A stretch of DNA of 64,000 bases, taken from the IMG/VR virus record IMGVR_UViG_3300027971_004105; one strand, given 5' to 3'. Position 1 is the first letter of the stretch. Every line of letters begins with the position of its first letter. The notes beneath the pieces are model-generated. The model saw nothing but the letters and a program-made list of their open reading frames with translations, was not told where the DNA came from and did not search any database. Below are positions 1-64,000 of the stretch, in pieces. A program made the translations under genes and the position numbers. Source of the DNA: a virus (taxonomy: Duplodnaviria; Caudoviricetes).

Positions 1-5
1 CCAGC

Positions 6-1832
6 ATGGCATTGTTCTATGGCAGCATATTGGCCTTGGTGAACGAAGTAGATCGTCAAGTGGACGTGTTCAGAGAACTCAGTCAACAAGGCGCTGATTT
101 TGGTGCAGGCATATTTGGTTCTCGTATGGCAGCCATTGAAGCTGGATTGAGTCTGGATCTTTTCAAAGAACAGGTGTTGGCCAACACTGGCACATTTGGC
201 TTGTTGGGTGGCAGTGTGAGTCGAGGTGTGAAAGTGTTCACCAACGTCAGCAGAAATATTCAAAGAGATTTCCAACCCACATTGAGCAGATTGGGATTCA
301 CCATGCTGGAAACTTCAGATTATATCACAGATTATTTGGAAATACAAACCAGTCTAGGCAAAGCTCAGCAGATGAGTCAAGAAGATCTCACAGACGGCAG
401 CAAAGATTATCTTCTGCAGTTGGACATGTTGAGCAGAGTCACAGGACAGAGCAGAAAACAACTCAGCGAAGAACTCAAACGTCAAGGACAGGATCTCAGA
501 TTAAAATCACTCATGGCCACCATGGACAAAGACGCCCAAGCCAATCTACAAGCAATTGTGGCAGGACTGGGAAATGTAGATCCCAAATTAAAATCGGCCA
601 TTGAAGAAATGATAGTCACAGGAGGCAATCCTGTGAGTGAGTTTGGAAGAATGCTGGCCAGCACCTCCCCAGAATTGGTGAATCTAGCAGCAGGAGTACG
701 CAATGGTTCTGTGAGTTCCGCAGAATTTGCAGCAGGCATGAGAAGAGCTGCTGCCGGAGCAAATGCTAATAGAGAATCTCTACAAGGGTTAGCCACTGCA
801 GCTGCCATCACAGGCAATGACATGTATCTGGCGCAGGCGTCATTGTTGAGTTTGACCGAATATCAATCACAAGCCACTGAAGCCACCAAACAACAGCAGG
901 AAGCACAGAATGATGCCACAAAAGCCTTGACCAACTTTGACAGTCAAATGCAAAAATTTAGAAACGCTCTTATCAACTTGATATCTCCAGCACTGGAAGC
1001 AGTTGGATTTGGATTGTCTGCCATGTCTGATGTCATCACTGTTGTCACAATGCCTTTCAGCTATCTTGGAAAACAATTGGATAAAATTAATATTGATTTT
1101 GGCCAATTTGGACAGGCATTAAAAATAGCTCTAGGCACATTGTTGCTGTATGGCATGGCACGCGGCAGTGCAGCAATTGTAAAAGGCGGCATGAATATGG
1201 GCAGCAAGGTCCTGGGCATGGGATCTAATCTAATGTCTGGCAGCAGCACAGCAGCACCTGCAGCAGCAGCAGGCAAAACAGCAGGCTCAGGCGTAGCCGG
1301 CAAAATGCTCAGTGCTGGTGGTGCAGTGGCATCTGCCAAAGCCATAGGAATACTATCTTTGGCAGTAGTTGGCATAGGTGCAGCACTGGCTGGAGCCACA
1401 TGGCTCATGGGAGGCGCTCTGGAAAAATTGGGCACAGGATTGGGCAAAGTGGCAGATGTGGATGGTGACAGATTAAAAAGTGTGGGCGAAGGAGTCAAAG
1501 AACTGGCCAGTGCCATGGCGGTATTTGGCAGCACTGGTGGTTTTGGTCAGATCAAAGACATCAACATAGAATCATTTGCCAAAAACATCAATGCCACATT
1601 GGATTCACTTGACAAAGGTAAAATAGACAGCTATACTGAAGCATTAAACAGTCTGGGAGACTCTTTTGCTAAGGTACAAAACAATATGAGCAGCACAGTG
1701 TCAGCCTCAGGAAAAACTTCAGCTGACAAGCTGGAAGAGTTAAATATGACTATGAAGCAAGTTCTTTATGTGCTAGAAGGCAGCAAAAGATATCAAAGAG
1801 ACACTGCTACAGCAGTTGGAGAAATTACATAA
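6..1832 (+). CDS. Tape-measure-like / helical tail protein; may be 5'-truncated by the window edge
   Basis: 608-aa ORF, helical Ala/Gln/Leu-rich N half and Ala/Gly-rich hydrophobic C half typical of tape-measure proteins; directly upstream of portal; no in-frame stop visible before position 6. Confidence 0.5.
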   Translation: MALFYGSILALVNEVDRQVDVFRELSQQGADFGAGIFGSRMAAIEAGLSLDLFKEQVLANTGTFGLLGGSVSRGVKVFTNVSRNIQRDFQPTLSRLGFTMLETSDYITDYLEIQTSLGKAQQMSQEDLTDGSKDYLLQLDMLSRVTGQSRKQLSEELKRQGQDLRLKSLMATMDKDAQANLQAIVAGLGNVDPKLKSAIEEMIVTGGNPVSEFGRMLASTSPELVNLAAGVRNGSVSSAEFAAGMRRAAAGANANRESLQGLATAAAITGNDMYLAQASLLSLTEYQSQATEATKQQQEAQNDATKALTNFDSQMQKFRNALINLISPALEAVGFGLSAMSDVITVVTMPFSYLGKQLDKINIDFGQFGQALKIALGTLLLYGMARGSAAIVKGGMNMGSKVLGMGSNLMSGSSTAAPAAAAGKTAGSGVAGKMLSAGGAVASAKAIGILSLAVVGIGAALAGATWLMGGALEKLGTGLGKVADVDGDRLKSVGEGVKELASAMAVFGSTGGFGQIKDINIESFAKNINATLDSLDKGKIDSYTEALNSLGDSFAKVQNNMSSTVSASGKTSADKLEELNMTMKQVLYVLEGSKRYQRDTATAVGEIT

Positions 1833-1833
1833 T

Positions 1834-3516
1834 ATGAGTTGGAAAAGATATTTTAATCAAGTGAGTGACAACGAGATCTACACTCGCACAGGTCGCATGG
1901 CAGGTCCAGCCAAGACCAACTACAGTTCTTATTTGCCAGATGTGTATGTGGGATCACCCAACAGAGTGGAACGCTATGGACAATACAATGTGATGGACAT
2001 GGATTCCGAAGTGAATGCAGCCTTGGACATCCTGGCTGAATTTTGTTCGCAACTGAACAAACAGAATGACACAAATTTTAAACTGAATTTCAAACAACCT
2101 GCCACCAATGCAGAAATCACCATACTGAAACAATATCTACAGCAATGGTGCAAACTGAACAATTTCAACAAGAGAATTTTTAGAATATTCCGTAATGTGT
2201 TCAAGTACGGTGATGCTTTCTTTATCAAAGATCCTGAAACTAAAAAATGGTTCCATGTGGATCCAGCCAAAGTGACCAAGATCATTGTGAATGAATCAGA
2301 AGGCAAGAAACCAGAACAGTACATGATACGTGACATAAATTTAAATTTTAAAGATTTGATTGCTACCACTCCATACGAAACCAACAACAATATCACAGCA
2401 GGTGGTTCTGGCTATTTGGCAGGCAGTGTGCGTGGTATGGTGGGCATGAGCCCCGAACAGTCTGGATCAAGATTCACCACCAGTTTGAAAGAAACTGCTG
2501 TGAGTGCAGAACATGTGATACATTTGAGTTTGAGTGAAGGACTGGACAATAATTTCCCATTTGGAAATTCTTTATTAGAGTCCATATTTAAAGTGTACAA
2601 ACAAAAAGAATTATTGGAAGACGCAATTATCATTTATAGGGTGCAAAGAGCTCCAGAACGTCGTGTGTTCTATGTGGACGTGGGCAATATGCCTTCACAC
2701 TTGGCCATGCAGTTTGTGGAAAGAGTCAAAACAGAAATTCATCAAAGACGTATTCCATCATCTACAGGCGGTGGAACCAATGTGATAGATTCTGCCTACA
2801 ATCCATTATCCATCAATGAAGACTTTTTCTTCCCTCAGACAGCAGAAGGTCGCGGATCAAAAGTGGAAACACTGCCAGGCGGTACCAACCTTGGTGAAAT
2901 TGATGATTTAAAATACTTTACTAATAAACTGCTGCGTGGATTGCGTATTCCCAGCTCATACCTGCCCACAGGACCAGATGACAGCAATGCACAGTACACA
3001 GATGGCAGAGTGGGCACTGCTTACATTCAAGAATTGAGATTCAACAACTATTGTGAAAGATTACAGAACTTGGTCGCAGATGAATTCAACAACGATTTTA
3101 AAAAATATCTTTTGGAAAAAGGAGTCAACATTGATGTGAGCATGTTTGATATCAAGTTTCAAACTCCACAAAACTTTGCTTCTTACAGACAAGCAGAATT
3201 GGACAACAACAGAATCCAAACATTCAGTCAAGTGGCAGCACTGCCTTACATCAGCAACAGATATGCACTGATGAGATTTTTGGGCATGAGTGCAGATGAA
3301 TTGGCTGAAAACGAAAGATTATGGCGTGAAGAAAATGATGAGAAATTCAAAGTTAAACCCACTGCATCAGCTGCTGAAATGCGCAGCGCAGGCATCAGCT
3401 CTGCCAACATACAGCAGGATTTAGCAGCACAAGAACCAGAAACCACTGCTCCAGTGGAACCCACAGATACCACAGGTGGTGCTGGCGCCACTCCAGGCAC
3501 AACTCCCACCACATAA
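1834..3516 (+). CDS. gp20: Portal protein, T4 gp20-like
   Basis: Motifs LLEDAIIIYRVQRAPERRVFYVDVGNMP, EDFFFPQTAEGRGSKVETLPGG, YFTNKLLRGLRIPSS. ATG at 1834 (MSWKRYF) preferred over TTG at 1816. Confidence 0.95.
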   Translation: MSWKRYFNQVSDNEIYTRTGRMAGPAKTNYSSYLPDVYVGSPNRVERYGQYNVMDMDSEVNAALDILAEFCSQLNKQNDTNFKLNFKQPATNAEITILKQYLQQWCKLNNFNKRIFRIFRNVFKYGDAFFIKDPETKKWFHVDPAKVTKIIVNESEGKKPEQYMIRDINLNFKDLIATTPYETNNNITAGGSGYLAGSVRGMVGMSPEQSGSRFTTSLKETAVSAEHVIHLSLSEGLDNNFPFGNSLLESIFKVYKQKELLEDAIIIYRVQRAPERRVFYVDVGNMPSHLAMQFVERVKTEIHQRRIPSSTGGGTNVIDSAYNPLSINEDFFFPQTAEGRGSKVETLPGGTNLGEIDDLKYFTNKLLRGLRIPSSYLPTGPDDSNAQYTDGRVGTAYIQELRFNNYCERLQNLVADEFNNDFKKYLLEKGVNIDVSMFDIKFQTPQNFASYRQAELDNNRIQTFSQVAALPYISNRYALMRFLGMSADELAENERLWREENDEKFKVKPTASAAEMRSAGISSANIQQDLAAQEPETTAPVEPTDTTGGAGATPGTTPTT

Positions 3517-3519
3517 GCA

Positions 3520-3525
3520 TAAATA
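3520..3525 (+). promoter_or_regulatory. TAAATA late-promoter-like motif, 5 nt before ATG 3531
   Basis: Same hexamer recurs in most intergenic gaps; resembles T4 late consensus TATAAATA. Confidence 0.65.
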
Positions 3526-3530
3526 ATTTC

Positions 3531-3773
3531 ATGCTACTGCGTGAAATTTTCTATTTTGACAAAAATGATGTGAACACCTCTGATCACAAAATGTATGATC
3601 CTCAGCATGATCAATCCATTATTGGCACCACAGACACTCGCAAAACTAGATTTACTCTGAAACAAATCAACAGAGCTCGCAAAGCCAGTGAATTTCACAA
3701 CAATGAACAGCAAAAAGAACTGGAATTTGTGAGAAACATGTACAGTATCGCCAGCACTCAACCCACAGCCTAA
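3531..3773 (+). CDS. Hypothetical protein, 80 aa
   Basis: Fills the gap between portal and next gene; preceded by TAAATA. Confidence 0.7.
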   Translation: MLLREIFYFDKNDVNTSDHKMYDPQHDQSIIGTTDTRKTRFTLKQINRARKASEFHNNEQQKELEFVRNMYSIASTQPTA

Positions 3774-3788
3774 CCTGAACAGCCAAGC

Positions 3789-4568
3789 ATGGCCAAATTA
3801 GACAAATCTTTATACACCAAAGAACAGTGGAAAGCCATCAAACATCAGCGTAACTCTGACAAAGCACAGCACAGACTGACCAAGCAGGGTCATAGCACAA
3901 CAGTGCAGCCTGCTCCTCATCAGCACACACCTGTTGCACCCACACCTCAACACAGACCACCAGTGGATGGCAACATTGCTTTTGTGGTGGGCAATGGACT
4001 GAGTCGCAAAAATATCAACCTGGATTATCTGCGTGAATGGGGCAAAATTTATGGTTGCAATGCACTGTATCGTGAATTTAGACCAGATTTTTTGGTGGCA
4101 GTGGATGCCAAGATGATTGTGGAGATTTGTGAAAGCCAATGGCAACTGCAAAACCCTGTGTGGACCAATCCCAACAAAAACATGGAAAAGTTCAAAGGAT
4201 TGAATTTTTTCAAACCCAGTCAAGGATGGAGTTCAGGACCCACAGCACTGTGGTTGGCCACTTCACATCAGCACACCACACTTTATATATTAGGGTTTGA
4301 TTATGTGGGCACTGCAGAGGGCAAACTCAACAACCTTTATGGCAGCACACGCAACTACCGCAACAACACAGATCCAGCCACATATCACGGCAATTGGCAG
4401 CGTCAAACCGGCATTGTGATACAGAAAAACCCCAAAAACCAATACATTAGGGTGGTGCCAGACAGTGGAGCAGGCTATCAAGCAGAAGATTTTAAAAAAT
4501 ATCGCAATTACTCCGAAATGCGGGTGTCAGATTTTCGCAACAGCTTTTGCAGACCAAAACCTGTGTAA
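3789..4568 (+). CDS. DUF115/MptE/Maf-like Rossmann-type protein, possibly glycosyltransferase-related
   Basis: AFVVGNGLSR, YGCNALYR, DFLVAVD, SSGPTALWLA and YILGFD motifs; N-terminal basic His/Pro-rich extension. Confidence 0.55.
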   Translation: MAKLDKSLYTKEQWKAIKHQRNSDKAQHRLTKQGHSTTVQPAPHQHTPVAPTPQHRPPVDGNIAFVVGNGLSRKNINLDYLREWGKIYGCNALYREFRPDFLVAVDAKMIVEICESQWQLQNPVWTNPNKNMEKFKGLNFFKPSQGWSSGPTALWLATSHQHTTLYILGFDYVGTAEGKLNNLYGSTRNYRNNTDPATYHGNWQRQTGIVIQKNPKNQYIRVVPDSGAGYQAEDFKKYRNYSEMRVSDFRNSFCRPKPV

Positions 4569-4615
4569 AACCAGTCAAAATCGACCTATATCTACCCACT
4601 TTTTAAAAATTTTGT

Positions 4616-4621
4616 TAAATA
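4616..4621 (+). promoter_or_regulatory. TAAATA late-promoter-like motif upstream of head core/protease/scaffold/capsid operon
   Basis: gtTAAATAaa; SD AGGAG upstream of ATG 4670. Confidence 0.6.
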
Positions 4622-4669
4622 AAGGAGACAGCCTTATCAATAAACTAACCAACAATCAAGGAGACACTA

Positions 4670-5596
4670 ATGTCAGAAAACACAACCAATAAATTCGAGC
4701 AAATGCTTGAAAAACTTACCGCAGATGACAGAACTGGTGCAGAAGCTCTATTTCACGAAATAGTAGTTGAGAAATCACGTTCGATCTACGAAAATTTATT
4801 AGAATCAGATTTAGCTGATATAGCAGTGGAAGAAACTGCTGTGGAAGAAGCTAAAAAAGATAAAGAAATGAAAAAAGCAGACAAAGAAGATTCTAAAGAA
4901 GAAATGAAAAAAGAATCTACTGAAGAAGTTGCTGCTGAAACAATTGCTCCAGTTGCAGTTGCTCCAGTTGCAGTTGCTCCAATAACTGCTGAAGTAGGCG
5001 GAGATGCCTCTGACGACATGATCGCAGACATCGAAGACGAAAAAGATGCTGAACACAAAGGTGAAGAAAAACCTGCGGATGCAGACATCGAAAACAAAAT
5101 AGTTGATTTAGAAGATGCAGTGGAAGAACTAAAAGCCGAGTTTGAAAAATTAATGTCAGACGAAGGCGACAAAGAAGATGCTAAAGACGGTGAAGGCGAT
5201 AAAGAAGCTGAAAAAGAAGCCGTAGCAACAGAAGTTCAACCAAATGCAGAGGAAGTAGCACCAGTAGCAACTTCCGCACTTGGCACACAACCAGCCAACT
5301 CTGAAGACAAAAGCGAAAGAGAAAGAATGAGAGAATACGTGGACAAAGTGGCAGTGAAACATGCTGACCATTCTGACAACGCAAAATCTCCAACTCCTAA
5401 GCAAGCGAAATCAATGGGCGGAAAAGCTGTTGACATCGTAGGTTCAGAAGAAAAAGGTAGACCAGCTCCAAAAGCGGAGTTGAATGACGGAGGCAATATT
5501 AATACGCCTGGCGCATCTATCAAGTTGGTAAAAGCCAAAGGCCCAGAAAATGCTGACAAGTCGGACAATTCGACCAGTGTTGTGGGTAGCAAATAG
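4670..5596 (+). CDS. Acidic low-complexity prohead core/scaffold-like protein
   Basis: 308 aa, very Glu/Asp/Lys/Ala-rich with coiled-coil segments; lies between portal and protease, where T4 has its core genes. Confidence 0.5.
   Translation: MSENTTNKFEQMLEKLTADDRTGAEALFHEIVVEKSRSIYENLLESDLADIAVEETAVEEAKKDKEMKKADKEDSKEEMKKESTEEVAAETIAPVAVAPVAVAPITAEVGGDASDDMIADIEDEKDAEHKGEEKPADADIENKIVDLEDAVEELKAEFEKLMSDEGDKEDAKDGEGDKEAEKEAVATEVQPNAEEVAPVATSALGTQPANSEDKSERERMREYVDKVAVKHADHSDNAKSPTPKQAKSMGGKAVDIVGSEEKGRPAPKAELNDGGNINTPGASIKLVKAKGPENADKSDNSTSVVGSK
4944..4981 (+). repeat. 15-bp tandem repeat (ttgctccagttgcag) x2.5 encoding APVAV
   Basis: Read directly from sequence. Confidence 0.9.
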
Positions 5597-5623
5597 TACA
5601 GTTAAGGACTTATAAAGTAAAAG

Positions 5624-6244
5624 ATGTTAACATTACGTGAAACATTGACATTCGATCAAGCAGGCTTGATCGTGGAGTCTACAGAGGACAAAAACGGGGG
5701 TAAGAGCCTTTACATGAAAGGTATCTGCATTCAGGGAGGCGTGAAAAATGCCAACCAAAGAGTGTATCCTGTTAGTGAAATCGGTAGGGCTGTCAACACA
5801 CTCAACGATCAGATCAAAGGTGGTTATTCAGTGTTGGGCGAAGTGGATCATCCAGAAGGACTTAATATCAATTTGGACCGTGTGAGTCATATGCTGTCAA
5901 GCATGTGGATGGACGGCCCAAATGGACACGGCAAACTAAAAATATTACCTACGCCGATGGGACTACTAGTTAAAACAATGCTGGAAAGCGGAGTTAAACT
6001 GGGAGTCTCGTCGCGTGGTTCAGGCAACGTCAAAGAAGACGGATCCGGACAAGTGAGTGATTTTGAAATCATCACTGTGGACATAGTGGCTCAACCGTCA
6101 GCTCCGGGAGCCTATCCAACACCAATTTATGAACATCTTTTGAACACAAGAGGTGGTTATAGAGCTTTAAACATCGCAAGGGACACACAGGCACAAGAAT
6201 ACTTAAAGGAACAACTGGTGAATATCATCAGTAAACTCCGTTAA
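5624..6244 (+). CDS. gp21: Prohead core protein protease, T4 gp21-like
   Basis: GVKNANQRVYP, LGEVDHP, LGVSSRGSG, DIVAQPSAPGAY motifs. Confidence 0.95.
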   Translation: MLTLRETLTFDQAGLIVESTEDKNGGKSLYMKGICIQGGVKNANQRVYPVSEIGRAVNTLNDQIKGGYSVLGEVDHPEGLNINLDRVSHMLSSMWMDGPNGHGKLKILPTPMGLLVKTMLESGVKLGVSSRGSGNVKEDGSGQVSDFEIITVDIVAQPSAPGAYPTPIYEHLLNTRGGYRALNIARDTQAQEYLKEQLVNIISKLR

Positions 6245-6263
6245 ACAAATAGGAGAAAATATA

Positions 6264-7352
6264 ATGTTAGATGCACTGAAATCGCTTTTTGAAAACAATG
6301 TTGTTTCCAAAGAGATCAGAGCTGAAATCGAAAATGCTTGGAATGCTAAAATTAATGAAAATAAATTAGCAGCCACAGCAGAACTTCGTGAAGAGTTTGC
6401 TAAAAAGTATGCACACGACAAACAGCAACTAATTGATGCTGTGGACAAGTTAGTGTCAGAAAAATTAGCAGTGGAAATTGCTGAATTTGCAGAAGATCGC
6501 AATCAATTAGCAGAAGCCAAAGCACAATACGCAGTGGCCATCCGTGAAAACACAGATGCACTGAAATCTTTTGTGTTTGAAAGACTCGCAGCGGAGATCG
6601 AAGAACTACACGCAGATCAAAAAGTTGTGTCTGAAAACTTCAGCAAACTTGAAGAATTTGTGGTAGAAGCTCTATCTAAGGAAATAGCTGAGTTTCATCA
6701 AGACAAACAAGACCTAGCAGAGACCAAAGTACGCTTAATCAGAGAAGCCAAGGCTCATTTTGAAAAAGTTCGCAAGAATTTCATCGAGAAGAGTTCAGCG
6801 GTGGTGACTGAAACAGTTAGCAAAGTTCTTACCAAAGAAATTGGCCAACTTAAAGGCGACATTGAATCTGCTCGTAAGAACGACTTTGGACGCAGATTGT
6901 TTGAGACATTTTCAGAAGAGTATGCTTCAAGCTACTTGAACGAAAAATCTGAAACATCTAAACTTCTAAAAGTGGTCAAGATCAAAGACCAACAAATAGA
7001 AGATGCGAAAAAAGCTGCACAAGAGAATGCCAAATTGGTTGAAGCAAAAGACGCCGAAATCCAATCAGCAAAAGATGCAGCAGAGAGATCAGCAGTTATT
7101 GGTGAGCTTACAGCTCCTCTTAACACTGAACAAAAAGAAATAATGAAAAACTTACTGGAATCAGTTCAAACAGCAAAATTAAGATCAGCGTTTGACAAGT
7201 ACATGCCATCAGTAGTAAACGGCGGTACAGCACCAGCGAAGAAAAAGGCTTTGAATGAAGGCACTGAAGTAACAGGCGACAAGACACAAACTAACGTTAG
7301 ACAGGTATTCGATAACAATATATTTGCTATTCGAAGACTTGCCGGTTTATAA
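6264..7352 (+). CDS. gp22: Prohead core scaffold protein, T4 gp22-like
   Basis: 362-aa coiled-coil Glu/Ala/Lys-rich protein between protease and capsid; SD AGGAG. Confidence 0.85.
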   Translation: MLDALKSLFENNVVSKEIRAEIENAWNAKINENKLAATAELREEFAKKYAHDKQQLIDAVDKLVSEKLAVEIAEFAEDRNQLAEAKAQYAVAIRENTDALKSFVFERLAAEIEELHADQKVVSENFSKLEEFVVEALSKEIAEFHQDKQDLAETKVRLIREAKAHFEKVRKNFIEKSSAVVTETVSKVLTKEIGQLKGDIESARKNDFGRRLFETFSEEYASSYLNEKSETSKLLKVVKIKDQQIEDAKKAAQENAKLVEAKDAEIQSAKDAAERSAVIGELTAPLNTEQKEIMKNLLESVQTAKLRSAFDKYMPSVVNGGTAPAKKKALNEGTEVTGDKTQTNVRQVFDNNIFAIRRLAGL

Positions 7353-7381
7353 ACAAACAAAACAAATAGGAGACAAATAAA

Positions 7382-8551
7382 ATGTCAGAACTAACAGAAG
7401 CACGCTGGTCAGAAACAAAATCAGCATTGTTAGAAGGTCTAAAAGGTAACAGAAAATCTGTTATGGATGTGACTCTTGAGAATACTAGAAAGTATATCAA
7501 TGAATCAGCATCAGCTGGAAGCACTTCTGCAGGCAATGTTGCTACTTTAAACAGAGTAATTCTACCAGTAATAAGACGAGTTATGCCAACTGTAATTGCC
7601 AACGAATTAGTAGGCGTACAGCCAATGACTGGTCCAGTGGGACAAATCCACACGTTAAGAGTAAGATACGCAGAAGCATCAAGCGGTACAACTACAACTA
7701 CTGCAGGTGAAGAAGCTTTATCACCGTTCAAAATCGCAGAAGCATATTCTGGCGACAATTCATCTACTAAAGCAGGTTCAACATCAGCTTTAGAAGGTAC
7801 AGGTGGTAAAAAACTATCGATCCAAATCTTGAAGCAAACTGTAGAAGCCAAAAGCAGAAAATTATCTGCAAACTGGACCTTCGAATCAGCTCAAGATGCT
7901 CAATCACAACAAGGTATCGACATCGAAGCAGAGATCATGGCAGCATTAGCTCAAGAGATCACTGCAGAGATTGACCAAGAAATCATTGGTTCATTGTATT
8001 CATTAGCTGGTTCAGCTTTCAATACATTTGACCAACAAGCGGTTTCTGGAACTGCAACTTTCGTCGGTGACGAACACGCAGCTCTTGCTATCTTGATCAA
8101 TAGAGCAGCTAACGCGATAGCACAAAGAACAAGAAGAGGCGCTGGAAACTACGCAGTAGTATCTCCAACTGCTTTGACTATACTTCAATCAGCTACAACT
8201 TCAGCATTCGCAAGAAGCACTGAAGGCACATTTGAAGCTCCAACTAACAATAAATTAGTAGGAACTTTGAACTCAGCTATGAAAGTATACGTTAACACTT
8301 ATGCATCAAGCGATGATGTGTTAGTAGGATACAAAGGTTCATCAGAAGCAGATGCTCCAGCGTTCTACTGCCCATACATTCCTTTAATGTCATCAGGCGT
8401 TGTTCTTAACCCAAGCACTTTCGAACCAACTGTTTCTTTCTTAACAAGATACGGTTACGTAGAATTGTCAAACACAGCATCATCTTTAGGTAATGCTGCT
8501 GACTACTTGGCTAAAGTTGCAGTAACAACTGCTAACTTGTCGTTCGCGTAA
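7382..8551 (+). CDS. gp23: Major capsid protein, T4 gp23-like
   Basis: LVGVQPMTGPVGQIHTLRVRY, TVEAKSRKLSANWTFESAQD, EITAEIDQEII, FYCPYIPL, TRYG motifs. Confidence 0.96.
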   Translation: MSELTEARWSETKSALLEGLKGNRKSVMDVTLENTRKYINESASAGSTSAGNVATLNRVILPVIRRVMPTVIANELVGVQPMTGPVGQIHTLRVRYAEASSGTTTTTAGEEALSPFKIAEAYSGDNSSTKAGSTSALEGTGGKKLSIQILKQTVEAKSRKLSANWTFESAQDAQSQQGIDIEAEIMAALAQEITAEIDQEIIGSLYSLAGSAFNTFDQQAVSGTATFVGDEHAALAILINRAANAIAQRTRRGAGNYAVVSPTALTILQSATTSAFARSTEGTFEAPTNNKLVGTLNSAMKVYVNTYASSDDVLVGYKGSSEADAPAFYCPYIPLMSSGVVLNPSTFEPTVSFLTRYGYVELSNTASSLGNAADYLAKVAVTTANLSFA

Positions 8552-8570
8552 TAGCACGAAAAGAATATTA

Positions 8571-8604
8571 AAAATGGGGGGCGTAAAAACCCCCCATTTT
8601 TTTT
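8571..8604 (+). terminator. Rho-independent terminator after capsid gene
   Basis: AAAATGGGGGG-cgtaaaaa-CCCCCCATTTT stem running into a T8 tract. Confidence 0.9.
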
Positions 8605-8617
8605 GACTTCAAAATCG

Positions 8618-8646
8618 TTGACAAATCAAAATATATCAGCTAAAAT
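8618..8646 (+). promoter_or_regulatory. sigma70-type promoter TTGACA-N17-TAAAAT
   Basis: TTGACA 8618-8623, 17-bp spacer, TAAAAT 8641-8646; ATG 6 nt downstream with no SD. Confidence 0.8.
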
Positions 8647-8652
8647 ACACAT

Positions 8653-8847
8653 ATGAAAACATTATTATCATTGGCAGCATTGCTGTTGACAGTTGGTTGC
8701 TCCAACATATCCAGTCCAAGAGTGGAATTTGGTATGAAGTGTGTGATGACTGGAGACAAAATTGCTTACAGCTATGTTTGGGTGTATGACAAAGACATTG
8801 GTTTACCAGCCACAGCTGAAACATGTTCTGCTCTGAAAAAAAATTAA
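8653..8847 (+). CDS. Small putative lipoprotein, 64 aa
   Basis: MK, hydrophobic core, then lipobox-like LTVG|C; two further Cys in the mature part. Confidence 0.7.
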   Translation: MKTLLSLAALLLTVGCSNISSPRVEFGMKCVMTGDKIAYSYVWVYDKDIGLPATAETCSALKKN

Positions 8848-9677
8848 AAAATACTATCAAACTCATTCAACCCATATTTGTGAATGACACACACCAATCT
8901 TATGATTCAGGATTGGGAGAACACAATCAAAACTATTGTGTGACGGATGCTGTGCAAAGAATTCGCACAGATATTTCTTTGGGACAACAGAATTTTTTAT
9001 TGTTCGTTACCACAAAAAACAAATCAGATCAGCCCAATTGGCAGTCACATCAACACATAGCTCAACAGATCAAAACAACATTTGGTGATCAAATATACTT
9101 GATTGCTGATGTTTGTTTGTGTGGTGTTAGAACAGATGGTCATTGCTGTGTGCCTGATGATGCTGTGTTAACACAAAAACATTTGGGTGAATTGGCACAA
9201 GCATATCTCACAGCAGGTGTGGATTGTGTGGCACCCAGTGACATGCAACCATTCACAGTGGCCACTATAAAATCCATCACTGACCGACCAGTGATGAGTT
9301 ATTCCACCAAGTTTCGCAGTGCTTTGTATGCACCTTTTAGATTGGCAGTGGACAGCACGCCCAACACAGAACGTTGGTATCAATTGGATGTGCGGGATCG
9401 TGATGCTGCTGTGAAAAGTTCTATCAATTATTCAAGTCAAGGTGCAGATTTTTTAATGGTTAAACCAGGCATGAGCAGCATTGATTTGATCAAGCCCATC
9501 ATGGATGCCACTGGTAAACCTGTGGGAGTGTATCAAACTTCAGGAGAATGGGTGGCCATACAATCCAGCACAGTGAAGGATAAATTGTTGCAGGAAAGCA
9601 TGTGGGTATTCATCAGAGCAGGTGCAGATTTTATGATATCATATGGGGCAAGACTGCTGCAAAAATCACTTAAATAA
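8823..9677 (+). CDS. hemB: Porphobilinogen synthase (delta-aminolevulinate dehydratase), lacking N-terminal arm
   Basis: Zn triad DVCLCGVRTDGHC, APSDM, Schiff-base lysines in MSYSTKF and DFLMVKPG, YQTSGEW, RAGADFMISY; start codon uncertain. Confidence 0.9.
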   Translation: MFCSEKKLKNTIKLIQPIFVNDTHQSYDSGLGEHNQNYCVTDAVQRIRTDISLGQQNFLLFVTTKNKSDQPNWQSHQHIAQQIKTTFGDQIYLIADVCLCGVRTDGHCCVPDDAVLTQKHLGELAQAYLTAGVDCVAPSDMQPFTVATIKSITDRPVMSYSTKFRSALYAPFRLAVDSTPNTERWYQLDVRDRDAAVKSSINYSSQGADFLMVKPGMSSIDLIKPIMDATGKPVGVYQTSGEWVAIQSSTVKDKLLQESMWVFIRAGADFMISYGARLLQKSLK

Positions 9678-9681
9678 TTGC

Positions 9682-9963
9682 ATGGCAGATCAAACAGAAA
9701 AAGAATTGATGCAATCATACCTAGCTCAGAGGAAACAACTGGACACATGGATCCGACATCACCCCATGTTTGCACATGAAATACAAAGAATCAAAAAACA
9801 CATTGACAAACTGATGAACCAGCGTGCGGATCTGTTGATACAGTATCGTCAAACTCGTCGAGAACACTTCAAAGAGCAGGCCAGAATAGTGTTGTTGCAG
9901 GCTCAAAATCATCTGAAAACATTTTCAAAACTAGAGCTATTAGCTACCCTGTCCAAAAGATAA
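9682..9963 (+). CDS. Hypothetical helical protein, 93 aa
   Basis: ATG 9682 lies 5 nt after TAAATA (9671-9676), so it is preferred over ATG 9643. Confidence 0.65.
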   Translation: MADQTEKELMQSYLAQRKQLDTWIRHHPMFAHEIQRIKKHIDKLMNQRADLLIQYRQTRREHFKEQARIVLLQAQNHLKTFSKLELLATLSKR

Positions 9964-10043
9964 ATACTTGCGTTCAACACATGGTTGAACTTATGCGGTT
10001 TAACCCACCGCGTATAACATAGAACGTTAACAGGAGAAAACAA
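9961..10043 (+). promoter_or_regulatory. TAAATA motif followed by a two-hairpin 5' leader
   Basis: TAAATA 9961-9966; hairpins 9972-9990 and 9992-10014; SD CAGGAG at 10031. Confidence 0.5.
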
Positions 10044-10436
10044 ATGGGAAGACCAGTAAGATCAGACCGTAATGGAGTGCAAGTATTTGGAACATACGTG
10101 GGCGCTGCAGAAGGTATCAGATGTGAAGCCTACATAGGTGGAACAAACCAATCAGATGTGTTTATCATAAAACAATTAGGTGCTAGAAGATACAAAGTAC
10201 AAGAAGTATCAGGATCAGTCACAGCAAGAGCTAAACTTGTGTCTGGTGTACCAGCAGCAGCAGGTGAAATGAGATTGACCGGACATTTAAACGGTGATCC
10301 AGCTCAACCAATTGTGTTGAGCAAATTGAACAAACGCACAGCAGCGAGCTACGCAGGAGCCAGATATAAATGGGTACTGAATGATGACTCAGCTACAGGC
10401 GAAGAAGGCAGAATAAATTTAACACTAATATCATAA
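10044..10436 (+). CDS. Hypothetical virion-associated protein, 130 aa
   Basis: Good SD; first gene after a late motif in the structural cluster. Confidence 0.6.
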   Translation: MGRPVRSDRNGVQVFGTYVGAAEGIRCEAYIGGTNQSDVFIIKQLGARRYKVQEVSGSVTARAKLVSGVPAAAGEMRLTGHLNGDPAQPIVLSKLNKRTAASYAGARYKWVLNDDSATGEEGRINLTLIS

Positions 10437-10446
10437 TACCACCACA

Positions 10447-10468
10447 TTGGGGGGAGCAATCCCCCCAA
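10447..10468 (+). other. Strong 9-bp hairpin with GCAA tetraloop
   Basis: TTGGGGGGA-GCAA-TCCCCCCAA followed by A9 and ATG 10482. Confidence 0.8.
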
Positions 10469-10481
10469 ATTAAAAAAAAAT

Positions 10482-11444
10482 ATGTCAAAGTTTTTGAGAG
10501 TTTTAGACGGCAATTACAACATCAAAGTTCAGCCAGGTGGCGAAATCACACTGGACACTGGTTTGGAAGTTGGCACAGTAAGAATCACAGGCAATTTGGT
10601 TGTGGAAGGAGATGCCACCACAGTAGAATCTGAAAATTTAGTAGTCAAAGATAACATTATCATAATCAATGATCAAGAAGCTGGTGCAGGTGTCACTCTA
10701 GGCACAGCAGGCATAAGAATTGACCGAGGCAATCAAACAGACGCTGAACTTTTGTATGATGAATCACTCAGTCCATACAATCCTGCCACAGCAACCAATG
10801 CAGACGGAGCATTTGTTTTACAATTTGCAAATTCAGATCCCATAGGATTGAGAACCAACAGCATCAGTTCTGGTGGAGAAATTGCTCTACAACCAGGCGG
10901 CAGCGGAGCAGTGTTGGCATACAAAGTCAACTATGAAACATTTGTTACACAAAACAATCACATTCCCAATAAAAAATATGTGGATGATGAAATTGCCACT
11001 GCTGTTGCCACACTAGCACCCACATTCATTGAGCGAGGAGACACCGAAGTCAGAGTGTATGACACCACATTGGGAGATCCCATCAGCAAAGCCACAGTGG
11101 AAATTGATGGAACGCTGACCAATACTTTTTTAGCCAATCAAGTGGATTTCTTGCAAGATCAGATCAACTTGGCAGAAATCAGAATTGAAGAAAGCACCAT
11201 TTCAGCACCAGGCACTGGTGGTGATTTAGTACTGCAGGCTCAAGGATCACAATCAGTAAGAATTGATGACACACTGCTGATCAAATCAGCAGCAATTGCA
11301 CCCACATATGACGGAATTGGTTTAAAACTGTACACTGGCGCTCAAAGCACAGGCAAAACTGGATTGTTTTATGTAAATAGTACTAACACCAGAGACGAGA
11401 TCATCAGTAAAAATAGATCTTTGCTCTTTAGCATGATATTTTAG
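10482..11444 (+). CDS. Tail fibre/baseplate-associated structural protein
   Basis: 320 aa beta-rich; GNLVVEG and NKKYVD fibre-type motifs; hydrophobic C-terminus LLFSMIF. Confidence 0.6.
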   Translation: MSKFLRVLDGNYNIKVQPGGEITLDTGLEVGTVRITGNLVVEGDATTVESENLVVKDNIIIINDQEAGAGVTLGTAGIRIDRGNQTDAELLYDESLSPYNPATATNADGAFVLQFANSDPIGLRTNSISSGGEIALQPGGSGAVLAYKVNYETFVTQNNHIPNKKYVDDEIATAVATLAPTFIERGDTEVRVYDTTLGDPISKATVEIDGTLTNTFLANQVDFLQDQINLAEIRIEESTISAPGTGGDLVLQAQGSQSVRIDDTLLIKSAAIAPTYDGIGLKLYTGAQSTGKTGLFYVNSTNTRDEIISKNRSLLFSMIF

Positions 11445-11452
11445 GAGTAGAT

Positions 11453-11776
11453 ATGGCCATTGACAACGCACAATTAAGCACAGGATCACCAATAGCATTC
11501 ACAGTGCCTGCCAACCAAAGTTGGGCATTCACCACCATACTGGTGTGCAACAAAGGATCTGGCAGTTGTACTTTTTCATTGTATGCTGTGAAAGATACAG
11601 AAGCTGTGAGCGACACCAAAAATAAAATTGTTAACACTGCCACAGTGGAAGCTGGCGACACTTTTATTATGGACAGTGAAAAAATTATTTTAGAGGATGG
11701 CGACAAACTGTCATTTCAACAAAACGGTGGCACTAATGGTGACTTACTGGTGACGGTGAGTTACATTATAGTGTAA
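11453..11776 (+). CDS. Small beta-sandwich-type virion protein (paralogue of 21037 and 35033)
   Basis: 107 aa, alternating beta pattern, similar layout to the two other about 107-aa ORFs. Confidence 0.6.
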   Translation: MAIDNAQLSTGSPIAFTVPANQSWAFTTILVCNKGSGSCTFSLYAVKDTEAVSDTKNKIVNTATVEAGDTFIMDSEKIILEDGDKLSFQQNGGTNGDLLVTVSYIIV

Positions 11777-13098
11777 TGAGATATTTAAAAAAACAAACCA
11801 CCAATCAATCTTCTTTGAATGGCCGAGGCATCAAATTCAGTGCGCAAGAATTAGCCACCATAGACAGTGTGAGTGCATTGCTGTTGCCCAAAGGCAGCAC
11901 AGGTGCAAGACCTTCACCAGTGGAAGGCATGATACGCTACAATACCACCACTCAGAATTTTGAAGCATATGAAGCCAATCCTGCATTTGGAACTCCAGGT
12001 TGGAAAAAATTTAGAACTGATGAACCCAAAACTATTTATTCGCAAAACTTAGGCAACGGCGACAATGTGGAACAACTGTTCGGACCATTGGATGCCAATG
12101 ATCCAGTGTCACCAGTGCCCAGTGCTCCAGCACAGGTGTTGACCATGGTGGAGAACGTGTTGCAGATTCCCACCACCAACTACATATTCATACAAAATCC
12201 CTGCTATTACAGCAGTGCTCTAATAAGTTTTTTTGCTGATATTAGCACATCCGGTAAGTCAGGTGCAGGTGCATTTGCTCCAGGCACATCTGCCGCATTC
12301 AGCAACAACGCAGCAGTGGTGGATTTTGCAGACGCAGGTTTTTATGTGGGACAGACTATTTTTGTGTCTGGCAGCACCAACAACAACGGATACTACACCG
12401 TGGCTTCAGTGGCTCCTACTTTTTTAGAAATCAATGAAACATTCATCAATGAAAATGATCCAGGTTATGCCACCACAGAAACTATTGAAGGTTTGGTGAA
12501 CCAATCTGTAGTGACTGGCACATTCAGCCAAACACAGGACAGCACAGCAGATGTGATAGTGCTCAACAGCACTGCTGGTCTGGAAGTGAACAACATGATT
12601 ATATTTGATACTGCTTCAGGCAATATCATTGCTGACACCATATACTTTGTAAAAACTATTTCTGGCAATCAGATCAGCATCAGTGCCACTGCAGGCGGCA
12701 GCACATTTAATTTGGGCGATTCTGCTATCACAGGCAACTGGTGTGCAGGAGTGGGATATGGTAGACAACCTTCAGGCAGCACCATAGCATCTGCGACCAC
12801 CACTGGCACCAATCTAATCACAGTTGTAACCACAGCCAGCATGGCAGTGGGTCAGGAGATCAGTTTCACAGGCACAGCATTTGGCAATCTAGTGGATGGC
12901 ACAACTTATTACATTGTTAACATAGCATCAGGCACCACTTTGCAGATCAGTGCCACATACGGTGGCCCAGTGTTTGCACTCACCACTGCAACTGGATACA
13001 TGCAAGTGTCCACATTGGGCAACAATCTATACATGTATTTCGGCACACCAGTGCCAGCAGGCAAACCTGTCACTGTGTTGCACAACTTTGACAAATAA
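11776..13098 (+). CDS. Virion structural protein with repeated beta modules
   Basis: LPKGSTGARP..EGMIRYNTTTQNFEAY fibre motif; two copies of the FG..YY..ISAT.GG module. Confidence 0.65.
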   Translation: MRYLKKQTTNQSSLNGRGIKFSAQELATIDSVSALLLPKGSTGARPSPVEGMIRYNTTTQNFEAYEANPAFGTPGWKKFRTDEPKTIYSQNLGNGDNVEQLFGPLDANDPVSPVPSAPAQVLTMVENVLQIPTTNYIFIQNPCYYSSALISFFADISTSGKSGAGAFAPGTSAAFSNNAAVVDFADAGFYVGQTIFVSGSTNNNGYYTVASVAPTFLEINETFINENDPGYATTETIEGLVNQSVVTGTFSQTQDSTADVIVLNSTAGLEVNNMIIFDTASGNIIADTIYFVKTISGNQISISATAGGSTFNLGDSAITGNWCAGVGYGRQPSGSTIASATTTGTNLITVVTTASMAVGQEISFTGTAFGNLVDGTTYYIVNIASGTTLQISATYGGPVFALTTATGYMQVSTLGNNLYMYFGTPVPAGKPVTVLHNFDK

Positions 13099-13117
13099 TA
13101 TTTGTTATCACAGCAAA

Positions 13118-13123
13118 TAAATA
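13118..13123 (+). promoter_or_regulatory. TAAATA late-promoter-like motif
   Basis: Intergenic; SD AAGGAG before ATG 13145. Confidence 0.6.
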
Positions 13124-13144
13124 CTACACACAACAAGGAGACGC

Positions 13145-16100
13145 ATGCCTAATCCGGTAGGACGAATATCAGGCCCTTTGCTGAGAAGCAATCTACAACG
13201 CACAGATGATCTGGCTTTTGAAACAGATCTGTTGTACATCAACCATTCAGGGTCTCGCATAGGTGTCAAAACAGATTCACCCACCAGACCTCTTCAGGTC
13301 AATGGCACATTAAATTCCAACAACATCATAGCCACCAATTCAGCTGTGTTTGGCGACATGACATTCAACAGCACTGGTATCAGTGCATTGAGCGGTGTGA
13401 TATCCATCACATCTGCAGGCACCATTGAAGCTCCGAATTTGCGTGTGGGCGATATTTTTTTCGATGGCAATGTGTTAGGTACCTATACCACTGATTCAGA
13501 TCTGCAGCTGGAAGCCAACGGCACAGGTTCTGTGATGTTCAACAGCAGCGTGGAAGTGACCGGCAACATACATGCCACAGGAGATATCACAGCAGATGGC
13601 AACATTGTGATAGGCACTGGTGATGAAGACAATCTATCTTTTGGTGCTGATCTTGCTTCAGACATTTTACCCAATGTTTCTGCCACACCTCTCACAGCAG
13701 CCGTGATCACATCAGGCAGTTGTCCTGAAACTTGGGCTGTGCCAAGAACATTGTCAGTGATAGGCACACTGAATGGCAAAAATCGTTACAACTATTTTAA
13801 TGAATATTTGGAGTGGACCGGAACATTTTGGAAATATTGGAACACCACTGTGGGTCCTGCTGCATACTATCGCAGTGATGATGTGACCACTTTTCCTTGG
13901 CAAGCCACCACATGGACTGCTGTGGGAGGACTGGGGACACCAGTGCCTATTTTTTCTCAACAGAGCAGCACAGGTTTCAACATAGGTGGTTCTCCCAGCA
14001 AACGTTGGGCAAATTACGAAGGCAAACAGGGTGATGTGGCTAATAATATTTTAGTGGATGACAATGTGAGTTTGGCAGGTATCACAGTGAATTTGGGCAT
14101 TGAAAACAAATTCTATGTGAGTGTTAATGGAGTAGACACCAATCCTGGAGATCATCCTAATTTTGCTTTTGCCACATTATCCACAGCATTGTCTGCTGCT
14201 CAAACAGCAGGTGGCAACAATCTCATAATGATCATGCCAGGTGAATACACAGAAACTTTTCCTTTGACCATTCCTGCCAACACCACTGTGAAAGGATCAG
14301 GAATCAGAACAGTGAGCATCATGCCAGACACCAGTTCACAAAGTCAAGATGCTTTCAGACTCAACAACAACACCACAGTGAGTGATTTGACCATTAGAAA
14401 TTTTTACAGTCCAGGATATGCTTTTAGATTTGCCAACAATATAAATGTGACCACCAAATCCCCCTACATACAAAATGTCACTGTGATCACTGCAGGTTCT
14501 GTGACATCAGGTTCAGATCCTAGAGGATTTGACGCAGGTGATGCGGGTAAAGGAGCACTGGTGGATGGCAGTGTGGTGAATGCAGCCAGCAATCAAGCCA
14601 GCATGTTGTTCAATGCAGTGACGTTTATCACACCTGGTGTGGATGCTGTGACCATGACCAACGGAGTGAGGGTGGAGTTTATTGATTCATTCACTTATTT
14701 TGCCAACAGAAGTTTGTATGCCACCAACGGCTCTTTGGGATTTGCCAGTATAGGTAATTCTGTTTATGGATTTGACAGTATTGTAGCATTTTATGGACAA
14801 AACGGAATTGTACTAACCGGAGCAGGCGGCAAAACGGTAACTGTTAACGTTTCAAATGTTGGAGTAGTAACTGTTGTTAGCGTAGATACAGGCGCTGAAT
14901 CTGGATACTATACATCCACTGGCGGAACTACCTGGGTTTTTACAGCAGGCAAATTTGGTGCTGAAGTGAGAGTGATTGCCAGTGCATCTGTGTACGGAAA
15001 TTATGGCGCAGTTGCAGATGGTGATCAAACACTGATGTATCTGATCAATCACAACATGGCTTATGTGGGTTCTGGCAAAGATGTGACCAATGATAGAAGT
15101 TTAGTAGTGCAGGCACAGGAAACTGTGGAATTAAATTCTGGAAGGATCTATTATCAGAGTCAAGATCAGAGTGGCAATTTTAGAGTGGGAGATGTGTTTG
15201 AAGTAAACTTTGATACAGGATTTGTTGATCTGGCTCCTGGCAGTTTTGCTTTCAGTGGTTCCAGCCTCACAGTGGGCACTCCTGGATCTCAAACATTCAT
15301 AGACGCAGACAAAATCACGTTGCCCAACTTTACCATATCAGGCAACACCATCAAAAGTGATATCAATGAAGTGAACATCACTGCAGCAGACAACAATATT
15401 AATTTTTTAACCAACACCAATATCAATAATGATTTAGCAATATCAGGCGACGTTACTATTGGTGGCAGTCTAATCAATCTAGGTAATCAGGTCACTGATA
15501 CCATTGATTTTGAAATGGAATTCATCAGTGATATCATACCAGCTGTGGACAATGTGTACAATCTAGGTCAAGGAAGTGGTGGTAGTTTAACTTTTTCTAG
15601 TAGTAATTATCTTTCTTTAAGTGCTCCTCAAACGATAGGCACACAAGCGTTTACCTTTGAATGTTTCTTTTATACAGCTAGTAATGGACTACAGACACTG
15701 CTAGGAGCGACGTCTGCTGGAGCAATGTCAATATGGTTGTTTGGTGACGGAACTAATCCAGTAACCACTATACAAATTGATAGATCCTATGTTGATGCTG
15801 CTCAATACACAGTTAGTCCCATAACCATAAACACATGGCATCACATTGCAGTCACAAGAGACAGTTCAAACAATATGTCAGTATTTTTAGATGGTGTCAA
15901 AGCTACTGGATCCACATCAAATACCACAAACTACACTGGACCCAGCGGGTTAATTGGAGCAGTTGCAGGATCTGGTTATTATTTTACAGGATATTTGACG
16001 CAGATAAAATTAGCTGTAGGCTCAAACTATTACAATCCAACTGCATCCAGTATCTCAGTTCCCACAACATCATTAACAACCAGTGCAAATACAAAGTTAT

Positions 16101-17098
16101 TGTTAACTGTGGCTACTAGTGGTGCATACCTTACAGATATCAGCGGAACACAAACAATATCTAATATAGGTGTAGTTACTTACGGCACAGTTTCACCATT
16201 CACAGCATTGAATTGGGACAATGTGTACACCCGTGAGTTTGTGGTGGGAGATATCACTATCTCAGACAATTACATGGTGGCCAATCAGAGCAACATAGAT
16301 CTAGTGATTCAAGCCAATGGCACTGGCAGAGTGGTTGTGGACAATTTAAGATTCAAAACATTGGTGGACAGCACCTCGGGCAACATCAACATTGCCAACA
16401 GCAGCAGAACCACAAATTTTACCGGCAAAGCCATACAGTTGCCCACAGGCAATGCAGCACAGCGACCCAATGTGAATGCAGATCTGCGATACAATTCTGT
16501 CACTGGACAGTTTGAAGGCTACAATGGCGCTGCTTTGATTTTGGGAGGTGTGAAAGATTTAGATCAGGACACCAGAATTGAACTCAACAGTGATCAATTT
16601 TATTTCTATGCCAATGGAGTTAACACTGGAAGAATAGACACTGCAGGTAACTTGATCGTGAATCGTTTTCACAGTCAATCACAATTTGCCTTGAACGACA
16701 ACACAGTCACAGTGGGATCTGCCACACCAGGCACAGTGGCAGGCATGACTGCCAACGGCACAGGAGTGGTGCAGTTTGACACCAGCAATTATGTGTTCAA
16801 CAACGGCACCATACGCAACACAGTCACCAACAGTGACATACTGTTTCAGATGACTGGTGTACAGAAAGAACAAAAAGTAGAATTTCGTGCCAACAACAAA
16901 GCAGTGCGTGTGCCATTTGGTAATACTCTTCAAAGAAATCCTGGAGTGGTTGGAGAAATATACTACAACACTCAAGCACAAAAACTGCAGGTTTACAGCG
17001 GCAGCACTTGGAATGATGCTGCTGGAGCTACCTTGGTCACAGTGACCACTGAAGTGGCTCAAGACTTGGATGTCATCTACAACTTAATTCTAGCATAA
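13145..17098 (+). CDS. Large tail fibre/spike protein with beta-helix-like and LamG (ConA-like) domains
   Basis: 1317 aa; KSPYIQNV beta-helix region, FTFECFFY...WHHIAVTR LamG motif, DQSGNFRVG; paralogue of 17258. Confidence 0.75.
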   Translation: MPNPVGRISGPLLRSNLQRTDDLAFETDLLYINHSGSRIGVKTDSPTRPLQVNGTLNSNNIIATNSAVFGDMTFNSTGISALSGVISITSAGTIEAPNLRVGDIFFDGNVLGTYTTDSDLQLEANGTGSVMFNSSVEVTGNIHATGDITADGNIVIGTGDEDNLSFGADLASDILPNVSATPLTAAVITSGSCPETWAVPRTLSVIGTLNGKNRYNYFNEYLEWTGTFWKYWNTTVGPAAYYRSDDVTTFPWQATTWTAVGGLGTPVPIFSQQSSTGFNIGGSPSKRWANYEGKQGDVANNILVDDNVSLAGITVNLGIENKFYVSVNGVDTNPGDHPNFAFATLSTALSAAQTAGGNNLIMIMPGEYTETFPLTIPANTTVKGSGIRTVSIMPDTSSQSQDAFRLNNNTTVSDLTIRNFYSPGYAFRFANNINVTTKSPYIQNVTVITAGSVTSGSDPRGFDAGDAGKGALVDGSVVNAASNQASMLFNAVTFITPGVDAVTMTNGVRVEFIDSFTYFANRSLYATNGSLGFASIGNSVYGFDSIVAFYGQNGIVLTGAGGKTVTVNVSNVGVVTVVSVDTGAESGYYTSTGGTTWVFTAGKFGAEVRVIASASVYGNYGAVADGDQTLMYLINHNMAYVGSGKDVTNDRSLVVQAQETVELNSGRIYYQSQDQSGNFRVGDVFEVNFDTGFVDLAPGSFAFSGSSLTVGTPGSQTFIDADKITLPNFTISGNTIKSDINEVNITAADNNINFLTNTNINNDLAISGDVTIGGSLINLGNQVTDTIDFEMEFISDIIPAVDNVYNLGQGSGGSLTFSSSNYLSLSAPQTIGTQAFTFECFFYTASNGLQTLLGATSAGAMSIWLFGDGTNPVTTIQIDRSYVDAAQYTVSPITINTWHHIAVTRDSSNNMSVFLDGVKATGSTSNTTNYTGPSGLIGAVAGSGYYFTGYLTQIKLAVGSNYYNPTASSISVPTTSLTTSANTKLLLTVATSGAYLTDISGTQTISNIGVVTYGTVSPFTALNWDNVYTREFVVGDITISDNYMVANQSNIDLVIQANGTGRVVVDNLRFKTLVDSTSGNINIANSSRTTNFTGKAIQLPTGNAAQRPNVNADLRYNSVTGQFEGYNGAALILGGVKDLDQDTRIELNSDQFYFYANGVNTGRIDTAGNLIVNRFHSQSQFALNDNTVTVGSATPGTVAGMTANGTGVVQFDTSNYVFNNGTIRNTVTNSDILFQMTGVQKEQKVEFRANNKAVRVPFGNTLQRNPGVVGEIYYNTQAQKLQVYSGSTWNDAAGATLVTVTTEVAQDLDVIYNLILA

Positions 17099-17122
17099 CA
17101 GAACTAAATCCACCAAAATCAA

Positions 17123-17257
17123 TAAATACACTTAATGCTGAGATCTGACCAAGATTTCTGCAGGACAAACCGTGGTTCAACCCGCGAAGAGCTTTGATCT
17201 ATCCAAAGATGAAAAGGTGGTTGGTGGCACAAGGATGCCCGTTTAAAGGAGAAAAGC
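17123..17257 (+). ncRNA. Candidate structured cis-regulatory leader RNA downstream of TAAATA
   Basis: About 130-nt GC-richer leader with four hand-folded hairpins and possible pseudoknot; no family recognised. Confidence 0.4.
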
Positions 17258-20200
17258 ATGGCCGTTGGTCGAATTTCCGGTCAGCTCTTGAAGGATAACC
17301 TGATCCGTTCCACACTACCAGTGGGCGAACAGAATATTGCCTTTGAGACTGATCTGTTATATATTGATATAATAAATTCTAGGATCGGTATAAAAACTGC
17401 CAATCCTCAATATCCTTTAGATGTAAACGGAACCACCAGAACTGTAAATTTAGAAGTCACCAACACTGCCAACATCAGCGATTTAACCTTGACTGGCACT
17501 TCAATAACCACCACCAATCCTGTGTTGTCCATTGCTTCACCTGACAAAATTTTATACAACAATGCCATTATAGTGGATGATTTTCAAATATCCAACAACC
17601 TCATTGAGACAACCACTTCTAACACAGATCTACAAATCAGTGCAAATGGCACAGGTATTGTGGACATTCTCAGTGATGTGGAAGTGACTGGAAATATATA
17701 TGCCACGGGCAACATCACAGCAGATGGCAATATCACATTGGGAAATCAGGACACTGACAATGTGACCATCAATGCTGACATCAACAGCGATATTATACCC
17801 AATACCACAGACACTTATGATTTAGGCACTGGTGCAAAACGTTGGAATGAAATGTTTGTTTCTGACCTAACTGTGGACAACTTAACAGTGGGCGGCAACA
17901 TACTAGTGGGTGGATTGGATCTAACTCAAACTCCTGGCAACATCATATATGTGGCCACCAATGGTGACAATGCCAACACCGGCACGCATCAAAATGATCC
18001 AGTATTGACCATTCAACAAGCCATCACATTGGCCACTGCAGGAGATTTGATACACATTTATCCAGGCACCTACACAGAAACATTTCCCATCACTGTGCCT
18101 GTGGGAGTAACTATCAAAGGCGAATCATTGCGATCAGTGTTTATTCAACCCACTGGTGGCACCATTGACCAGAATGCTTTCATATTGAATGGTGAAACCA
18201 CTATTGAAGATTTAACAGTGGGCAATTTCCGTTTCAATGCTGGATTAAACAGAGGATATGCTTTTAGATATGCTGCATCATTCACAGTGACCACACGTTC
18301 ACCCTATATCAAAAACGTGAGTGTGATCACCACAGGTTCTGTGACATCTGGCGCAGATCCCAGAGGATTCAACACTGGTGATGCTGGCAAAGGAGCTTAT
18401 TTGGATGGCAGTTTGGCCACAGCAGGCAGCAATGAAGCCAGTTGTTTGTTTCAAAATTGCACATTCATAACTCCAGGTGTGGATGCCATCACCATGACCA
18501 ATGGAGTGAGAGTGGAATGGTTGAATTCATTCACATATTTTGCCAATAGAAGTTTGTATGCAGTGGATGGTGTGTCTGGTTTGAAAGGCACTGGAAAAAC
18601 ACTGCTGAAAGTGGATGGCTTATCAGGACCTGCAGTGATTGCTGGTCAAACCATCACTTACAAAGATGTGGACAATGTTACAGTTTTGGGCACAGGCACC
18701 ATTGCCACAGTGGATGGAACAAAAATTTATCTCACAGGCAAAGTTGTAGGATTTGAAAATGCCACAGACCGTCCAGGTAAAACTGTCACATCTCATGGCA
18801 ATGCACAATTGAGCACAGCTCAAATTAAATATGGCAGCAGTAGTTTATTATTGGATGGTGTAGGCGATTATTTGAGCATTGCCACGCAGGCAGACTTTGG
18901 CTATGCATCTGGAAATTTTACCATTGAGTTCTGGTTAAGAATCACCAGCTTGGGCAATCAAGTGATCATCGAACAGAGATCAGCATCGGCTCTCAACAAT
19001 CCAATGATCCATATTAATAGTGGAGTAATAAAATATTACGCAGCTGCCGCTAACAGAATCACAGGCTCCACTACTATTGCCATCAACACTTGGTATCATG
19101 TGGCTGTAAGCAAAAGCAGTGGCACCACCAAACTGTTCGTGAATGGCACACAGGAAGGCAGTTCTTATGTGGACGCCAACGACTATGGCAGCACATCCAC
19201 TTTGATTGTGGGAGCTGACTATTTGTACGCCAATACGCTATCTGCCTATCTAGATGATTTAAGAATTGTCAAAAGCGCAGCAATATACACCAGTAATTTT
19301 ACAGCACCCACCACTCAGTTGACTGCTACTCCCAACACTGTGCTGTTGTTGAATTTCAACGGTATTAATGCAGCTACCACTATGGAAGACTCAGTGGAAG
19401 GCGCACAATTTATAAGTTTTTCAGGCGGAGGTGTGGCCACCAGTTTTGTTAATGTGGACTACACAGACTTTGGCGCAGAAGTGAGAAGCATAGCATCTGC
19501 TTCTATCTATGGCAATTACGGAGCATACGGTTCTGGAGCAGGAGTATTGATGTATTTGATTGGACACAATTTTGCCTACATTGGTTTAGGCAAAGAAGTG
19601 GACAATGATCCATCCACGGCCATACAGGTCAACGAAGTGATAGAATTATCCAACGCAAGAATATTTTACAGTTCAGTGGATCACAAAGGTGATTTCCGAG
19701 TGGGAGATTTATTCTATGTGAATCAAGCAGACGGTACAGTAACGTTCACTTCTGCTTTCACCAACATTGCTTCCAGCAGCACATTAACTTTCACTTCTGG
19801 TGGACATACCACTATCATTGATGGATCTTATATTCAACAAGACAATGTGAAATTGAGCGGCAACACCATTGAAAGTACCACAGGAGCATTGAATTTGGAT
19901 GCAGACAATGGACAGATCAATCTATTGGACAATGTGAGCATCTCAGGCGACTTGGATGTCACAGGAGATGTCAGCATTGGTGGAAATATTACCATTGGTG
20001 ATCAAACCACTGACACTTTGAGCATTGTGGCAGCTATTACCAGCGACATCATTCCACAAACCACTAACACATACAATTTGGGCAGTGCAGCTAAAAATTG
20101 GAACACAGTGTACAGTTCCACCATCAATGTGGATGGCAACATCAGAATTGAAAACAATTTGATCACCACACAGACCACCAATTCAAATCTACAATTGAGT

Positions 20201-20986
20201 GGTGCTGGCACAGGCAGTGTGGAGATAGAAAATTTTAGAATCAACGACAACACCATCACCAATACCACTGGTGATATGACCTTTACTCCGGCCACAGGTG
20301 TCACGGTGTTCACAGGCACAGGCAGTGTGAGATTGCCAGCAGGTGGTAACGCTGCCAGACCTGCCATACCCACTGCGGGCATGATCAGATACAACACTGA
20401 TTCCAATCTATTTGAAGGTTATGATGGCAGTTGGACTGTGCTGCAAGGTGTGTATGATTTGGATCGCAACACCTACATCACTCCAGAATTAACTCCTGGA
20501 GCCAATGACAACACCATAAGATTTTACAGCAACAACACTTTGGTGGCAGATGTCAACAGCACTCGTTTTGATGTGAACACATTACAAGTGGACAGCATCA
20601 CCATATCAGGCAACACATTGACCACCACAGGTACTAACCAAGATTTGATATTGAATGCCAACGGCACAGGCATCATCAGAATTGAAAATTTAAATTTTCA
20701 AACCAACACCATTACCAATTATGTGACAAATGCTCCCATCATATTTGAAACCACCGGTGATGGTTATGTGGATTTGAGTCAGGCAGGCGGAGTGCGTATA
20801 CCTTATGGATTGTCTGCACAGAAACCCTCTGCTCCTGTGATAGGATTGATGAGATACAATCAAGATGATTTGTATGTGGAAATTTATGACGGGTCAAACT
20901 GGGTGTCTGTGGCAGGATCAGGCGGTGCTGTAACACTCACACAAGCAGAGCAATTTGCAATAGAATATGCACTTACTTTAGGATAA
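17258..20986 (+). CDS. Large tail fibre/spike protein with beta-helix-like and LamG domains
   Basis: 1242 aa; MAVGRISG start like MPNPVGRISG of 13145; RSPYIKNV, FTIEFW...WYHVAVS, DHKGDFRVG; C-terminus EYALTLG. Confidence 0.75.
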   Translation: MAVGRISGQLLKDNLIRSTLPVGEQNIAFETDLLYIDIINSRIGIKTANPQYPLDVNGTTRTVNLEVTNTANISDLTLTGTSITTTNPVLSIASPDKILYNNAIIVDDFQISNNLIETTTSNTDLQISANGTGIVDILSDVEVTGNIYATGNITADGNITLGNQDTDNVTINADINSDIIPNTTDTYDLGTGAKRWNEMFVSDLTVDNLTVGGNILVGGLDLTQTPGNIIYVATNGDNANTGTHQNDPVLTIQQAITLATAGDLIHIYPGTYTETFPITVPVGVTIKGESLRSVFIQPTGGTIDQNAFILNGETTIEDLTVGNFRFNAGLNRGYAFRYAASFTVTTRSPYIKNVSVITTGSVTSGADPRGFNTGDAGKGAYLDGSLATAGSNEASCLFQNCTFITPGVDAITMTNGVRVEWLNSFTYFANRSLYAVDGVSGLKGTGKTLLKVDGLSGPAVIAGQTITYKDVDNVTVLGTGTIATVDGTKIYLTGKVVGFENATDRPGKTVTSHGNAQLSTAQIKYGSSSLLLDGVGDYLSIATQADFGYASGNFTIEFWLRITSLGNQVIIEQRSASALNNPMIHINSGVIKYYAAAANRITGSTTIAINTWYHVAVSKSSGTTKLFVNGTQEGSSYVDANDYGSTSTLIVGADYLYANTLSAYLDDLRIVKSAAIYTSNFTAPTTQLTATPNTVLLLNFNGINAATTMEDSVEGAQFISFSGGGVATSFVNVDYTDFGAEVRSIASASIYGNYGAYGSGAGVLMYLIGHNFAYIGLGKEVDNDPSTAIQVNEVIELSNARIFYSSVDHKGDFRVGDLFYVNQADGTVTFTSAFTNIASSSTLTFTSGGHTTIIDGSYIQQDNVKLSGNTIESTTGALNLDADNGQINLLDNVSISGDLDVTGDVSIGGNITIGDQTTDTLSIVAAITSDIIPQTTNTYNLGSAAKNWNTVYSSTINVDGNIRIENNLITTQTTNSNLQLSGAGTGSVEIENFRINDNTITNTTGDMTFTPATGVTVFTGTGSVRLPAGGNAARPAIPTAGMIRYNTDSNLFEGYDGSWTVLQGVYDLDRNTYITPELTPGANDNTIRFYSNNTLVADVNSTRFDVNTLQVDSITISGNTLTTTGTNQDLILNANGTGIIRIENLNFQTNTITNYVTNAPIIFETTGDGYVDLSQAGGVRIPYGLSAQKPSAPVIGLMRYNQDDLYVEIYDGSNWVSVAGSGGAVTLTQAEQFAIEYALTLG

Positions 20987-21005
20987 AACATATGACACAA
21001 ACGGT

Positions 21006-21011
21006 TAAATA
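21006..21011 (+). promoter_or_regulatory. TAAATA late-promoter-like motif
   Basis: Intergenic; SD TAGGA before ATG 21037. Confidence 0.6.
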
Positions 21012-21036
21012 CACACAGAAATAGGACACAAATCAC

Positions 21037-21366
21037 ATGGCAACAGCGTTCAAAAACAAGATTATCAGTGCAGTAGGCACCAGTCCTGTGAAGATATATG
21101 AAGGTCCTGTGGGAGTGGAAACCACTGTGATTGGGCTCAGTTTGGCCAATATTTCTGCAGGCATAATCACTGTCAGTGTGTTTGTGCAGGACGACACCAG
21201 TGCTCAAGCATTTTACATAAAAAACGCACAGATATCACCAGCATCATCATTGAGAGTGGTGGTGAGCGGAGAAAAATTAATCATACCAGCTGAATATGAT
21301 CTGTTTGTGGAGAGCAACACAGCAGCAGCAGTGGATGTGGTAATGAGCTATGTGGAGATAACATAA
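21037..21366 (+). CDS. Small beta-sandwich-type virion protein
   Basis: 109 aa, MATAFKN start; paralogue of 11453 and 35033. Confidence 0.65.
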   Translation: MATAFKNKIISAVGTSPVKIYEGPVGVETTVIGLSLANISAGIITVSVFVQDDTSAQAFYIKNAQISPASSLRVVVSGEKLIIPAEYDLFVESNTAAAVDVVMSYVEIT

Positions 21367-21367
21367 T

Positions 21368-21844
21368 ATGCAATACATCGGTCAAACAATTGCCAACACC
21401 ATTAAAAGTCACAAGGATAGATATTTCTATGGCCTGCGTAGAACTGATGCAGGTGAACTGTATCTGGCCAAGGTGGATCAAACAGAACTAGGTGACAGTG
21501 TGACCATCAACAACCCAGGATTGGCATCTGCCAACTATGAGGAATGGGCTGAAGGACAGGATTTTTTTGATGGTAGAGATGTGAATCACGATAAAATTTA
21601 TACCAATTTAAAATATGAACAGTACAGATGGGATGATGTCAACTTGTATTACTATATCAATTCCGAAGGTGAATTGGTGGTGCGAATCAATCATCCTATT
21701 GATATGGAAAATCCAGGAGCAGCAGCCAGCGCTTACACCTATCCCAATGTGAGCGAAATACCTCTGTTCACAGGAGCTTCTATCAAATGGGATCAAGACA
21801 CCATCACTTTTGACAACAATGAATCTTCATGGGACAGAACTTAA
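21368..21844 (+). CDS. Hypothetical protein, paralogue of 23202
   Basis: Shares RYFYGLRRTDAGELYL.KVD and IY.NL.YEQ.RWD motifs with 23202. Confidence 0.75.
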   Translation: MQYIGQTIANTIKSHKDRYFYGLRRTDAGELYLAKVDQTELGDSVTINNPGLASANYEEWAEGQDFFDGRDVNHDKIYTNLKYEQYRWDDVNLYYYINSEGELVVRINHPIDMENPGAAASAYTYPNVSEIPLFTGASIKWDQDTITFDNNESSWDRT

Positions 21845-21864
21845 AAGGTATATTTGTATTATGG

Positions 21865-21870
21865 TAAATA
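21865..21870 (+). promoter_or_regulatory. TAAATA late-promoter-like motif
   Basis: Intergenic; SD AAGGA before ATG 21896. Confidence 0.6.
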
Positions 21871-21895
21871 TTAACAAACACAATCAAGGACACAC

Positions 21896-23197
21896 ATGGT
21901 AAAACAGATAATCAATGATGGCGTAACACCCAATGATGGTCAGGGAGATAATCTAAGAGCCGGAGCTATCAAAATCAATTCAAATTTTGACGAAATTTAC
22001 TCAGCCTTGGGCAATGGAGTCAGTCTGACTGTGATCAACAACAATCTGATCACTGCCACAGGTCAAAATAAAATCACTTTCAAATACAACAATTTGGCAG
22101 GTTTGCCCAATGCTACCACCTACAGTGGCATGTTTGGTTTCACCAGTGACACTGACAAGGCTTATGTGGCTGTGGATGGCACATGGACAGAATTATTAAC
22201 CACTGCTTCCAGCATCAACTCTCTGAGTGATGTGAACACCACAGCAGTGCCTGCAGATGGACAAGCTCTATTATGGAACGCAGCCACTTCCAATTGGATT
22301 CCTGGCACAGTCAGCGGAGGAGGCGGAGGCGCAGCAGCCACTACTTTTTTAGCTCTCACAGACACTCCAGCCAACTACACAGCAGCCGGCAGTAGATTTG
22401 TCAAAGTCAACAGTGGAGCAACTGGATTAGAATTTGTGGCAGGCATTCAAAGTTCTGATGTCAGTGCCATATCAATCAATTCACTGTCAGATGTGGACAC
22501 AGCCACAACATTGCCTTCAGTGGGACAGGTTTTAAAATGGAATGGCACCAATTGGGTACCAGCAGCAGATGCCACGTCAGGTGGTGGTGGAACCAATGCT
22601 GACACACTGGATGGATTTGACAGCACATATTTCTTAAATTATCAGAATTTGACCAACCAGCCCACCATACCAACCACTTTTTTAGCTCTCACAGACACTC
22701 CAGCCAACTACACATCAGCAGGTGGCAGATTTGTCAAAGTGAACGCAGGAGCCACTGCACTGGAATTTACCAGCGTGAGTATTCCTGCCACATTGGATGA
22801 TCTCACAGATGTGGTGATATCTGCACCCACAGTGGGAGACATGCTGTACTACAATGGCACCAACTGGGTCAAACAGAATGGTCCCATAATCAGATGGAGT
22901 TTGTCTGCCAGTGGCAGTGCTGATTACGTGTACACTGGTCCAGGTTTTTATGCATCCACCAATGATCCCACTCTGTATCTGCACAGAGGAACCACATACA
23001 TTTTCAGCAACACTGTGCATGCCACTCATCCTTTGGAAATCAGAGTGAGCAATGGAGGTGCTGCATACACCAATGGAATATCTGGTGCTGGCACTGACAC
23101 TGTAACTTTCACAGTGCCCATGGATGCTCCCGGCACACTGTATTATCAATGCACAGTGCATTCAAGCATGGGCAATACCATCAACATTGTAACTTAA
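21896..23197 (+). CDS. Baseplate wedge/fibre protein with gp9/gp10-like N-terminus and C-terminal cupredoxin-like domain
   Basis: KQIINDGVTPNDGQGDNLRAGAIKINSNFDEIY N-terminus; LSDV/LTDV fibre repeats; C-terminal HP...LYYQCTVHSSM. Confidence 0.75.
   Translation: MVKQIINDGVTPNDGQGDNLRAGAIKINSNFDEIYSALGNGVSLTVINNNLITATGQNKITFKYNNLAGLPNATTYSGMFGFTSDTDKAYVAVDGTWTELLTTASSINSLSDVNTTAVPADGQALLWNAATSNWIPGTVSGGGGGAAATTFLALTDTPANYTAAGSRFVKVNSGATGLEFVAGIQSSDVSAISINSLSDVDTATTLPSVGQVLKWNGTNWVPAADATSGGGGTNADTLDGFDSTYFLNYQNLTNQPTIPTTFLALTDTPANYTSAGGRFVKVNAGATALEFTSVSIPATLDDLTDVVISAPTVGDMLYYNGTNWVKQNGPIIRWSLSASGSADYVYTGPGFYASTNDPTLYLHRGTTYIFSNTVHATHPLEIRVSNGGAAYTNGISGAGTDTVTFTVPMDAPGTLYYQCTVHSSMGNTINIVT
22343..22714 (+). 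repeat. Identical 39-bp direct repeat at 22343-22381 and 22676-22714 (intragenic duplication)
   Basis: acttttttagctctcacagacactccagccaactacaca occurs twice; encodes TFLALTDTPANYT. Confidence 0.9.
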
Positions 23198-23201
23198 AAA
23201 T

Positions 23202-23561
23202 ATGAACAACGAACAACACATTGAACAGATAGAAGAAACACTGGGATCCAGCAGATATTTCTATGGCCTGCGCAGAACTGATGCAGGTGAATTGTATCTG
23301 GGCAAGGTGGATCTCATGAGTGCCAACAGCACAGATGCATTGCAGATCAATCTGCCAGGCAATCCCACTGAAAATCTACCCAGCTTTGCCAGAGGAGTGG
23401 ATTTTTTTGAAGGCAGAGATGTGGAGCACACTAAAATTTATGATAATTTAAACTATGAACAATTTCGTTGGGACAGCAGAAATATTTTGTATTACATTGA
23501 TTCTGAAGGACAACTGGTTCTCAGAGTGAATGAACCATACACTTACCCTGTAGGAATATAA
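23202..23561 (+). CDS. Hypothetical protein, paralogue of 21368
   Basis: Shared motifs with 21368. Confidence 0.75.
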   Translation: MNNEQHIEQIEETLGSSRYFYGLRRTDAGELYLGKVDLMSANSTDALQINLPGNPTENLPSFARGVDFFEGRDVEHTKIYDNLNYEQFRWDSRNILYYIDSEGQLVLRVNEPYTYPVGI

Positions 23562-23562
23562 C

Positions 23563-26500
23563 ATGCCAGAATTTAAAATTGAACGCATACGTTTTAGATG
23601 GAGAGACTCTTGGTCTGCCACCACAGTGTACATCAAAGATGATGTGGTGCGTTTCGGAGCCAAAGTGTATGTGTGCTTGATAGCTCACACTGCCAATGCA
23701 AATTTTTACACAGATTTTGACAATGCCTCTCCCAAATGGAGTCAGATGTTGGATGGACAAAGCTGGACTGGTGATTGGACTCCCAGCACTTTCTACAAGA
23801 TCAATGACATAGCCAAACTGGGTTCCACATTGTGGATCTGTTTGGAACCACACACCTCCAATGCAGATGCAGAAGATGCATTATCAGGTGATGAAGCCAA
23901 ATGGACTGTGTTTGCAGAAGGTGAAAACTGGCGCGGTGATTGGACTCCCAGCACTGCATACATCAAAGGTGATTTGATTCGTTATGGTGGAAGATTATAT
24001 CTCTGCGCATTGTATCATGTGAGTGCCACAGCGTTGGAAGGATTGGAATTGGATCTACCCAACTGGACCTTGTACACAAGAAATTTAGATTACAAACTGG
24101 AATGGAATGTCAACACCAGATACCGATCAGATGAGTTGGTCAAGTATGGTGGCATAGTGTACAGAGTGATCACAGGACATCAAAGTGCTGTGAGCAATGT
24201 GTATGTGAATCCCAACTTCACCACAGACAGTGTGGCTGGCATGGGTGCTGCTTTCAAAGTTTTTAGAGTGGGTGCTGTGTATCACGTGCAGTTCACCAAC
24301 ACTGGAATGGATTTCAGTGCGTCTGATCAGATCACTGTATTGGGCACACAGTTGGGTGGATTTGCACCCAGCAACAATCTCATAATCACTGCATTGTCAG
24401 TGGAGACAGATGGAGCCATCATAAATTATTCTGTCACAGGCACAGCAGAAATCACTGCAGATGGATTGGAAGCTGATTTTGGAAAATTTGAAACAGTGAT
24501 TGACGGCATAGAATACAAAGGCGATTACACTCAATACACCAGATACAAAAAAAATGATATTGTGAAGTATGGTGGATCCAGTCTTTGGATCTGTATGGAT
24601 GCAACGAATGTAGGTGTATTTGCTGACAGCGCAGTGCTGGATGAAAGCAAATGGGATATCTGGTTGCCTGGTTTGGGATTTGAAGCACTATGGAGTGCAA
24701 CCACTTATTATCAACAGGGTGATGTGGTGATGTATGGCGGATACAGCTATGTGTGTTTGTTGAGCAACATAAATGTACTGCCCACTGTGGCAGTTGACAG
24801 CAGCAGTGCTTGGGAATTAATGGTACCAGGTTATAACTTGAGAGGTGACTGGCAGGATGATGACAGCACAGCAACCACTCAGTACAAAACTGGTGACGTG
24901 GTGCGCAGCGGAGGTAATTTATACATTGCTGTGCGAGACAATGCAGGTGATCTACCACTGGAAGAAACTGCTTATGATCCTGGCACTGATTCACCTTATC
25001 CTTGGCAATTGTTGGTCACAGGTAAAAGATGGAGAGGACCTTGGTACGAGGTTGATCCCGTAACTCAACAGAATAGATTTTATTATCCTGGTGACGTGGT
25101 CACTGTGGCAGGCACCACTTTTGCCTGTGTGGAATATCATGAAGCTGACATATCAGCTGCCAAACCCACTCTGGATTTGGAGAGTGAAGCTGTAGGACCT
25201 TTGTGGGTCAAATTAGCTCAAGGTGGCGTGGCCAATGTGTTGGAACATGTGGGAGATATCAAAACCATAGGTGACGACAGTGTGACCTTTGCTCTCAACA
25301 TAGGAACTTCAGGAGAATCACTACAGATCACCAACAGCATACCAGACTGGAAACCACAAGATGTGATCACCAACGTTTTCTATGTGTCCACAGAAGGTGT
25401 GAATGCACTGAACAGAGGAACCACATTGCAGACTGCATTTAGAACTGTGAAATATGCCTGTGATTTTGTGAATGCTGACAAATTATCTCGAACACCGGCC
25501 ACAATTTTTATCAAGACAGGAATTTATGAAGAAATATTGCCCATCAACGTGCCCTATGACACAGCATTAGTGGGAGATGAATTAAGAAGCACCAGCATCA
25601 GACCAGCTGAAGGTTATGAAGGATCCAACATGTTTTATGTGAACAATGGATCAGGCATAAGAAACATGAGTCTACAAGGACTGTATGGCACACTTGGAGC
25701 AAATAATCAATATCTAACCAAGAGACCCAGTGGTGGAGCATTTGTTTCTCTTAACCCTGGAAATTCTCCATCAGATACCACTGCATGGATCACTACTAAA
25801 TCACCCTATGTGCAAAATGTCAGTACCTTTGGCACAGGTTGTGTGGGATTAAAAGTGGATGGAGATCTACACAATGGTGGCAACAAATCAGTGGTGGCCA
25901 ATGACTTCACACAGATTATTTCAGACGGTATAGGATTTTGGGTCAAAGGTGAAGGAAAATCAGAATTAGTTTCTGTGTTTACATACTACTGTCACATAGG
26001 ATACTTGGCAGAAGACGGCGGCAAAGTGCGTGGAACCAACGGCAACAATTCATATGGTGCATATGGTGCTGTGGCAGAAGGTTTTTCTTTGGCAGAAACT
26101 CCCATCACTGCTGAAATAGACAATCAATCTGGAGAAGCATTGATCAACAGTGTGTACAACGATGAAAATCAGATATTTTGTTTTGGATATTCACACACAG
26201 GTCAAGATTACACCAGCGCCACAGTGACCATCACAGGTTCAGGTGCAGGAGCAGCTGCCTTCATAGGTTATGACAACACACGCTATCAGTCCATCAGCGA
26301 AGTGAGATTGACAGATCCTTTGGACAGCGGAATTACAGGAGGATTAGGTTACACCAACATACTGGGCAATGCTCAAGGTGGTGATGATAACAGCATACTG
26401 TTGGCTGCACAATATGAACCACAATATGAAAAACTTTTCACAGCCACCAGCGGAAACCCAGCCAACACCATCACTGTGCAAAACATCACAGAAATGAATG

Positions 26501-28947
26501 TGAATGATGCAATTATTTTTCCAAGTTCGGCTTTTGGCAACATAGTGCCAGACACTGTGTACTATGTGAAAGAATTAGTGAATGCTGCCACCATAAGAAT
26601 AAGTGAAACTCCTGGTGGTGCAGTGTTTGTGCTCACAGGAGCCACTGGTGTAGGATATTTTGTAGCGGGTAGAATAATAGGACAAAGAGTGCAAATCATA
26701 GAAGGCACAGGCAGAGGTCAGTACGGAGTGATATCCTACTATGACCATCCCAACAAAAGTATCAGCGTGGTGAGACAGTTTGATGGATTACCTGGTTTTG
26801 AACATCTTTTGGGAGGGTTGGCCATTGAACCTGTGTTGGATGGATCCACCAAATACAGCATTGAACCTTTGGCATCTTTTTCAGATCCCACATATTCTGT
26901 CAGCAACACCACACTGCCCATCAGTGCCACATGGGGAGTGGTAGGATCAGCGCGATTCGGCAGCACCAATGTCACTGTGGTACTCAGTGCCAGCGGTGGA
27001 TATTTTACCACCAACGGCAGCACTTGGACAGCCTGCACAGGATTGGCTCCAGTGAATTATCTTTATACAGCTCGCAGCAGCACTCATTTATTGGCCATAT
27101 CTACCAATGCTATATCCGGCACCACCACAGGATCCACTTGGACAGGATTAACCACTCCAGGAGGTTATGGTTCATTCACCAGCATCTCATGTGAACAGGA
27201 TATTTTTATTATTACCACCAATCAGGGTTTTGTATTGAGATCCGCAGACAATGGAGTATCGTGGACTGCAGCAGAAGTAGCGCCTTATGATGGATCCACA
27301 CCAGCGCTCACACATTCAGCCGGTGGATCAGGTCTGTTTATTGTGTGTGATGATCTGGGACAAACTTATGAAAGTCCCAATCTAGGTGTGAGTTGGTATC
27401 AAGGACCTGACATAGGCAGCACAGGAATAAATGTGAAGGACATTGTGTATGGCAACAATAGATTTGTGGCAGCTTGCAATGATAATCCCAATGACTCCAG
27501 CACATTGAGCAACAGATTTTATTACACACTGGCCAACCAGAGCACTGTGGCAGCATCTAACATCACTGTGTGGCAGCCCAGTGAATTACCACCAGAGTCA
27601 GATCAATATGTGATCAGTTACAGTCAAGGATGTTTTGTGGCTGTCACTGAATCAGGAGATCTTGCAGAAAGTATTGACGGTAAGCATTGGAAAGTTTTAG
27701 GCACTCAGTTGCCCATCGGAGGTCCTGGAATTTTTGTACAAATCACTGGTGGATCAGTGAATGGTCCATGTTTTATTCCTTTGACTGATACAAGTACCAA
27801 TCAGATCAAGGTGATCAGATATGGAGCAAGAGCTTTGGGTAGAATAAGAACTAATGCTGGAAGAATCAGTCAGATTGAATTGATAGAACCAGGCAGTGGA
27901 TATTCAATCGCACCTACCATCACAGTGGTGGATAATGAAAATGTTATTGATGCTCTTTATTCCGTGAGAACCAACAATGGTACCATAAGTCAACCCACAT
28001 TTACCAACAGAGGCACAGGATTTTTAAACGTGAGTGCCACAGTTAGCGGCGATGGATTGGCTGACAAATATCAAACAGGAAAATTTTTAACAATTAAAAA
28101 TTTATCTAGATTGCCCAGCCCAGGTGACAATGTGGAATTTGCTAACATTCCCAACTCACTGTTTAAATTGGGTAATTTTGTTCAATTGGGTGGTGTAGAA
28201 CCTAATATTTTCGGCACATTAAGAGTGAGTCCAGGAGTGGATGCTTTCTTGTCACCAGGTCATAATGAGTCAATCACCATCAGACAAAATTACAGTCAGG
28301 TTAGATTGACAGGTCATGATTTTTTAGACATCGGCACAGGTAATAAATTCACAACCAATTATCCAGATCTTTACAAAACAGGATTCACTGCAGGTTATGA
28401 ACCTGCACAATTCAATGAAGTGGTTGAGTCAGGTGGAGGACGTGTGTTCTACACCAGCACAGATCAAAATGGTAACTTCCGAGTGGGAGAACAATTCAGA
28501 GTGGAACAGAACACTGGTATTGTGACATTAAGTGCAGATTTCTTCACACTGGATGGTCTGACTGAATTGGCTCTGGGTGGAGTGGTATTGGGTGGATCAG
28601 GAGCAGTGATACGTGAATTCAGCATAGATGCCACCATGGCAGCCAACAGTGACAACATAGTACCCACACAGAAAGCAATCATAGCTTACATACAAAGTAG
28701 AATTTCAGGTGGTGGATCCTCTTTGAACGTGTCTATTCTAAGGGCAGGTGCCATACAGATACAAAATGACTTCATATTTAATGTGGGTGGAGAGCCTATA
28801 CAGATAAATTCACCGGTGAATTTCAAGGCAGGAATCAAAGGATCCATGCTGGCATTGAATTATTTCTTGGGTGGAGTAGCTTCCACAGAGCTCAACGAAG
28901 GTGATGCTGTGAGTGGGATAGACACCAGCAATGGATATGGTAGTTAG
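23563..28947 (+). CDS. Large tail/baseplate fibre protein with eight CBM5/12-like repeats, beta-helix and propeller-like regions
   Basis: 1794 aa; W.....Y..(G/N)D.V.YGG..Y.C repeats; KSPYVQNV; SQVRLTGHDFLDIGTG; paralogue of 28984. Confidence 0.75.
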   Translation: MPEFKIERIRFRWRDSWSATTVYIKDDVVRFGAKVYVCLIAHTANANFYTDFDNASPKWSQMLDGQSWTGDWTPSTFYKINDIAKLGSTLWICLEPHTSNADAEDALSGDEAKWTVFAEGENWRGDWTPSTAYIKGDLIRYGGRLYLCALYHVSATALEGLELDLPNWTLYTRNLDYKLEWNVNTRYRSDELVKYGGIVYRVITGHQSAVSNVYVNPNFTTDSVAGMGAAFKVFRVGAVYHVQFTNTGMDFSASDQITVLGTQLGGFAPSNNLIITALSVETDGAIINYSVTGTAEITADGLEADFGKFETVIDGIEYKGDYTQYTRYKKNDIVKYGGSSLWICMDATNVGVFADSAVLDESKWDIWLPGLGFEALWSATTYYQQGDVVMYGGYSYVCLLSNINVLPTVAVDSSSAWELMVPGYNLRGDWQDDDSTATTQYKTGDVVRSGGNLYIAVRDNAGDLPLEETAYDPGTDSPYPWQLLVTGKRWRGPWYEVDPVTQQNRFYYPGDVVTVAGTTFACVEYHEADISAAKPTLDLESEAVGPLWVKLAQGGVANVLEHVGDIKTIGDDSVTFALNIGTSGESLQITNSIPDWKPQDVITNVFYVSTEGVNALNRGTTLQTAFRTVKYACDFVNADKLSRTPATIFIKTGIYEEILPINVPYDTALVGDELRSTSIRPAEGYEGSNMFYVNNGSGIRNMSLQGLYGTLGANNQYLTKRPSGGAFVSLNPGNSPSDTTAWITTKSPYVQNVSTFGTGCVGLKVDGDLHNGGNKSVVANDFTQIISDGIGFWVKGEGKSELVSVFTYYCHIGYLAEDGGKVRGTNGNNSYGAYGAVAEGFSLAETPITAEIDNQSGEALINSVYNDENQIFCFGYSHTGQDYTSATVTITGSGAGAAAFIGYDNTRYQSISEVRLTDPLDSGITGGLGYTNILGNAQGGDDNSILLAAQYEPQYEKLFTATSGNPANTITVQNITEMNVNDAIIFPSSAFGNIVPDTVYYVKELVNAATIRISETPGGAVFVLTGATGVGYFVAGRIIGQRVQIIEGTGRGQYGVISYYDHPNKSISVVRQFDGLPGFEHLLGGLAIEPVLDGSTKYSIEPLASFSDPTYSVSNTTLPISATWGVVGSARFGSTNVTVVLSASGGYFTTNGSTWTACTGLAPVNYLYTARSSTHLLAISTNAISGTTTGSTWTGLTTPGGYGSFTSISCEQDIFIITTNQGFVLRSADNGVSWTAAEVAPYDGSTPALTHSAGGSGLFIVCDDLGQTYESPNLGVSWYQGPDIGSTGINVKDIVYGNNRFVAACNDNPNDSSTLSNRFYYTLANQSTVAASNITVWQPSELPPESDQYVISYSQGCFVAVTESGDLAESIDGKHWKVLGTQLPIGGPGIFVQITGGSVNGPCFIPLTDTSTNQIKVIRYGARALGRIRTNAGRISQIELIEPGSGYSIAPTITVVDNENVIDALYSVRTNNGTISQPTFTNRGTGFLNVSATVSGDGLADKYQTGKFLTIKNLSRLPSPGDNVEFANIPNSLFKLGNFVQLGGVEPNIFGTLRVSPGVDAFLSPGHNESITIRQNYSQVRLTGHDFLDIGTGNKFTTNYPDLYKTGFTAGYEPAQFNEVVESGGGRVFYTSTDQNGNFRVGEQFRVEQNTGIVTLSADFFTLDGLTELALGGVVLGGSGAVIREFSIDATMAANSDNIVPTQKAIIAYIQSRISGGGSSLNVSILRAGAIQIQNDFIFNVGGEPIQINSPVNFKAGIKGSMLALNYFLGGVASTELNEGDAVSGIDTSNGYGS

Positions 28948-28952
28948 TATGA

Positions 28953-28958
28953 TAAATA
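28953..28958 (+). promoter_or_regulatory. TAAATA late-promoter-like motif
   Basis: Intergenic; SD AAGGA before ATG 28984. Confidence 0.6.
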
Positions 28959-28983
28959 ACAACACAACAAGGAAATCATAACA

Positions 28984-31900
28984 ATGGCTGAGTTTAAATT
29001 AGGTAGGATTAGGTTCATTTGGAAAGGTGCCTGGATCACTGCCGTTGAGTATTTTATCGATGATGTGATAAGATATGGTGGCCGTACCTATATCTGCGTG
29101 GTGGGACACACCAGCGGTACTTTTCAAACAGATTTAACTGCTGCAAAATGGAACCTGATGAGTGATGGTCAGGAGTGGAAAGCCAACTGGTCTTTGAACA
29201 CCACATATAAACCCAATGACATTGTGAAATATGGTGGGTATTTGTACATTGCCAACGAAGGACACACTTCAGCTGCCACAACCACTTTGGGATTGGAAGC
29301 AGATCAATCCAAATGGGATTTATTTTCAGAAGGATTTGATTACAAATCAGATTGGGCAATCAGTACCAGATACAAAGTAAATGATTTAGTCAAGTACGGT
29401 GCATACATCTACACCTGTATCACTGCACACACATCAGCTGCCACCACCACTTTAGGTTTGGAAAATGATATTGGCAACTGGGAAGTTTTCTCCAAAGGAT
29501 TCAATTGGTTGAATGCTTGGGCTACCACTACCAGATACAAATTGGGAGACGTGGTCAGATACGGTGGACAACTGTACGTGGCCAACCTAGGACACACTTC
29601 AAATGCATCAGCCACACTGTTGGGTGGTGGATTGGAAGCGGATCAAGCCAAGTGGGATTATCTACACAAAGGTATTGAATATAAATCAGATTGGGCAGGT
29701 ACCACCAGATACAAAATCAATGATGTGGTCAAGTGGGGACCAAGTCTTTGGATCTGTACCACTTATCACGTTTCTACTGCCACACTCACTGCAGATCAAG
29801 CCAACTGGGCTGTGTTTGTACCAGGATTAGAATTTGAAGATTCATGGAGTTCCGCAACCAACTATCAGATAGGTGACTTTGTGACCTATGGTGGTTATGG
29901 TTACGTGGCCAAGACCAATAGTTTGAATAAAAACCCCAACACCTATGCAGGTGTGGATTGGGATCTATTTGTAACAGGATTCCGTCTAAGAGGTGATTAC
30001 AACAACGGCACTGCATATCTCAATGGTGATGTGGTACGCTTGGGAGGATTCACTTATATCTGTATTGAAGACAGCACAGGCAACAGACCACCCAATGTGA
30101 CCTACTGGGACAAACTCAACGAAGGAATCTATTGGAAAGGCAACTGGGCCAATGCCACTCTGTATGACAAAGGTGATGTGGTACGAGGAATTATTAATAC
30201 CAACAATTCATATATTTGTATACTGGCTCACACTTCCAACAACGTGGGACCTGCCACAATCACACAACCAGATTATGCACCAGGAGCTGGAGTGGACACT
30301 GGCACATATTGGCAACTATTATCGGGAGGTGCAGAAAGCACAGCACTGACCACACAAGGAGATTTATTATTGTACGGACCATCAGGTCCTACTAGATTAC
30401 CAATTGGACTTTCAGGTCAAACATTATTGGTGAACTCTGCAGGCACGCTGCCTGAATGGGGTTACTTTGGAAAGATTGACAATGTATGGTACGTGGCTCT
30501 ATCAGGTGTGGATGCACCAGCTCCAGACTACGGTGCCACATTGAACCAACCTTGGAGAACCATTCAATATGCTCTTAAAGAAATAGACAAAGGACCGTTG
30601 TATCCTAAAGCAAAAAATTTATTAGTGAGAAACAAAGCATTCATACAGAGAGAAACTGTGGCCTACATAAATGCCACGTTCCAAGCCACTTGTACCAACA
30701 CCACCACAAGCACCAATCTAATCACCTGCAACAGCACTGTGAATCTTAGAGTGGGCATGAGAGTGGAATTCACTGGCACCACATTTGGCGGAGTAAGCAC
30801 TGTGACTGAATATTATATCATCACTAAAACATCTACGCAGATCAGTGTGAGTCTCACACCCACAGGTTCAGCAGTTGCACTCAGCACCGCTGCAGGAACT
30901 ATGGTGGTAAAATTAAAATATGACAGTGCCAAATGTCTAAGAGATATAGGACAAATCATTGATGCTGTGCAATGGGATTTGAGTCATGGTGGCAATGAGA
31001 AATCAAGATTGGCTGCTATTTCTTATTACACAGGCAGCGGATCATATGTGTATGGTCAGGAAACAGAGACCAGTGCTGCTATTGAATTTGCCAAGACCGT
31101 GATTGATGCTGCCATTTCCAATGACGCAGCTTATGTAGAATTGCAAGCGGTTGTGTCACAAGTGATTGACAACGATATTATGGAAGAACCTCAAGCACAA
31201 GGTTTGATAGAATCATTAATGGACATCATCATAGATGCAATCACAGCAGGCGATGTAGATGATGTGCCAGCTGAGATTATTGCCGGCAACACTGTGAATG
31301 TGAAGACAGGAATATTTTATGAAGTATTGCCCATACGTGTGCGCGAAAGCACAGCCATTGTGGGAGATGAGTTGAGAAGCACCAACATCAGACCTGCTCC
31401 CAGCTATGTAAATATTTCAGACACTCCATACACATTGCTAGGCATTGACAGATTAGAAAATATCATTGATGATATTATTACCAACACTCCTGTATCAGCC
31501 ACAGCAGCTGGATATGTCACATCAGTGTCCACACCAGTACAAGATGTCAACAGAACTTCTGGAGTATACACCAACAGAACAGTGACTGGTGGAACAGGCA
31601 GTGGCGCAACATTTAATGTCACTGTGAATGCCACAGGTTTCGTAACTCTAATCACTGTGAACACTTCAGGCACAGGCTACACAGTGGGCAACACTCTTAC
31701 CATAGCATCAGGACAATTGGGAGTCAGCAGTTTGGCTGCCACTTTCACTGTGAGCACTGTGGGCGCCGGCAACACTATTACACAAAATGTGAGTGCTCCA
31801 GCAGGATCTGCTCCAGCAGCAGCCGCAGCAGTGAGCATTGTGGAAGACATTTATGATTATATCAACTACAATGTGATTGGTGACAGTTCCAGTCCCGAGC

Positions 31901-34900
31901 CCACTGTGAGTGGTTCTAATCTGCCTCAGACTGCAATTGGTTACACAGATGCTGTGTTGAGATTGATTGAAAATAGAGAATTTTTAGCCACTGAAGTGGT
32001 GGAATACACCAAAAAAACCAATCCTGGTGCTTTCCTTACATATTTCACAGCAGACAACGAGTTGTCTTGCAAAAGAGATGTGAGAGAATATGTGGATGCA
32101 GTGGCCCATGATTTGATCTACACCGGCAATTACAAAGCCATCGTGGCTGCCAAGTATTATGAAACTGCTGTGACCGGCAGTGTGGCTTCGGACATGTTCT
32201 ACATGAGAAACGGCACAGGATTAAGAAACTGCACACTGCAAGGATTGACAGGCTCATTGGGTGCTGCTAACGCCTACGGCACACAGAGACCCACTGCTGG
32301 AGCCTACGTATCATTGGATGCAGGTTGGGGACCATCACATGAAGATGTGTGGATCACTAACAAATCACCCTATGTGCAAAACGTATCCACATTCGGCACA
32401 GGTTGTGTGGGATTAAAAGTGGATGGCGCACTGCACAACGGTGGAAATGATTCAGTGGTGGCCAATGACTTCACACAAATTTTATCAGATGGTATCGGAT
32501 TCTGGGTGACCAACCTAGGTAGATCAGAATTAGTTTCTGTGTTCAGTTACTACAATCACATTGGATACCTAGCTGAAAATGGTGGCAAAGTGCGTGCTAC
32601 CAACGGTAATAACTCATATGGAAAATTTGGATCAGTGTCTGAAGGTGGAGATGCTTCAGAAGTTCCAGTCACATGCGTGGTCAACAACAAAAGCACAGAT
32701 GCCACAGTGGGAAATACTTTCACAGATGGTGATAGAATATTGGCTTTGGAGTATACCAATGCTGGAACCAATTACACCACAGCAGCCACACTGACCATAT
32801 CAGGAGATGGTTTTGGTCTTGCTGGTACCACTGCCACAGTGCGCAACGGTGCTGTGTATGAAATTAGATTAGATGAAACTGTCACATCACCTGAGAGCAA
32901 CTATGGTGGTGATGGATATATCACAGCCAGCAACGTGTCTCAAAACGGCACTGATAAAACTATCACTATTTCCAACACTGACACATCATTGGCCAGTCAG
33001 TTGACCGGATTATCCATATACATCACTGAAGGATTAGGAGCAGGACAGTATGCTTACGTGGTGGGATTCAATGCAGGTACCAAGGTTGTCAAAGTGGCCC
33101 GACCTTCATTCACATCATTCACAGTCACAGCTGCCACAGCGTCAAATGATAGATTCACTTGTGCTAGCAGCAGCACATTAGACATTAACATGCCCATCAT
33201 GTTCAGCGGCACAGCATTTGGTGGAGTGACCACCACTGCTACCAATCCAACCATTTACTATGTGTTGAGCAAGCCCACTGGAACCACATTCACTATCAGT
33301 ACCACACCAGGTGGATCAACTTTTGATGTCTCGGCTGATGCTGTAGGCACCATGACCATACACAAAGCAGGTTGGGATCATTTGGTTAACACCACTTGTA
33401 CCAACACCACAGTGAGCACAGATGTGATCACCTGTGCATCCACTGCAGGATTGTATGTGGGTGCAGCAGTGCAGTTTGATGGCACCACATTTGGTGGCAT
33501 AAATCCATACACTCAATACTATGTGATCAGCACAGGATTCACAGCAACACAATTCAAAGTCAGCACTTCTTTGGGCGGCGCAGCAGTCACGCTCAGCACT
33601 GCTGCAGGCACCATGAGTGTGAGATTGGTAGAAGTTATATTAGACGGTACCACCAAGTATGACTATGCTCCACGCATTATTGTGAGTGCTCCTCCTTCAG
33701 GTATCACAACCATTGCCAGAGCAGTGGTCACAGCAGAAAAAATATCTGCCATTAGAATTATTGAACCAGGTTCAGGCTATGTGACGGCTCCTACAGTGAC
33801 CATAGTGGATCCCAGCAACACAGTGGAAGCACCTGTGGAAGTTTTCATTGGCAATGGAGCTTTGGGTCAACCCACATTCACCAACAGAGGATTATCATTT
33901 TTGACAGCCGTAACCACAGTGACCGAAACAGGCGTGGTACGCACTGTGAGTGGCATCACCAATGCCAACCCAGGAGTGGTCACAACTTCAACCAACCACA
34001 CTTACACCAGTGGACAAAAAGTTATTTTTGCAAACGTGGCTGGCATGTTCCAAATCAACAGCGGAGTGTACTACTATGTGAATGTGTTGACTCCAACCAC
34101 TTTTTCATTGTATGTGGATTCAGCACTGACTGTGCCTTTGAACACCACTGACTACGGAGTTTACATTGCTTCATTGGGCACTGTGACAGAATTTGGCGGA
34201 TTTAGAAACAGTCTACAGAATGGCAAATTCATACAAGTGGAAGGATTGACGCAAATTCCACAGGCAGGAGCCAATGTAGAATTTGCTTCATTGCCAGGCA
34301 ACTATTACAAACTGGTAACTGTGCAGAATCTATTGGGCACACAGTATCCATTCACTGCACTGTTGCAAGTGAGCCCACAGATAGAAGTGTCAGAAGCACC
34401 ACCGCATGGTGATCCTGTCACAATTAAAATTAGATATTCGCAAATCAGATTAACAGGTCACGATTTCTTAGACATAGGTACAGGTGGTTTTACTAGCACA
34501 AACTATCCTGGCATACCTTTAACTCCTGCTGATCCAGACAACGAGACTGTGGAATCAGGTGGAGGACGTGTGTTCTTTACCAGCACAGATCAAGACGGTA
34601 ACTTCCGAGTGGGAGATTTATTCTCAGTGGAGCAGAGCACAGGTGTGGCCACATTGAATGCTGATGCGTTCAATATTTCAGGATTACAAGAACTTCAGTT
34701 GGGTGAATTAGTATTGGGAGGCAGCAGTGCTTCTATCAATGAATTCTCCACAGATGGTACAATGGCAGCCAACAGTGACCAAATTGTGCCCACACAGAGA
34801 GCGATTAGAACATATATAGCTAGTCAAATCGGTGGTGGAGCCAGCAGTTTGAACGTGAACCAAATCACAGCAGGTTTGATCACAATATTTGCTTCAACCA

Positions 34901-35004
34901 TTGAGACCACCACTGGAGTGACAATAAACTTTGAATCCCCTGTGAATTTCACAGCAGGAGTTAACGGAGCGCCCGTAGCAATGGGGCTTTTCCTACAAGG
35001 ATAA
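28984..35004 (+). CDS. Large tail/baseplate fibre protein, paralogue of 23563
   Basis: 2006 aa; MAEFKLGRIRF start, eight N-terminal repeats, KSPYVQNV, SQIRLTGHDFLDIGTG, DQDGNFRVG. Confidence 0.75.
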   Translation: MAEFKLGRIRFIWKGAWITAVEYFIDDVIRYGGRTYICVVGHTSGTFQTDLTAAKWNLMSDGQEWKANWSLNTTYKPNDIVKYGGYLYIANEGHTSAATTTLGLEADQSKWDLFSEGFDYKSDWAISTRYKVNDLVKYGAYIYTCITAHTSAATTTLGLENDIGNWEVFSKGFNWLNAWATTTRYKLGDVVRYGGQLYVANLGHTSNASATLLGGGLEADQAKWDYLHKGIEYKSDWAGTTRYKINDVVKWGPSLWICTTYHVSTATLTADQANWAVFVPGLEFEDSWSSATNYQIGDFVTYGGYGYVAKTNSLNKNPNTYAGVDWDLFVTGFRLRGDYNNGTAYLNGDVVRLGGFTYICIEDSTGNRPPNVTYWDKLNEGIYWKGNWANATLYDKGDVVRGIINTNNSYICILAHTSNNVGPATITQPDYAPGAGVDTGTYWQLLSGGAESTALTTQGDLLLYGPSGPTRLPIGLSGQTLLVNSAGTLPEWGYFGKIDNVWYVALSGVDAPAPDYGATLNQPWRTIQYALKEIDKGPLYPKAKNLLVRNKAFIQRETVAYINATFQATCTNTTTSTNLITCNSTVNLRVGMRVEFTGTTFGGVSTVTEYYIITKTSTQISVSLTPTGSAVALSTAAGTMVVKLKYDSAKCLRDIGQIIDAVQWDLSHGGNEKSRLAAISYYTGSGSYVYGQETETSAAIEFAKTVIDAAISNDAAYVELQAVVSQVIDNDIMEEPQAQGLIESLMDIIIDAITAGDVDDVPAEIIAGNTVNVKTGIFYEVLPIRVRESTAIVGDELRSTNIRPAPSYVNISDTPYTLLGIDRLENIIDDIITNTPVSATAAGYVTSVSTPVQDVNRTSGVYTNRTVTGGTGSGATFNVTVNATGFVTLITVNTSGTGYTVGNTLTIASGQLGVSSLAATFTVSTVGAGNTITQNVSAPAGSAPAAAAAVSIVEDIYDYINYNVIGDSSSPEPTVSGSNLPQTAIGYTDAVLRLIENREFLATEVVEYTKKTNPGAFLTYFTADNELSCKRDVREYVDAVAHDLIYTGNYKAIVAAKYYETAVTGSVASDMFYMRNGTGLRNCTLQGLTGSLGAANAYGTQRPTAGAYVSLDAGWGPSHEDVWITNKSPYVQNVSTFGTGCVGLKVDGALHNGGNDSVVANDFTQILSDGIGFWVTNLGRSELVSVFSYYNHIGYLAENGGKVRATNGNNSYGKFGSVSEGGDASEVPVTCVVNNKSTDATVGNTFTDGDRILALEYTNAGTNYTTAATLTISGDGFGLAGTTATVRNGAVYEIRLDETVTSPESNYGGDGYITASNVSQNGTDKTITISNTDTSLASQLTGLSIYITEGLGAGQYAYVVGFNAGTKVVKVARPSFTSFTVTAATASNDRFTCASSSTLDINMPIMFSGTAFGGVTTTATNPTIYYVLSKPTGTTFTISTTPGGSTFDVSADAVGTMTIHKAGWDHLVNTTCTNTTVSTDVITCASTAGLYVGAAVQFDGTTFGGINPYTQYYVISTGFTATQFKVSTSLGGAAVTLSTAAGTMSVRLVEVILDGTTKYDYAPRIIVSAPPSGITTIARAVVTAEKISAIRIIEPGSGYVTAPTVTIVDPSNTVEAPVEVFIGNGALGQPTFTNRGLSFLTAVTTVTETGVVRTVSGITNANPGVVTTSTNHTYTSGQKVIFANVAGMFQINSGVYYYVNVLTPTTFSLYVDSALTVPLNTTDYGVYIASLGTVTEFGGFRNSLQNGKFIQVEGLTQIPQAGANVEFASLPGNYYKLVTVQNLLGTQYPFTALLQVSPQIEVSEAPPHGDPVTIKIRYSQIRLTGHDFLDIGTGGFTSTNYPGIPLTPADPDNETVESGGGRVFFTSTDQDGNFRVGDLFSVEQSTGVATLNADAFNISGLQELQLGELVLGGSSASINEFSTDGTMAANSDQIVPTQRAIRTYIASQIGGGASSLNVNQITAGLITIFASTIETTTGVTINFESPVNFTAGVNGAPVAMGLFLQG

Positions 35005-35032
35005 CAAGAGTACAACAAAAGGAGAACAGTAA

Positions 35033-35353
35033 ATGGCAACAGGAAGATTGGGAGCGTCGGATTTAACCGCAGCTGCCTTAACAACAGTATATACCTGTCC
35101 AGCTGATACGTTTGCAATAGTTGCTGTAAACTTCCTAAATCGAGGCAATCAAGCTCAAACTTTTAGATTGGCTGTGGCTACCACAGCTACTCCTACAGTG
35201 GGTGAGTACATTGAATACGATGTGGAAGTGCTGTCCAAAGGAGTTCTAGAAAGAACTGGTTTGGTATTGGCAGCAACACAAAGATTAGTGGCATACGCAT
35301 CGGGTGGCAACGCTAGCGTGGTGGTTTACGGCATTGAAACATCAACTGCATAA
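35033..35353 (+). CDS. Small beta-sandwich-type virion protein
   Basis: 106 aa; SD AAGGAG; paralogue of 11453 and 21037. Confidence 0.65.
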   Translation: MATGRLGASDLTAAALTTVYTCPADTFAIVAVNFLNRGNQAQTFRLAVATTATPTVGEYIEYDVEVLSKGVLERTGLVLAATQRLVAYASGGNASVVVYGIETSTA

Positions 35354-35368
35354 ATCACGGCAATAGCA

Positions 35369-35374
35369 TAAATA
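35369..35374 (+). promoter_or_regulatory. TAAATA motif upstream of the Cys-rich cluster
   Basis: Intergenic; SD AAGGA before ATG 35398. Confidence 0.6.
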
Positions 35375-35397
35375 CAAGCAAACATAAGGACTAAAAC

Positions 35398-35730
35398 ATG
35401 GGAAGATACATATCAACAACCGGAACCGCTGGTATAGTTATACGTGAAGTTAGTACAACGTATCAAGCAGTTGTGAATGATAGAATTTTGGCTAACTCTG
35501 CAGCAGCAGCCTTCACTATCACTTTGCCACTGAGCACTGGACTGTTGAACAATGACACCATTCAAATCATAGACGTTGGCAACTTAGCAGGAACCAACAA
35601 CATCACTGTGGCTAGAAACGGTGCACTGATCAACGGAGCAGCTGACAATTTAACAATTGACTTGAATCAAGCAATTGTGACTTTGATTTATACAGGCGTA
35701 ACTTATGGTTGGATTGTTGCCGCAGTGTAA
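35398..35730 (+). CDS. Small fibre-associated protein resembling the T4 gp34 N-terminal repeat domain
   Basis: FTITLP....NDTIQIID...TNNITVARNGALING pattern. Confidence 0.6.
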   Translation: MGRYISTTGTAGIVIREVSTTYQAVVNDRILANSAAAAFTITLPLSTGLLNNDTIQIIDVGNLAGTNNITVARNGALINGAADNLTIDLNQAIVTLIYTGVTYGWIVAAV

Positions 35731-35779
35731 TTGATTTTAATAATCACACAGCATCACAATCTACAAAAGAATTAATAGT

Positions 35780-36751
35780 ATGGCAAGTTTGAAAAACCTT
35801 ACGGCAACCAAGAACAACAACTTTCCACAAGTGACGGAAACCAATGTGGAATCTGGTCAGATATATAATTTTCAAGCCAACAATTTTGAATCACTGCACG
35901 CAGGCATTTGTTTTCATCCCTGTCAATCAGGCACAGCAATAATTGAGATATGGGGCGCAGGTGGCTCTGGAGCCAAAATGTGCTGTTGTGGATTTGGTAC
36001 TCCTGGTAACCCAGGCGCATACAGTAAAAAAACAGTCACTCTCACATGCTGCGGATATATCACAGGATCACCAGGCATAGCCTGCGGCAATGATGCACTG
36101 TGTTTCAGAGGCTGTTCAGATGCCACTGGAGTGACCATTTATGCCAATGGCAGCAGCACAGGTTGTATGTGTGCTCAAGGTGGCCGAGGCGGAATTTCTT
36201 ATTGCAGCACAGGCACAGATGCCTACTGTTGTTTCACAGCAGGCGGTTTTTATACCACTTTGGGAGTGAACGGCAACTGCGGCATAGTGTGCAACAAATG
36301 TTGTTCAGGTGGATGGTGCGCACTGGCATATGGTGGAGACTTCAACTGTCCAGGCGGATTCAGTTGTGTGAGTTTCCTAGGAGCTTCAGGATCATCTTGT
36401 CCATGCAGCACACATTTTCACATGCAAGGACCAGCAGGATATTTTTCCAAATGCGGAGTGGTGGTGAGTTTCAATTCAGATGACGGCAATGGTTTTGCCA
36501 ACTGGTCAGGACAAGGCCGAAGTCAATATTCTCAAGCACTGGCAGGAGCCAGCAGATGGCCTCAGATGGGATCACATTTTGCTACCTGTTGGGGATTTTC
36601 AGGAGCTTGTGGATGTTATGAAAATGAAGGCTGCATGAATCTATTGCCTCCAGGATTTCCGTCGGCAGGACCACATCCATGTCCAGGTGTGAGAGATCAT
36701 GCCAGCAAAGGTGGCAATGGTGCCATCAGAATTAAATTTATAGCAGGATAA
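35780..36751 (+). CDS. Gly/Cys-rich protein 1 (adhesin-like)
   Basis: 323 aa, 30 Cys by hand count; EIWGAGGSGAKMCCCG, CMCAQGGRGG, PCPGVRDH. Confidence 0.75.
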   Translation: MASLKNLTATKNNNFPQVTETNVESGQIYNFQANNFESLHAGICFHPCQSGTAIIEIWGAGGSGAKMCCCGFGTPGNPGAYSKKTVTLTCCGYITGSPGIACGNDALCFRGCSDATGVTIYANGSSTGCMCAQGGRGGISYCSTGTDAYCCFTAGGFYTTLGVNGNCGIVCNKCCSGGWCALAYGGDFNCPGGFSCVSFLGASGSSCPCSTHFHMQGPAGYFSKCGVVVSFNSDDGNGFANWSGQGRSQYSQALAGASRWPQMGSHFATCWGFSGACGCYENEGCMNLLPPGFPSAGPHPCPGVRDHASKGGNGAIRIKFIAG

Positions 36752-36756
36752 ACATT

Positions 36757-37758
36757 ATGGCCACACTGAGATCATTATTAGAAACCAAACTGTCGTTCCA
36801 GTTGAACGGTTTAGAAAGCAACACTGAAGAAGGTAGAATTTGGGCCTACACTCCAGGCACCACAGTGGGCACCAACTTCTGTTGTGGTGTGTGTTGGATA
36901 TCACCAGGCACAGGCACAGCCACCATTGAGATATGGGGTGCAGGTGGTTCTGGAGCCAAAATGTGCTGCTGCGGATTCGGATTGCCTGGCAATCCAGGTG
37001 CTTATTCTTCAAGAACAGTCAACGTCACCATAGGCTGTTGTATCAGAGGCAACGTGGGATTATCCTGCGGTAACTCAGACGATTTATGTTACAGAGGTAG
37101 ATCAGAAAGCACAGGAGTGTGCTGGCAGGGCAATGGCACCAATGGTTGTATGTGTGCAGAAGGTGGTCAAGGTGGCTACAGCTATTGTTCTACCACTCCA
37201 TCAGCCTATTGCTGCTTTGGAGCCAACGGATTTTGCAACACCAAAACCGCTGGTGAAAACTGCGGAATAATTTGCAACTACAGAGGCGCAGGTTGTGCTG
37301 TGCATGAAGCTCAAGGATACGGCGGCACCTGCAACATGGCAGCTGGATTCAGTTGTGTGAGTTTCTTTGGATGCTTGCCATCATGTCCATGTTCATTTTG
37401 GTATCACACCAGAACACCACCCAAGATGTATGCAGACTGTGGAGCATGGATCACCTACACCAATGATGTGGACAATGGAGCCTACAACTGGAGCGGTGGC
37501 GCTCAGTATGGTTACATACACACATTAGGACTTACTTCGCGCAATCCCACCATGGGCGGTCACTATACATCCTGTTGGAGTGGTGGTCATAGATATTGCG
37601 GTTGCTACAACATGAATGGTTGCATAGCATTTGTGCCACCAGGTCATGCAGGAGCACCACCACATCCATGTCCAGATGTGAGAGATCATGCCTACCGAGG
37701 TGGACATGGTATAATTAGGATTAAATACGTGGGAACAGGATATTTGGGGTTAAACTAA
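36757..37758 (+). CDS. Gly/Cys-rich protein 2 (adhesin-like)
   Basis: 333 aa, 31 Cys by hand count; same motifs as 35780. Confidence 0.75.
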   Translation: MATLRSLLETKLSFQLNGLESNTEEGRIWAYTPGTTVGTNFCCGVCWISPGTGTATIEIWGAGGSGAKMCCCGFGLPGNPGAYSSRTVNVTIGCCIRGNVGLSCGNSDDLCYRGRSESTGVCWQGNGTNGCMCAEGGQGGYSYCSTTPSAYCCFGANGFCNTKTAGENCGIICNYRGAGCAVHEAQGYGGTCNMAAGFSCVSFFGCLPSCPCSFWYHTRTPPKMYADCGAWITYTNDVDNGAYNWSGGAQYGYIHTLGLTSRNPTMGGHYTSCWSGGHRYCGCYNMNGCIAFVPPGHAGAPPHPCPDVRDHAYRGGHGIIRIKYVGTGYLGLN

Positions 37759-38720
37759 TGGCTGGATTAAAAAGTATATTATCATCAAAAGTATCATACA
37801 CAATAACTGAGAACAACCTTGAACAGGGTGTGATCTATGCATTCTCACCCGGCACATTCTACACCAATTACTGCAACGGCTTCTGTTGGAAACCACCAGC
37901 CACAGGTTGTGCCATTGTGGAGATATGGGGTGCTGGTGGCTCAGGATCTCGTATGTGTTGTTGTGGTGGAGGACTGCCCGGCAATGCAGGTGGATATTCA
38001 AGAAAAAGCATAGCAGTGACCACTGCCAACTTTGTGTGTGGCTGTGTGGGCTTTCCCAGATATTCTCATGATTTATGTTTTTCAGGTTGCGGTGATCCCA
38101 GCACAGTGTGTTGGACCAGCACTTCTTCCAATGGTTGCTTGTGTGCCAGAGGTGGCCGAGGTGGCACCAGTTTCTGCAGCACTGGTACCAGCATGTTCTG
38201 TTGCTACAGAGCCAACGGATTTTGTAGTTTTGGACCCATCAACGACAACTGCGGCATTGTGTGCAATCATTGTTCAGGTGGTTGGGAATCACTGGCATAC
38301 GGTGGTGACATCAACTGCTGCGGCACCATAGGTTGTACATCATTTTTAGGTTGCTATCCCACATGTCCTTGTCAAACACATCATCATGCTCCTCTGCCAG
38401 CCTACATATTTGCAGAAAAAGGCGCTAGAGTGAGTTTTCAAACATCAGACGGACAAGCCAACACAAGTGGTATGTCAGGCAGTCAGCTGCCTGCTTATCT
38501 ACAATCACTGGCAGCACTCAGCAAACAGCCTACCAGAGGCACTTTCAACTCCTATTGTTGGGTATCAAACAGATCCTGCGGATGTTATGAGATGCAAGGA
38601 TGTTCACCATTTTTACCCATAGGCGCAGGTGGTCTACCTCCACAACCTTGTCCAGATGTGAGAGATCATGGAATCAGAGGCGGCTGGGGTGGCATGCGTA
38701 TCAGATTTATAGCAAGTTAA
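37758..38720 (+). CDS. Gly/Cys-rich protein 3 (adhesin-like)
   Basis: 320 aa, 31 Cys by hand count; same motifs; TAATG coupling to the previous gene. Confidence 0.75.
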   Translation: MAGLKSILSSKVSYTITENNLEQGVIYAFSPGTFYTNYCNGFCWKPPATGCAIVEIWGAGGSGSRMCCCGGGLPGNAGGYSRKSIAVTTANFVCGCVGFPRYSHDLCFSGCGDPSTVCWTSTSSNGCLCARGGRGGTSFCSTGTSMFCCYRANGFCSFGPINDNCGIVCNHCSGGWESLAYGGDINCCGTIGCTSFLGCYPTCPCQTHHHAPLPAYIFAEKGARVSFQTSDGQANTSGMSGSQLPAYLQSLAALSKQPTRGTFNSYCWVSNRSCGCYEMQGCSPFLPIGAGGLPPQPCPDVRDHGIRGGWGGMRIRFIAS

Positions 38721-38733
38721 TATAATATGTTGA

Positions 38734-38748
38734 TAAATACACTAAATA
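38734..38748 (+). promoter_or_regulatory. Tandem TAAATA motifs (38734-38739, 38743-38748)
   Basis: Intergenic; SD GAGGA before ATG 38766. Confidence 0.55.
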
Positions 38749-38765
38749 GCACAGAGGAATAAAAT

Positions 38766-39419
38766 ATGATAAACAAAAATTTCACAATACCTTTGGCAGA
38801 TGAGCCATATCTAGATACCACCACACAGAATAAAACATACCCTGCCACCTACACAGGCCCAAGATATTTAAAAGTGTGTGTGGATAAAGAAACCAAAATA
38901 GTGGAAAGATATGTGGCTGGTGCTGACACCATGGATGGCCTAAGTGCAATCATCGCTATTGAAGAAGCTGAAAAAATGTATCAAATTTTAAATGCAGAAA
39001 CACACACATTTGAAGCTGCTTATCTCACAGGCATGTACACCACCGGACCAGTGGAGAATTATACAGAAACACTGCCAACCAAAGATGCTGAAGGAGTGGA
39101 TGAAACTTTTGAATATGTTTGGAACGACAACACAGGAATGATTTCACAACAGTATTACAACATAGATTTAAAATTTGTAAACGGAGCATATGTAAGACCT
39201 AGATTTAGAACTCATGCACTGACCAGAGCAAGTTTTTTAGCCAGTTTGGTTGTGCAGGCCACAGCAATTGAAGCTGCCATTGAAAGCAACGAAACACTGT
39301 CTGATGCAGACATTGCCCAACTGGAAACCTATGTGACCTGGTTGAGAAATGTACCTACCAAATATGCAAATGTCAAGCATTGGAAAATTCCATTCAAAAT
39401 CACAGTACCAATTTACTAG
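38766..39419 (+). CDS. Putative tail-fibre assembly chaperone
   Basis: C-terminal YVTWLRNVP...WKIPF resembles the (Y/W)RQALRDLP...WP motif of phage tail assembly chaperones; follows fibre-tip-like genes. Confidence 0.5.
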   Translation: MINKNFTIPLADEPYLDTTTQNKTYPATYTGPRYLKVCVDKETKIVERYVAGADTMDGLSAIIAIEEAEKMYQILNAETHTFEAAYLTGMYTTGPVENYTETLPTKDAEGVDETFEYVWNDNTGMISQQYYNIDLKFVNGAYVRPRFRTHALTRASFLASLVVQATAIEAAIESNETLSDADIAQLETYVTWLRNVPTKYANVKHWKIPFKITVPIY

Positions 39420-39429
39420 TCAAGAATAA

Positions 39430-39459
39430 TTCACAACAAAATCACTGTTGATATATAAT
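39430..39459 (+). promoter_or_regulatory. sigma70-like promoter TTCACA-N18-TATAAT
   Basis: Perfect -10 at 39454-39459, 5/6 -35 at 39430-39435; no TAAATA in this gap. Confidence 0.5.
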
Positions 39460-39490
39460 ACTGTGTGTAAATTCGCACAGTATTACATAT

Positions 39491-40435
39491 ATGAATAGAT
39501 CCAAAGCATTTTTTTTAAACGGAGGTATTGGCCGAATTTTGTGTGCTATTCCTGCACTGGAAAAATACGCAGAAGAATCGGGCGATAAAGATTTTTTAGT
39601 CATTTGCGAAGGAGCTGTGGACATACTCAAAGGTCATCCCATACTGGATCAAAAAACCTACGATATTTTTCATAAAAATTTATTTCATTCTAAATTACAA
39701 TCCAGAGAAATAGTAAGTTTGGAGCCTTATAGAGTTTGGGAATATTACAATCAAAAATGCAATCTATCTCAGGCTTTTGATATATTGATCAACGCCAAAG
39801 GAGTGAGGTCATTGCCCAAACCCACCATCCATCTCAGCAAGGAAGAAACTGCTCAAGGACAAAAATTGATGGAAGAAATCAAAGCAAAAATTAAAAAAGA
39901 TAAAGCCATTGTGTTTCAACCATTTGGCAGAGGCGTAGAGCACATGGATAAAACTCTTTTGGATAAAACTGGACGCAGTTTTGAATACAAAGATGTTAAG
40001 AACTTGATACGAAAACTACAAAAAGAAAACTTTGCAGTGATACTGATGTCAGAATTTGGCATGGATCTTAAGGATCAAAAATACACAGATGATGTGGCCA
40101 TGCCCGAAGGATTGAATCTAAGAGTGTGGACAGCACTGATCAAACAAGCTGATCATTTCTTAGGCTGTGACAGTGTGGGTCAGCACTTGGCCTACATAGT
40201 AGGCACCACTTCCACTGTGGTATTGGGACCTACCTATCCCGTCAATACCACTTATCCCGATTGTGACTATTTTAACATAATGGATATGGGAGAAATAGAT
40301 AGGGAGTATGATCCAATTAGAATCACCATGGACGAAAGAATTGCTAGAAAAAATGAAATATTGATGTCTATGAACGAAGAGATTGAAGACTATGTGATCA
40401 ACGGAGTAATGAGAAGAAATCAAGATGACAAGTAA
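39491..40435 (+). CDS. GT9-like (heptosyltransferase-like, GT-B) glycosyltransferase 1
   Basis: N-terminal NGGIGRILC (cf. GIGD motif), IVFQPFG, C-terminal DHFLGCDSVGQHLA..VG...TVVLGPT. Confidence 0.65.
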   Translation: MNRSKAFFLNGGIGRILCAIPALEKYAEESGDKDFLVICEGAVDILKGHPILDQKTYDIFHKNLFHSKLQSREIVSLEPYRVWEYYNQKCNLSQAFDILINAKGVRSLPKPTIHLSKEETAQGQKLMEEIKAKIKKDKAIVFQPFGRGVEHMDKTLLDKTGRSFEYKDVKNLIRKLQKENFAVILMSEFGMDLKDQKYTDDVAMPEGLNLRVWTALIKQADHFLGCDSVGQHLAYIVGTTSTVVLGPTYPVNTTYPDCDYFNIMDMGEIDREYDPIRITMDERIARKNEILMSMNEEIEDYVINGVMRRNQDDK

Positions 40436-42239
40436 GCCTTCAGGTTATATTGCTGCCATTGCTAGAGGACACAATGCCGGAGTGTGTTTGTTAAAAGATG
40501 GCAACGTTGTTTTTTCCATAGAAGAAGAAAGATTAAGTAGACAAAAATATGATGGCGGACCTTATGCCAGCATGATGGAAATATTAAAATACACTGACAA
40601 AATAGATTATTTGATTGTGGCTCACACACAAAAACTCAAAGACACAGCAGGCAAAGTGGATTTTACAGGTGATGACGTGTACACTGGACTGGCACGTAAA
40701 ATGGGATTGATTGATAGAACAGCTGATCCTCACAACCATCCTCAAGTGATTGATCTCAGTCACATACATCACAAATTACATGCTGCATGTGCTTTTTACA
40801 GATCTGGTTGGGAAAGTGCTGTGTCGGTGATTGTAGATGGTGCTGGAACATTCATTGGCATTAATAATAATATTCAAGGACAGACCACTGTTTGGGAAGT
40901 GGAATCAATTATAAATTGTGCATATCCTTCAAACTTTCATTCATTGTACAAACATTATGCCACTCGTGATGCTATGATTGGTGCAATATTAAAAAATTTT
41001 CCTTCGGACATTACTGACGAAGCTGGTAAAACTCACGAAGCAATATTCAGTGACAGAGCCGGCATAGTAAAAGTATACGAAGCTGTGACACAATATTGTG
41101 GATTCCAAGCAATTGAAGCAGGCAAAACCATGGGATTATTTCCCTATGGCAAACCCAATGATAAAATTCCGCAATTATTTGAAACTGAAGGAAAATCACC
41201 TTTGTCCAATAGAAATTTAATTGTACCAACCTACCCTAGTGCAGCGTTAGTGAACGCTCTTATTTTTGATTATCTGGAAGATGAAATAGGAAAATCTCAT
41301 GATGATGTAACATTATTACAAAATCGTAGAGATTTGGCTTATGCTTGCCAAACACAAACTCAAGAACAAGTTTTAAAATTAATTCGTAAAGCAGTGTCCA
41401 TGAGCAACAATAAGAGAGTGGTGTTGTCAGGAGGATATGGATTAAATTGTGTGGCCAACTATTATTATTTAGAACATTTGAAAGAAGAAGGAATTGAACT
41501 GTATGTGGAACCAACTTCCAACGATGCTGGCACAGCAATGGGTGCAGCATTGATGTTCTATCATCAGATATTTGCTGACAAAACTCCAAAAGTGCATAAC
41601 ACATTATACTTGGGTCCTATAAGAGAATACACATTGGCAGACATTGAAAAAAGAGCCAGCATCAGTGAAAATAAAAATGTTAAAATAACAGATGCCACAC
41701 ACAAAGATATAGTAAAACTTTTAAAATCAAAAAATATAGTGGCCATGTTCCAAGGTAGATCAGAAAACGGTCCTAGAGCATTGGGCAATAGATCCATATT
41801 GTTTGACCCAACATTCAAAGATGGCAAAGATTTTGTAAATCTAGTTAAAAAGAGAGAATACTTCCGTCCATTTGCTGGAACTATATTGCAAGATGATGTG
41901 CATGAATGGTTTGATTTGCGTGGCATGAAAGATTCTCCGTTTATGATGTATGCTGTGAATTGTCAACCAGGTGTTGAAGAAAAAATTCCTGCAATTATTC
42001 ATGTGGATGGCACTTGTAGAATACAAACAGTTACTGAAGAACAAAATAAACATTATTATGATTTAATTAAAACATTCAAAGATGAAACAGGTATACCTAT
42101 ATTATTCAATACTTCATTTAATTTGGGTGGTGAACCTTTGGTTGAAACTTTGGATGATGCATTTAGAACTCTAGAAAATTCCAAAATTGAATATCTATAC
42201 TTGCCCGAGCATAAAAAATTAATACACATGCCGAATTAA
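40425..42239 (+). CDS. O-carbamoyltransferase, NodU/CmcH/TobZ family
   Basis: HNAG..L.KDG, EEERLSRQKY, HHKLHAACAF, DGAG, EAGKTMGL, LSGGYGLNCVAN, DAGTAMG, ENGPRALGNRS, REYFRPFA, HVDGTCRIQTV, NTSFNLGGEP. Confidence 0.93.
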   Translation: MTSKPSGYIAAIARGHNAGVCLLKDGNVVFSIEEERLSRQKYDGGPYASMMEILKYTDKIDYLIVAHTQKLKDTAGKVDFTGDDVYTGLARKMGLIDRTADPHNHPQVIDLSHIHHKLHAACAFYRSGWESAVSVIVDGAGTFIGINNNIQGQTTVWEVESIINCAYPSNFHSLYKHYATRDAMIGAILKNFPSDITDEAGKTHEAIFSDRAGIVKVYEAVTQYCGFQAIEAGKTMGLFPYGKPNDKIPQLFETEGKSPLSNRNLIVPTYPSAALVNALIFDYLEDEIGKSHDDVTLLQNRRDLAYACQTQTQEQVLKLIRKAVSMSNNKRVVLSGGYGLNCVANYYYLEHLKEEGIELYVEPTSNDAGTAMGAALMFYHQIFADKTPKVHNTLYLGPIREYTLADIEKRASISENKNVKITDATHKDIVKLLKSKNIVAMFQGRSENGPRALGNRSILFDPTFKDGKDFVNLVKKREYFRPFAGTILQDDVHEWFDLRGMKDSPFMMYAVNCQPGVEEKIPAIIHVDGTCRIQTVTEEQNKHYYDLIKTFKDETGIPILFNTSFNLGGEPLVETLDDAFRTLENSKIEYLYLPEHKKLIHMPN

Positions 42240-42240
42240 T

Positions 42241-43191
42241 ATGAACAAAGCATTTTTTATTAACGGAGGAGCAGGTAGAACATTGTGTTCAGTGCCAGCA
42301 CTAGAAAATTATGCCAACGATAATCCCAATGATGATTTTATTATTGTGTGTGAAGGTGGCACTGATTTCTACAAAGGACATCCTAAATTACATTTTAGAG
42401 CGTATGATGTTTGGCACAAGAATCTATTCAATGAATACTTAAAAGATAGACAACTGATAACTCCTGAACCATACAGGGTTTGGGAATACTACAATCAAAA
42501 ATGTAATATTGCACAAGCATATGACATAGAGATTAATGGCAAAGGACTACGCACATTAGAAAAACCCAAAATTTATCTTTCCAAAGAAGAACTGATCATG
42601 GCAAGACAGATGATTAAAGAAATAAAAGAAACCACTAAAAAAGAAAAAATAGTAGTGTTTCAACCTTTTGGTAGAGTATCTAAAAAAGACAACGATAGTT
42701 TTATAGATGTGAGTGGTAGAAGTTTTGAATTGGAAAACATTATCAATCTAATTAGACAGTTGGGCAAACAATATGCTGTGATGGTGATGTCAGAATTTCC
42801 CATAGATTTTAGTAAACATCAGATAAATTTTCCAGTGGCTGTGCCTCAGAATATACATATAAGAATTTGGAGTGCTGTGATAAAAATGTGTGATCATTTC
42901 TTAGGCTGTGACAGTTTGGGCCAACATCTTGCACATGCTTTTGACAAAACAGCCACAGTGGTATTTGGTTCAACATTTCCCAATAATGTTTCTTATCCAG
43001 ACAATAATAAATTTGATATCATTGACATGAACAAAGACAGTAGAATTTACAGTCCTATACGCATAACCATGGATGAATATGCTGACAGAGCCAATGAAGA
43101 TGCTATGAAAATGGACAAAGAAGTGGAAAATAGAATTATGCAATCTGTCAACAGCATGATCAAACACGGCTACAAAAAGAATAAAAAATAA
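42241..43191 (+). CDS. GT9-like glycosyltransferase 2, paralogue of 39491
   Basis: NGGAGRTLC, EPYRVWEYYNQKCN shared with 39491, DHFLGCDSLGQHLA. Confidence 0.65.
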   Translation: MNKAFFINGGAGRTLCSVPALENYANDNPNDDFIIVCEGGTDFYKGHPKLHFRAYDVWHKNLFNEYLKDRQLITPEPYRVWEYYNQKCNIAQAYDIEINGKGLRTLEKPKIYLSKEELIMARQMIKEIKETTKKEKIVVFQPFGRVSKKDNDSFIDVSGRSFELENIINLIRQLGKQYAVMVMSEFPIDFSKHQINFPVAVPQNIHIRIWSAVIKMCDHFLGCDSLGQHLAHAFDKTATVVFGSTFPNNVSYPDNNKFDIIDMNKDSRIYSPIRITMDEYADRANEDAMKMDKEVENRIMQSVNSMIKHGYKKNKK

Positions 43192-43204
43192 AATTATTTT
43201 AAGG

Positions 43205-43210
43205 TAAATA
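43205..43210 (+). promoter_or_regulatory. TAAATA motif 5 nt before ATG 43216
   Basis: ggTAAATAcacacATG; no SD. Confidence 0.65.
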
Positions 43211-43215
43211 CACAC

Positions 43216-43632
43216 ATGTTCAATGTAAACAACTTGTTTGGCAAGGGTGTAAAGAATACTCTACTGTTAAAAAATGGTTTAAATTTTTCAGTGGGAGGTC
43301 CTTTTACCAGTGTGCAAACAGACACATTAATAGATAGATGGCAATTCACATCTGTATCAGCTGCTGAGTACACCATGATGGTGGACTATGATACCAACAA
43401 CAAAGAAATTATAAGATGTTTGCTGGTGGGTGGACCAAACGCTGCCACAGTGACCATATATGGTCGTGGAAATCTTGGCAATGAATTAATCACCCTTACT
43501 GCCACTGTAAACGATTCATATGTGGAGTTACGAGCCACTGCTGCACAAGGTGCTGACAGCACCATATACTATGGTTCTAAATGCATCTTCCAAGCCACCT
43601 ATTTCGAAACTCTTAATCCTATCACACGTTAA
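43216..43632 (+). CDS. Hypothetical beta-rich virion-associated protein, 138 aa
   Basis: Intact ORF after a late motif. Confidence 0.6.
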   Translation: MFNVNNLFGKGVKNTLLLKNGLNFSVGGPFTSVQTDTLIDRWQFTSVSAAEYTMMVDYDTNNKEIIRCLLVGGPNAATVTIYGRGNLGNELITLTATVNDSYVELRATAAQGADSTIYYGSKCIFQATYFETLNPITR

Positions 43633-43676
43633 AATAGCAGCTGGTTTTAGATAAATACACTAAAAACTAGACATTT

Positions 43677-44387
43677 ATGCCAGTAGTTAATAATCCATTA
43701 AAATCGTTGTATGGCTTTCAAAGTCCATCATTCAGCGTGAATGCTGCAGGCAATCTTGTGGCCAACAACATTACCACCAACAATATCACAGCCAACAGTA
43801 TATCAGTGATTGATATTGACTCCACAGGCACCAGCACTCTTACAGATTTATTGGTCACAGGTTCTACAGAATTGCAAAACACTTTGGCAGTGGATGGTGA
43901 TTCCATTTTTAATTCCACAGTATCCATCACAGATTCAACTGCTGCCACTTCACTGGTAGCGGCTGCTTTGATTGTGACCGGAGGAGTGGCCATACAAAGC
44001 AATTTGAGAGTCAACAGCGATATCAACATAGGTCAAAATTTATTAGCACAGAACAATGTGCAAGCCAACAATTCTTTGGTGTCCAACAGTATCACCACTG
44101 TGGATGATGGCAGCACTTTGAGCGATCTCACCATTGAACCTTTGGGTGATGTGATTTTTAGAACTGCCAGTCAAAGTGTGGAAGTGGGCAGAATAGATGC
44201 CACAGGATCCAACTTGCCTGTGCAAAACACCACCATCAACAATACCACCATAGGATTAACTGTGGCCAGCACTGCTGCTTTTGTCAGCGGCACTGTGGTG
44301 AATACTCCCACCAATGCAGCCAATATCACCAGAAAAGACTACGTGGATCGTACTGCTGTGGCTTTTGCTGTGGCTTTGGGAGCATAG
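43677..44387 (+). CDS. Fibre-like structural protein, 236 aa
   Basis: Thr/Ser/Asn-rich beta repeats, ALIVTGGVAI and RKDYVD motifs, C-terminus AFAVALGA; TAAATA at 43652-43657. Confidence 0.6.
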   Translation: MPVVNNPLKSLYGFQSPSFSVNAAGNLVANNITTNNITANSISVIDIDSTGTSTLTDLLVTGSTELQNTLAVDGDSIFNSTVSITDSTAATSLVAAALIVTGGVAIQSNLRVNSDINIGQNLLAQNNVQANNSLVSNSITTVDDGSTLSDLTIEPLGDVIFRTASQSVEVGRIDATGSNLPVQNTTINNTTIGLTVASTAAFVSGTVVNTPTNAANITRKDYVDRTAVAFAVALGA

Positions 44388-44421
44388 GTAAATACAATGT
44401 CTAAACACAACTCTGTAAAAA

Positions 44422-47400
44422 ATGGCTAAAAAACAGTTAAAAAATTTTATATTTGAACCAGGTATTGGCAAGGATGATGGTCTATATCCCAATGCTGCCA
44501 CACTGGTACTGGCCAACAAAGCATTTTTACAACAACAGGTTGTAGCATACATCAACTACAACATCGCCAACAGCATTGCACCTTATGTGGGATATACCTA
44601 CGCTTCACAAAAATGTATCAGAGACGTGGGGTATTTCATAGACGCAGTCACACACGATTTAAGATATGGTGGCAATGTTAAATGTCGTCAGGTGGCAGAT
44701 TATTTTTGGATAGACGGAGAACCTCAGATCCGAGGTGATGTCACACCAGAGACCACTGGACAGGCCTATCTGCGTGATATTATCAATCAATTCATACTGA
44801 CCAAAACACCAGTCACTCCCACCTACGGCAATACCACACCTCAGGTATTCACTGCAGGCATCAGCACAGAGAGTGATGCTGCCACTGCCAACATAGTGTT
44901 GTGGAATATTTTCAGCACAGTGATCACCAACGGTCCCAGTGCAATGCCAGCCAAGGTACCAGGTGTGTCTTCCATCAGAGTGATTGGACAGATTGATCCC
45001 GCCAGCATATTATTGATTACTGATGTGGATTCAGGAAATATCTTATACAGTTTTGCTGATCCTGCCAATAGTATTTCTGTGACCTATAAACAAGGACGCA
45101 GCAGCGGCGACGGCAATTTATTAAGTGATTTGGATTGGCCCACTTGGTGGCAGACCAGTGATTCAATCACCACCATAGACTTGAGTGCTGATACCAGCAC
45201 ACTCACTGTGGATTCTAATATACAATTTTTTGTGGAAGAAGCTGCACAAACAATCAGACCTTGGGAATTCGGCACAGATGCCATTGAACGTATGCGTGTG
45301 GCAGCGCCTCAGGCCATGTTGGATGCTGACTTTGAATATGGATTACAACCAACCAAATGGCAGGCTCTGGGCACTTTGAGAATGTATCCTTCCACATATG
45401 AAGTACCTGGCAGCGATCTGACTGTGTTGAGTTGTGTTACTGATGCATCAGTGAACACTGGATTTTTTGGTAGTTCATTGATCACTGTGACCACTTCAGG
45501 AGTGCATGGATTCACAGTGGGTCAACCCATTTCTGTGAAAGGATTAAACAGCACTGTGTCAGGATTTGCCAGAGCAGAAGGATCTTTTTTAGTGTACAGT
45601 GTGCCTAGTTCTGTGAGTTTCACTTACTATGCCAGTGCTAGAGTAGGCACCAGCAACGAACAAAGTTTGTTGACTTCATTCATACAGATACGTCAAGCAC
45701 AATTTTTCACAGGTGCTTCCATAGGTCAGCCCAGTTTTTCAGTGTTCACCAATGGTACCACACTCAGCATAGTCACTGCATTATTGGCCACCACAGGAGC
45801 CACGTCATTTGTTTACATCGGATCAGCACCTACTGTGGGTTCACCCATAACAGGTCCTGCAGAAATTCCAGTGGGCACCAGTGTGTCAGGCACAGTGGGC
45901 GCTGCTTCTGTGACCACCAATGTGTTATTGAACACTCTGGTCACTGACACTCAAATTAGTTTGACCAATCTCACTGGCATACAAACCAGCATGGCTTTGG
46001 ACGTGGGCGGCACAGCATCCACCATCAACACCATAGTGGGCAGTGCATTATCATTGAGCAATCAATTGGGCGTGGCATACAAAGGTAGAGATGGTGTCAA
46101 CAATGCTGTGACTGGCACTCTCACTGCTCCAGTAGGAGTAGGTGCACAATTTAATGTGACTCGCAGTGCTGGAGTATACACTTTGGTTCAAACTCCAGGA
46201 GCATCACCCACACCATTCAACTATCAAAAAGGTGACAGATTAAAAATATTAGGCACCAGTTTGGGTGGCGCTACACCAGCCAATGACGTTAATATTTTAA
46301 TCACTGCCGCAGGCACTGGTGGTGACATAGACTCATTCACATTCACAGGCACTTCCATCTTGGGCGGTGCCACTTACCTCAACATAGGACACACCGGTTA
46401 CACCGGCAGCACAGGCAGTGGATTTCAAATCAATGTCACCAGAACAGGTGGCACAGGCACATATTCTATCAGCTCAGTAGCAGCAGGCACTGGTTATGTT
46501 GTGACTGAACAGGTCACATTTGCAGGCACTCTTTTTGGTGGCACATCACCAGCCAATGACATTGTGTTGGAAATAGCTTCTGTGACTGGCACAGGCGATG
46601 TATTAACTTTCACACCAGTGGGCTCACCAGTGGGGTCATCAGGAGATGTCACTTATTCAGGCACACCAGCTCCCAACGTGTCACACTTGGGCAATGGAGC
46701 AGAATTTAACATAACCAGAAGCAATGGAGCATATTCAGTCACACTGAACAATGCAGGCACATTGTATGAAGAAGGCAACACAGTTGCAGTATCGGGCACC
46801 ACACTGAATGGTGCTACTCCAACCAACGATGCCACCATTGAAATCACAGGAGTCACAGGAGGAGTCATAGACACAATCACCATCAGTGGAGTGGGTTATG
46901 CAGGTGATTCCATCACAGTGTATCCTACAGTGAGCATCAGTGAACCCATCACTGGCAACATCGCTGCTGGCACAGCTCTAAACGTGGGAGCCATTGCCAC
47001 TGTACAAGTGGATTTTCAAGCTCCACACGGATTGGTTCCAGGCACCACCATATTGAGTCAGGTCACTTCGCAACCTGCACCAGAATTAGCATCCACAGCT
47101 AGAACCATCACAGGCAGCGGCACATGGTCTGTGGCTGCTCTGGGTGGAACTTTTGTGGCAGTGAGATCCGGTGCCACAGCCACACAGAGATCCACCAACG
47201 GACAAACTTGGGCAGCAGGCGGAGCATTGGATTCAACAGCTTCATGGATTTCCGTGGCAGCTGGCAGAGTGAGTGGCGTTGATTATTTTGTGGTTATAGC
47301 TTCTGGCAGCACTTCTGCTGCTTGGTCTGTGAACAGTGGACAGAGTTGGACTGCTGCTGCTCTACCCAGCGGCGCCAACTGGAGCAAAGTGGCCTATGGT

Positions 47401-50400
47401 GACGGTGTATTTGTGGCTGTGTCCACAGGTGGCACTGCTGCTGCCTACAGCACTGATGGTGGAGCCAATTGGTCAGCCAGCACACTGCCCAGCAGCGGCA
47501 CATGGACCGGCGTAGCCTCAGGTTTGATAGGAACTTCCACATATTTTGTAGCAGTGGCTTCAGGCGGCACGGTGGCTGCATATTCACCAGACTATGGAGT
47601 CAACTGGATTGCCACAGGAGCACTGCCAGCCTCAGCCACATGGAGTGCTGTGAGTTACGGCAACAACAGGTTTGTGGCCATCAGCTCCGGCAGTACCAAT
47701 GCAGCATTTTCCACCAATGGAACCACTTGGACACTGAGCACTCTGCCCAGCAGCACCACATGGAATGAAATAATTTACGGCGATGACGTATTTTTAATCA
47801 CTGCCACAGGCACCACATCAGCTCTCACTTCATTCACTGGTGAAACAGGATCATTCACTGCAAGAACTTTGGCCACTTCATCCACTTGGGATTCTTTGGC
47901 TTACACTTATTACACTGGTCAAGGATTTGGAAGATTTGTGCTCACTGATCAATCAACCACTGCATTGGAAATCAATCTCACTTCAGCCAATCACCAGTTG
48001 GGCACAGGACCACACGTGGTATCTTCAGTGCCCAGCCCAGCTACCATAAGATTTGTGGCCAGAACCACAGGCATCATCAATATCTCCGGCAGTTCTATCA
48101 CAGGAGTGGTGTATGCCAGACCAGACAGTTTCTTTGTGCATAGACCATTTGATGGTGGAGTACAGTTGGGCACAGGTAACCCCAGCCATGGTGCACAGGC
48201 CATCAGACAGAGCAAGAAATATATCAGATATCAATCAGGCAAAGGCATCATGTACACCACTGGAGGATTATTTGCTCCCAGTTACAATTTGTCAGGAGCC
48301 ACAGCATCTGGCACAGCAGTGAACAGTTTGATCACATTCACAGCAGATGACACAGATCACGGAGTGCAGGCAGGCTGTGTGATAGAAACCATAGGATTTG
48401 TGAGTTTTGAATACAATGGAGAATTCACTGTGGAGAGTGTGATAGATGCACGCAGTTTCACTGCCAGATCAGCAGTGGTATTGAGCACCACCACAGCACT
48501 GTTGGGCACTGAATGCAAAATGCTTATCAAATATTGGCATGGTTCAACTGTGCGTATAGGTGCATTTGATGAACAGAACGGAATATTCTATCAGTATGAT
48601 GGCGAAGAGATGGCAGTGGTGCGCAGAAGCAGCACCAATCAATTGACAGGTACCATTGCTGTGAACACAGACAGCAATCAAATCACTGGCACAGGCACAA
48701 GATTTCAAGATCAATTAAAAGTAGGAGATAAGATTGTAATCAGAGGCATGAGTCATTTGGTGACTCAATTGAATTCTCAAACAGCCATGACAGTGGCTCC
48801 AGACTGGCGAGGTGCCAACAGTATTGTGGGAGCCCGAGTGTGTATCACTGAAGAATTATATGTGCCACAGAGTCAATGGAATTTGGACAAATTGGATGGC
48901 ACAGGACCCAGCGGATATAATCTACTACCATGGCGCATGCAGATGTTGGGCATGCAGTATTCATGGTATGCAGCAGGATTCATTGAATGGATGCTGCGAG
49001 GAGCTGACGGAAAATTTGTGTTCTTACACAAGATAAGAAATTCCAATACCAACACCGAAGCTTACATGCGTACTGCCAACTTGCCTGTGAGATATGAAGT
49101 GGAAAATCGTTCAGCATTGAGTGAATTATACTCTGCAGTGAATTCTTCTCAAACCACCATAGAATTAGTTGATGCTCGTAGATTTCCTGACAATGGTGTA
49201 ATTTACGTAGGCAATGAATTGATATCATACAATGGAAAATCAGGCAGATCTTTGACTGGATGTACCCGATCAGCTTCATTTGGTTCATTCACTTCTGGAA
49301 TCAACAGAGTATACACAGGTGGCACAGCATCATCATATTCCGTGGGCACTGGAGTCACATTGGTCAGTTGCACAGCCACTCCCACTATCAGTCACTGGGG
49401 GTCAGCGTTGCTCACTGATGGTTTATTTGATGAAGACCGAGGATACATTTTTAACTATGCTGCCACAGGATTGAGTGTGAGCACTGCCAAACAGACTGCC
49501 TTTATGATCAGATTGGCTCCATCTGTTTCCAATGCATTGGTGGGAGATTTGGGTGAAAGAGATTTATTAAACAGAGCACAATTGTTATTGAATGAAGTGG
49601 CAGTGACCACTGACACAGGCTCAGGCACTGTGGTTATAGAAGGAGTATTGAATCCAAGAAATTATCCTGCCAATCCATCCAACATCACTTGGACAGGTCT
49701 GGCCAGCTCTGCTGCAGGAGGTCAACCAAGTTTTGCGCAGATAGCACTGGGGGGTTCTATCAACTGGGGAGGTGTGCCACTGACCACCACCACTGCTACC
49801 ATACAAGGAGCACTGACCACCACTGTGAATGCTAGAGGATTCTCCACTGTCACACAGAACTTGACAGCCATTGCCAACTCAGGATTTAGAACTCGTTCGT
49901 TTCAAACCACCTCCAATGATTTTTATATCACCAACACAGCTTATGATGCATTAACCAGTACTCCTTTGAGAGTGGGTGACAGACTGTCAGAGGGTACTTT
50001 TGTCACTGCAGGACAGAGTATTTCCAATATTACTCGTGCATATTTGGGGAGTATATACACCAGAATTGAAATGAGTTCTGCTGCCAACGGCAACAGTACT
50101 ATTGGTGTCAACGTGACCATCAGTGTGCAGAACAGTATCTCAACCAACTATGCCAGCGCCTATGTGAATGGCAGAACAGATTTTTTAATCACTAACGCAG
50201 AAGCAACATCTTCCAACATCACAGTGGGTGATGTATTGCTGGTCTCCACTTTTGTGATCAGCAGTCAGACAGTGGCCACCATCACCAGTTCATATGCCAC
50301 GGTCAGCGGAGTAGCTTACACACGCATAGTGATGAGCAGTGCAGCCAATGCCACTCAGGCAGTGAACACCGCCACTGCTACCACAGTCACAGCTGCCGGC

Positions 50401-50862
50401 ACAGGAGCAACTTACACAGGTAACTTCATATTCTTCACACAGGCCACTTGGAACAACTCGGGCGCTTCCAATGGTACCAGAGTGGCCACTTCATTCACAC
50501 AATTTCCAGCCAACACTTCTGTGAGTGCTGTGAGCAATAGAAGATTGGGCAGCACCACTGTGATCAGAGCCACGTTCACACAGACACTGGCCACTTTGGT
50601 GTCAGCTGCAGGCACAGTGACCTTCCAGTTTGGCGATCCACAGTTTGCACTGCCAGGTGAACAGGTGTTTTCATTCTTGTTGCAACCAGGAGCATTGGCT
50701 GCTTTGAGTTTGAAAGAATTAAAAGAGTTAACCACCACTGCCATAGGTGGCAGAGGCACGTTCCCCAATGGTCCAGACGTGTTGGCCATCAATATCTACA
50801 AGATATCAGGCTCAGCAGTGAATGGATCTGTTATTTTGCGATGGGGTGAAGCTCAGGCGTAA
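44422..50862 (+). CDS. Very large virion structural protein with BNR/propeller-like repeats
   Basis: 2146 aa Thr/Ser/Gly-rich; W..VAYG.G.FVAV repeats at about 47100-47950; TAAATA at 44389-44394. Confidence 0.7.
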   Translation: MAKKQLKNFIFEPGIGKDDGLYPNAATLVLANKAFLQQQVVAYINYNIANSIAPYVGYTYASQKCIRDVGYFIDAVTHDLRYGGNVKCRQVADYFWIDGEPQIRGDVTPETTGQAYLRDIINQFILTKTPVTPTYGNTTPQVFTAGISTESDAATANIVLWNIFSTVITNGPSAMPAKVPGVSSIRVIGQIDPASILLITDVDSGNILYSFADPANSISVTYKQGRSSGDGNLLSDLDWPTWWQTSDSITTIDLSADTSTLTVDSNIQFFVEEAAQTIRPWEFGTDAIERMRVAAPQAMLDADFEYGLQPTKWQALGTLRMYPSTYEVPGSDLTVLSCVTDASVNTGFFGSSLITVTTSGVHGFTVGQPISVKGLNSTVSGFARAEGSFLVYSVPSSVSFTYYASARVGTSNEQSLLTSFIQIRQAQFFTGASIGQPSFSVFTNGTTLSIVTALLATTGATSFVYIGSAPTVGSPITGPAEIPVGTSVSGTVGAASVTTNVLLNTLVTDTQISLTNLTGIQTSMALDVGGTASTINTIVGSALSLSNQLGVAYKGRDGVNNAVTGTLTAPVGVGAQFNVTRSAGVYTLVQTPGASPTPFNYQKGDRLKILGTSLGGATPANDVNILITAAGTGGDIDSFTFTGTSILGGATYLNIGHTGYTGSTGSGFQINVTRTGGTGTYSISSVAAGTGYVVTEQVTFAGTLFGGTSPANDIVLEIASVTGTGDVLTFTPVGSPVGSSGDVTYSGTPAPNVSHLGNGAEFNITRSNGAYSVTLNNAGTLYEEGNTVAVSGTTLNGATPTNDATIEITGVTGGVIDTITISGVGYAGDSITVYPTVSISEPITGNIAAGTALNVGAIATVQVDFQAPHGLVPGTTILSQVTSQPAPELASTARTITGSGTWSVAALGGTFVAVRSGATATQRSTNGQTWAAGGALDSTASWISVAAGRVSGVDYFVVIASGSTSAAWSVNSGQSWTAAALPSGANWSKVAYGDGVFVAVSTGGTAAAYSTDGGANWSASTLPSSGTWTGVASGLIGTSTYFVAVASGGTVAAYSPDYGVNWIATGALPASATWSAVSYGNNRFVAISSGSTNAAFSTNGTTWTLSTLPSSTTWNEIIYGDDVFLITATGTTSALTSFTGETGSFTARTLATSSTWDSLAYTYYTGQGFGRFVLTDQSTTALEINLTSANHQLGTGPHVVSSVPSPATIRFVARTTGIINISGSSITGVVYARPDSFFVHRPFDGGVQLGTGNPSHGAQAIRQSKKYIRYQSGKGIMYTTGGLFAPSYNLSGATASGTAVNSLITFTADDTDHGVQAGCVIETIGFVSFEYNGEFTVESVIDARSFTARSAVVLSTTTALLGTECKMLIKYWHGSTVRIGAFDEQNGIFYQYDGEEMAVVRRSSTNQLTGTIAVNTDSNQITGTGTRFQDQLKVGDKIVIRGMSHLVTQLNSQTAMTVAPDWRGANSIVGARVCITEELYVPQSQWNLDKLDGTGPSGYNLLPWRMQMLGMQYSWYAAGFIEWMLRGADGKFVFLHKIRNSNTNTEAYMRTANLPVRYEVENRSALSELYSAVNSSQTTIELVDARRFPDNGVIYVGNELISYNGKSGRSLTGCTRSASFGSFTSGINRVYTGGTASSYSVGTGVTLVSCTATPTISHWGSALLTDGLFDEDRGYIFNYAATGLSVSTAKQTAFMIRLAPSVSNALVGDLGERDLLNRAQLLLNEVAVTTDTGSGTVVIEGVLNPRNYPANPSNITWTGLASSAAGGQPSFAQIALGGSINWGGVPLTTTTATIQGALTTTVNARGFSTVTQNLTAIANSGFRTRSFQTTSNDFYITNTAYDALTSTPLRVGDRLSEGTFVTAGQSISNITRAYLGSIYTRIEMSSAANGNSTIGVNVTISVQNSISTNYASAYVNGRTDFLITNAEATSSNITVGDVLLVSTFVISSQTVATITSSYATVSGVAYTRIVMSSAANATQAVNTATATTVTAAGTGATYTGNFIFFTQATWNNSGASNGTRVATSFTQFPANTSVSAVSNRRLGSTTVIRATFTQTLATLVSAAGTVTFQFGDPQFALPGEQVFSFLLQPGALAALSLKELKELTTTAIGGRGTFPNGPDVLAINIYKISGSAVNGSVILRWGEAQA

Positions 50863-51235
50863 CAGTTTTTTGACTGTCACCAGGCACTATTCTATAATTG
50901 TCTTCCACGCTGTCTGCAGTGGAAACTTCTGTGATTGAACTGTTGTCCAACACAGCTTCCAATTGATGAGGTTGTAGAGGAGGATTGTGCCAAGTTTGAC
51001 CTTCGCTTAATTCCTTCTGATATATTTTAGCATCCTTGGTGTCTATCCAACGCACTAAAAATTTTCCAGAATTCACAAACCAAGTTTCCTCTTTGTGTTT
51101 GTGAAAATGCAGTGAACACTTGTTGCCTGCTTTGGTAAACACTAAAATTTTTCCACAGTAATTGTCATTGGTGGCCCATATTAATTCATAACCCCAACCT
51201 TTGTCTATTTTGCCTTCTTGTCTATTCACGGTCAT
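50831..51235 (-). CDS. Cupin resembling the type II phosphomannose isomerase C-terminal domain
   Basis: KGWG..., SLHFHKHKEETWFVNSG, H motif in PLQPHQL. Confidence 0.7.
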   Translation of the reverse strand: MTVNRQEGKIDKGWGYELIWATNDNYCGKILVFTKAGNKCSLHFHKHKEETWFVNSGKFLVRWIDTKDAKIYQKELSEGQTWHNPPLQPHQLEAVLDNSSITEVSTADSVEDNYRIVPGDSQKTVTPELHPIAK

Positions 51236-52049
51236 TGCGAATATATTCCTCTATGGTTTTGTATTGGATGTTCACATGAGTATTTAAAAGAGTTGTGTCA
51301 GCACAGGTATAAGTTTGATACTGTGCTTTTAATTGTGTTGGCATGGGCACTAATTCTATACGAGCATTGTATTTTTTGGCAATTATTTCTGCTACTTCAG
51401 CAAAACTTGTGGGTGTTCCTGTGCCCACATTAAAAATACCACTCACATCTTTGGTCAACATTTGTTCATGCACATCACAAACATCATCCACGCACACAAA
51501 ATCTCTCAGATATTTTTCACTATTTTCAAAAAGTTTAATTACTCCTGCTTGTTGAGCTTGTTGAATAAATTTTGAAATGGGCGATGCTTGGTTGCCTTTG
51601 TGTTCTTCATGTGCTCCATACACATTAAAATATCTAAATCCTTGCACTGATATGTTGTATTCACTGTAAGGAACAGATTTAATCATTCTATCAAACAAAA
51701 ATTTACTCCAAGCATAAGCACTCAATGGAGACATGGCAGCATCTTCTTTGAAATTTTTTGTTAGACCATACACACTGGCTGAGCTGGCGTATTGAAAATT
51801 AATACCCATCATATCACACAGGTACAATAATTTACAACTGAAATCAAAATTTTGAATCATTATTTTTTCCACATCTGTTTCTGTGGTGCTGCTGATAGCA
51901 CCCAAGTGTATCACTTGATCGTGTTTGGTTACATCTGGCATCACATCAGGAATATAATCATATCCTTCCACTGTGTGTCCTTTGTTCACAAGATGTTTGA
52001 ATAGATTTTGACCGATAAATCCTTTGTGTCCTGTGATTAATATTCTCAT
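51222..52049 (-). CDS. hldD: ADP-L-glycero-D-manno-heptose 6-epimerase-like extended SDR
   Basis: GHKGFIG, HLGAISSTTE, YASSASVYG, YAWSK, RYFNVYG.HEEHKG, RDFVCVDDV. Confidence 0.8.
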   Translation of the reverse strand: MRILITGHKGFIGQNLFKHLVNKGHTVEGYDYIPDVMPDVTKHDQVIHLGAISSTTETDVEKIMIQNFDFSCKLLYLCDMMGINFQYASSASVYGLTKNFKEDAAMSPLSAYAWSKFLFDRMIKSVPYSEYNISVQGFRYFNVYGAHEEHKGNQASPISKFIQQAQQAGVIKLFENSEKYLRDFVCVDDVCDVHEQMLTKDVSGIFNVGTGTPTSFAEVAEIIAKKYNARIELVPMPTQLKAQYQTYTCADTTLLNTHVNIQYKTIEEYIRNDRE

Positions 52050-53296
52050 GATTGTAATCTATCTATAATTTTTGTGGTGGAAAATCCTTCCACGGTGGGA
52101 AATATAATCACTCGTGCCAACTCATTGCCTACTGTGGTGGACACTGTGTAATCTCCACCTTTGACAATAATGTCTGGTTTAATTTCTTCTATGATTCTTT
52201 GTGGAGTATCTTCTGTGAATAGCACTACTTCGTCCACCCAAGGCAACATTTCCAATTGACGTTTTCTTGTGGCATAATCATTCACTGGTCTGCCTTCACC
52301 TTTTAATCTACGCACACTGGCATCATCGTTGATGCCTACTATTAACTTTTTACCTTGATTCCTAGCAAACTTTAATAATTCCAAATGTCCTGTGTGTAAT
52401 ATATCAAACACTCCATTGGTCCATACTGTGCCTTTGTTCAAATCTTCTTTGGTGACAGGCACAACACCAAACTTTTCCACATTTCTTGCTGCAGCATAGC
52501 ATGCCAATTCACAAGCACGTGGCACAGTCATGCCTTGTTTGATACCATATGCTATCACGGCCAACACAGTATCACCTGCTCCGGTGACATCTGCCACTTC
52601 TCTCACGGGTTCTTTCACATGTGAGTACGATCCTTCTTTGGAAATGATATGAATACCTTTAGCTCCATCAGTGATTATAAGCCATGTCCAACTGTGTGTT
52701 TGAGCAAATTTCACAGCTGAATCCACATCAAAAGTGCCATTCCATGATTCATATTCTTTCATGTTGGGCTTAACTAAAAATGCTCCATCATAATAATCAG
52801 CAGATTGTTTGGGATCTACCAACACCCATTGAGTTTTTTCTAAAATGTTTTTTACTGTGTGAGATTTAATAACTCCTTTGGCATAATCACTGATTAATAC
52901 CATACTTTTTTCTGTGAGAGAAAATAACAGTTGAGATAAACAACTATCTTTGATGTATTGTTTTTCTCTATCCCAACGCAGTATGTGTTGCCCTCTTTGT
53001 TCAACCAATCTTATTTTTGTTGTGGTAATAGGAGCATCTTCTGCTATGGATAAAAATACATTGCTGTTTTTTAATAAGTTTACTAAACTGTAACCGTCTG
53101 TGTCTTTGCCCACTGCTCCATACAATTGTACATCATTGTGAATGGCAGCCATATTCACTGCTAAATTAGCAGCACCACCTGGAGAAACTTTTTGATTTTG
53201 TTCTAATAAAATAGGAATGGGTGCTTCAGGTGACATGCGATCAGCAGTGCCCACGATCCAACGATCCAGCATGATATCACCAAGTATTTTGATCAT
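52046..53296 (-). CDS. hldE: Bifunctional heptose-7-phosphate kinase / heptose-1-phosphate adenylyltransferase
   Basis: GDIMLD....RMSPEAPIP, PGGAANLA, SDYAKG, KPN..E, DVTGAGDT, then TNGVFDILHTGH, GINDDASVRRLKG..RP, KGGDY, STT. Confidence 0.92.
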   Translation of the reverse strand: MIKILGDIMLDRWIVGTADRMSPEAPIPILLEQNQKVSPGGAANLAVNMAAIHNDVQLYGAVGKDTDGYSLVNLLKNSNVFLSIAEDAPITTTKIRLVEQRGQHILRWDREKQYIKDSCLSQLLFSLTEKSMVLISDYAKGVIKSHTVKNILEKTQWVLVDPKQSADYYDGAFLVKPNMKEYESWNGTFDVDSAVKFAQTHSWTWLIITDGAKGIHIISKEGSYSHVKEPVREVADVTGAGDTVLAVIAYGIKQGMTVPRACELACYAAARNVEKFGVVPVTKEDLNKGTVWTNGVFDILHTGHLELLKFARNQGKKLIVGINDDASVRRLKGEGRPVNDYATRKRQLEMLPWVDEVVLFTEDTPQRIIEEIKPDIIVKGGDYTVSTTVGNELARVIIFPTVEGFSTTKIIDRLQS

Positions 53297-53730
53297 TATA
53301 GAAATTTTAACATCTTAAAAACTGTTTCCAGTTTTATTTGATTATTTTTGTTTTGTAATGTATTTCTCAATCCTTGATGTAAAGGTTTGGGCCATTTGCC
53401 AAATATTACCCAAGCGTAGCCATCGTGTTCTTCATTTAATTTAGGGATAAACTCATTTTTTACCACACACAGATAGGTATGATATAAAAAGTTTTCATCA
53501 TTGCTCACAAACGTTTCTAAAGGTATAGTTTTGGTAATATTTACAGAACCAATTTCTTCACTGATTTCTCTTTTGAGCGATTCCCAAGGTGTTTCGCTTG
53601 CAATATTCTTGCCGCCCACTAATCCCCACACGTTGGATTGTTTGCTTTGAGTTCTGTGTAAAAACAAAAATCTTTTGGTGTCTAGATTATAGAACAAGGC
53701 TCCGCAGCCAATTATTTTCTTATTGGTCAT
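53296..53730 (-). CDS. Nudix hydrolase
   Basis: Nudix box G-KNIAS-E-TPWESLK-REISEEIG; LNEEHDGYAW. Confidence 0.85.
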   Translation of the reverse strand: MTNKKIIGCGALFYNLDTKRFLFLHRTQSKQSNVWGLVGGKNIASETPWESLKREISEEIGSVNITKTIPLETFVSNDENFLYHTYLCVVKNEFIPKLNEEHDGYAWVIFGKWPKPLHQGLRNTLQNKNNQIKLETVFKMLKFL

Positions 53731-53743
53731 ACTGATAATTATG

Positions 53744-55204
53744 CTATAGACTTAGGTTCCAGGTTCCTTTGCGATATTCACCTTCAAAGCTCAATAACCA
53801 TGCTGTGCCATCCCATTTGTACTGCACACCTGTGTTTAGATTGGTGATGTAGGTAAATTCAACTGCTGAATCCACAGTGTTAGCATTGGCACTGGCATCA
53901 AATAATATGTTCCATTGAGTGCCATTCCATTCTATGATGTCATTGGATTGAGCCACAAAATCACTACTGTTGGAATTCTTCCATGCATCGGCTCCGTCCA
54001 CATTACTGTTTGATCCTATGTCATTTAAAATTAATAATCGTAATCCAGAAATTTTTGTTGCTGTGGGATTGAATGTGAGTGGATCTATGATGTAATCCAC
54101 AGTGCCTCTGTTGGTTACTCCATTGATAATTGTATTGGTTGGAATAGTATCAGTGTCCCAATTCACTATCAATTGATTTTCATTCAAACTGTTGAGAGCA
54201 AACGTTCCTGAAATTGTGGAATCCATATCAGAACGTTCCAAAAGTATTCTACTGATGCCTGCTTGATAAATTCCTGGATATGCATCCAACACTTTTCTCC
54301 AATTGGTTACGCCCACAACTCCTTTGTCCACTATTTGAACTATGCTGTTCATTACCACAATATCCCAATCACTGATAGTGGTTGCTGTCACAGAATCAGC
54401 ATCTGTTCTTACCACTTTGCTGGTATCTTGAGTGCCATCAGCTGTGGTATTGATATCTGATCTAGCAGTGTCGGTGGGATCATCTGAATATGCTTTGAGT
54501 TCAGGCATGCTCATGCCCAAATCAATATTACCTGTTTGTTCGTTAAAAATACTGGTGATAATTTTTGTAATTACTCCTAATTTTTTTACTTTGGTTGGTG
54601 CACTGATATAGATTGGAGTGGTAAATTGCAGTGTGGCAATGTCTATTTCACTTTCAGTGCCTGTGGGAATTCCTCTGGAACTAAAAGTTATTCCATTAAG
54701 ATCTAACACAGTTAAACTGGTCCAATCAATGTAATTGTCAGTGGTTTGAATTTCTAAACTGGGATTGAATAACATCAATATTTGTTCTAATATTTGTAAT
54801 TTTTGATCTGTATTGGTTGACCAAATGTCCACACTCACACCCAAGGTGTAAGGAGTAGGCATTAATCTTTCCACAGTAAAATTGGCTCCTTGAATATTCA
54901 AATACTCCTCGTTATTTTCATCAAATGCTCTTTCTCTCACATGTATTTTACTTACAAATGTAGCATCAGCTGTACGGGTACGATCCATTTCCAATGAAGT
55001 CACGTATACTGCCATTCTAGGAGCACTGGGAATTTTATTTTCACTGTTGTCTCTAATGATATGTGCCACTTGTCTAGTGATATCGCCATACATCACTGGT
55101 ATGGTCTTCAATTGACCTTTGCCATCTTTATAAGAAAAATTACTCATTAATCTCACAATCTGAGTAATATATCTGCGTATTTGTCCGTCGTAAAAAAATT
55201 CCAT
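53744..55204 (-). CDS. gp15: Tail completion / sheath stabiliser, T4 gp15-like, with C-terminal extension
   Basis: FFYDGQIRRY..Q, IPVMYG, MPTPYTL..., QILEQILMLFNPS; adjacent to gp14-like gene. Confidence 0.7.
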   Translation of the reverse strand: MEFFYDGQIRRYITQIVRLMSNFSYKDGKGQLKTIPVMYGDITRQVAHIIRDNSENKIPSAPRMAVYVTSLEMDRTRTADATFVSKIHVRERAFDENNEEYLNIQGANFTVERLMPTPYTLGVSVDIWSTNTDQKLQILEQILMLFNPSLEIQTTDNYIDWTSLTVLDLNGITFSSRGIPTGTESEIDIATLQFTTPIYISAPTKVKKLGVITKIITSIFNEQTGNIDLGMSMPELKAYSDDPTDTARSDINTTADGTQDTSKVVRTDADSVTATTISDWDIVVMNSIVQIVDKGVVGVTNWRKVLDAYPGIYQAGISRILLERSDMDSTISGTFALNSLNENQLIVNWDTDTIPTNTIINGVTNRGTVDYIIDPLTFNPTATKISGLRLLILNDIGSNSNVDGADAWKNSNSSDFVAQSNDIIEWNGTQWNILFDASANANTVDSAVEFTYITNLNTGVQYKWDGTAWLLSFEGEYRKGTWNLSL

Positions 55205-55206
55205 GT

Positions 55207-56364
55207 TTAATTGTCCGCTTTGGGTTTAAGTGCTTGTGATAAACTTTGTCTTTGTGGGACAGTTTGACCTGCTACTGTGGTTGTGTTGGTGTTGTTGATA
55301 AATCCTGTTTTTTGTGTGTTTCTGGTGTCAGTGTTGGTCAACGTCATACGCACAGCATCTTCCATTTTGATCCAACGTGTGCTGTCGTATCTAAATAATC
55401 TATTGGGTAAAAAATCTGTTCTTAAAAAATAATCACCTTTGGCAGCACCCAAAGGAAATCCTATGCCGTGACCAAACACTTCACCGTTGGGCGCAAATCC
55501 ATCTCCCAATAGATAACCGTCATAACCATTTCTGTCTGGTGTTTGATTGATTCTATCTGCCATTTCATTGGCAGTGCTGGCATCCAATGTGTTGATATCT
55601 GTGGTGACCAATTCAGGCTTGCCTTGTTCATCCACTTGCAAAGTGAATAAATTTTTAGTATTGTATCCACTCTTGTTTGAGTCTGCTTCTGCTTGTGCCA
55701 CAACAGCATTGTTAATTTGCATTTCTTTTTCATATGTGCTCAACACATCTCGTAGAGTGTTTTCACTGCCTTCTTCAGCAGGTAAATCCAGTATTTCTTT
55801 GAATTCTTGGCTGTCTACTATTTGTTTAAGTTTTAATCTATATAAATGAGGATACCAAGTGGGTGAAAATCCTTCTGCTGCTCTGTTTATATCCTGTATC
55901 ACATAAAATCTTTTCAATGCCACTTTGTAATCATTCAGTGCGTATTGGTCTTTTAAATGTGGTAATTCTATCACATCTCCTGACATTAATTTTCTACCAA
56001 TGGTTTTGACTGAACTGTTGATATGCACAGTTAAAAATATTGTATCATTTTGCAGAAATAATCCAAATTGACTCATGTCAAAGTCAATGTCACTCACGTT
56101 GTAAATGCCTCTGATCTGATAGATGTTGGGATCGTATTTTCTATCTCTATTTTCTAAAAATAATAGGTCTTGAATATTGGTTTCTTTCACAGCATTGTAT
56201 CTGGGCTGTGTGGCTGTGGCATCTTCTTCATCAGGATTCACAGGTCCAAGGTATTTGTGTACAAACACATCAGTGCCGCCCACTGTGAACATTTCTGCGA
56301 TTGTTTGATCTAAAAATGTGTAATCTTCGCCCTTTTCTGGCTTGTATAAACTGATTCTTGGCAT
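55207..56364 (-). CDS. gp14: Neck / head-closure protein, T4 gp14-like
   Basis: EMFTVGGTDVFVH, MSQFGLFL..D..F, GDVIELPH, F..TWYPHLY.L; divergent from gp13-like gene. Confidence 0.7.
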   Translation of the reverse strand: MPRISLYKPEKGEDYTFLDQTIAEMFTVGGTDVFVHKYLGPVNPDEEDATATQPRYNAVKETNIQDLLFLENRDRKYDPNIYQIRGIYNVSDIDFDMSQFGLFLQNDTIFLTVHINSSVKTIGRKLMSGDVIELPHLKDQYALNDYKVALKRFYVIQDINRAAEGFSPTWYPHLYRLKLKQIVDSQEFKEILDLPAEEGSENTLRDVLSTYEKEMQINNAVVAQAEADSNKSGYNTKNLFTLQVDEQGKPELVTTDINTLDASTANEMADRINQTPDRNGYDGYLLGDGFAPNGEVFGHGIGFPLGAAKGDYFLRTDFLPNRLFRYDSTRWIKMEDAVRMTLTNTDTRNTQKTGFINNTNTTTVAGQTVPQRQSLSQALKPKADN

Positions 56365-56369
56365 GTGTA

Positions 56370-56375
56370 TATTTA
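56370..56375 (-). promoter_or_regulatory. TAAATA motif 5 nt before ATG of gp14-like gene
   Basis: Minus strand reads TAAATA-tacac-ATG. Confidence 0.65.
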
Positions 56376-56394
56376 TTCATGCTGTGTCTGGTGC

Positions 56395-56400
56395 TAAATA
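56395..56400 (+). promoter_or_regulatory. TAAATA motif for gp13-like gene (divergent pair)
   Basis: SD AGGA at 56407-56410. Confidence 0.6.
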
Positions 56401-56418
56401 TGTTATAGGAACCTATTG

Positions 56419-57177
56419 ATGAGCGAACTACAAACACAAAGACAAGAAATATACAGTTTTGCTAAAGACATGCTGGGTGGGGGCATGGTTGAGGTTGAAC
56501 TGGATCCCAATCACTATGAAACAGCACTAACCAGAGCTTTGGGTAGATATCGTCAAAGATCCGACAATTCAGTGGAGGAAAGTTATTTGTTTTTGACCAC
56601 AGTGTTGGATCAAAACAGTTATACCTTGCCCAACGAAGTGATGGAAATTAGACAGATTTTTAGAAGAAGTGTTGGTTCAAGAAGTGGTGGCGGAGATGGT
56701 GGCACAGTGTTTGAACCATTCAATTTGGCCTACACCAACACCTATCTATTGGCCAGTTCCAACATGGGTGGTTTGGCCACTTACAACATGTTTTCTCAGT
56801 ATCAGGAAATGGTGGGTAGAATGTTTGGTTCTTTCATAGAATTCAAATGGAACTCAGTGACCAAAGTTTTAACGTTATTACAAAGACCCCGAGCAGAAGA
56901 AACATTGATGTTGTTTGCTTACAATTACAGACCCGAAAGCCAACTGTTGACCGATTACAAATCTAGAGAATGGATCAAAAGTTACACATTGGCCAATTGC
57001 AAATACATGTTGGGTGAAGCCAGATCCAAATTCAACACTGTGGCAGGACCACAGGGTGGAACCACACTGAATGGTGACACTTTAAAAGCCGAAGCTCAAG
57101 CTGAAATGGATAGATTGGATGCTGAATTGGCCACACAAATGGCTGGTGGCGTGGGCTATCATTTCACAATCGGTTAA
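56419..57177 (+). CDS. gp13: Neck / head-tail adaptor protein, T4 gp13-like
   Basis: LGGGMVEVELD, WIKSYTLA..KYMLGEARSKF...GPQGGTTLNG..LK.EA..E motifs. Confidence 0.85.
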   Translation: MSELQTQRQEIYSFAKDMLGGGMVEVELDPNHYETALTRALGRYRQRSDNSVEESYLFLTTVLDQNSYTLPNEVMEIRQIFRRSVGSRSGGGDGGTVFEPFNLAYTNTYLLASSNMGGLATYNMFSQYQEMVGRMFGSFIEFKWNSVTKVLTLLQRPRAEETLMLFAYNYRPESQLLTDYKSREWIKSYTLANCKYMLGEARSKFNTVAGPQGGTTLNGDTLKAEAQAEMDRLDAELATQMAGGVGYHFTIG

Positions 57178-57184
57178 TATTTCA

Positions 57185-57213
57185 TTGACATTATTATAAA
57201 TTTAAAGTACAAT
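57185..57213 (+). promoter_or_regulatory. sigma70-type promoter TTGACA-N17-TACAAT
   Basis: TTGACA 57185-57190, TACAAT 57208-57213, upstream of dNMP kinase. Confidence 0.8.
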
Positions 57214-57224
57214 AGTGCTTTAAT

Positions 57225-57818
57225 ATGATTATCGGAATTTGCGGATTAATAGGCAGTGGCAAAGACACCATTGCTGATTGCTTGGTGGAACAACACAATT
57301 TTCAAAAAATATCTTTTGCTGACAAACTCAAAGATGCTGTGGCTCAGATGTTCGATTGGGACAGACAATTGCTGGATGGCAAAACTGATGAAAGCAGAGC
57401 TTGGAGAGAACAGCCTGATGCTTATTGGAGCAAAGAAGTAGGCAGCACGATCACTCCTAGATTGGCTCTACAAAAGTTTGGTACAGAATGCATGCGTAAT
57501 GGATTTTATGATGGCATATGGGTCAGTTTGACCAAGAAAAAAATTATAGAAAATCCTCAGATCAACTGGGTTATTCCAGATGTGCGTTTTGTGAATGAAG
57601 CTGACATGATCAAAAGTGTTGGTGGAAAAGTTTGGTGGGTTAAAAGAGGCACATTGCCACTGTGGTTTAAAATATATCAAGATGTGGGCATAGAACCCAA
57701 AGACATACATGCCAGTGAATGGGCGTGGGCTAGATTTGCATTTGATGCTGAACTAAACAACAATAGCACCATAGAAGCTCTTAGAAGTCAGGTACAAGGT
57801 CTCCTTGCACCCATTTGA
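57225..57818 (+). CDS. gp1: Deoxynucleoside monophosphate kinase, T4 gp1-like
   Basis: P-loop GLIGSGKDT, SFADKLK, TPRLALQKFGTE, IPDVRFVNE, HASE. Confidence 0.9.
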   Translation: MIIGICGLIGSGKDTIADCLVEQHNFQKISFADKLKDAVAQMFDWDRQLLDGKTDESRAWREQPDAYWSKEVGSTITPRLALQKFGTECMRNGFYDGIWVSLTKKKIIENPQINWVIPDVRFVNEADMIKSVGGKVWWVKRGTLPLWFKIYQDVGIEPKDIHASEWAWARFAFDAELNNNSTIEALRSQVQGLLAPI

Positions 57819-58122
57819 TACCTTGTGATTGCAGCACTCGCTGACAGTTGGCACACACTGTTTTAAGATTGTTAAATCTACAGTTATTAAGATTGCCATC
57901 CACATGAAACACATTAAACTGCTGAGCATGTTTGCTTTTGTGTGAACACTTATCACACTCGTTTTTTTTCACATAGCCCGACTGCTGCCATTTGGGCATG
58001 CCCATGGATCTGCCTTTGTAACGCACACACTGCTCGCACTGAGATCTATAGAATACCTTGTTTGCTTTGTGATAATTCACAGCACAGGGGCGTTGTTTGC
58101 AGGCTTTGCACAAAGGTCGCAT
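57781..58122 (-). CDS. Zn-finger HNH-endonuclease-like protein
   Basis: CxxC pairs and FHVDGNLNNCRFNNLKTVCANCQ (last His is Gln); ATG 58122 lies 4 nt after minus-strand TAAATA (58127-58132). Confidence 0.65.
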   Translation of the reverse strand: MRPLCKACKQRPCAVNYHKANKVFYRSQCEQCVRYKGRSMGMPKWQQSGYVKKNECDKCSHKSKHAQQFNVFHVDGNLNNCRFNNLKTVCANCQRVLQSQGIKWVQGDLVPDF

Positions 58123-58183
58123 ACAGTATTTAGCTGCCCTTTTTTGGCCCTTTTTGTTGGGATTAATGAGGTGTATTTTTGAG

Positions 58184-58224
58184 CTATCTGAATAAATATA
58201 TTCAAATAAGTCATAGATAGGAGA
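58184..58224 (+). promoter_or_regulatory. TAAATA motif (58193-58198) inside a hairpin overlapping the sheath SD
   Basis: CTATCT 58184-58189 complements AGATAG 58215-58220; GAATA/TATTC inner stem; SD AGGAG at 58219. Confidence 0.55.
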
Positions 58225-58231
58225 AAACAAT

Positions 58232-61200
58232 ATGGCACTAGTATCACCGGGCGTACAAGTTACAGTAATAGACGAAAGTTTTTATACACCAGCGGAACCA
58301 GGTACGGTTCCAATGATCTTTATTGCCACTGCTCAGGACAAAGCCAATTCAGCAGGCACAGGCACAGCAGAAGGCACAAGAGCAGCCAATGCTGGTAAAC
58401 CTTATCTTGTAACTTCTCAAAGAGATTTGAGTGACACATTTGGTGATGCAATTTTCTACACAGATTCAAACAACAATCCAATTCACGGTGGTGAATTAAA
58501 TGAGTACGGTTTACAAGCAGCATATTCTTTCCTAGGAGTGAGCAACAGAGCTTACGTGGTAAGAGCTAACGTAGATTTAGATCAACTTCAAGCATCAGCT
58601 GATGCACCAGCCGGAACTCCAGCAGCTGGCACATATTGGTTTGACACAGCTAATAGTTTGTTTGGTATATTTGAATGGAATTCTAATCCTGTGACTTCTA
58701 CAGGAGGTCAAACATTTACTAATAAAGTTCCAACTGTGATCACAGATGTTGAACAATTAGTGGGTGAAACAGCAGGCAATGCTCCCAAAGGCGCAGTGGG
58801 CCAAATTGGAGATTATGCTATCAATGCCACCACAACTTTCAATGATTTATACTACAAAAATTATCTAGGCACTTGGGTTCAAGTAGGATCAACTGCTTGG
58901 AAAGCCAGTCAGCCAACAGTAATAGGATCTAATCAAAACGTATTATCTACATCAGGTACTTTTACTATCAATGGAACACCTATCACAGGAACTTCATACA
59001 CTCAAGTAATTTCTAATATCAACTCAGCAAATATCGTTGGAGTCACAGCAGCCAGTATCGGCACTGCAGTGGCAATCTTTTCAACCACAAGCAATATTAT
59101 TTTAGCTTCAGTTTCTGGAACTTTATTAGCAGACTTAGGATTTACAGCAGGCACAAAATACATTCCTTCAGTAGTGGTTCAACCTCACACACAAATCCCT
59201 GCGTTTAAATCTACAGATGCTAATCCAAGACCAACTGGATCTTTATGGATTAAAATTACTACTCCAAATCTTGGTGCTAGATTTAAAATTAAAAAATTCA
59301 ATGGTGTGACCAATTTATTTGAAGACATTTCTGCTCCAATTTACAACAGCAATGAATCTGCACTGTACAACATTGACAGAGCGGGTGGTGGAGCAAATAT
59401 TGCTGTGGGATCACTTTATGTGAATTCCAACAATGGCAGTGATGAAGTTGATTTCATAATTCAAAGAAAAGAAAATACTGGAGCAACCATTATTAAATCC
59501 AGTGCAATCACCACTCAGTGTGTGTCTGGCACATACAGTGTGACCATGCAAGAATCAAAAATCAATCAAGAAGCATTGGGATCTAGCACAACTTTTTCTA
59601 TCACAACAGTGGGACAATCTGGTGATGCTGATACAATTGCTAATGCAATCAATGCTCAAGGGTTTGTTAACATTGAAGCCAGTGTGGACACTTTGAACAG
59701 AGTTGTGATATCACACAATATCGGCGGAGATATTAAAATTACTGATACTGGTGATTTACTTACTTTGGCAGGATTCATAGCAGATTCTACAACCAATCTA
59801 TACAACGATGATGCCACTGATGGATCAACCAATCCAGTGGTATTGAGAGCCAGCAATTGGAAAACATTATCTTACACAGCTGACAGCAATGCTCCAACCA
59901 GTTTGACTGCAGATGGTCAATTATGGTACAATTCAATTGTGGACGAAGCAGATATCATGTATCACAATGGAACCACATGGAAGGGTTACAAAGATGCAGC
60001 AGCATTTCCAAATTCTAGTCCACTAGGACCTATCGTGTCAGCTACTAAACCAACAGTACAATCTGATGAGACACCGTTAGTGACTGGTGATTTATGGATT
60101 GATACCAGCGATATTGAAAACTATCCTCAGATTTACAGATACAACTCAGCAACTGTTACATGGACTTTGATTGACAATTCAGATCAAACCACAGAAGATG
60201 GTATCATATTTGCTGATGCACGTTACAACACTTCAGGAGCCAACAGCGACACACCAGGCACCATAGAAGCGTTATTAACTTCTAACTTTGTTGATTTTGA
60301 TGCTCCAGATCCAACATTGTATCCAAAAGGCATGTTGTTGTTCAACACACGCAGAAGTGGATTCAACGTTAAAAAATTTGTGAGAAATTATGTTGATCTT
60401 ACTGATCAAAATACAAGATTCAGTGATGAAAACATGACTGCATACTATCCTCATAGATGGGTTTTAGAATCTGGCAATCAAACCAACGGTGCTGGTAGCT
60501 TTGGTAGAAAAGCACAGAGAAAAGTTGTTATCCAAGCATTACAAGCATTGGTCAACAACAATGATGCCATCAGAGATGATGCTTCTAGAATATTCAACTT
60601 GATAGCATGTCCTGGTTATTCAGAATTGATCGGCGAAATGATTTCATTAAACTATGACAGAGGTTTAAGTGCTTTTGTTGTAGGAGATTCTCCATTTAGA
60701 TTGACTCCAGATGCCACTTCATTAAACGAATGGGCAACCAACGTGAATCTAGCAGTGCAAGACAGTGACGAAGGTCTAGTTTCATTTGATGAATACATGG
60801 GCGTATTTTATCCATCAGGATTCACCAGTGATAACTTTGGCAACGACATTGTGGTGCCAGCCAGTCATATGATATTGAGAACTATTGCATTGAGTGACCA
60901 AGTTTCTTATCCATGGTTTGCTCCAGCAGGCACAAGACGTGGTGGCATAACAAACGCATCAAGTGTGGGTTACATCACATCAGAAGGTGAATTTGAGAGC
61001 ATAGCATTGAACGAAGGTCAAAGAGACACATTGTATACTTCTAATGTGAACCCAATCACTTTCATCACAGGTGCTGGTTTAGTCAACTATGGTCAAAAAA
61101 CCAGAGCAAGAAATGCTTCAGCACTGGACAGAATCAACGTTGCTAGATTGGTTATCTACTTAAGAAGTCAATTGAACAGATTGGCCAAACCATATGTGTT

Positions 61201-61444
61201 TGAACCCAATGACAAAATTACTAGAGACGAAATTAAACAGCAAGCAGAAGGTCTACTGCTAGAGCTAGTGGGACAAAGAGCACTATACGACTTTATCGTG
61301 GTGTGCGATGAATCCAACAATACTCCAGCCAGAATAGATCGTAATGAATTGTACTTGGACATAGCAATTGAACCAGTTAAAGCAGTTGAGTTCATTTACA
61401 TACCGTTGCGTTTGAAAAACACAGGAGAAATAAGCGGTTTATAA
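58232..61444 (+). CDS. gp18: Tail sheath protein, T4 gp18-like, with large insertions
   Basis: MALVSPGVQVTVIDES, YPWFAPAG.RRG, LYTSNVNPI, GQKT...SALDRINVARL, FEPND..TR, IEPVKAVEFIYI. Confidence 0.95.
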   Translation: MALVSPGVQVTVIDESFYTPAEPGTVPMIFIATAQDKANSAGTGTAEGTRAANAGKPYLVTSQRDLSDTFGDAIFYTDSNNNPIHGGELNEYGLQAAYSFLGVSNRAYVVRANVDLDQLQASADAPAGTPAAGTYWFDTANSLFGIFEWNSNPVTSTGGQTFTNKVPTVITDVEQLVGETAGNAPKGAVGQIGDYAINATTTFNDLYYKNYLGTWVQVGSTAWKASQPTVIGSNQNVLSTSGTFTINGTPITGTSYTQVISNINSANIVGVTAASIGTAVAIFSTTSNIILASVSGTLLADLGFTAGTKYIPSVVVQPHTQIPAFKSTDANPRPTGSLWIKITTPNLGARFKIKKFNGVTNLFEDISAPIYNSNESALYNIDRAGGGANIAVGSLYVNSNNGSDEVDFIIQRKENTGATIIKSSAITTQCVSGTYSVTMQESKINQEALGSSTTFSITTVGQSGDADTIANAINAQGFVNIEASVDTLNRVVISHNIGGDIKITDTGDLLTLAGFIADSTTNLYNDDATDGSTNPVVLRASNWKTLSYTADSNAPTSLTADGQLWYNSIVDEADIMYHNGTTWKGYKDAAAFPNSSPLGPIVSATKPTVQSDETPLVTGDLWIDTSDIENYPQIYRYNSATVTWTLIDNSDQTTEDGIIFADARYNTSGANSDTPGTIEALLTSNFVDFDAPDPTLYPKGMLLFNTRRSGFNVKKFVRNYVDLTDQNTRFSDENMTAYYPHRWVLESGNQTNGAGSFGRKAQRKVVIQALQALVNNNDAIRDDASRIFNLIACPGYSELIGEMISLNYDRGLSAFVVGDSPFRLTPDATSLNEWATNVNLAVQDSDEGLVSFDEYMGVFYPSGFTSDNFGNDIVVPASHMILRTIALSDQVSYPWFAPAGTRRGGITNASSVGYITSEGEFESIALNEGQRDTLYTSNVNPITFITGAGLVNYGQKTRARNASALDRINVARLVIYLRSQLNRLAKPYVFEPNDKITRDEIKQQAEGLLLELVGQRALYDFIVVCDESNNTPARIDRNELYLDIAIEPVKAVEFIYIPLRLKNTGEISGL

Positions 61445-61450
61445 TAACTT

Positions 61451-61458
61451 TATAAATA
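61451..61458 (+). promoter_or_regulatory. Full T4-type late promoter TATAAATA
   Basis: Exact consensus upstream of the tail tube gene; SD TAGGAG. Confidence 0.75.
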
Positions 61459-61476
61459 CTAGCAATAGGAGAAACA

Positions 61477-62103
61477 ATGAGTATATCTACACTATCTAAA
61501 TTGACAGTACCTTTGGCCAGCAACGCAAGTGCAGGCAGTCAGGGTCTGTTGATGCCAAAATTATCGTATCGTTTCAGAGTCACATTGGAAAATTTTGGTG
61601 TATCGACTCCAACCACAGAATTAACTAAACAAGTTATTGATGTTACAAGACCCAACGTAAGTTTTGAAAACATCACATTAGATGTGTACAACTCTAAAGT
61701 TTATCTTGCTGGTAAACACACTTGGGAACCTATCACATTAAATTTAAGAGAAGATGTGAACAATAATGTACAAAAATTAGTAGGCGAACAGCTACAGAAA
61801 CAATTTGACTTTTATGAACAATCTGCTGCTGCTTCAGGATCTGATTACAAATTTGTAACTAGAATTGAAGTGTTAGATGGTGGTAACGGAGCAAATGCTG
61901 CCAACATTTTAGAAACTTTCGAATTGTATGGTTGCTATGTAGATTCAGCAAACTATAACACATTGGCTTACAACACCAACGATCCTATCAGCGTGACATT
62001 ATCTATCAGATATGACAATGCTATTCAAACGCCTCAGGGTACAGGAATTGGCACCGCAATAGGTCGTACAATTAATACTCTTGCCACAGGCGGCGGACAA
62101 TAA
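61477..62103 (+). CDS. gp19: Tail tube protein, T4 gp19-like
   Basis: RPNVSFE, YLAGKHTWEPITLNLRED, L.GC...L.Y....TLSIRYD. Confidence 0.9.
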   Translation: MSISTLSKLTVPLASNASAGSQGLLMPKLSYRFRVTLENFGVSTPTTELTKQVIDVTRPNVSFENITLDVYNSKVYLAGKHTWEPITLNLREDVNNNVQKLVGEQLQKQFDFYEQSAAASGSDYKFVTRIEVLDGGNGANAANILETFELYGCYVDSANYNTLAYNTNDPISVTLSIRYDNAIQTPQGTGIGTAIGRTINTLATGGGQ

Positions 62104-62125
62104 TTTAAACATCTTAAATTGATTC

Positions 62126-62154
62126 AAAAAGGGGTCTAAATGGCCCCTTTTTTT
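62126..62154 (+). terminator. Rho-independent terminator after tail tube gene
   Basis: AAAAAGGGGTC-taaat-GGCCCCTTTTTTT. Confidence 0.85.
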
Positions 62155-62192
62155 ATTTTAGCAGCATAGATTTACAACACATAAATATTAGC

Positions 62193-63311
62193 ATGCCAAA
62201 CATATTAAAACCTTTTTTAGATAATCTTTTCAAAGGAGCTTTAAATCCCAAAGGCAACCTTGCTGACTATCAACATGGACAAAGATTATTTGTGGATGAC
62301 AGTTTTAGATTGGCTCCAAAACAAAAGTTTCTTTACCACGTATCATTCAATATTAACTCTCGCGCCACAGCAATTATTCCTAATTTCAATTCCACTGTTG
62401 GCGAAGAATTAAACATGTTGGTAAAATCTGTGGATTTACCCAAATACACCATAGAAACTGTGACCAAAAATCAATACAACAAAAAAAGAAAATTACAAAC
62501 TAGAATAAATTATGATCCTATTCAAGTAGTATTTCACGATGACAACTATGGCATAACCACTGCTATGTGGCAGATGTATTATCAATATTATTTTAAAGAT
62601 GGAAACTATGGCAAAAAAGATCAAACTAAAACCATATCCAGCACTGTGCCTGATCAGTACAACAGAGGAAATACCATATCAGGAGACACGGCAAACAAAT
62701 ATAGATATGGAATGGATTCTGATTCTTTTGAACCTTTTTTTACCAGCATACAAATTTATCAAATGGCTAGAAAAAGATACACTTGTTACACATTGGTGAA
62801 TCCATTGATAACCAATTGGCAAGGAGACACGTTATCATATGGCAGCAATGATCCAGTGGCCAACAGTATGACCATAGAGTTTGAAACTGTATTCATGAGC
62901 AGAGGACCAGTAACTGCTGGATCAGCACCCAAAGGATTTGGTGTTAGACACTATGATAAAACCCCAAGTCCGTTGTCATTGCCTGGTGGAGGAACCACTA
63001 GTGTGTTTGGAGTGGGTGGAGTATTGAGTGGACTTTTTGGATTGGGTGGAGACAAAAGTGCTTTCAGTGATATTGAATCGGGCGGTGCGGGATCTGGTAG
63101 TTTTTTAAAAACAGTTATAAGCAGTGCTAACAGACTTAAAAATTTAAAAAAATTAAACAAAGAAGGTTTGAGAGAAGAAGGATTCAATATAGTCAAAGAA
63201 GGAATTGGCAGAGTGGGTGGAACCAATGTGAGTGGTGTGGCCAACACACTGTTTCCTAAAAATACCCCTGTGGCTAATAACGTAACCAAAGCTGAGTTAA
63301 AAAGAAGATAA
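62193..63311 (+). CDS. Tail-tube-like baseplate protein (gp19-family paralogue, gp48/gp54-like role)
   Basis: KSVDLPKY.I....NQYN.KR......YDPIQVVFHDD; TAAATA at 62182-62187, 5 nt before ATG. Confidence 0.65.
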   Translation: MPNILKPFLDNLFKGALNPKGNLADYQHGQRLFVDDSFRLAPKQKFLYHVSFNINSRATAIIPNFNSTVGEELNMLVKSVDLPKYTIETVTKNQYNKKRKLQTRINYDPIQVVFHDDNYGITTAMWQMYYQYYFKDGNYGKKDQTKTISSTVPDQYNRGNTISGDTANKYRYGMDSDSFEPFFTSIQIYQMARKRYTCYTLVNPLITNWQGDTLSYGSNDPVANSMTIEFETVFMSRGPVTAGSAPKGFGVRHYDKTPSPLSLPGGGTTSVFGVGGVLSGLFGLGGDKSAFSDIESGGAGSGSFLKTVISSANRLKNLKKLNKEGLREEGFNIVKEGIGRVGGTNVSGVANTLFPKNTPVANNVTKAELKRR

Positions 63312-63314
63312 TTT

Positions 63315-63791
63315 ATGTCCAGTGAAAATATTATTAATTCTGATTTTCCTGAATTAGATGTTTCAATTCCTAATATTAATCCTAGAGAATTGAGTGTTAC
63401 TAACAAAGAAAAAATCAATACCTCAAACAATGTTCCCAGCACTGTTTCAAACACTGATAGTGCTCAGCCAGTTAAAACATTTTTTGACAAATATTTTGTT
63501 GAGCCTATCAGTATTCCAGCTGGTGAAATAGATGCTGTGATAGGATTTTTTGAAAAAAGAAATTTTGAAAAAACTGCAGCAGTCAGTGTGTCCACAATTT
63601 TATTACAGCAGGCCAAGTTAGATAATGTGAATATTTTTCAATTGTTGGATACTTTAAAAGGATTGAGCGAATTACAATTGAGTAGTGTTGTTGCAGAAAT
63701 TTTAAATGTGAACAGATCAAAAATTTCCACACTAGGATTCAAAGTGACCAACAATCAAAACCAATTCGAAAAACGCAACATAGTGGTATAA
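63315..63791 (+). CDS. Hypothetical protein, 158 aa
   Basis: Intact ORF between tube-like gene and gp4. Confidence 0.7.
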   Translation: MSSENIINSDFPELDVSIPNINPRELSVTNKEKINTSNNVPSTVSNTDSAQPVKTFFDKYFVEPISIPAGEIDAVIGFFEKRNFEKTAAVSVSTILLQQAKLDNVNIFQLLDTLKGLSELQLSSVVAEILNVNRSKISTLGFKVTNNQNQFEKRNIVV

Positions 63792-63795
63792 TCAG

Positions 63796-64000
63796 ATGCC
63801 TCGACGTTTTGCTCAAGGTAAATTCACTTTAAAAAATCCTGAAAAATATCTAGGAACCAAAGACCCATTGTACAGATCCAGTTGGGAATTTGCTTTTATG
63901 AAATTTTGTGATGAAAGTCCTTCCATTGCCAAATGGGCCAGTGAAGCAGTGAGAATACCTTACAGAAATCCTCTCACCGGAAGATACACCATATATGTGC
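63796..64000 (+). CDS. gp4: Head completion protein, T4 gp4-like (3'-truncated by window; not in supplied ORF track)
   Basis: Translates MPRRFAQGKFTLKNPEKYLGTKDPLYRSSWEFAFMKFCDESPSIAKWASEAVRIPYRNPLTGRYTIYV. Confidence 0.9.
   Translation, partial: MPRRFAQGKFTLKNPEKYLGTKDPLYRSSWEFAFMKFCDESPSIAKWASEAVRIPYRNPLTGRYTIYV

Follow-up and report, generated by a model that had tools for sequence, protein, structure and literature searches.

Comparative evidence indicates that the leader of a giant baseplate/fibre gene of an uncultured lake phage (Caudoviricetes) is a conserved structured RNA, located 5' of the gene and folded in the sense strand. It constitutes a new RNA family within a known kind, the cis-regulatory mRNA leader, and is widespread and previously undescribed. 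We lean towards reading it as a cis-acting translational control RNA that would form the whole 5' untranslated region of the late mRNA of a giant gp7-like baseplate/fibre protein and would pair with codons 3-5 of that gene, with a putative effector. The expression link between a hairpin loop and the first codons is unusual and, judged from the aligned sequences, well supported. Coordinates are given as positions in the window (the whole 64-kb stretch of viral DNA that was analysed), in which leader and gene both lie on the (+) strand.

Conserved fold of the leader

A protein-guided search of IMG/VR returned 24 loci, in which the leader was kept wherever upstream DNA was present, even at 38 to 53% protein identity (L015-017, L022-023). 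The exception among the protein homologues was L019, which displayed a short, unrelated leader. Scanning with a pattern of the core matched at least 119 stretches, about a dozen of which were chance matches in coding DNA, and the rest yielded 87 distinct leaders, each consisting of a late-promoter box, about 115 nt, a Shine-Dalgarno sequence (SD) and the ATG of a gene opening with M-A-(V/I)-G-R-I-S-G. A second scan, anchored on the sequence of the P4 hairpin, added 55 leaders with cores differing from the first pattern, and structure counts were made on 54 of them. At least 140 distinct homologous leaders were found in IMG/VR contigs, all before a gene with this N-terminus, and each pattern scan matched at least about 120 stretches of viral contigs, originating in marine, estuarine and lake samples. 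As leaders were retrieved by exact patterns, some of the "invariant" positions are invariant by construction, which the P4-anchored second set remedies in part.

The covariance model R1, built from nine marine sequences, matched the 64-kb window solely at its copy of the leader (66.4 bits, E 1.6e-12). It recovered one copy in each of the 87 and 55 loci (1.4 Mb of related contigs), always before an M-A-(V/I)-G-R-I-S-G gene, and a single copy in a complete viral genome of 357.6 kb from IMG/VR. No match was obtained in the coding-DNA false positives or in L019, and nothing significant in Vibrio phage 2.275.O, PA5oct, Synechococcus phage ACG-2014f and Prochlorococcus phage MED4-213. The window leader and a marine variant had no blastn match among 50,697 phage records, and tblastn against cultured phages aligned only amino acids 110-376 of the protein, with about 32% identity, to cyanophage "baseplate wedge" genes.

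The sequence-only reading had recognised no known RNA family in this leader, and the Rfam 15 search of the window, a marine variant and seven further loci bore this out. With 4227 models at gathering threshold, the freshwater-2 RNA at 9973-10046 was the only hit in the whole window. At E up to 10, the region 16900-17500 and the marine variant L118 gave noise only, and the seven further loci gave no match at the leader. Full-text literature searches yielded no description of the leader RNA, which may be present, unnamed, among the more than 10,000 viral RNA candidates catalogued in PMC10690425.

Support for the fold was comparative and not thermodynamic: MFE z-scores against shuffled sequence were near zero (-0.16 and -0.65), so that folding energy carried no signal. 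The MFE fold recovered P1, the CGUGG/CCGCG hairpin and P4. RNAalifold, run on a plain MAFFT alignment, selected the long-range helix S2 unaided. In the MAFFT-only alignment of 87 leaders (A2), helices S1, S2 and P4 were 94.5% paired, compared to 32 to 53% when partners were slid by one to three columns. In A4, also of 87 leaders and model-fitted, hence biased toward the modelled structure, 92.5% of the cells of the full structure including the pseudoknot were paired and 21 of the 27 pairs showed double changes, with a covariation score of 0.44 against at most 0.09 for controls, a level reached by none of 500 shuffles. The P4-anchored set, whose core was not forced by the pattern, was 94.0% paired (S1 100%, S2 97%; 54 leaders). 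Over both leader sets, 92 to 94% of positions were paired compared to 33 to 57% in slid controls, and compensatory changes occurred in 16 to 21 of the 27 pairs. Conserved G:U pairs show that it is the sense strand that folds. When all columns were scanned against each other for covariation, to find additional tertiary pairs, only phylogenetic correlations emerged beyond the known helices (e.g., columns 144-155). All stems that had been folded by hand from the single sequence were found in place, and the covariation test showed that orthologous leaders of both sets keep the structure.

From 5' to 3', the leader comprises P1, a conserved AC, the pseudoknot (S1 5' strand, GG, S2 5' strand, S1 3' strand, an A-rich L3 with or without P3, S2 3' strand), one nucleotide, P4, CGU and a short linker to the SD and AUG. 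P1 (17136-17162), which covaries as the stem first drawn there, is a 5'-terminal hairpin with the apical loop UGACCAA (17146-17152). A hairpin was present at this place in essentially all 87 leaders, with very diverse stem sequences, a conserved loop and compensatory changes in all nine pairs, and began 7 nt past the box in 58 of them. P1 was absent altogether from L169, and a subgroup (L153, L168, L209, L212, L222, L227) combined a larger, branched 5' domain with a GUG start.

The conserved AC, the S1 5' strand CGU (17171-17173) and the GG of loop L1 (17174-17175) together span 17169-17175; the GG was constant in leaders retrieved through P4 and not through the core. With its 3' strand GCG (17184-17186), S1 was 100% paired in both sets. 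Its pyrimidine:purine pair was U:A in 71 and C:G in 16 leaders of the first set (48 and 6 in the P4-anchored set), and its third pair, in the P4-anchored set, was U:G in 52 leaders, C:G in one and U:A in one. Of the CGTGG/CCGCG hairpin that had been proposed at 17171-17186, the outer three pairs (17171-17173 with 17184-17186) stand, pairing and covarying as U:A or C:G, while the inner pairs fall, as C17182 and C17183 belong to S2.

The pseudoknot helix S2 joins UCAACCC (17177-17183) to G-u-GGUUGG (17217-17224), the latter strand being placed by the R1 model alignment and pair counts. S2 was 94 to 97% paired with four to five covarying pairs (five in the P4-anchored set), including an N:N' pair (A:U, G:C, C:G, G:U) and a change from CC:GG to CU:AG, seen in six leaders of the P4-anchored set. 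The pseudoknot originally noticed between GGTTG(G) (17219-17224) and CAACC (17178-17182) thus covaries, and extends beyond the bases first listed.

P3 (17190-17210) is an optional hairpin within pseudoknot loop L3, of variable length and often with a GNRA loop. It covaries, and in the window it prolongs the CTTTG/CAAAG stem already seen by hand. P3 was missing from 33 of the 54 P4-anchored leaders, in which L3 is the 7-nt AUGYAAG; these leaders are textbook H-type pseudoknots. The minimal form without P3 represented 34 of 140 leaders (L152, L154, L158, L160, L162-L164 and others). The A-rich joining strand GAAAAG (17211-17216; consensus GARAAU) was conserved in A2 and may play an A-minor role.

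P4 (17226-17239; GGCA-CAAGGA-UGCC) was 99% paired with all four pairs covarying, as GGGA/UCCC, GGCA/UGCC, GCGA/UCGC and CCGUG/CACGG, which upholds the GGCA/TGCC stem drawn earlier. The CGU 3' of P4 (17240-17242) was nearly invariant in A2. The SD AAGGAG (17246-17251) had likewise been rightly picked out, its GGAG being conserved in homologues at constant spacing to the ATG. No conserved anti-SD partner was found among the aligned leaders, nor any terminator 3' of the structure.

Pairing of the P1 loop with codons 3-5

Two competing pseudoknots had been suggested for this leader, the second between GGTTGGT and ACCAA of the P1 loop (17148-17152). This second one was not conserved, most homologues reading GGCUAGAGGG there, and the conserved partner of the P1 loop was instead UUGGUCG at 17265-17271, inside the gene. 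One firm pseudoknot and a loop-to-coding-region pairing replace the two competing pseudoknots. Complementarity, codon constraint, correlated loss and compensatory flips all point to this partner.

The loop, (C/U)GACCA(A), is complementary to (U)UGGUCG, which occupies +8 to +14 in the coding sequence (CDS), and in most leaders the loop and +6 to +15 match over 6 to 10 contiguous complementary bases. The loop-CDS duplex averaged -8.8 kcal/mol, compared to -5.5 for shuffled loops and -6.3 with Gly-Arg recoded as in the paralogues.

Codon choice at this site distinguished leader-bearing genes from leaderless paralogues in the same phages, which also open with V-G-R-I-S-G. GGUCG was found in 75 of 77 leader-bearing genes and in none of 23 leaderless paralogues with the same peptide (L001, an apparent 24th, was truncated upstream and left out). 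The window paralogue at 13145 reads GUA GGA CGA, its Gly-Arg being GGA CGA. In codons 4-5 of leader-bearing genes, Gly was GGU in 76 of 77 and Arg was CGN in 79 of 81, while elsewhere in the same genes GGU accounted for 44% of Gly codons, and CGN and AGA for 39% and 57% of Arg codons. The third base of the Arg codon was free (C 41, A 22, U 16); covariation between this base and the one 5' of CGACC was considered and was not significant (20 of 78 paired, 16.7 expected).

Among 140 leaders, both sites were present in 124, the CDS site only in 11 (GGUCG kept without recognisable GACC upstream), neither in five and the loop only in none (Fisher p of about 1e-5 for the 2x2 table, by our own arithmetic), and the losses of loop and CDS sites are correlated. 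Both were lost in L090 and L127. In L167 and L217, a loop GUCCA faces a CDS UGGAC, which is an A:U to U:A flip made through a synonymous Gly change, and in L059 the strands are swapped (loop UUGGUCG, CDS UGGCCAA); these compensatory flips may represent only three to four independent events. Positions flanking the GACC:GGUC core showed no significant covariation, and the helix is therefore given as a core of 4-7 bp. The codon usage and the flips show an RNA-level constraint tying the P1 loop to codons 3-5.

Two other partners of the loop were considered. Docking of the loop where S1, L1 and S2 meet, on the invariant UGGU(Y), is less likely: this site inside the pseudoknot is unchanged in L167 and L217, where the coding site is changed, which argues against it, on two sequences only. 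Separately, GGUCAG at 17279-17284 (+22 to +27, codons 8-9, G-Q) is complementary to the P1 loop with its closing base (CUGACC) and might serve as a second register, to which the compensatory changes in L167 and L217 give no support.

Gene context, late promoter and lineage

The spacer 17099-17257 separates two giant genes of the same strand, 13145-17098 (1317 aa) and 17258-20986 (1242 aa), the latter opening in the ORF list with the start codon at 17258-17260. Both products have matches among PHROG "baseplate wedge subunit" families, PHROG 13163 in the case of the 1242-aa one, and a Laminin_G_3 lectin domain is present in each; a gp10-like connector gene lies downstream at 21896-23194. The "fibre gene" of the sequence-only reading is therefore part of a T4-type structural module and encodes a baseplate/fibre protein of the gp7-like kind. 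The domain and PHROG search found no RNA-binding domain in the 1242-aa product.

A T4-type late-promoter-like box, AATAAATA, was located at 17121-17128, and its TAAATA was invariant in 87 of the 87 leaders of A2. The window contained 13 ATAAATA boxes, 12 of which lay just 5' of genes, on the coding strand and in short spacers, the pattern expected for T4-type late promoters (PMC3014915). By analogy with these (PMC3014915), the box at 17121-17128 would be a late promoter with transcription starting about 6 nt downstream. The distance from box to ATG was 5 to 33 nt for most genes, 77 nt for the freshwater-2 RNA leader and 129 nt here, and the initial statement that this is the longest leader in the window holds among leaders behind an ATAAATA box. 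The longest spacer behind a late-promoter box (3516-3789; fold z -0.9) is not a leader; it holds an 80-aa ORF that looks unannotated (3531-3773). The upstream paralogue 13145-17098 has the N-terminal V-G-R-I-S-G in common; it follows a late-promoter box of its own, with a leader of 21 nt that is unstructured (region 13117-13147); the adjacent lectin-domain giants are thus under different translational regimes, one behind a short unstructured leader and the other, at 17258, behind a structured one.

The freshwater-2 RNA of the window (RF02980, 63.3 bits; 9973-10046) starts 7 nt past a late-promoter box (9960-9966) and reaches into the ATG of ORF 10044-10436 (130 aa; no PHROG match). It was present in L025 and L032 too, a few kb from their fibre leaders. 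Like the fibre leader, it belongs to the same phage lineage and consists of a late-promoter box and a structured leader that begins within 7 nt and runs to the ATG, but fold, sequence and gene are different, and R1 does not match it.

The Rfam search of further loci showed that leader-bearing contigs also carry manA RNA, glutamine riboswitch and freshwater-2 RNA. The marine contig L059 (12025-12420), which has a fibre leader, encoded both manA RNA (RF01745) and the glutamine riboswitch (RF01739), an RNA repertoire typical of cyanophages that hints at the host of the lineage. The major capsid protein of the window (7382-8548) was 65 to 67% identical to those of the jumbo myoviruses Vibrio phage 2.275.O, PA5oct, Serratia BF and Sinorhizobium Phosso; this identity and the leader copy in the complete 357.6-kb genome make the lineage at least partly jumbo. 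The lineage is aquatic, uncultured and T4-related, and probably cyanophage-like.

Proposed translational control and alternative readings

If the leader is a translational control RNA, transcription would start a few bases past the late-promoter box, just before P1. The RNA folds, as covariation shows, into the 5'-terminal P1, an H-type pseudoknot of compact form (3-bp S1, L1 as GG, 7-bp S2, A-rich L3 with or without P3) and P4, which ends about 18 nt before the start codon. Pairing of the P1 loop with +8 to +14 would close the leader into a ring, leaving SD and AUG single-stranded in the short segment that separates P4 from the loop-CDS helix. As this helix would lie inside the 30S footprint, it may throttle or gate initiation, and the conserved pseudoknot domain may position the loop or set the stability of the helix, or respond to a putative effector (metabolite, ion or protein). 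In either case the level of the fibre/baseplate protein would be adjusted against that of the leaderless paralogue encoded immediately 5' of it. Since the leaders have neither a terminator nor a conserved anti-SD, control would act on translation or mRNA stability; the only link found to the translation initiation region (TIR) is that of the P1 loop with +8 to +14. As the SD is without a conserved partner, a helix of 5-8 bp at +8 to +14 could act mildly, or even stimulate. The degree to which unpaired nucleotides are conserved favours specific recognition.

The TIR-occluding structures of T4 gene e, I-TevI and mobE are alike in that upstream RNA pairs with the TIR and sets the initiation rate (PMC3014915). 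The T4 late promoter is situated within the structure (PMC3014915), so that late transcripts escape, while the fibre-leader promoter lies upstream, so that every transcript would be structured. The target of the fibre leader also differs, being +8 to +14 and not SD or AUG, through a kissing-type loop contact over about 110 nt. Upstream RNA pairs with the TIR as well in the long-distance interactions of RNA coliphages, such as the "Min Jou" interaction of MS2.

A protein-binding translational operator resembling that of T4 gene 32, through which a phage or host protein, possibly the product itself or an assembly partner, would repress or activate initiation, is rather unlikely. Translational autoregulation through a leader pseudoknot has its classic example in T4-type phages (PMC3014915), and in the fibre leader, which comes from a related phage lineage, the pseudoknot and the AUG are similarly spaced. 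As in the gene 32 leaders of T4, T2 and RB69 (PMC3014915, PMC535899), an H-type pseudoknot, with S1 and S2 crossing and both covarying, lies in the 5' leader tens of nt upstream of the start, where it acts or is presumed to act on initiation. The unstructured A/U-rich UUAAA tract that extends to the ribosome-binding site (RBS) in the gene 32 operator is absent here, P4 and a linker of about 7 nt occupying the space, and the fibre leader adds P1, P3, P4 and the loop-to-coding-region pairing, with no sequence similarity. Gene 32 encodes a single-stranded DNA-binding protein, whereas the gene here is a late structural one for the 1242-aa baseplate wedge/fibre protein. The lack of an RNA-binding domain in this product also counts against an operator, and no conserved neighbouring regulator was identified.

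A metabolite- or ion-sensing riboswitch, with the pseudoknot core as aptamer and a putative ligand that changes the access of the P1 loop to codons 3-5, is rather unlikely. The leader does display the conserved, covarying, aptamer-like 5' fold of riboswitches generally; this fold is compact and pseudoknotted, and even where protein identity drops to 38% its unpaired nucleotides (AC, GG, A-rich L3, CGU) persist, a level of conservation typical of riboswitches. Moreover, the same phages carry the glutamine riboswitch, manA RNA and freshwater-2 RNA. Against this, the controlled gene is structural, neither metabolic nor that of a transporter, and so offers no ligand clue; no known Rfam aptamer was matched, and no conserved mutually exclusive alternative pairing was found. 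The preQ1-II riboswitch (RF01054) also combines an H-type pseudoknot with an extra hairpin in loop 3 beside the ribosome-binding site, but its SD lies in the 3' strand of the pseudoknot, whereas that of the fibre leader is separated from the 3' strand of S2, which it follows, by 22 to 27 nt; the fibre leader gave no Rfam match to this family, and the gene contexts are unrelated.

It is also doubtful that the leader is a constitutive element with no effector, in which the 5' hairpin and compact fold would shield the late mRNA from 5'-end-dependent decay and fix a low initiation rate for a low-copy virion protein. P1 would start about 1-2 nt from the inferred 5' end in most leaders, and P3, as well as P1 in one leader, can be lost. 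Other late genes of the window have unstructured leaders of 18 to 33 nt, so that the gene at 17258 is singled out for different handling. Attenuation or protection would not, however, need a pseudoknot with about 20 unpaired nucleotides conserved across marine and freshwater lineages.

We regard as improbable the bolder proposal that the leader is a true sensor, either as a new riboswitch class or through competition between the ACCA-bearing P1 loop and UGGU words, which would couple the physiological state of the host to the translation of one of two adjacent paralogous giants. A self-cleaving ribozyme or processing signal trimming the leader is very improbable: small ribozymes are common in phages, and the hairpin-loop pseudoknot topology and conserved junction nucleotides loosely recall pistol (RF02679), but in pistol the hairpin loop pairs (6 bp) with an internal loop enclosed by P2/P3, while no helix of the fibre leader encloses the S2 3' strand together with the hairpin that follows it. 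Neither the pistol model nor any other Rfam ribozyme family matched the leader, even at E up to 10; its topology fits neither pistol, HDV-like nor hammerhead in our own comparison, and the coding-region pairing argues for leader and CDS on one molecule.

The chance that no RNA structure is involved and that a small ORF, a DNA-level site or recent common ancestry explains the conservation is close to nil, since covariation counts contradict it: stems change in sequence with pairing kept, G:U pairs are specific to one strand, and the ATG with which P1 opens in 68 of 87 leaders, the one point in favour of an ORF, occurs in all three frames relative to the core (peptides of 1-41 aa), no conserved ORF being found in the 87 leaders, which disposes of the small translated ORF that the sequence-only reading had named as its refutation.

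To our knowledge, hardly any late structural gene of a phage has a structured RNA as its leader, and for T4 late genes the strength of promoter and RBS is taken to be the main determinant of expression. For the contact between loop and coding region, a natural series of compensatory mutations exists, and the model and alignments could found a new Rfam family. Even as a constitutive element, the leader would still be a clear case in which mRNA structure fixes synonymous codons and RNA folding controls stoichiometry. The gene behind it probably encodes a receptor-binding or baseplate protein, in an uncultured phage lineage that is partly jumbo. If the leader is a sensor, it would represent a new class of riboswitch whose expression platform is unusual, and virion composition could come to depend on conditions, the infected cell making virions with condition-dependent receptor-binding equipment.

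Follow-up and report, generated by a model that had tools for sequence, protein, structure and literature searches.

The window analysed here, a stretch of 64,000 nucleotides of the IMG/VR virus IMGVR_UViG_3300027971_004105, carries sugar genes embedded within a tail-fibre/virion gene array, as judged from ORF positions and PHROG matches. All the sugar genes proposed by the first-pass annotation were recovered where it had placed them, a trio at 39491-43191 (+) and a cupin/HldD/HldE/Nudix group at 50831-53730 (-); the start that it gave for the system, 35369, corresponds to no gene boundary, the nearest gene beginning at 35398. The fibre context was likewise borne out, as tail-fibre PHROG and virion structural PHROG matches flank the sugar genes. 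The features are as follows.

28984-35004, 2006-aa protein with tail-fibre PHROG matches
35780..38720 (+), three Cys-rich (9.3-9.7% Cys), Gly-rich paralogues with an MCCCG motif, candidate fibre-tip proteins by sequence and composition
39430..39490 (+), intergenic leader carrying a short hairpin downstream of a sigma-70-like promoter match (TTCACA, 18 nt, TATAAT)
39491-40435 (+), GT-like A, 314 aa (phrog_8954 E 4.5e-136; Pfam GT9 E 0.0028)
40425-42239 (+), O-carbamoyltransferase of NodU/TobZ/NovN/GdmN type, 604 aa (Carbam_trans_C E 3.6e-59, Carbam_trans_N E 2.7e-24)
42241-43191 (+), GT-like B, 316 aa (phrog_8954; GT9 fold in an AF2 model)
43216..43632 (+), p138, small protein accompanying the GT and carbamoyltransferase genes in the lineage of jumbo phages
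43677..44387 (+), p236, fibre-like by composition, Ser/Thr-rich (24.6%), found in 42/80 loci
44422..50862 (+), 2146-aa virion structural/fibre protein (phrog_5838 'virion structural protein' E 1e-224; 23.8% Ser+Thr)
50831-51235 (-), cupin, T4-GC307 homologue annotated 'cysteine dioxygenase' (Cupin_2 E 1.5e-5)
51222-52049 (-), compact HldD-like ADP-glycero-manno-heptose 6-epimerase, 275 aa (TIGR02197 E 4.2e-71)
52046-53296 (-), fused HldE-like heptose-7-P kinase and heptose-1-P adenylyltransferase, 416 aa (PRK11316 E 2e-105)
53296-53730 (-), Nudix hydrolase (NUDIX E 6e-14; Nudix box intact)
53744..55204 (-), gp15-like tail sheath stabiliser (T4-gp15_tss E 6.5e-26), heading a leftward string that includes the heptose genes

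The transferase genes are co-directional with the fibre genes and lie between them, and the transferase genes are separated from the heptose operon by the 6.4-kb gene of the 2146-aa protein. Searches of Pfam and PHROG gave no family match for p236. The MCCCG proteins, which match phrog_4205 weakly and are candidate fibre-tip proteins or adhesins on the basis of their sequence, were seen in 20/20 two-GT loci, counting loci with the upstream flank present. The carrier had been assumed to be a cyanomyovirus. This was rejected: the phage is a jumbo myovirus from fresh water, of PA5oct/Atu_ph07 type, and its gp15 has the best full-length relatives in Phosso, PA5oct and Atu_ph07, all of them jumbo phages.

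The identity of the two heptose genes was confirmed, with equivalog models, a solved HldA structure and intact catalytic motifs all pointing to relatives of ADP-heptose enzymes. The HldD-like protein scores 239.7 bits against TIGR02197, under the 274.6 cut-off, keeps the GxxGxxG and YxxxK motifs and is 43-48% identical to the epimerases of P-SSM2 and S-SSM7. The HldE-like protein also matches TIGR02198 (E 8e-70) and TIGR02199 (E 4e-44), these matches and that to PRK11316 all falling under the curated cut-offs, as well as HldA in the PDB (4e84, E 5e-35), and retains the GAGD and HxGH motifs. With Salmonella RfaE it shares 36% identity in one piece; the split cyanophage genes are more distant, at about 30% in two pieces. 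The heptose genes overlap each other and follow gp15 with gaps of at most 13 nt, and their arrangement after gp15 is the same in a 268-kb relative. The supposed co-occurrence of the heptose genes with the GT was upheld among cyanophages, where HldE and HldD accompany the GT in 7/7 GT-carrying species. It is not universal, as the heptose genes are missing from a 223-kb relative contig that carries the GT and some loci run gp15-Nudix-GT directly without HldE/HldD. Some cyanophages, conversely, have the heptose genes without this GT.

GmhA and GmhB were also searched for and neither was found, so that the encoded pathway would be complete only with the cupin and host enzymes supplying the missing steps. 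The cupin shows weak matches to mannose-6-P isomerase and WbuC models. Its AF2 model (pLDDT 86.5) retrieved D-lyxose isomerase 7nzp as top Foldseek match (E 1.8e-8), together with PMI 7zvy and the CapF cupin, but oxalate decarboxylases were returned too. The modelled fold thus resembles a sugar(-phosphate) isomerase and may make the cupin a candidate GmhA substitute. The Nudix gene had been counted among the pathway genes, a view that did not hold up: adjacency of gp15 and Nudix recurs in PA5oct-like phages and persists in loci without HldE/HldD, so that the Nudix hydrolase is probably a conserved gp15 neighbour outside the sugar pathway.

The GT-like proteins A and B are 51% identical and share phrog_8954. 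GT-like A scores 17.5 bits against Pfam GT9, under the 22-bit cut-off, and a Pfam search with GT-like B gave no match. Foldseek comparison of the AF2 model of GT-like B (pLDDT 85.3) with the PDB returned the Veillonella GT9 3tov (E 4.8e-11), WaaC (3.6e-8), WaaF (7e-7) and TibC (2.4e-6), the TibC match (TM 0.45-0.57) being weaker than that to WaaC or 3tov; plant NDH subunits were also among the matches. D224-S-x-G-x-H229 of GT-like B aligns with the D261 motif of WaaC, and this donor-site motif, D-S/T-x-G-x-H, is 96-99% conserved in 84 diverse family members. R13 aligns with D13, the catalytic Asp of WaaC, a position occupied by Arg or Lys in 82/84 members. No Cys cluster resembling the iron finger of TibC is conserved in the family, and the N-terminal acceptor domains of the GT-like proteins are not basic (pI 5.4-8.7 vs 9.8 for WaaC/WaaF). 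The first-pass annotation had described GT9-like enzymes that use ADP-heptose; the GT9 fold was supported by Foldseek, and the canonical GT9 catalytic Asp proved to be absent. Because this Asp is Arg in the GT-like proteins, transferase activity, donor choice and the use of ADP-heptose are properties that we can only infer, and A and B are best described as glycosyltransferase-like proteins of predicted GT9 fold for which ADP-heptose is the presumed donor.

Both Carbam_trans Pfam matches of the carbamoyltransferase exceed the cut-off. Its sequence matches in the PDB include 7xb6 (E 8e-53), NovN, GdmN and TobZ (E 3.5e-40), and gp121 of S-SSM7 is 65% identical to it. An 11-nt overlap joins the stop of GT-like A to the start of the carbamoyltransferase. 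The two genes form one conserved unit, the GT adjoining the carbamoyltransferase in 79/80 related IMG/VR viral loci and in 7/7 GT-carrying cyanophage species; among isolates, P-SSM2, S-SSM7, S-CAM1 and S-CAM3 were examined and show it. Every cyanophage with a member of the carbamoyltransferase orthogroup (at least 44% identity) is also a GT carrier. A third gene, p138, was found in 72/80 loci and stays beside the GT even when inverted. It has no Pfam or PHROG match, its relatives in Atlas are exclusively viral, and it was not found in cyanophage or vibriophage loci, which marks it as specific to the jumbo lineage. A partner protein common to all lineages was not found. An N4-like vibriophage carries a distant GT homologue of 244 aa between tail-fibre and tail genes, with no heptose genes near it.

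The specific linkage of these genes had been put forward as novel; it is already visible in the T4-GC302-308 cassette of P-SSM2 and S-SSM7, which is also present in S-CAM1, S-CAM3, Sf-FS3, S-SSM6a and P-SSM5. Sullivan et al. (2005 and 2010) reported the cassette as 'LPS genes', and co-occurrence of the heptose genes, and of GC304, 305, 307 and 308, is likewise in print (Sullivan et al. 2010, PMC3037559). GC302 is 'hypothetical' in the published records and at no point named a GT9-like enzyme there. As a gene set it is real and widespread, and known cyanophages already carry it under the mistaken label 'LPS genes'. Identity between cassette and present phage is 47-52% for the GT-like proteins, 47-65% for the carbamoyltransferase, 43-48% for the epimerase, 38% for the cupin and 27-39% for the kinase and adenylyltransferase, and in P-SSM2 and S-SSM7 the cassette is similarly positioned beside tail-fibre genes and ahead of neck genes. 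Unlike the cyanophages, the carrier described here is a freshwater jumbo myovirus in which the GT is duplicated and flanks the carbamoyltransferase, HldE is fused and of bacterial type as opposed to two split genes in reverse order, a GC306 homologue is lacking, and the 6.4-kb fibre gene parts the transferases from the supply genes. Fibre clusters containing sugar genes, termed host recognition clusters (HRC), are also known from pelagimyophages and cyanomyophages (Zaragoza-Solas et al. 2020, PMC7029224). These resemble the present locus in being a hypervariable island between fibre/VrlC-like and neck genes, where tail-fibre genes are interspersed with genes for glycosyltransferases and sugar nucleotides, rfaE among them. 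They differ in that mainly GT8-type enzymes, read as host O-chain modifiers, and no unit of GT9-like enzyme and carbamoyltransferase were described, and the present phage belongs to a different, jumbo lineage.

From the gene identities, folds, conserved linkage and position described above we infer a donor, an order of steps, a role for the cupin and, above all, an acceptor. The locus would be a phage-encoded module for glycan decoration that forms part of the tail-fibre ('host recognition') cluster. HldE and HldD would supply ADP-heptose, with the isomerase step, carried out by GmhA in bacteria, probably performed by the cupin and the GmhB step probably by a host phosphatase. The two paralogous GT9-fold transferases, with Arg at the catalytic Asp of WaaC, would then place heptose on the acceptor, and the TobZ/NodU-type enzyme would carbamoylate a sugar hydroxyl, comparable to 7-O-carbamoyl-heptose in the LPS core of Pseudomonas. 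The acceptor would be a Ser/Thr-rich fibre or fibre-tip protein of the phage itself. Late heptosylation and O-carbamoylation of such a virion protein is our tentative best guess. Precedents exist for the heptosylation of proteins and for the glycosylation of virions. TibC/AAH (BAHT) of E. coli transfer heptose from ADP-heptose to Ser of autotransporter surface adhesins; TibC shares with the phage proteins a GT-B fold related to GT9 and differs as an iron-containing dodecamer (PDB titles), the phage family having no conserved Cys cluster and Arg for the catalytic acid. Mycobacteriophage virions are reportedly glycosylated by phage-encoded GTs (Freeman et al. 2023, cited in PMC12801897), which are similarly encoded near structural genes and modify proteins of capsid and tail; that case differs in GT families, sugars, hosts and morphotype, and we know of no sugar-nucleotide supply genes or carbamoylation in that case.

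The same chemistry directed at a host envelope glycan, such as LPS core or O-chain, is a doubtful reading that is nearly as likely as fibre decoration. Among solved folds, the LPS heptosyltransferases WaaC/WaaF and a GT9 of unknown acceptor come closest, and TibC fits the modelled GT-like B less well than do the LPS enzymes, which counts against a fibre acceptor. So do the published LPS and O-chain readings of homologous cyanophage and pelagiphage genes (PMC3037559, PMC1079782, PMC7029224). The only documented carbamoyl-heptose belongs to the LPS core of Pseudomonas, with WapO as putative transferase of the carbamoylated HepII (PMC8005017). There, GT9-fold WaaC/WaaF, the NodU-family WapO (PA5005) and ADP-heptose supply yield 7-O-carbamoyl-HepII, the same combination as in the phage, but with Kdo2-lipid A, at the inner membrane, as acceptor. 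In the phage GTs neither the catalytic Asp nor the basic acceptor domain is present, and the phage cluster has no heptose kinases or further core genes. The sigma-70-like match directly before GT-like A (11/12, the top score of the scan) could be a putative promoter giving expression by host polymerase, i.e. early, instead of late with the fibres, which would suit an envelope target. Relatives share its -10-like element (ATAAGTAAT or TATATAAT); the scan as a whole showed no enrichment of promoter-like sites (62 observed vs 51 +/- 9 expected). Against an LPS acceptor speak the Arg or Lys replacing the Asp common to WaaC/WaaF in 82/84 members and, weakly, the acceptor-domain pI. The genes moreover lie inside fibre arrays of three unrelated phage lineages, not among early/host-takeover genes, and a flippase, ligase or membrane-anchoring partner was not found in the cluster. 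The LPS of marine picocyanobacteria reportedly contains neither heptose nor Kdo, so that the cyanophage carriers may infect hosts without canonical core acceptors.

It is unlikely, though worth some weight, that the GT-like proteins are not heptosyltransferases, but use another donor or are non-catalytic sugar-nucleotide-binding or fibre-assembly factors, with HldE, HldD and the cupin unrelated and their proximity a result of host-recognition-cluster plasticity. The replaced Asp, scores under the Pfam and NCBIfam cut-offs for both proteins, GT9-fold proteins without known transferase role (the plant NDH subunits from Foldseek) and the short vibriophage homologue are in keeping with this. The occurrence of GT and heptose genes apart in some phages also favours it, and counts against the fibre reading. 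The near-invariant donor-site motif is hard to square with a non-enzyme, HldE and HldD co-occur with the GT in 7/7 cyanophage species, and a sugar product is implied because a sugar O-carbamoyltransferase joins the GT in 79/80 loci. Hypermodification of phage DNA, in which modified bases bearing heptosyl or carbamoyl groups would let it evade restriction, was among the targets named by the first-pass annotation and is very improbable. DNA-glycosylating phage GT-B enzymes and carbamoyl-type base modifications exist, but the genes lie in a structural/fibre array and not with replication or nucleotide-metabolism genes, no hydroxymethylase or base-modifying partner was found nearby, and we know of no precedent for ADP-heptose as donor to DNA.

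Modification of the host envelope would block superinfection or keep progeny from re-adsorbing to lysing cells. If, as we favour, the acceptor is a fibre protein, glycans on the virion surface would tune or shield the binding of the phage to its receptor.

ORF listing and family scans confirmed that the sugar genes named in the first-pass annotation are present where it had placed them. These genes and their structural surroundings are as follows.

39491-40435, + strand, GT-like A, glycosyltransferase-like protein of phrog_8954
40425-42239, + strand, O-carbamoyltransferase of the NodU/TobZ/CmcH type, 604 aa
42241-43191, + strand, GT-like B, second glycosyltransferase-like protein of phrog_8954
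55204 to 50831, - strand, string of gp15 (53744-55204), Nudix, fused HldE, HldD and cupin (to 50831), the genes overlapping or lying at most 13 nt apart
Structural surroundings: a 2006-aa tail fibre, two small fibre-like proteins, a Cys-rich trio, a Ser/Thr-rich 236-aa protein and a 2146-aa virion protein

The locus has the layout of a host recognition cluster as defined for aquatic myophages (PMC7029224), a variable island of fibre and sugar genes bounded on one side by large structural or fibre genes and on the other by neck genes. The Cys-rich trio (window 35780-38720) consists of tandem paralogues of 320-333 aa with 30-31 Cys each (9.3-9.7%) and 16-18% Gly that share the motif WGAGGSG..MCCCG.

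The two GT-like proteins are 51% identical and are held in phrog_8954, a family annotated as 'unknown function'. An AlphaFold2 model of GT-like B (pLDDT 85.3) gave as top structural matches the Veillonella GT9 enzyme 3tov (E 4.8e-11), WaaC (3.6e-8) and WaaF (7e-7), with TibC (E 2.4e-6) ranked below the LPS enzymes. Kinship to GT9 was visible by fold comparison only. Against Pfam GT9 (PF01075), GT-like A scored 17.5 bits at a cut-off of 22 bits and GT-like B had no match, TIGR02201 reached E 0.0017 (17.5 bits vs a 170-bit cut-off), and searches of PDB sequences with either protein or with the family profile returned no GT9 and nothing relevant. Profile alignment placed D224-S-x-G-x-H229 of GT-like B on V-D261-T-G-L-S-H of WaaC, that is, on the GT9 donor-binding motif D-(S/T)-G-x-x-H, and in 84 diverse members of the family D224 was conserved in 99%, S225 in 96% and H229 in 99%. 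In the N-terminal Gly loop, hhalign set G12-R13 of the GT-like proteins against G12-D13 of WaaC, which holds the catalytic base, at low probability but in a register backed by a shared P-A-L motif. The canonical GT9 catalytic Asp is absent from position 13, which was Arg in 79, Lys in 3 and Asp in 0 of the 84 members. A Cys cluster of the TibC/AAH type was looked for in the same alignment, where columns conserved to at least 85% held 0 Cys; since no Cys is conserved family-wide, the TibC-type iron finger is absent from the family. As a GT9 fold and donor site are combined with replacement of this Asp, the family is not a canonical GT9. Its donor and mechanism are predictions, and ADP-heptose is a putative donor, judging from co-occurrence with HldE and HldD in the seven cyanophage species described below.

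The GT family comprises 3402 proteins in 90% clusters, with 438 representatives at 50% identity, and was found in at least 572 IMG/VR stretches. Linkage was counted in the best 80 of these loci, which are interrelated, the counts not being independent events. The carbamoyltransferase accompanied the GT in 79 of the 80, and p138, a small protein encoded beside the unit, did so in 72, even when inverted. The p138 profile had no match at the corresponding loci of P-SSM2, S-SSM7, the Aeromonas phage and the Vibrio phage, and p138 is no cross-lineage partner. The GT-carbamoyltransferase-GT architecture was observed in 21 of the best 80 loci, and the Cys-rich trio was present in all 20 of those for which the upstream flank was available. 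Among sampled loci the trio was almost confined to this duplicated-GT architecture. In 49 of the 80 loci a gene X coding for 276-298 aa separates GT and carbamoyltransferase. Members of the X family (L011:10923-12712, L035:10984-11814) carry an SGNH/GDSL-like FGCS(F/Y)T motif at the N terminus, have no Pfam match and are mutually exclusive with a second GT copy; X may modify the same glycan as an O-acyl esterase or transferase. In one lineage the GT is immediately preceded by a carbon-nitrogen hydrolase of the nitrilase/amidase superfamily (L011:9129-9962, E 1.8e-8), a family with N-carbamoyl amidases among its members.

The carbamoyltransferase is composed of a Kae1-like N domain and a YrdC-like C domain, with both Pfam domains well above threshold (199.6 bits vs 27 and 86.7 bits vs 24), and its solved relatives include 7xb6, NovN, GdmN and TobZ (E 8e-53 to 4e-40). 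As its gene and those of GT-like A and GT-like B abut or overlap, translational coupling of the three is suggested. In the leader of GT-like A (window 39420-39490) a putative sigma-70 promoter close to consensus and a hairpin (ACTGTGTG...CACAGT) precede the start codon, and a ATAAGTAAT or TATATAAT element is kept in relatives at the same distance. The CAAGAAT element before GT-like A did not recur within the window, and for the T4 late promoter TATAAATA the 64 kb held a single copy, no more than chance would give. Contigs from four lake RNA libraries, some of them mismatch-free, matched parts of GT-like A, the carbamoyltransferase, cupin/HldD and HldE; such contigs are no proof of transcription, strand or level, DNA carry-over is possible, and uncovered parts carry no meaning.

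In HldE the order of domains is kinase then adenylyltransferase (PfkB at residues 21-279, cytidylyltransferase-like at 292-390). The protein matched PRK11316 at E 2e-105, GAGD and HxGH motifs are present and the kinase domain matched the solved HldA 4e84 at E 5e-35. Its scores were below the equivalog cut-offs (353 bits vs 521, 235 vs 345 and 150 vs 181.5), and HldE is a divergent viral form with a predicted substrate specificity. The window HldE (52046-53296) is encoded by one fused gene, as in bacteria, and the same holds for 418-aa frames in two relatives (G002 and G006), whereas in all cyanophage isolates HldE is split into two genes in the opposite order. Its fusion and its higher identity to Salmonella RfaE (36%, vs about 30% for the cyanophage versions) suggest that the gene was captured separately and independently. 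HldD matched TIGR02197 best (E 4e-71), well ahead of GalE (7e-24), with a score below the TIGR02197 cut-off (239.7 bits vs 274.6), and carries the GxxGxxG and YxxxK motifs of the SDR family.

The complete ADP-L,D-heptose set (GmhA, HldE, GmhB and HldD) was not recovered, as GmhA and GmhB were not found. The window holds no homologue of the cyanophage 'GmhA' or 'phosphoheptose isomerase', and models for GmhA (PF13580, TIGR00441) and GmhB (TIGR00213) had no match in P-SSM2, S-SSM7 or a 268-kb relative that served as proxy for the genome of the window's phage. The cupin adjoins HldD in all lineages and bears the database label 'cysteine dioxygenase'. The best structural matches of its model (pLDDT 86.5) were D-lyxose/mannose-type isomerases, and the matches also included a phosphomannose isomerase, the CapF cupin and generic cupins. 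This label was not adopted, since structures of the cysteine dioxygenase type had no advantage over sugar isomerases as matches and the neighbouring genes are those of a sugar pathway. GmhA catalyzes the seven-carbon counterpart of what phosphomannose isomerase does and, given the structural matches of the cupin, we propose that the cupin would catalyze the sedoheptulose-type isomerase step in place of GmhA. GC306, where present, would provide the phosphatase step. The cyanophage genes labelled 'phosphoheptose isomerase' (L002:24312-24656, T4-GC306 of P-SSM2; L001:19055-19390, gp130 of S-SSM7) showed no SIS or GmhA signal, and P-SSM2 GC306 had weak HAD-phosphatase-like matches alone (LNS2 E 0.025, HAD_PNKP E 0.079). 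From such matches GC306 may be a GmhB-type phosphatase and not an isomerase. In the 268-kb relative the string from gp15 through Nudix, HldE and HldD to the cupin runs on into two 2OG-Fe(II) oxygenase-like genes (L084:11035-12184), the second of which matched PF13759 at E 1.3e-18; 2OG oxygenases also adjoin the epimerase in S-SSM7 and P-SSM2.

The affiliation of the phage was drawn from the gp15-like protein (window 53744-55204) at full length and not from the cyanophage-like sugar genes. Over this length its nearest relatives were the jumbo myoviruses Phosso, PA5oct and Atu_ph07. This tail sheath stabiliser is, at 486 aa, about twice the size of the Pfam domain, and its full length is common only to these three. 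The cyanophage marker psbA was absent from five large related contigs, which are fragments and thereby weak evidence on the host. Together with the 268-kb relative (CheckV completeness 75%) and the recurrence of window DNA in freshwater metagenomes of many studies, this identifies the carrier as a freshwater jumbo myovirus rather than a cyanomyovirus. The Nudix gene, previously counted with the sugar pathway, was reassigned on synteny as a companion of gp15, since gp15 has a Nudix neighbour in PA5oct-like phages too and the two occur together in several loci that lack heptose genes.

Among isolates, the GT was found in the cyanophages S-CAM1, S-CAM3, Sf-FS3, S-SSM6a, S-SSM7, P-SSM2 and P-SSM5. 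HldD and split HldE genes are present in every one of the seven, and an orthologous carbamoyltransferase (at least 44% identity) is confined to them. In the annotation of P-SSM2 and of S-SSM7 the entire cassette T4-GC302-308 lies beside fibre genes, and its gene-by-gene homology to the window was confirmed by tblastn. The association has exceptions. In a 223-kb relative contig the GT unit is present and both HldD and HldE are absent. Heptose genes without a phrog_8954 GT were present in S-T4, Sf-CH5/8, S-SM2 and P-TIM68. Distant GT homologues (about 25% identity) that keep the G-G-x-G-R and D-S/T...H motifs were observed in Aeromonas phage HJ05 (gp50, L085:7001-7924) and in N4-like vibriophages including SBP1 (gp063, L086:6989-7723). 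The neighbours of the HJ05 gene are all annotated as hypothetical; the SBP1 gene is flanked by annotated tail-fibre and tail genes and has no genes for sugar supply nearby, which would fit hosts that make their own ADP-heptose.

The acceptor of the sugar may be a virion protein, the host envelope or DNA. We tentatively favor late heptosylation and O-carbamoylation of a virion fibre protein, as a possible rather than a probable outcome. It is consistent with the transferase genes lying amid fibre genes in each of three unrelated phage lineages and with the heptose genes trailing gp15 in one compact string, as well as with GT acceptor domains that are non-basic (pI 5.4-8.7 vs 9.8 for WaaC and WaaF) and the LPS-type catalytic Asp that is missing from the GTs. 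There are precedents in the TibC/AAH enzymes, which heptosylate proteins, and in mycobacteriophages, whose virions are glycosylated. A host envelope glycan is only slightly less likely as acceptor, argued for by the LPS enzymes being the nearest folds of GT-like B and by the sigma-70-like promoter directly before GT-like A. It is also the published reading for the homologous genes (PMC1079782, PMC3037559, PMC7029224), and the sole known carbamoyl-heptose, which belongs to the LPS core of Pseudomonas and has WapO for its putative transferase (PMC8005017), counts in its favor. DNA is unlikely to be modified, as both gene position and gene partners speak against it. Extending the favored virion reading to the family, phrog_8954/T4-GC302 would be a new, Arg-type branch of GT9 that O-heptosylates tail-fibre proteins and, with its obligate carbamoyltransferase, decorates the virions of aquatic phages with carbamoyl-heptose; this widespread system would span at least 572 viral contigs, from cyanophages and jumbo phages and possibly also from N4-like vibriophages, and for hosts lacking ADP-heptose the phages would bring their own supply, with the cupin for GmhA. 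As a whole this proposal is doubtful.

The gene set has been in public genomes since 2005 and co-occurrence of its heptose genes was noted in 2010 (PMC3037559), while fibre-cluster sugar genes were named host recognition clusters in 2020 (PMC7029224). In large cyanophages the 'LPS genes' have lacked an explanation since 2005, and the option of stuffer DNA was raised by Sullivan et al. 2010 (PMC3037559). New here are the identification, based on fold and motif, of GC302/phrog_8954 as a predicted Arg-type enzyme of GT9 fold, its near-obligate partnership with a single carbamoyltransferase orthogroup, the extension of this pair to jumbo phages and the variant with duplicated GT and fused HldE in the window; reassignment of the Nudix, cupin and GC306 genes is proposed. 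The GT fold with its unusual active site, the lock to one carbamoyltransferase orthogroup, the siting in fibre clusters of unrelated phage lineages and the heptose supply of cyanophages give the old 'LPS gene' question a testable form, and culturable carriers (P-SSM2, S-SSM7 and S-CAM1) would allow a direct choice between virion glycosylation and remodelling of the host surface. If the target is the virion, phage glycosylation would be extended to abundant aquatic myoviruses, with new sugar chemistry in host recognition.
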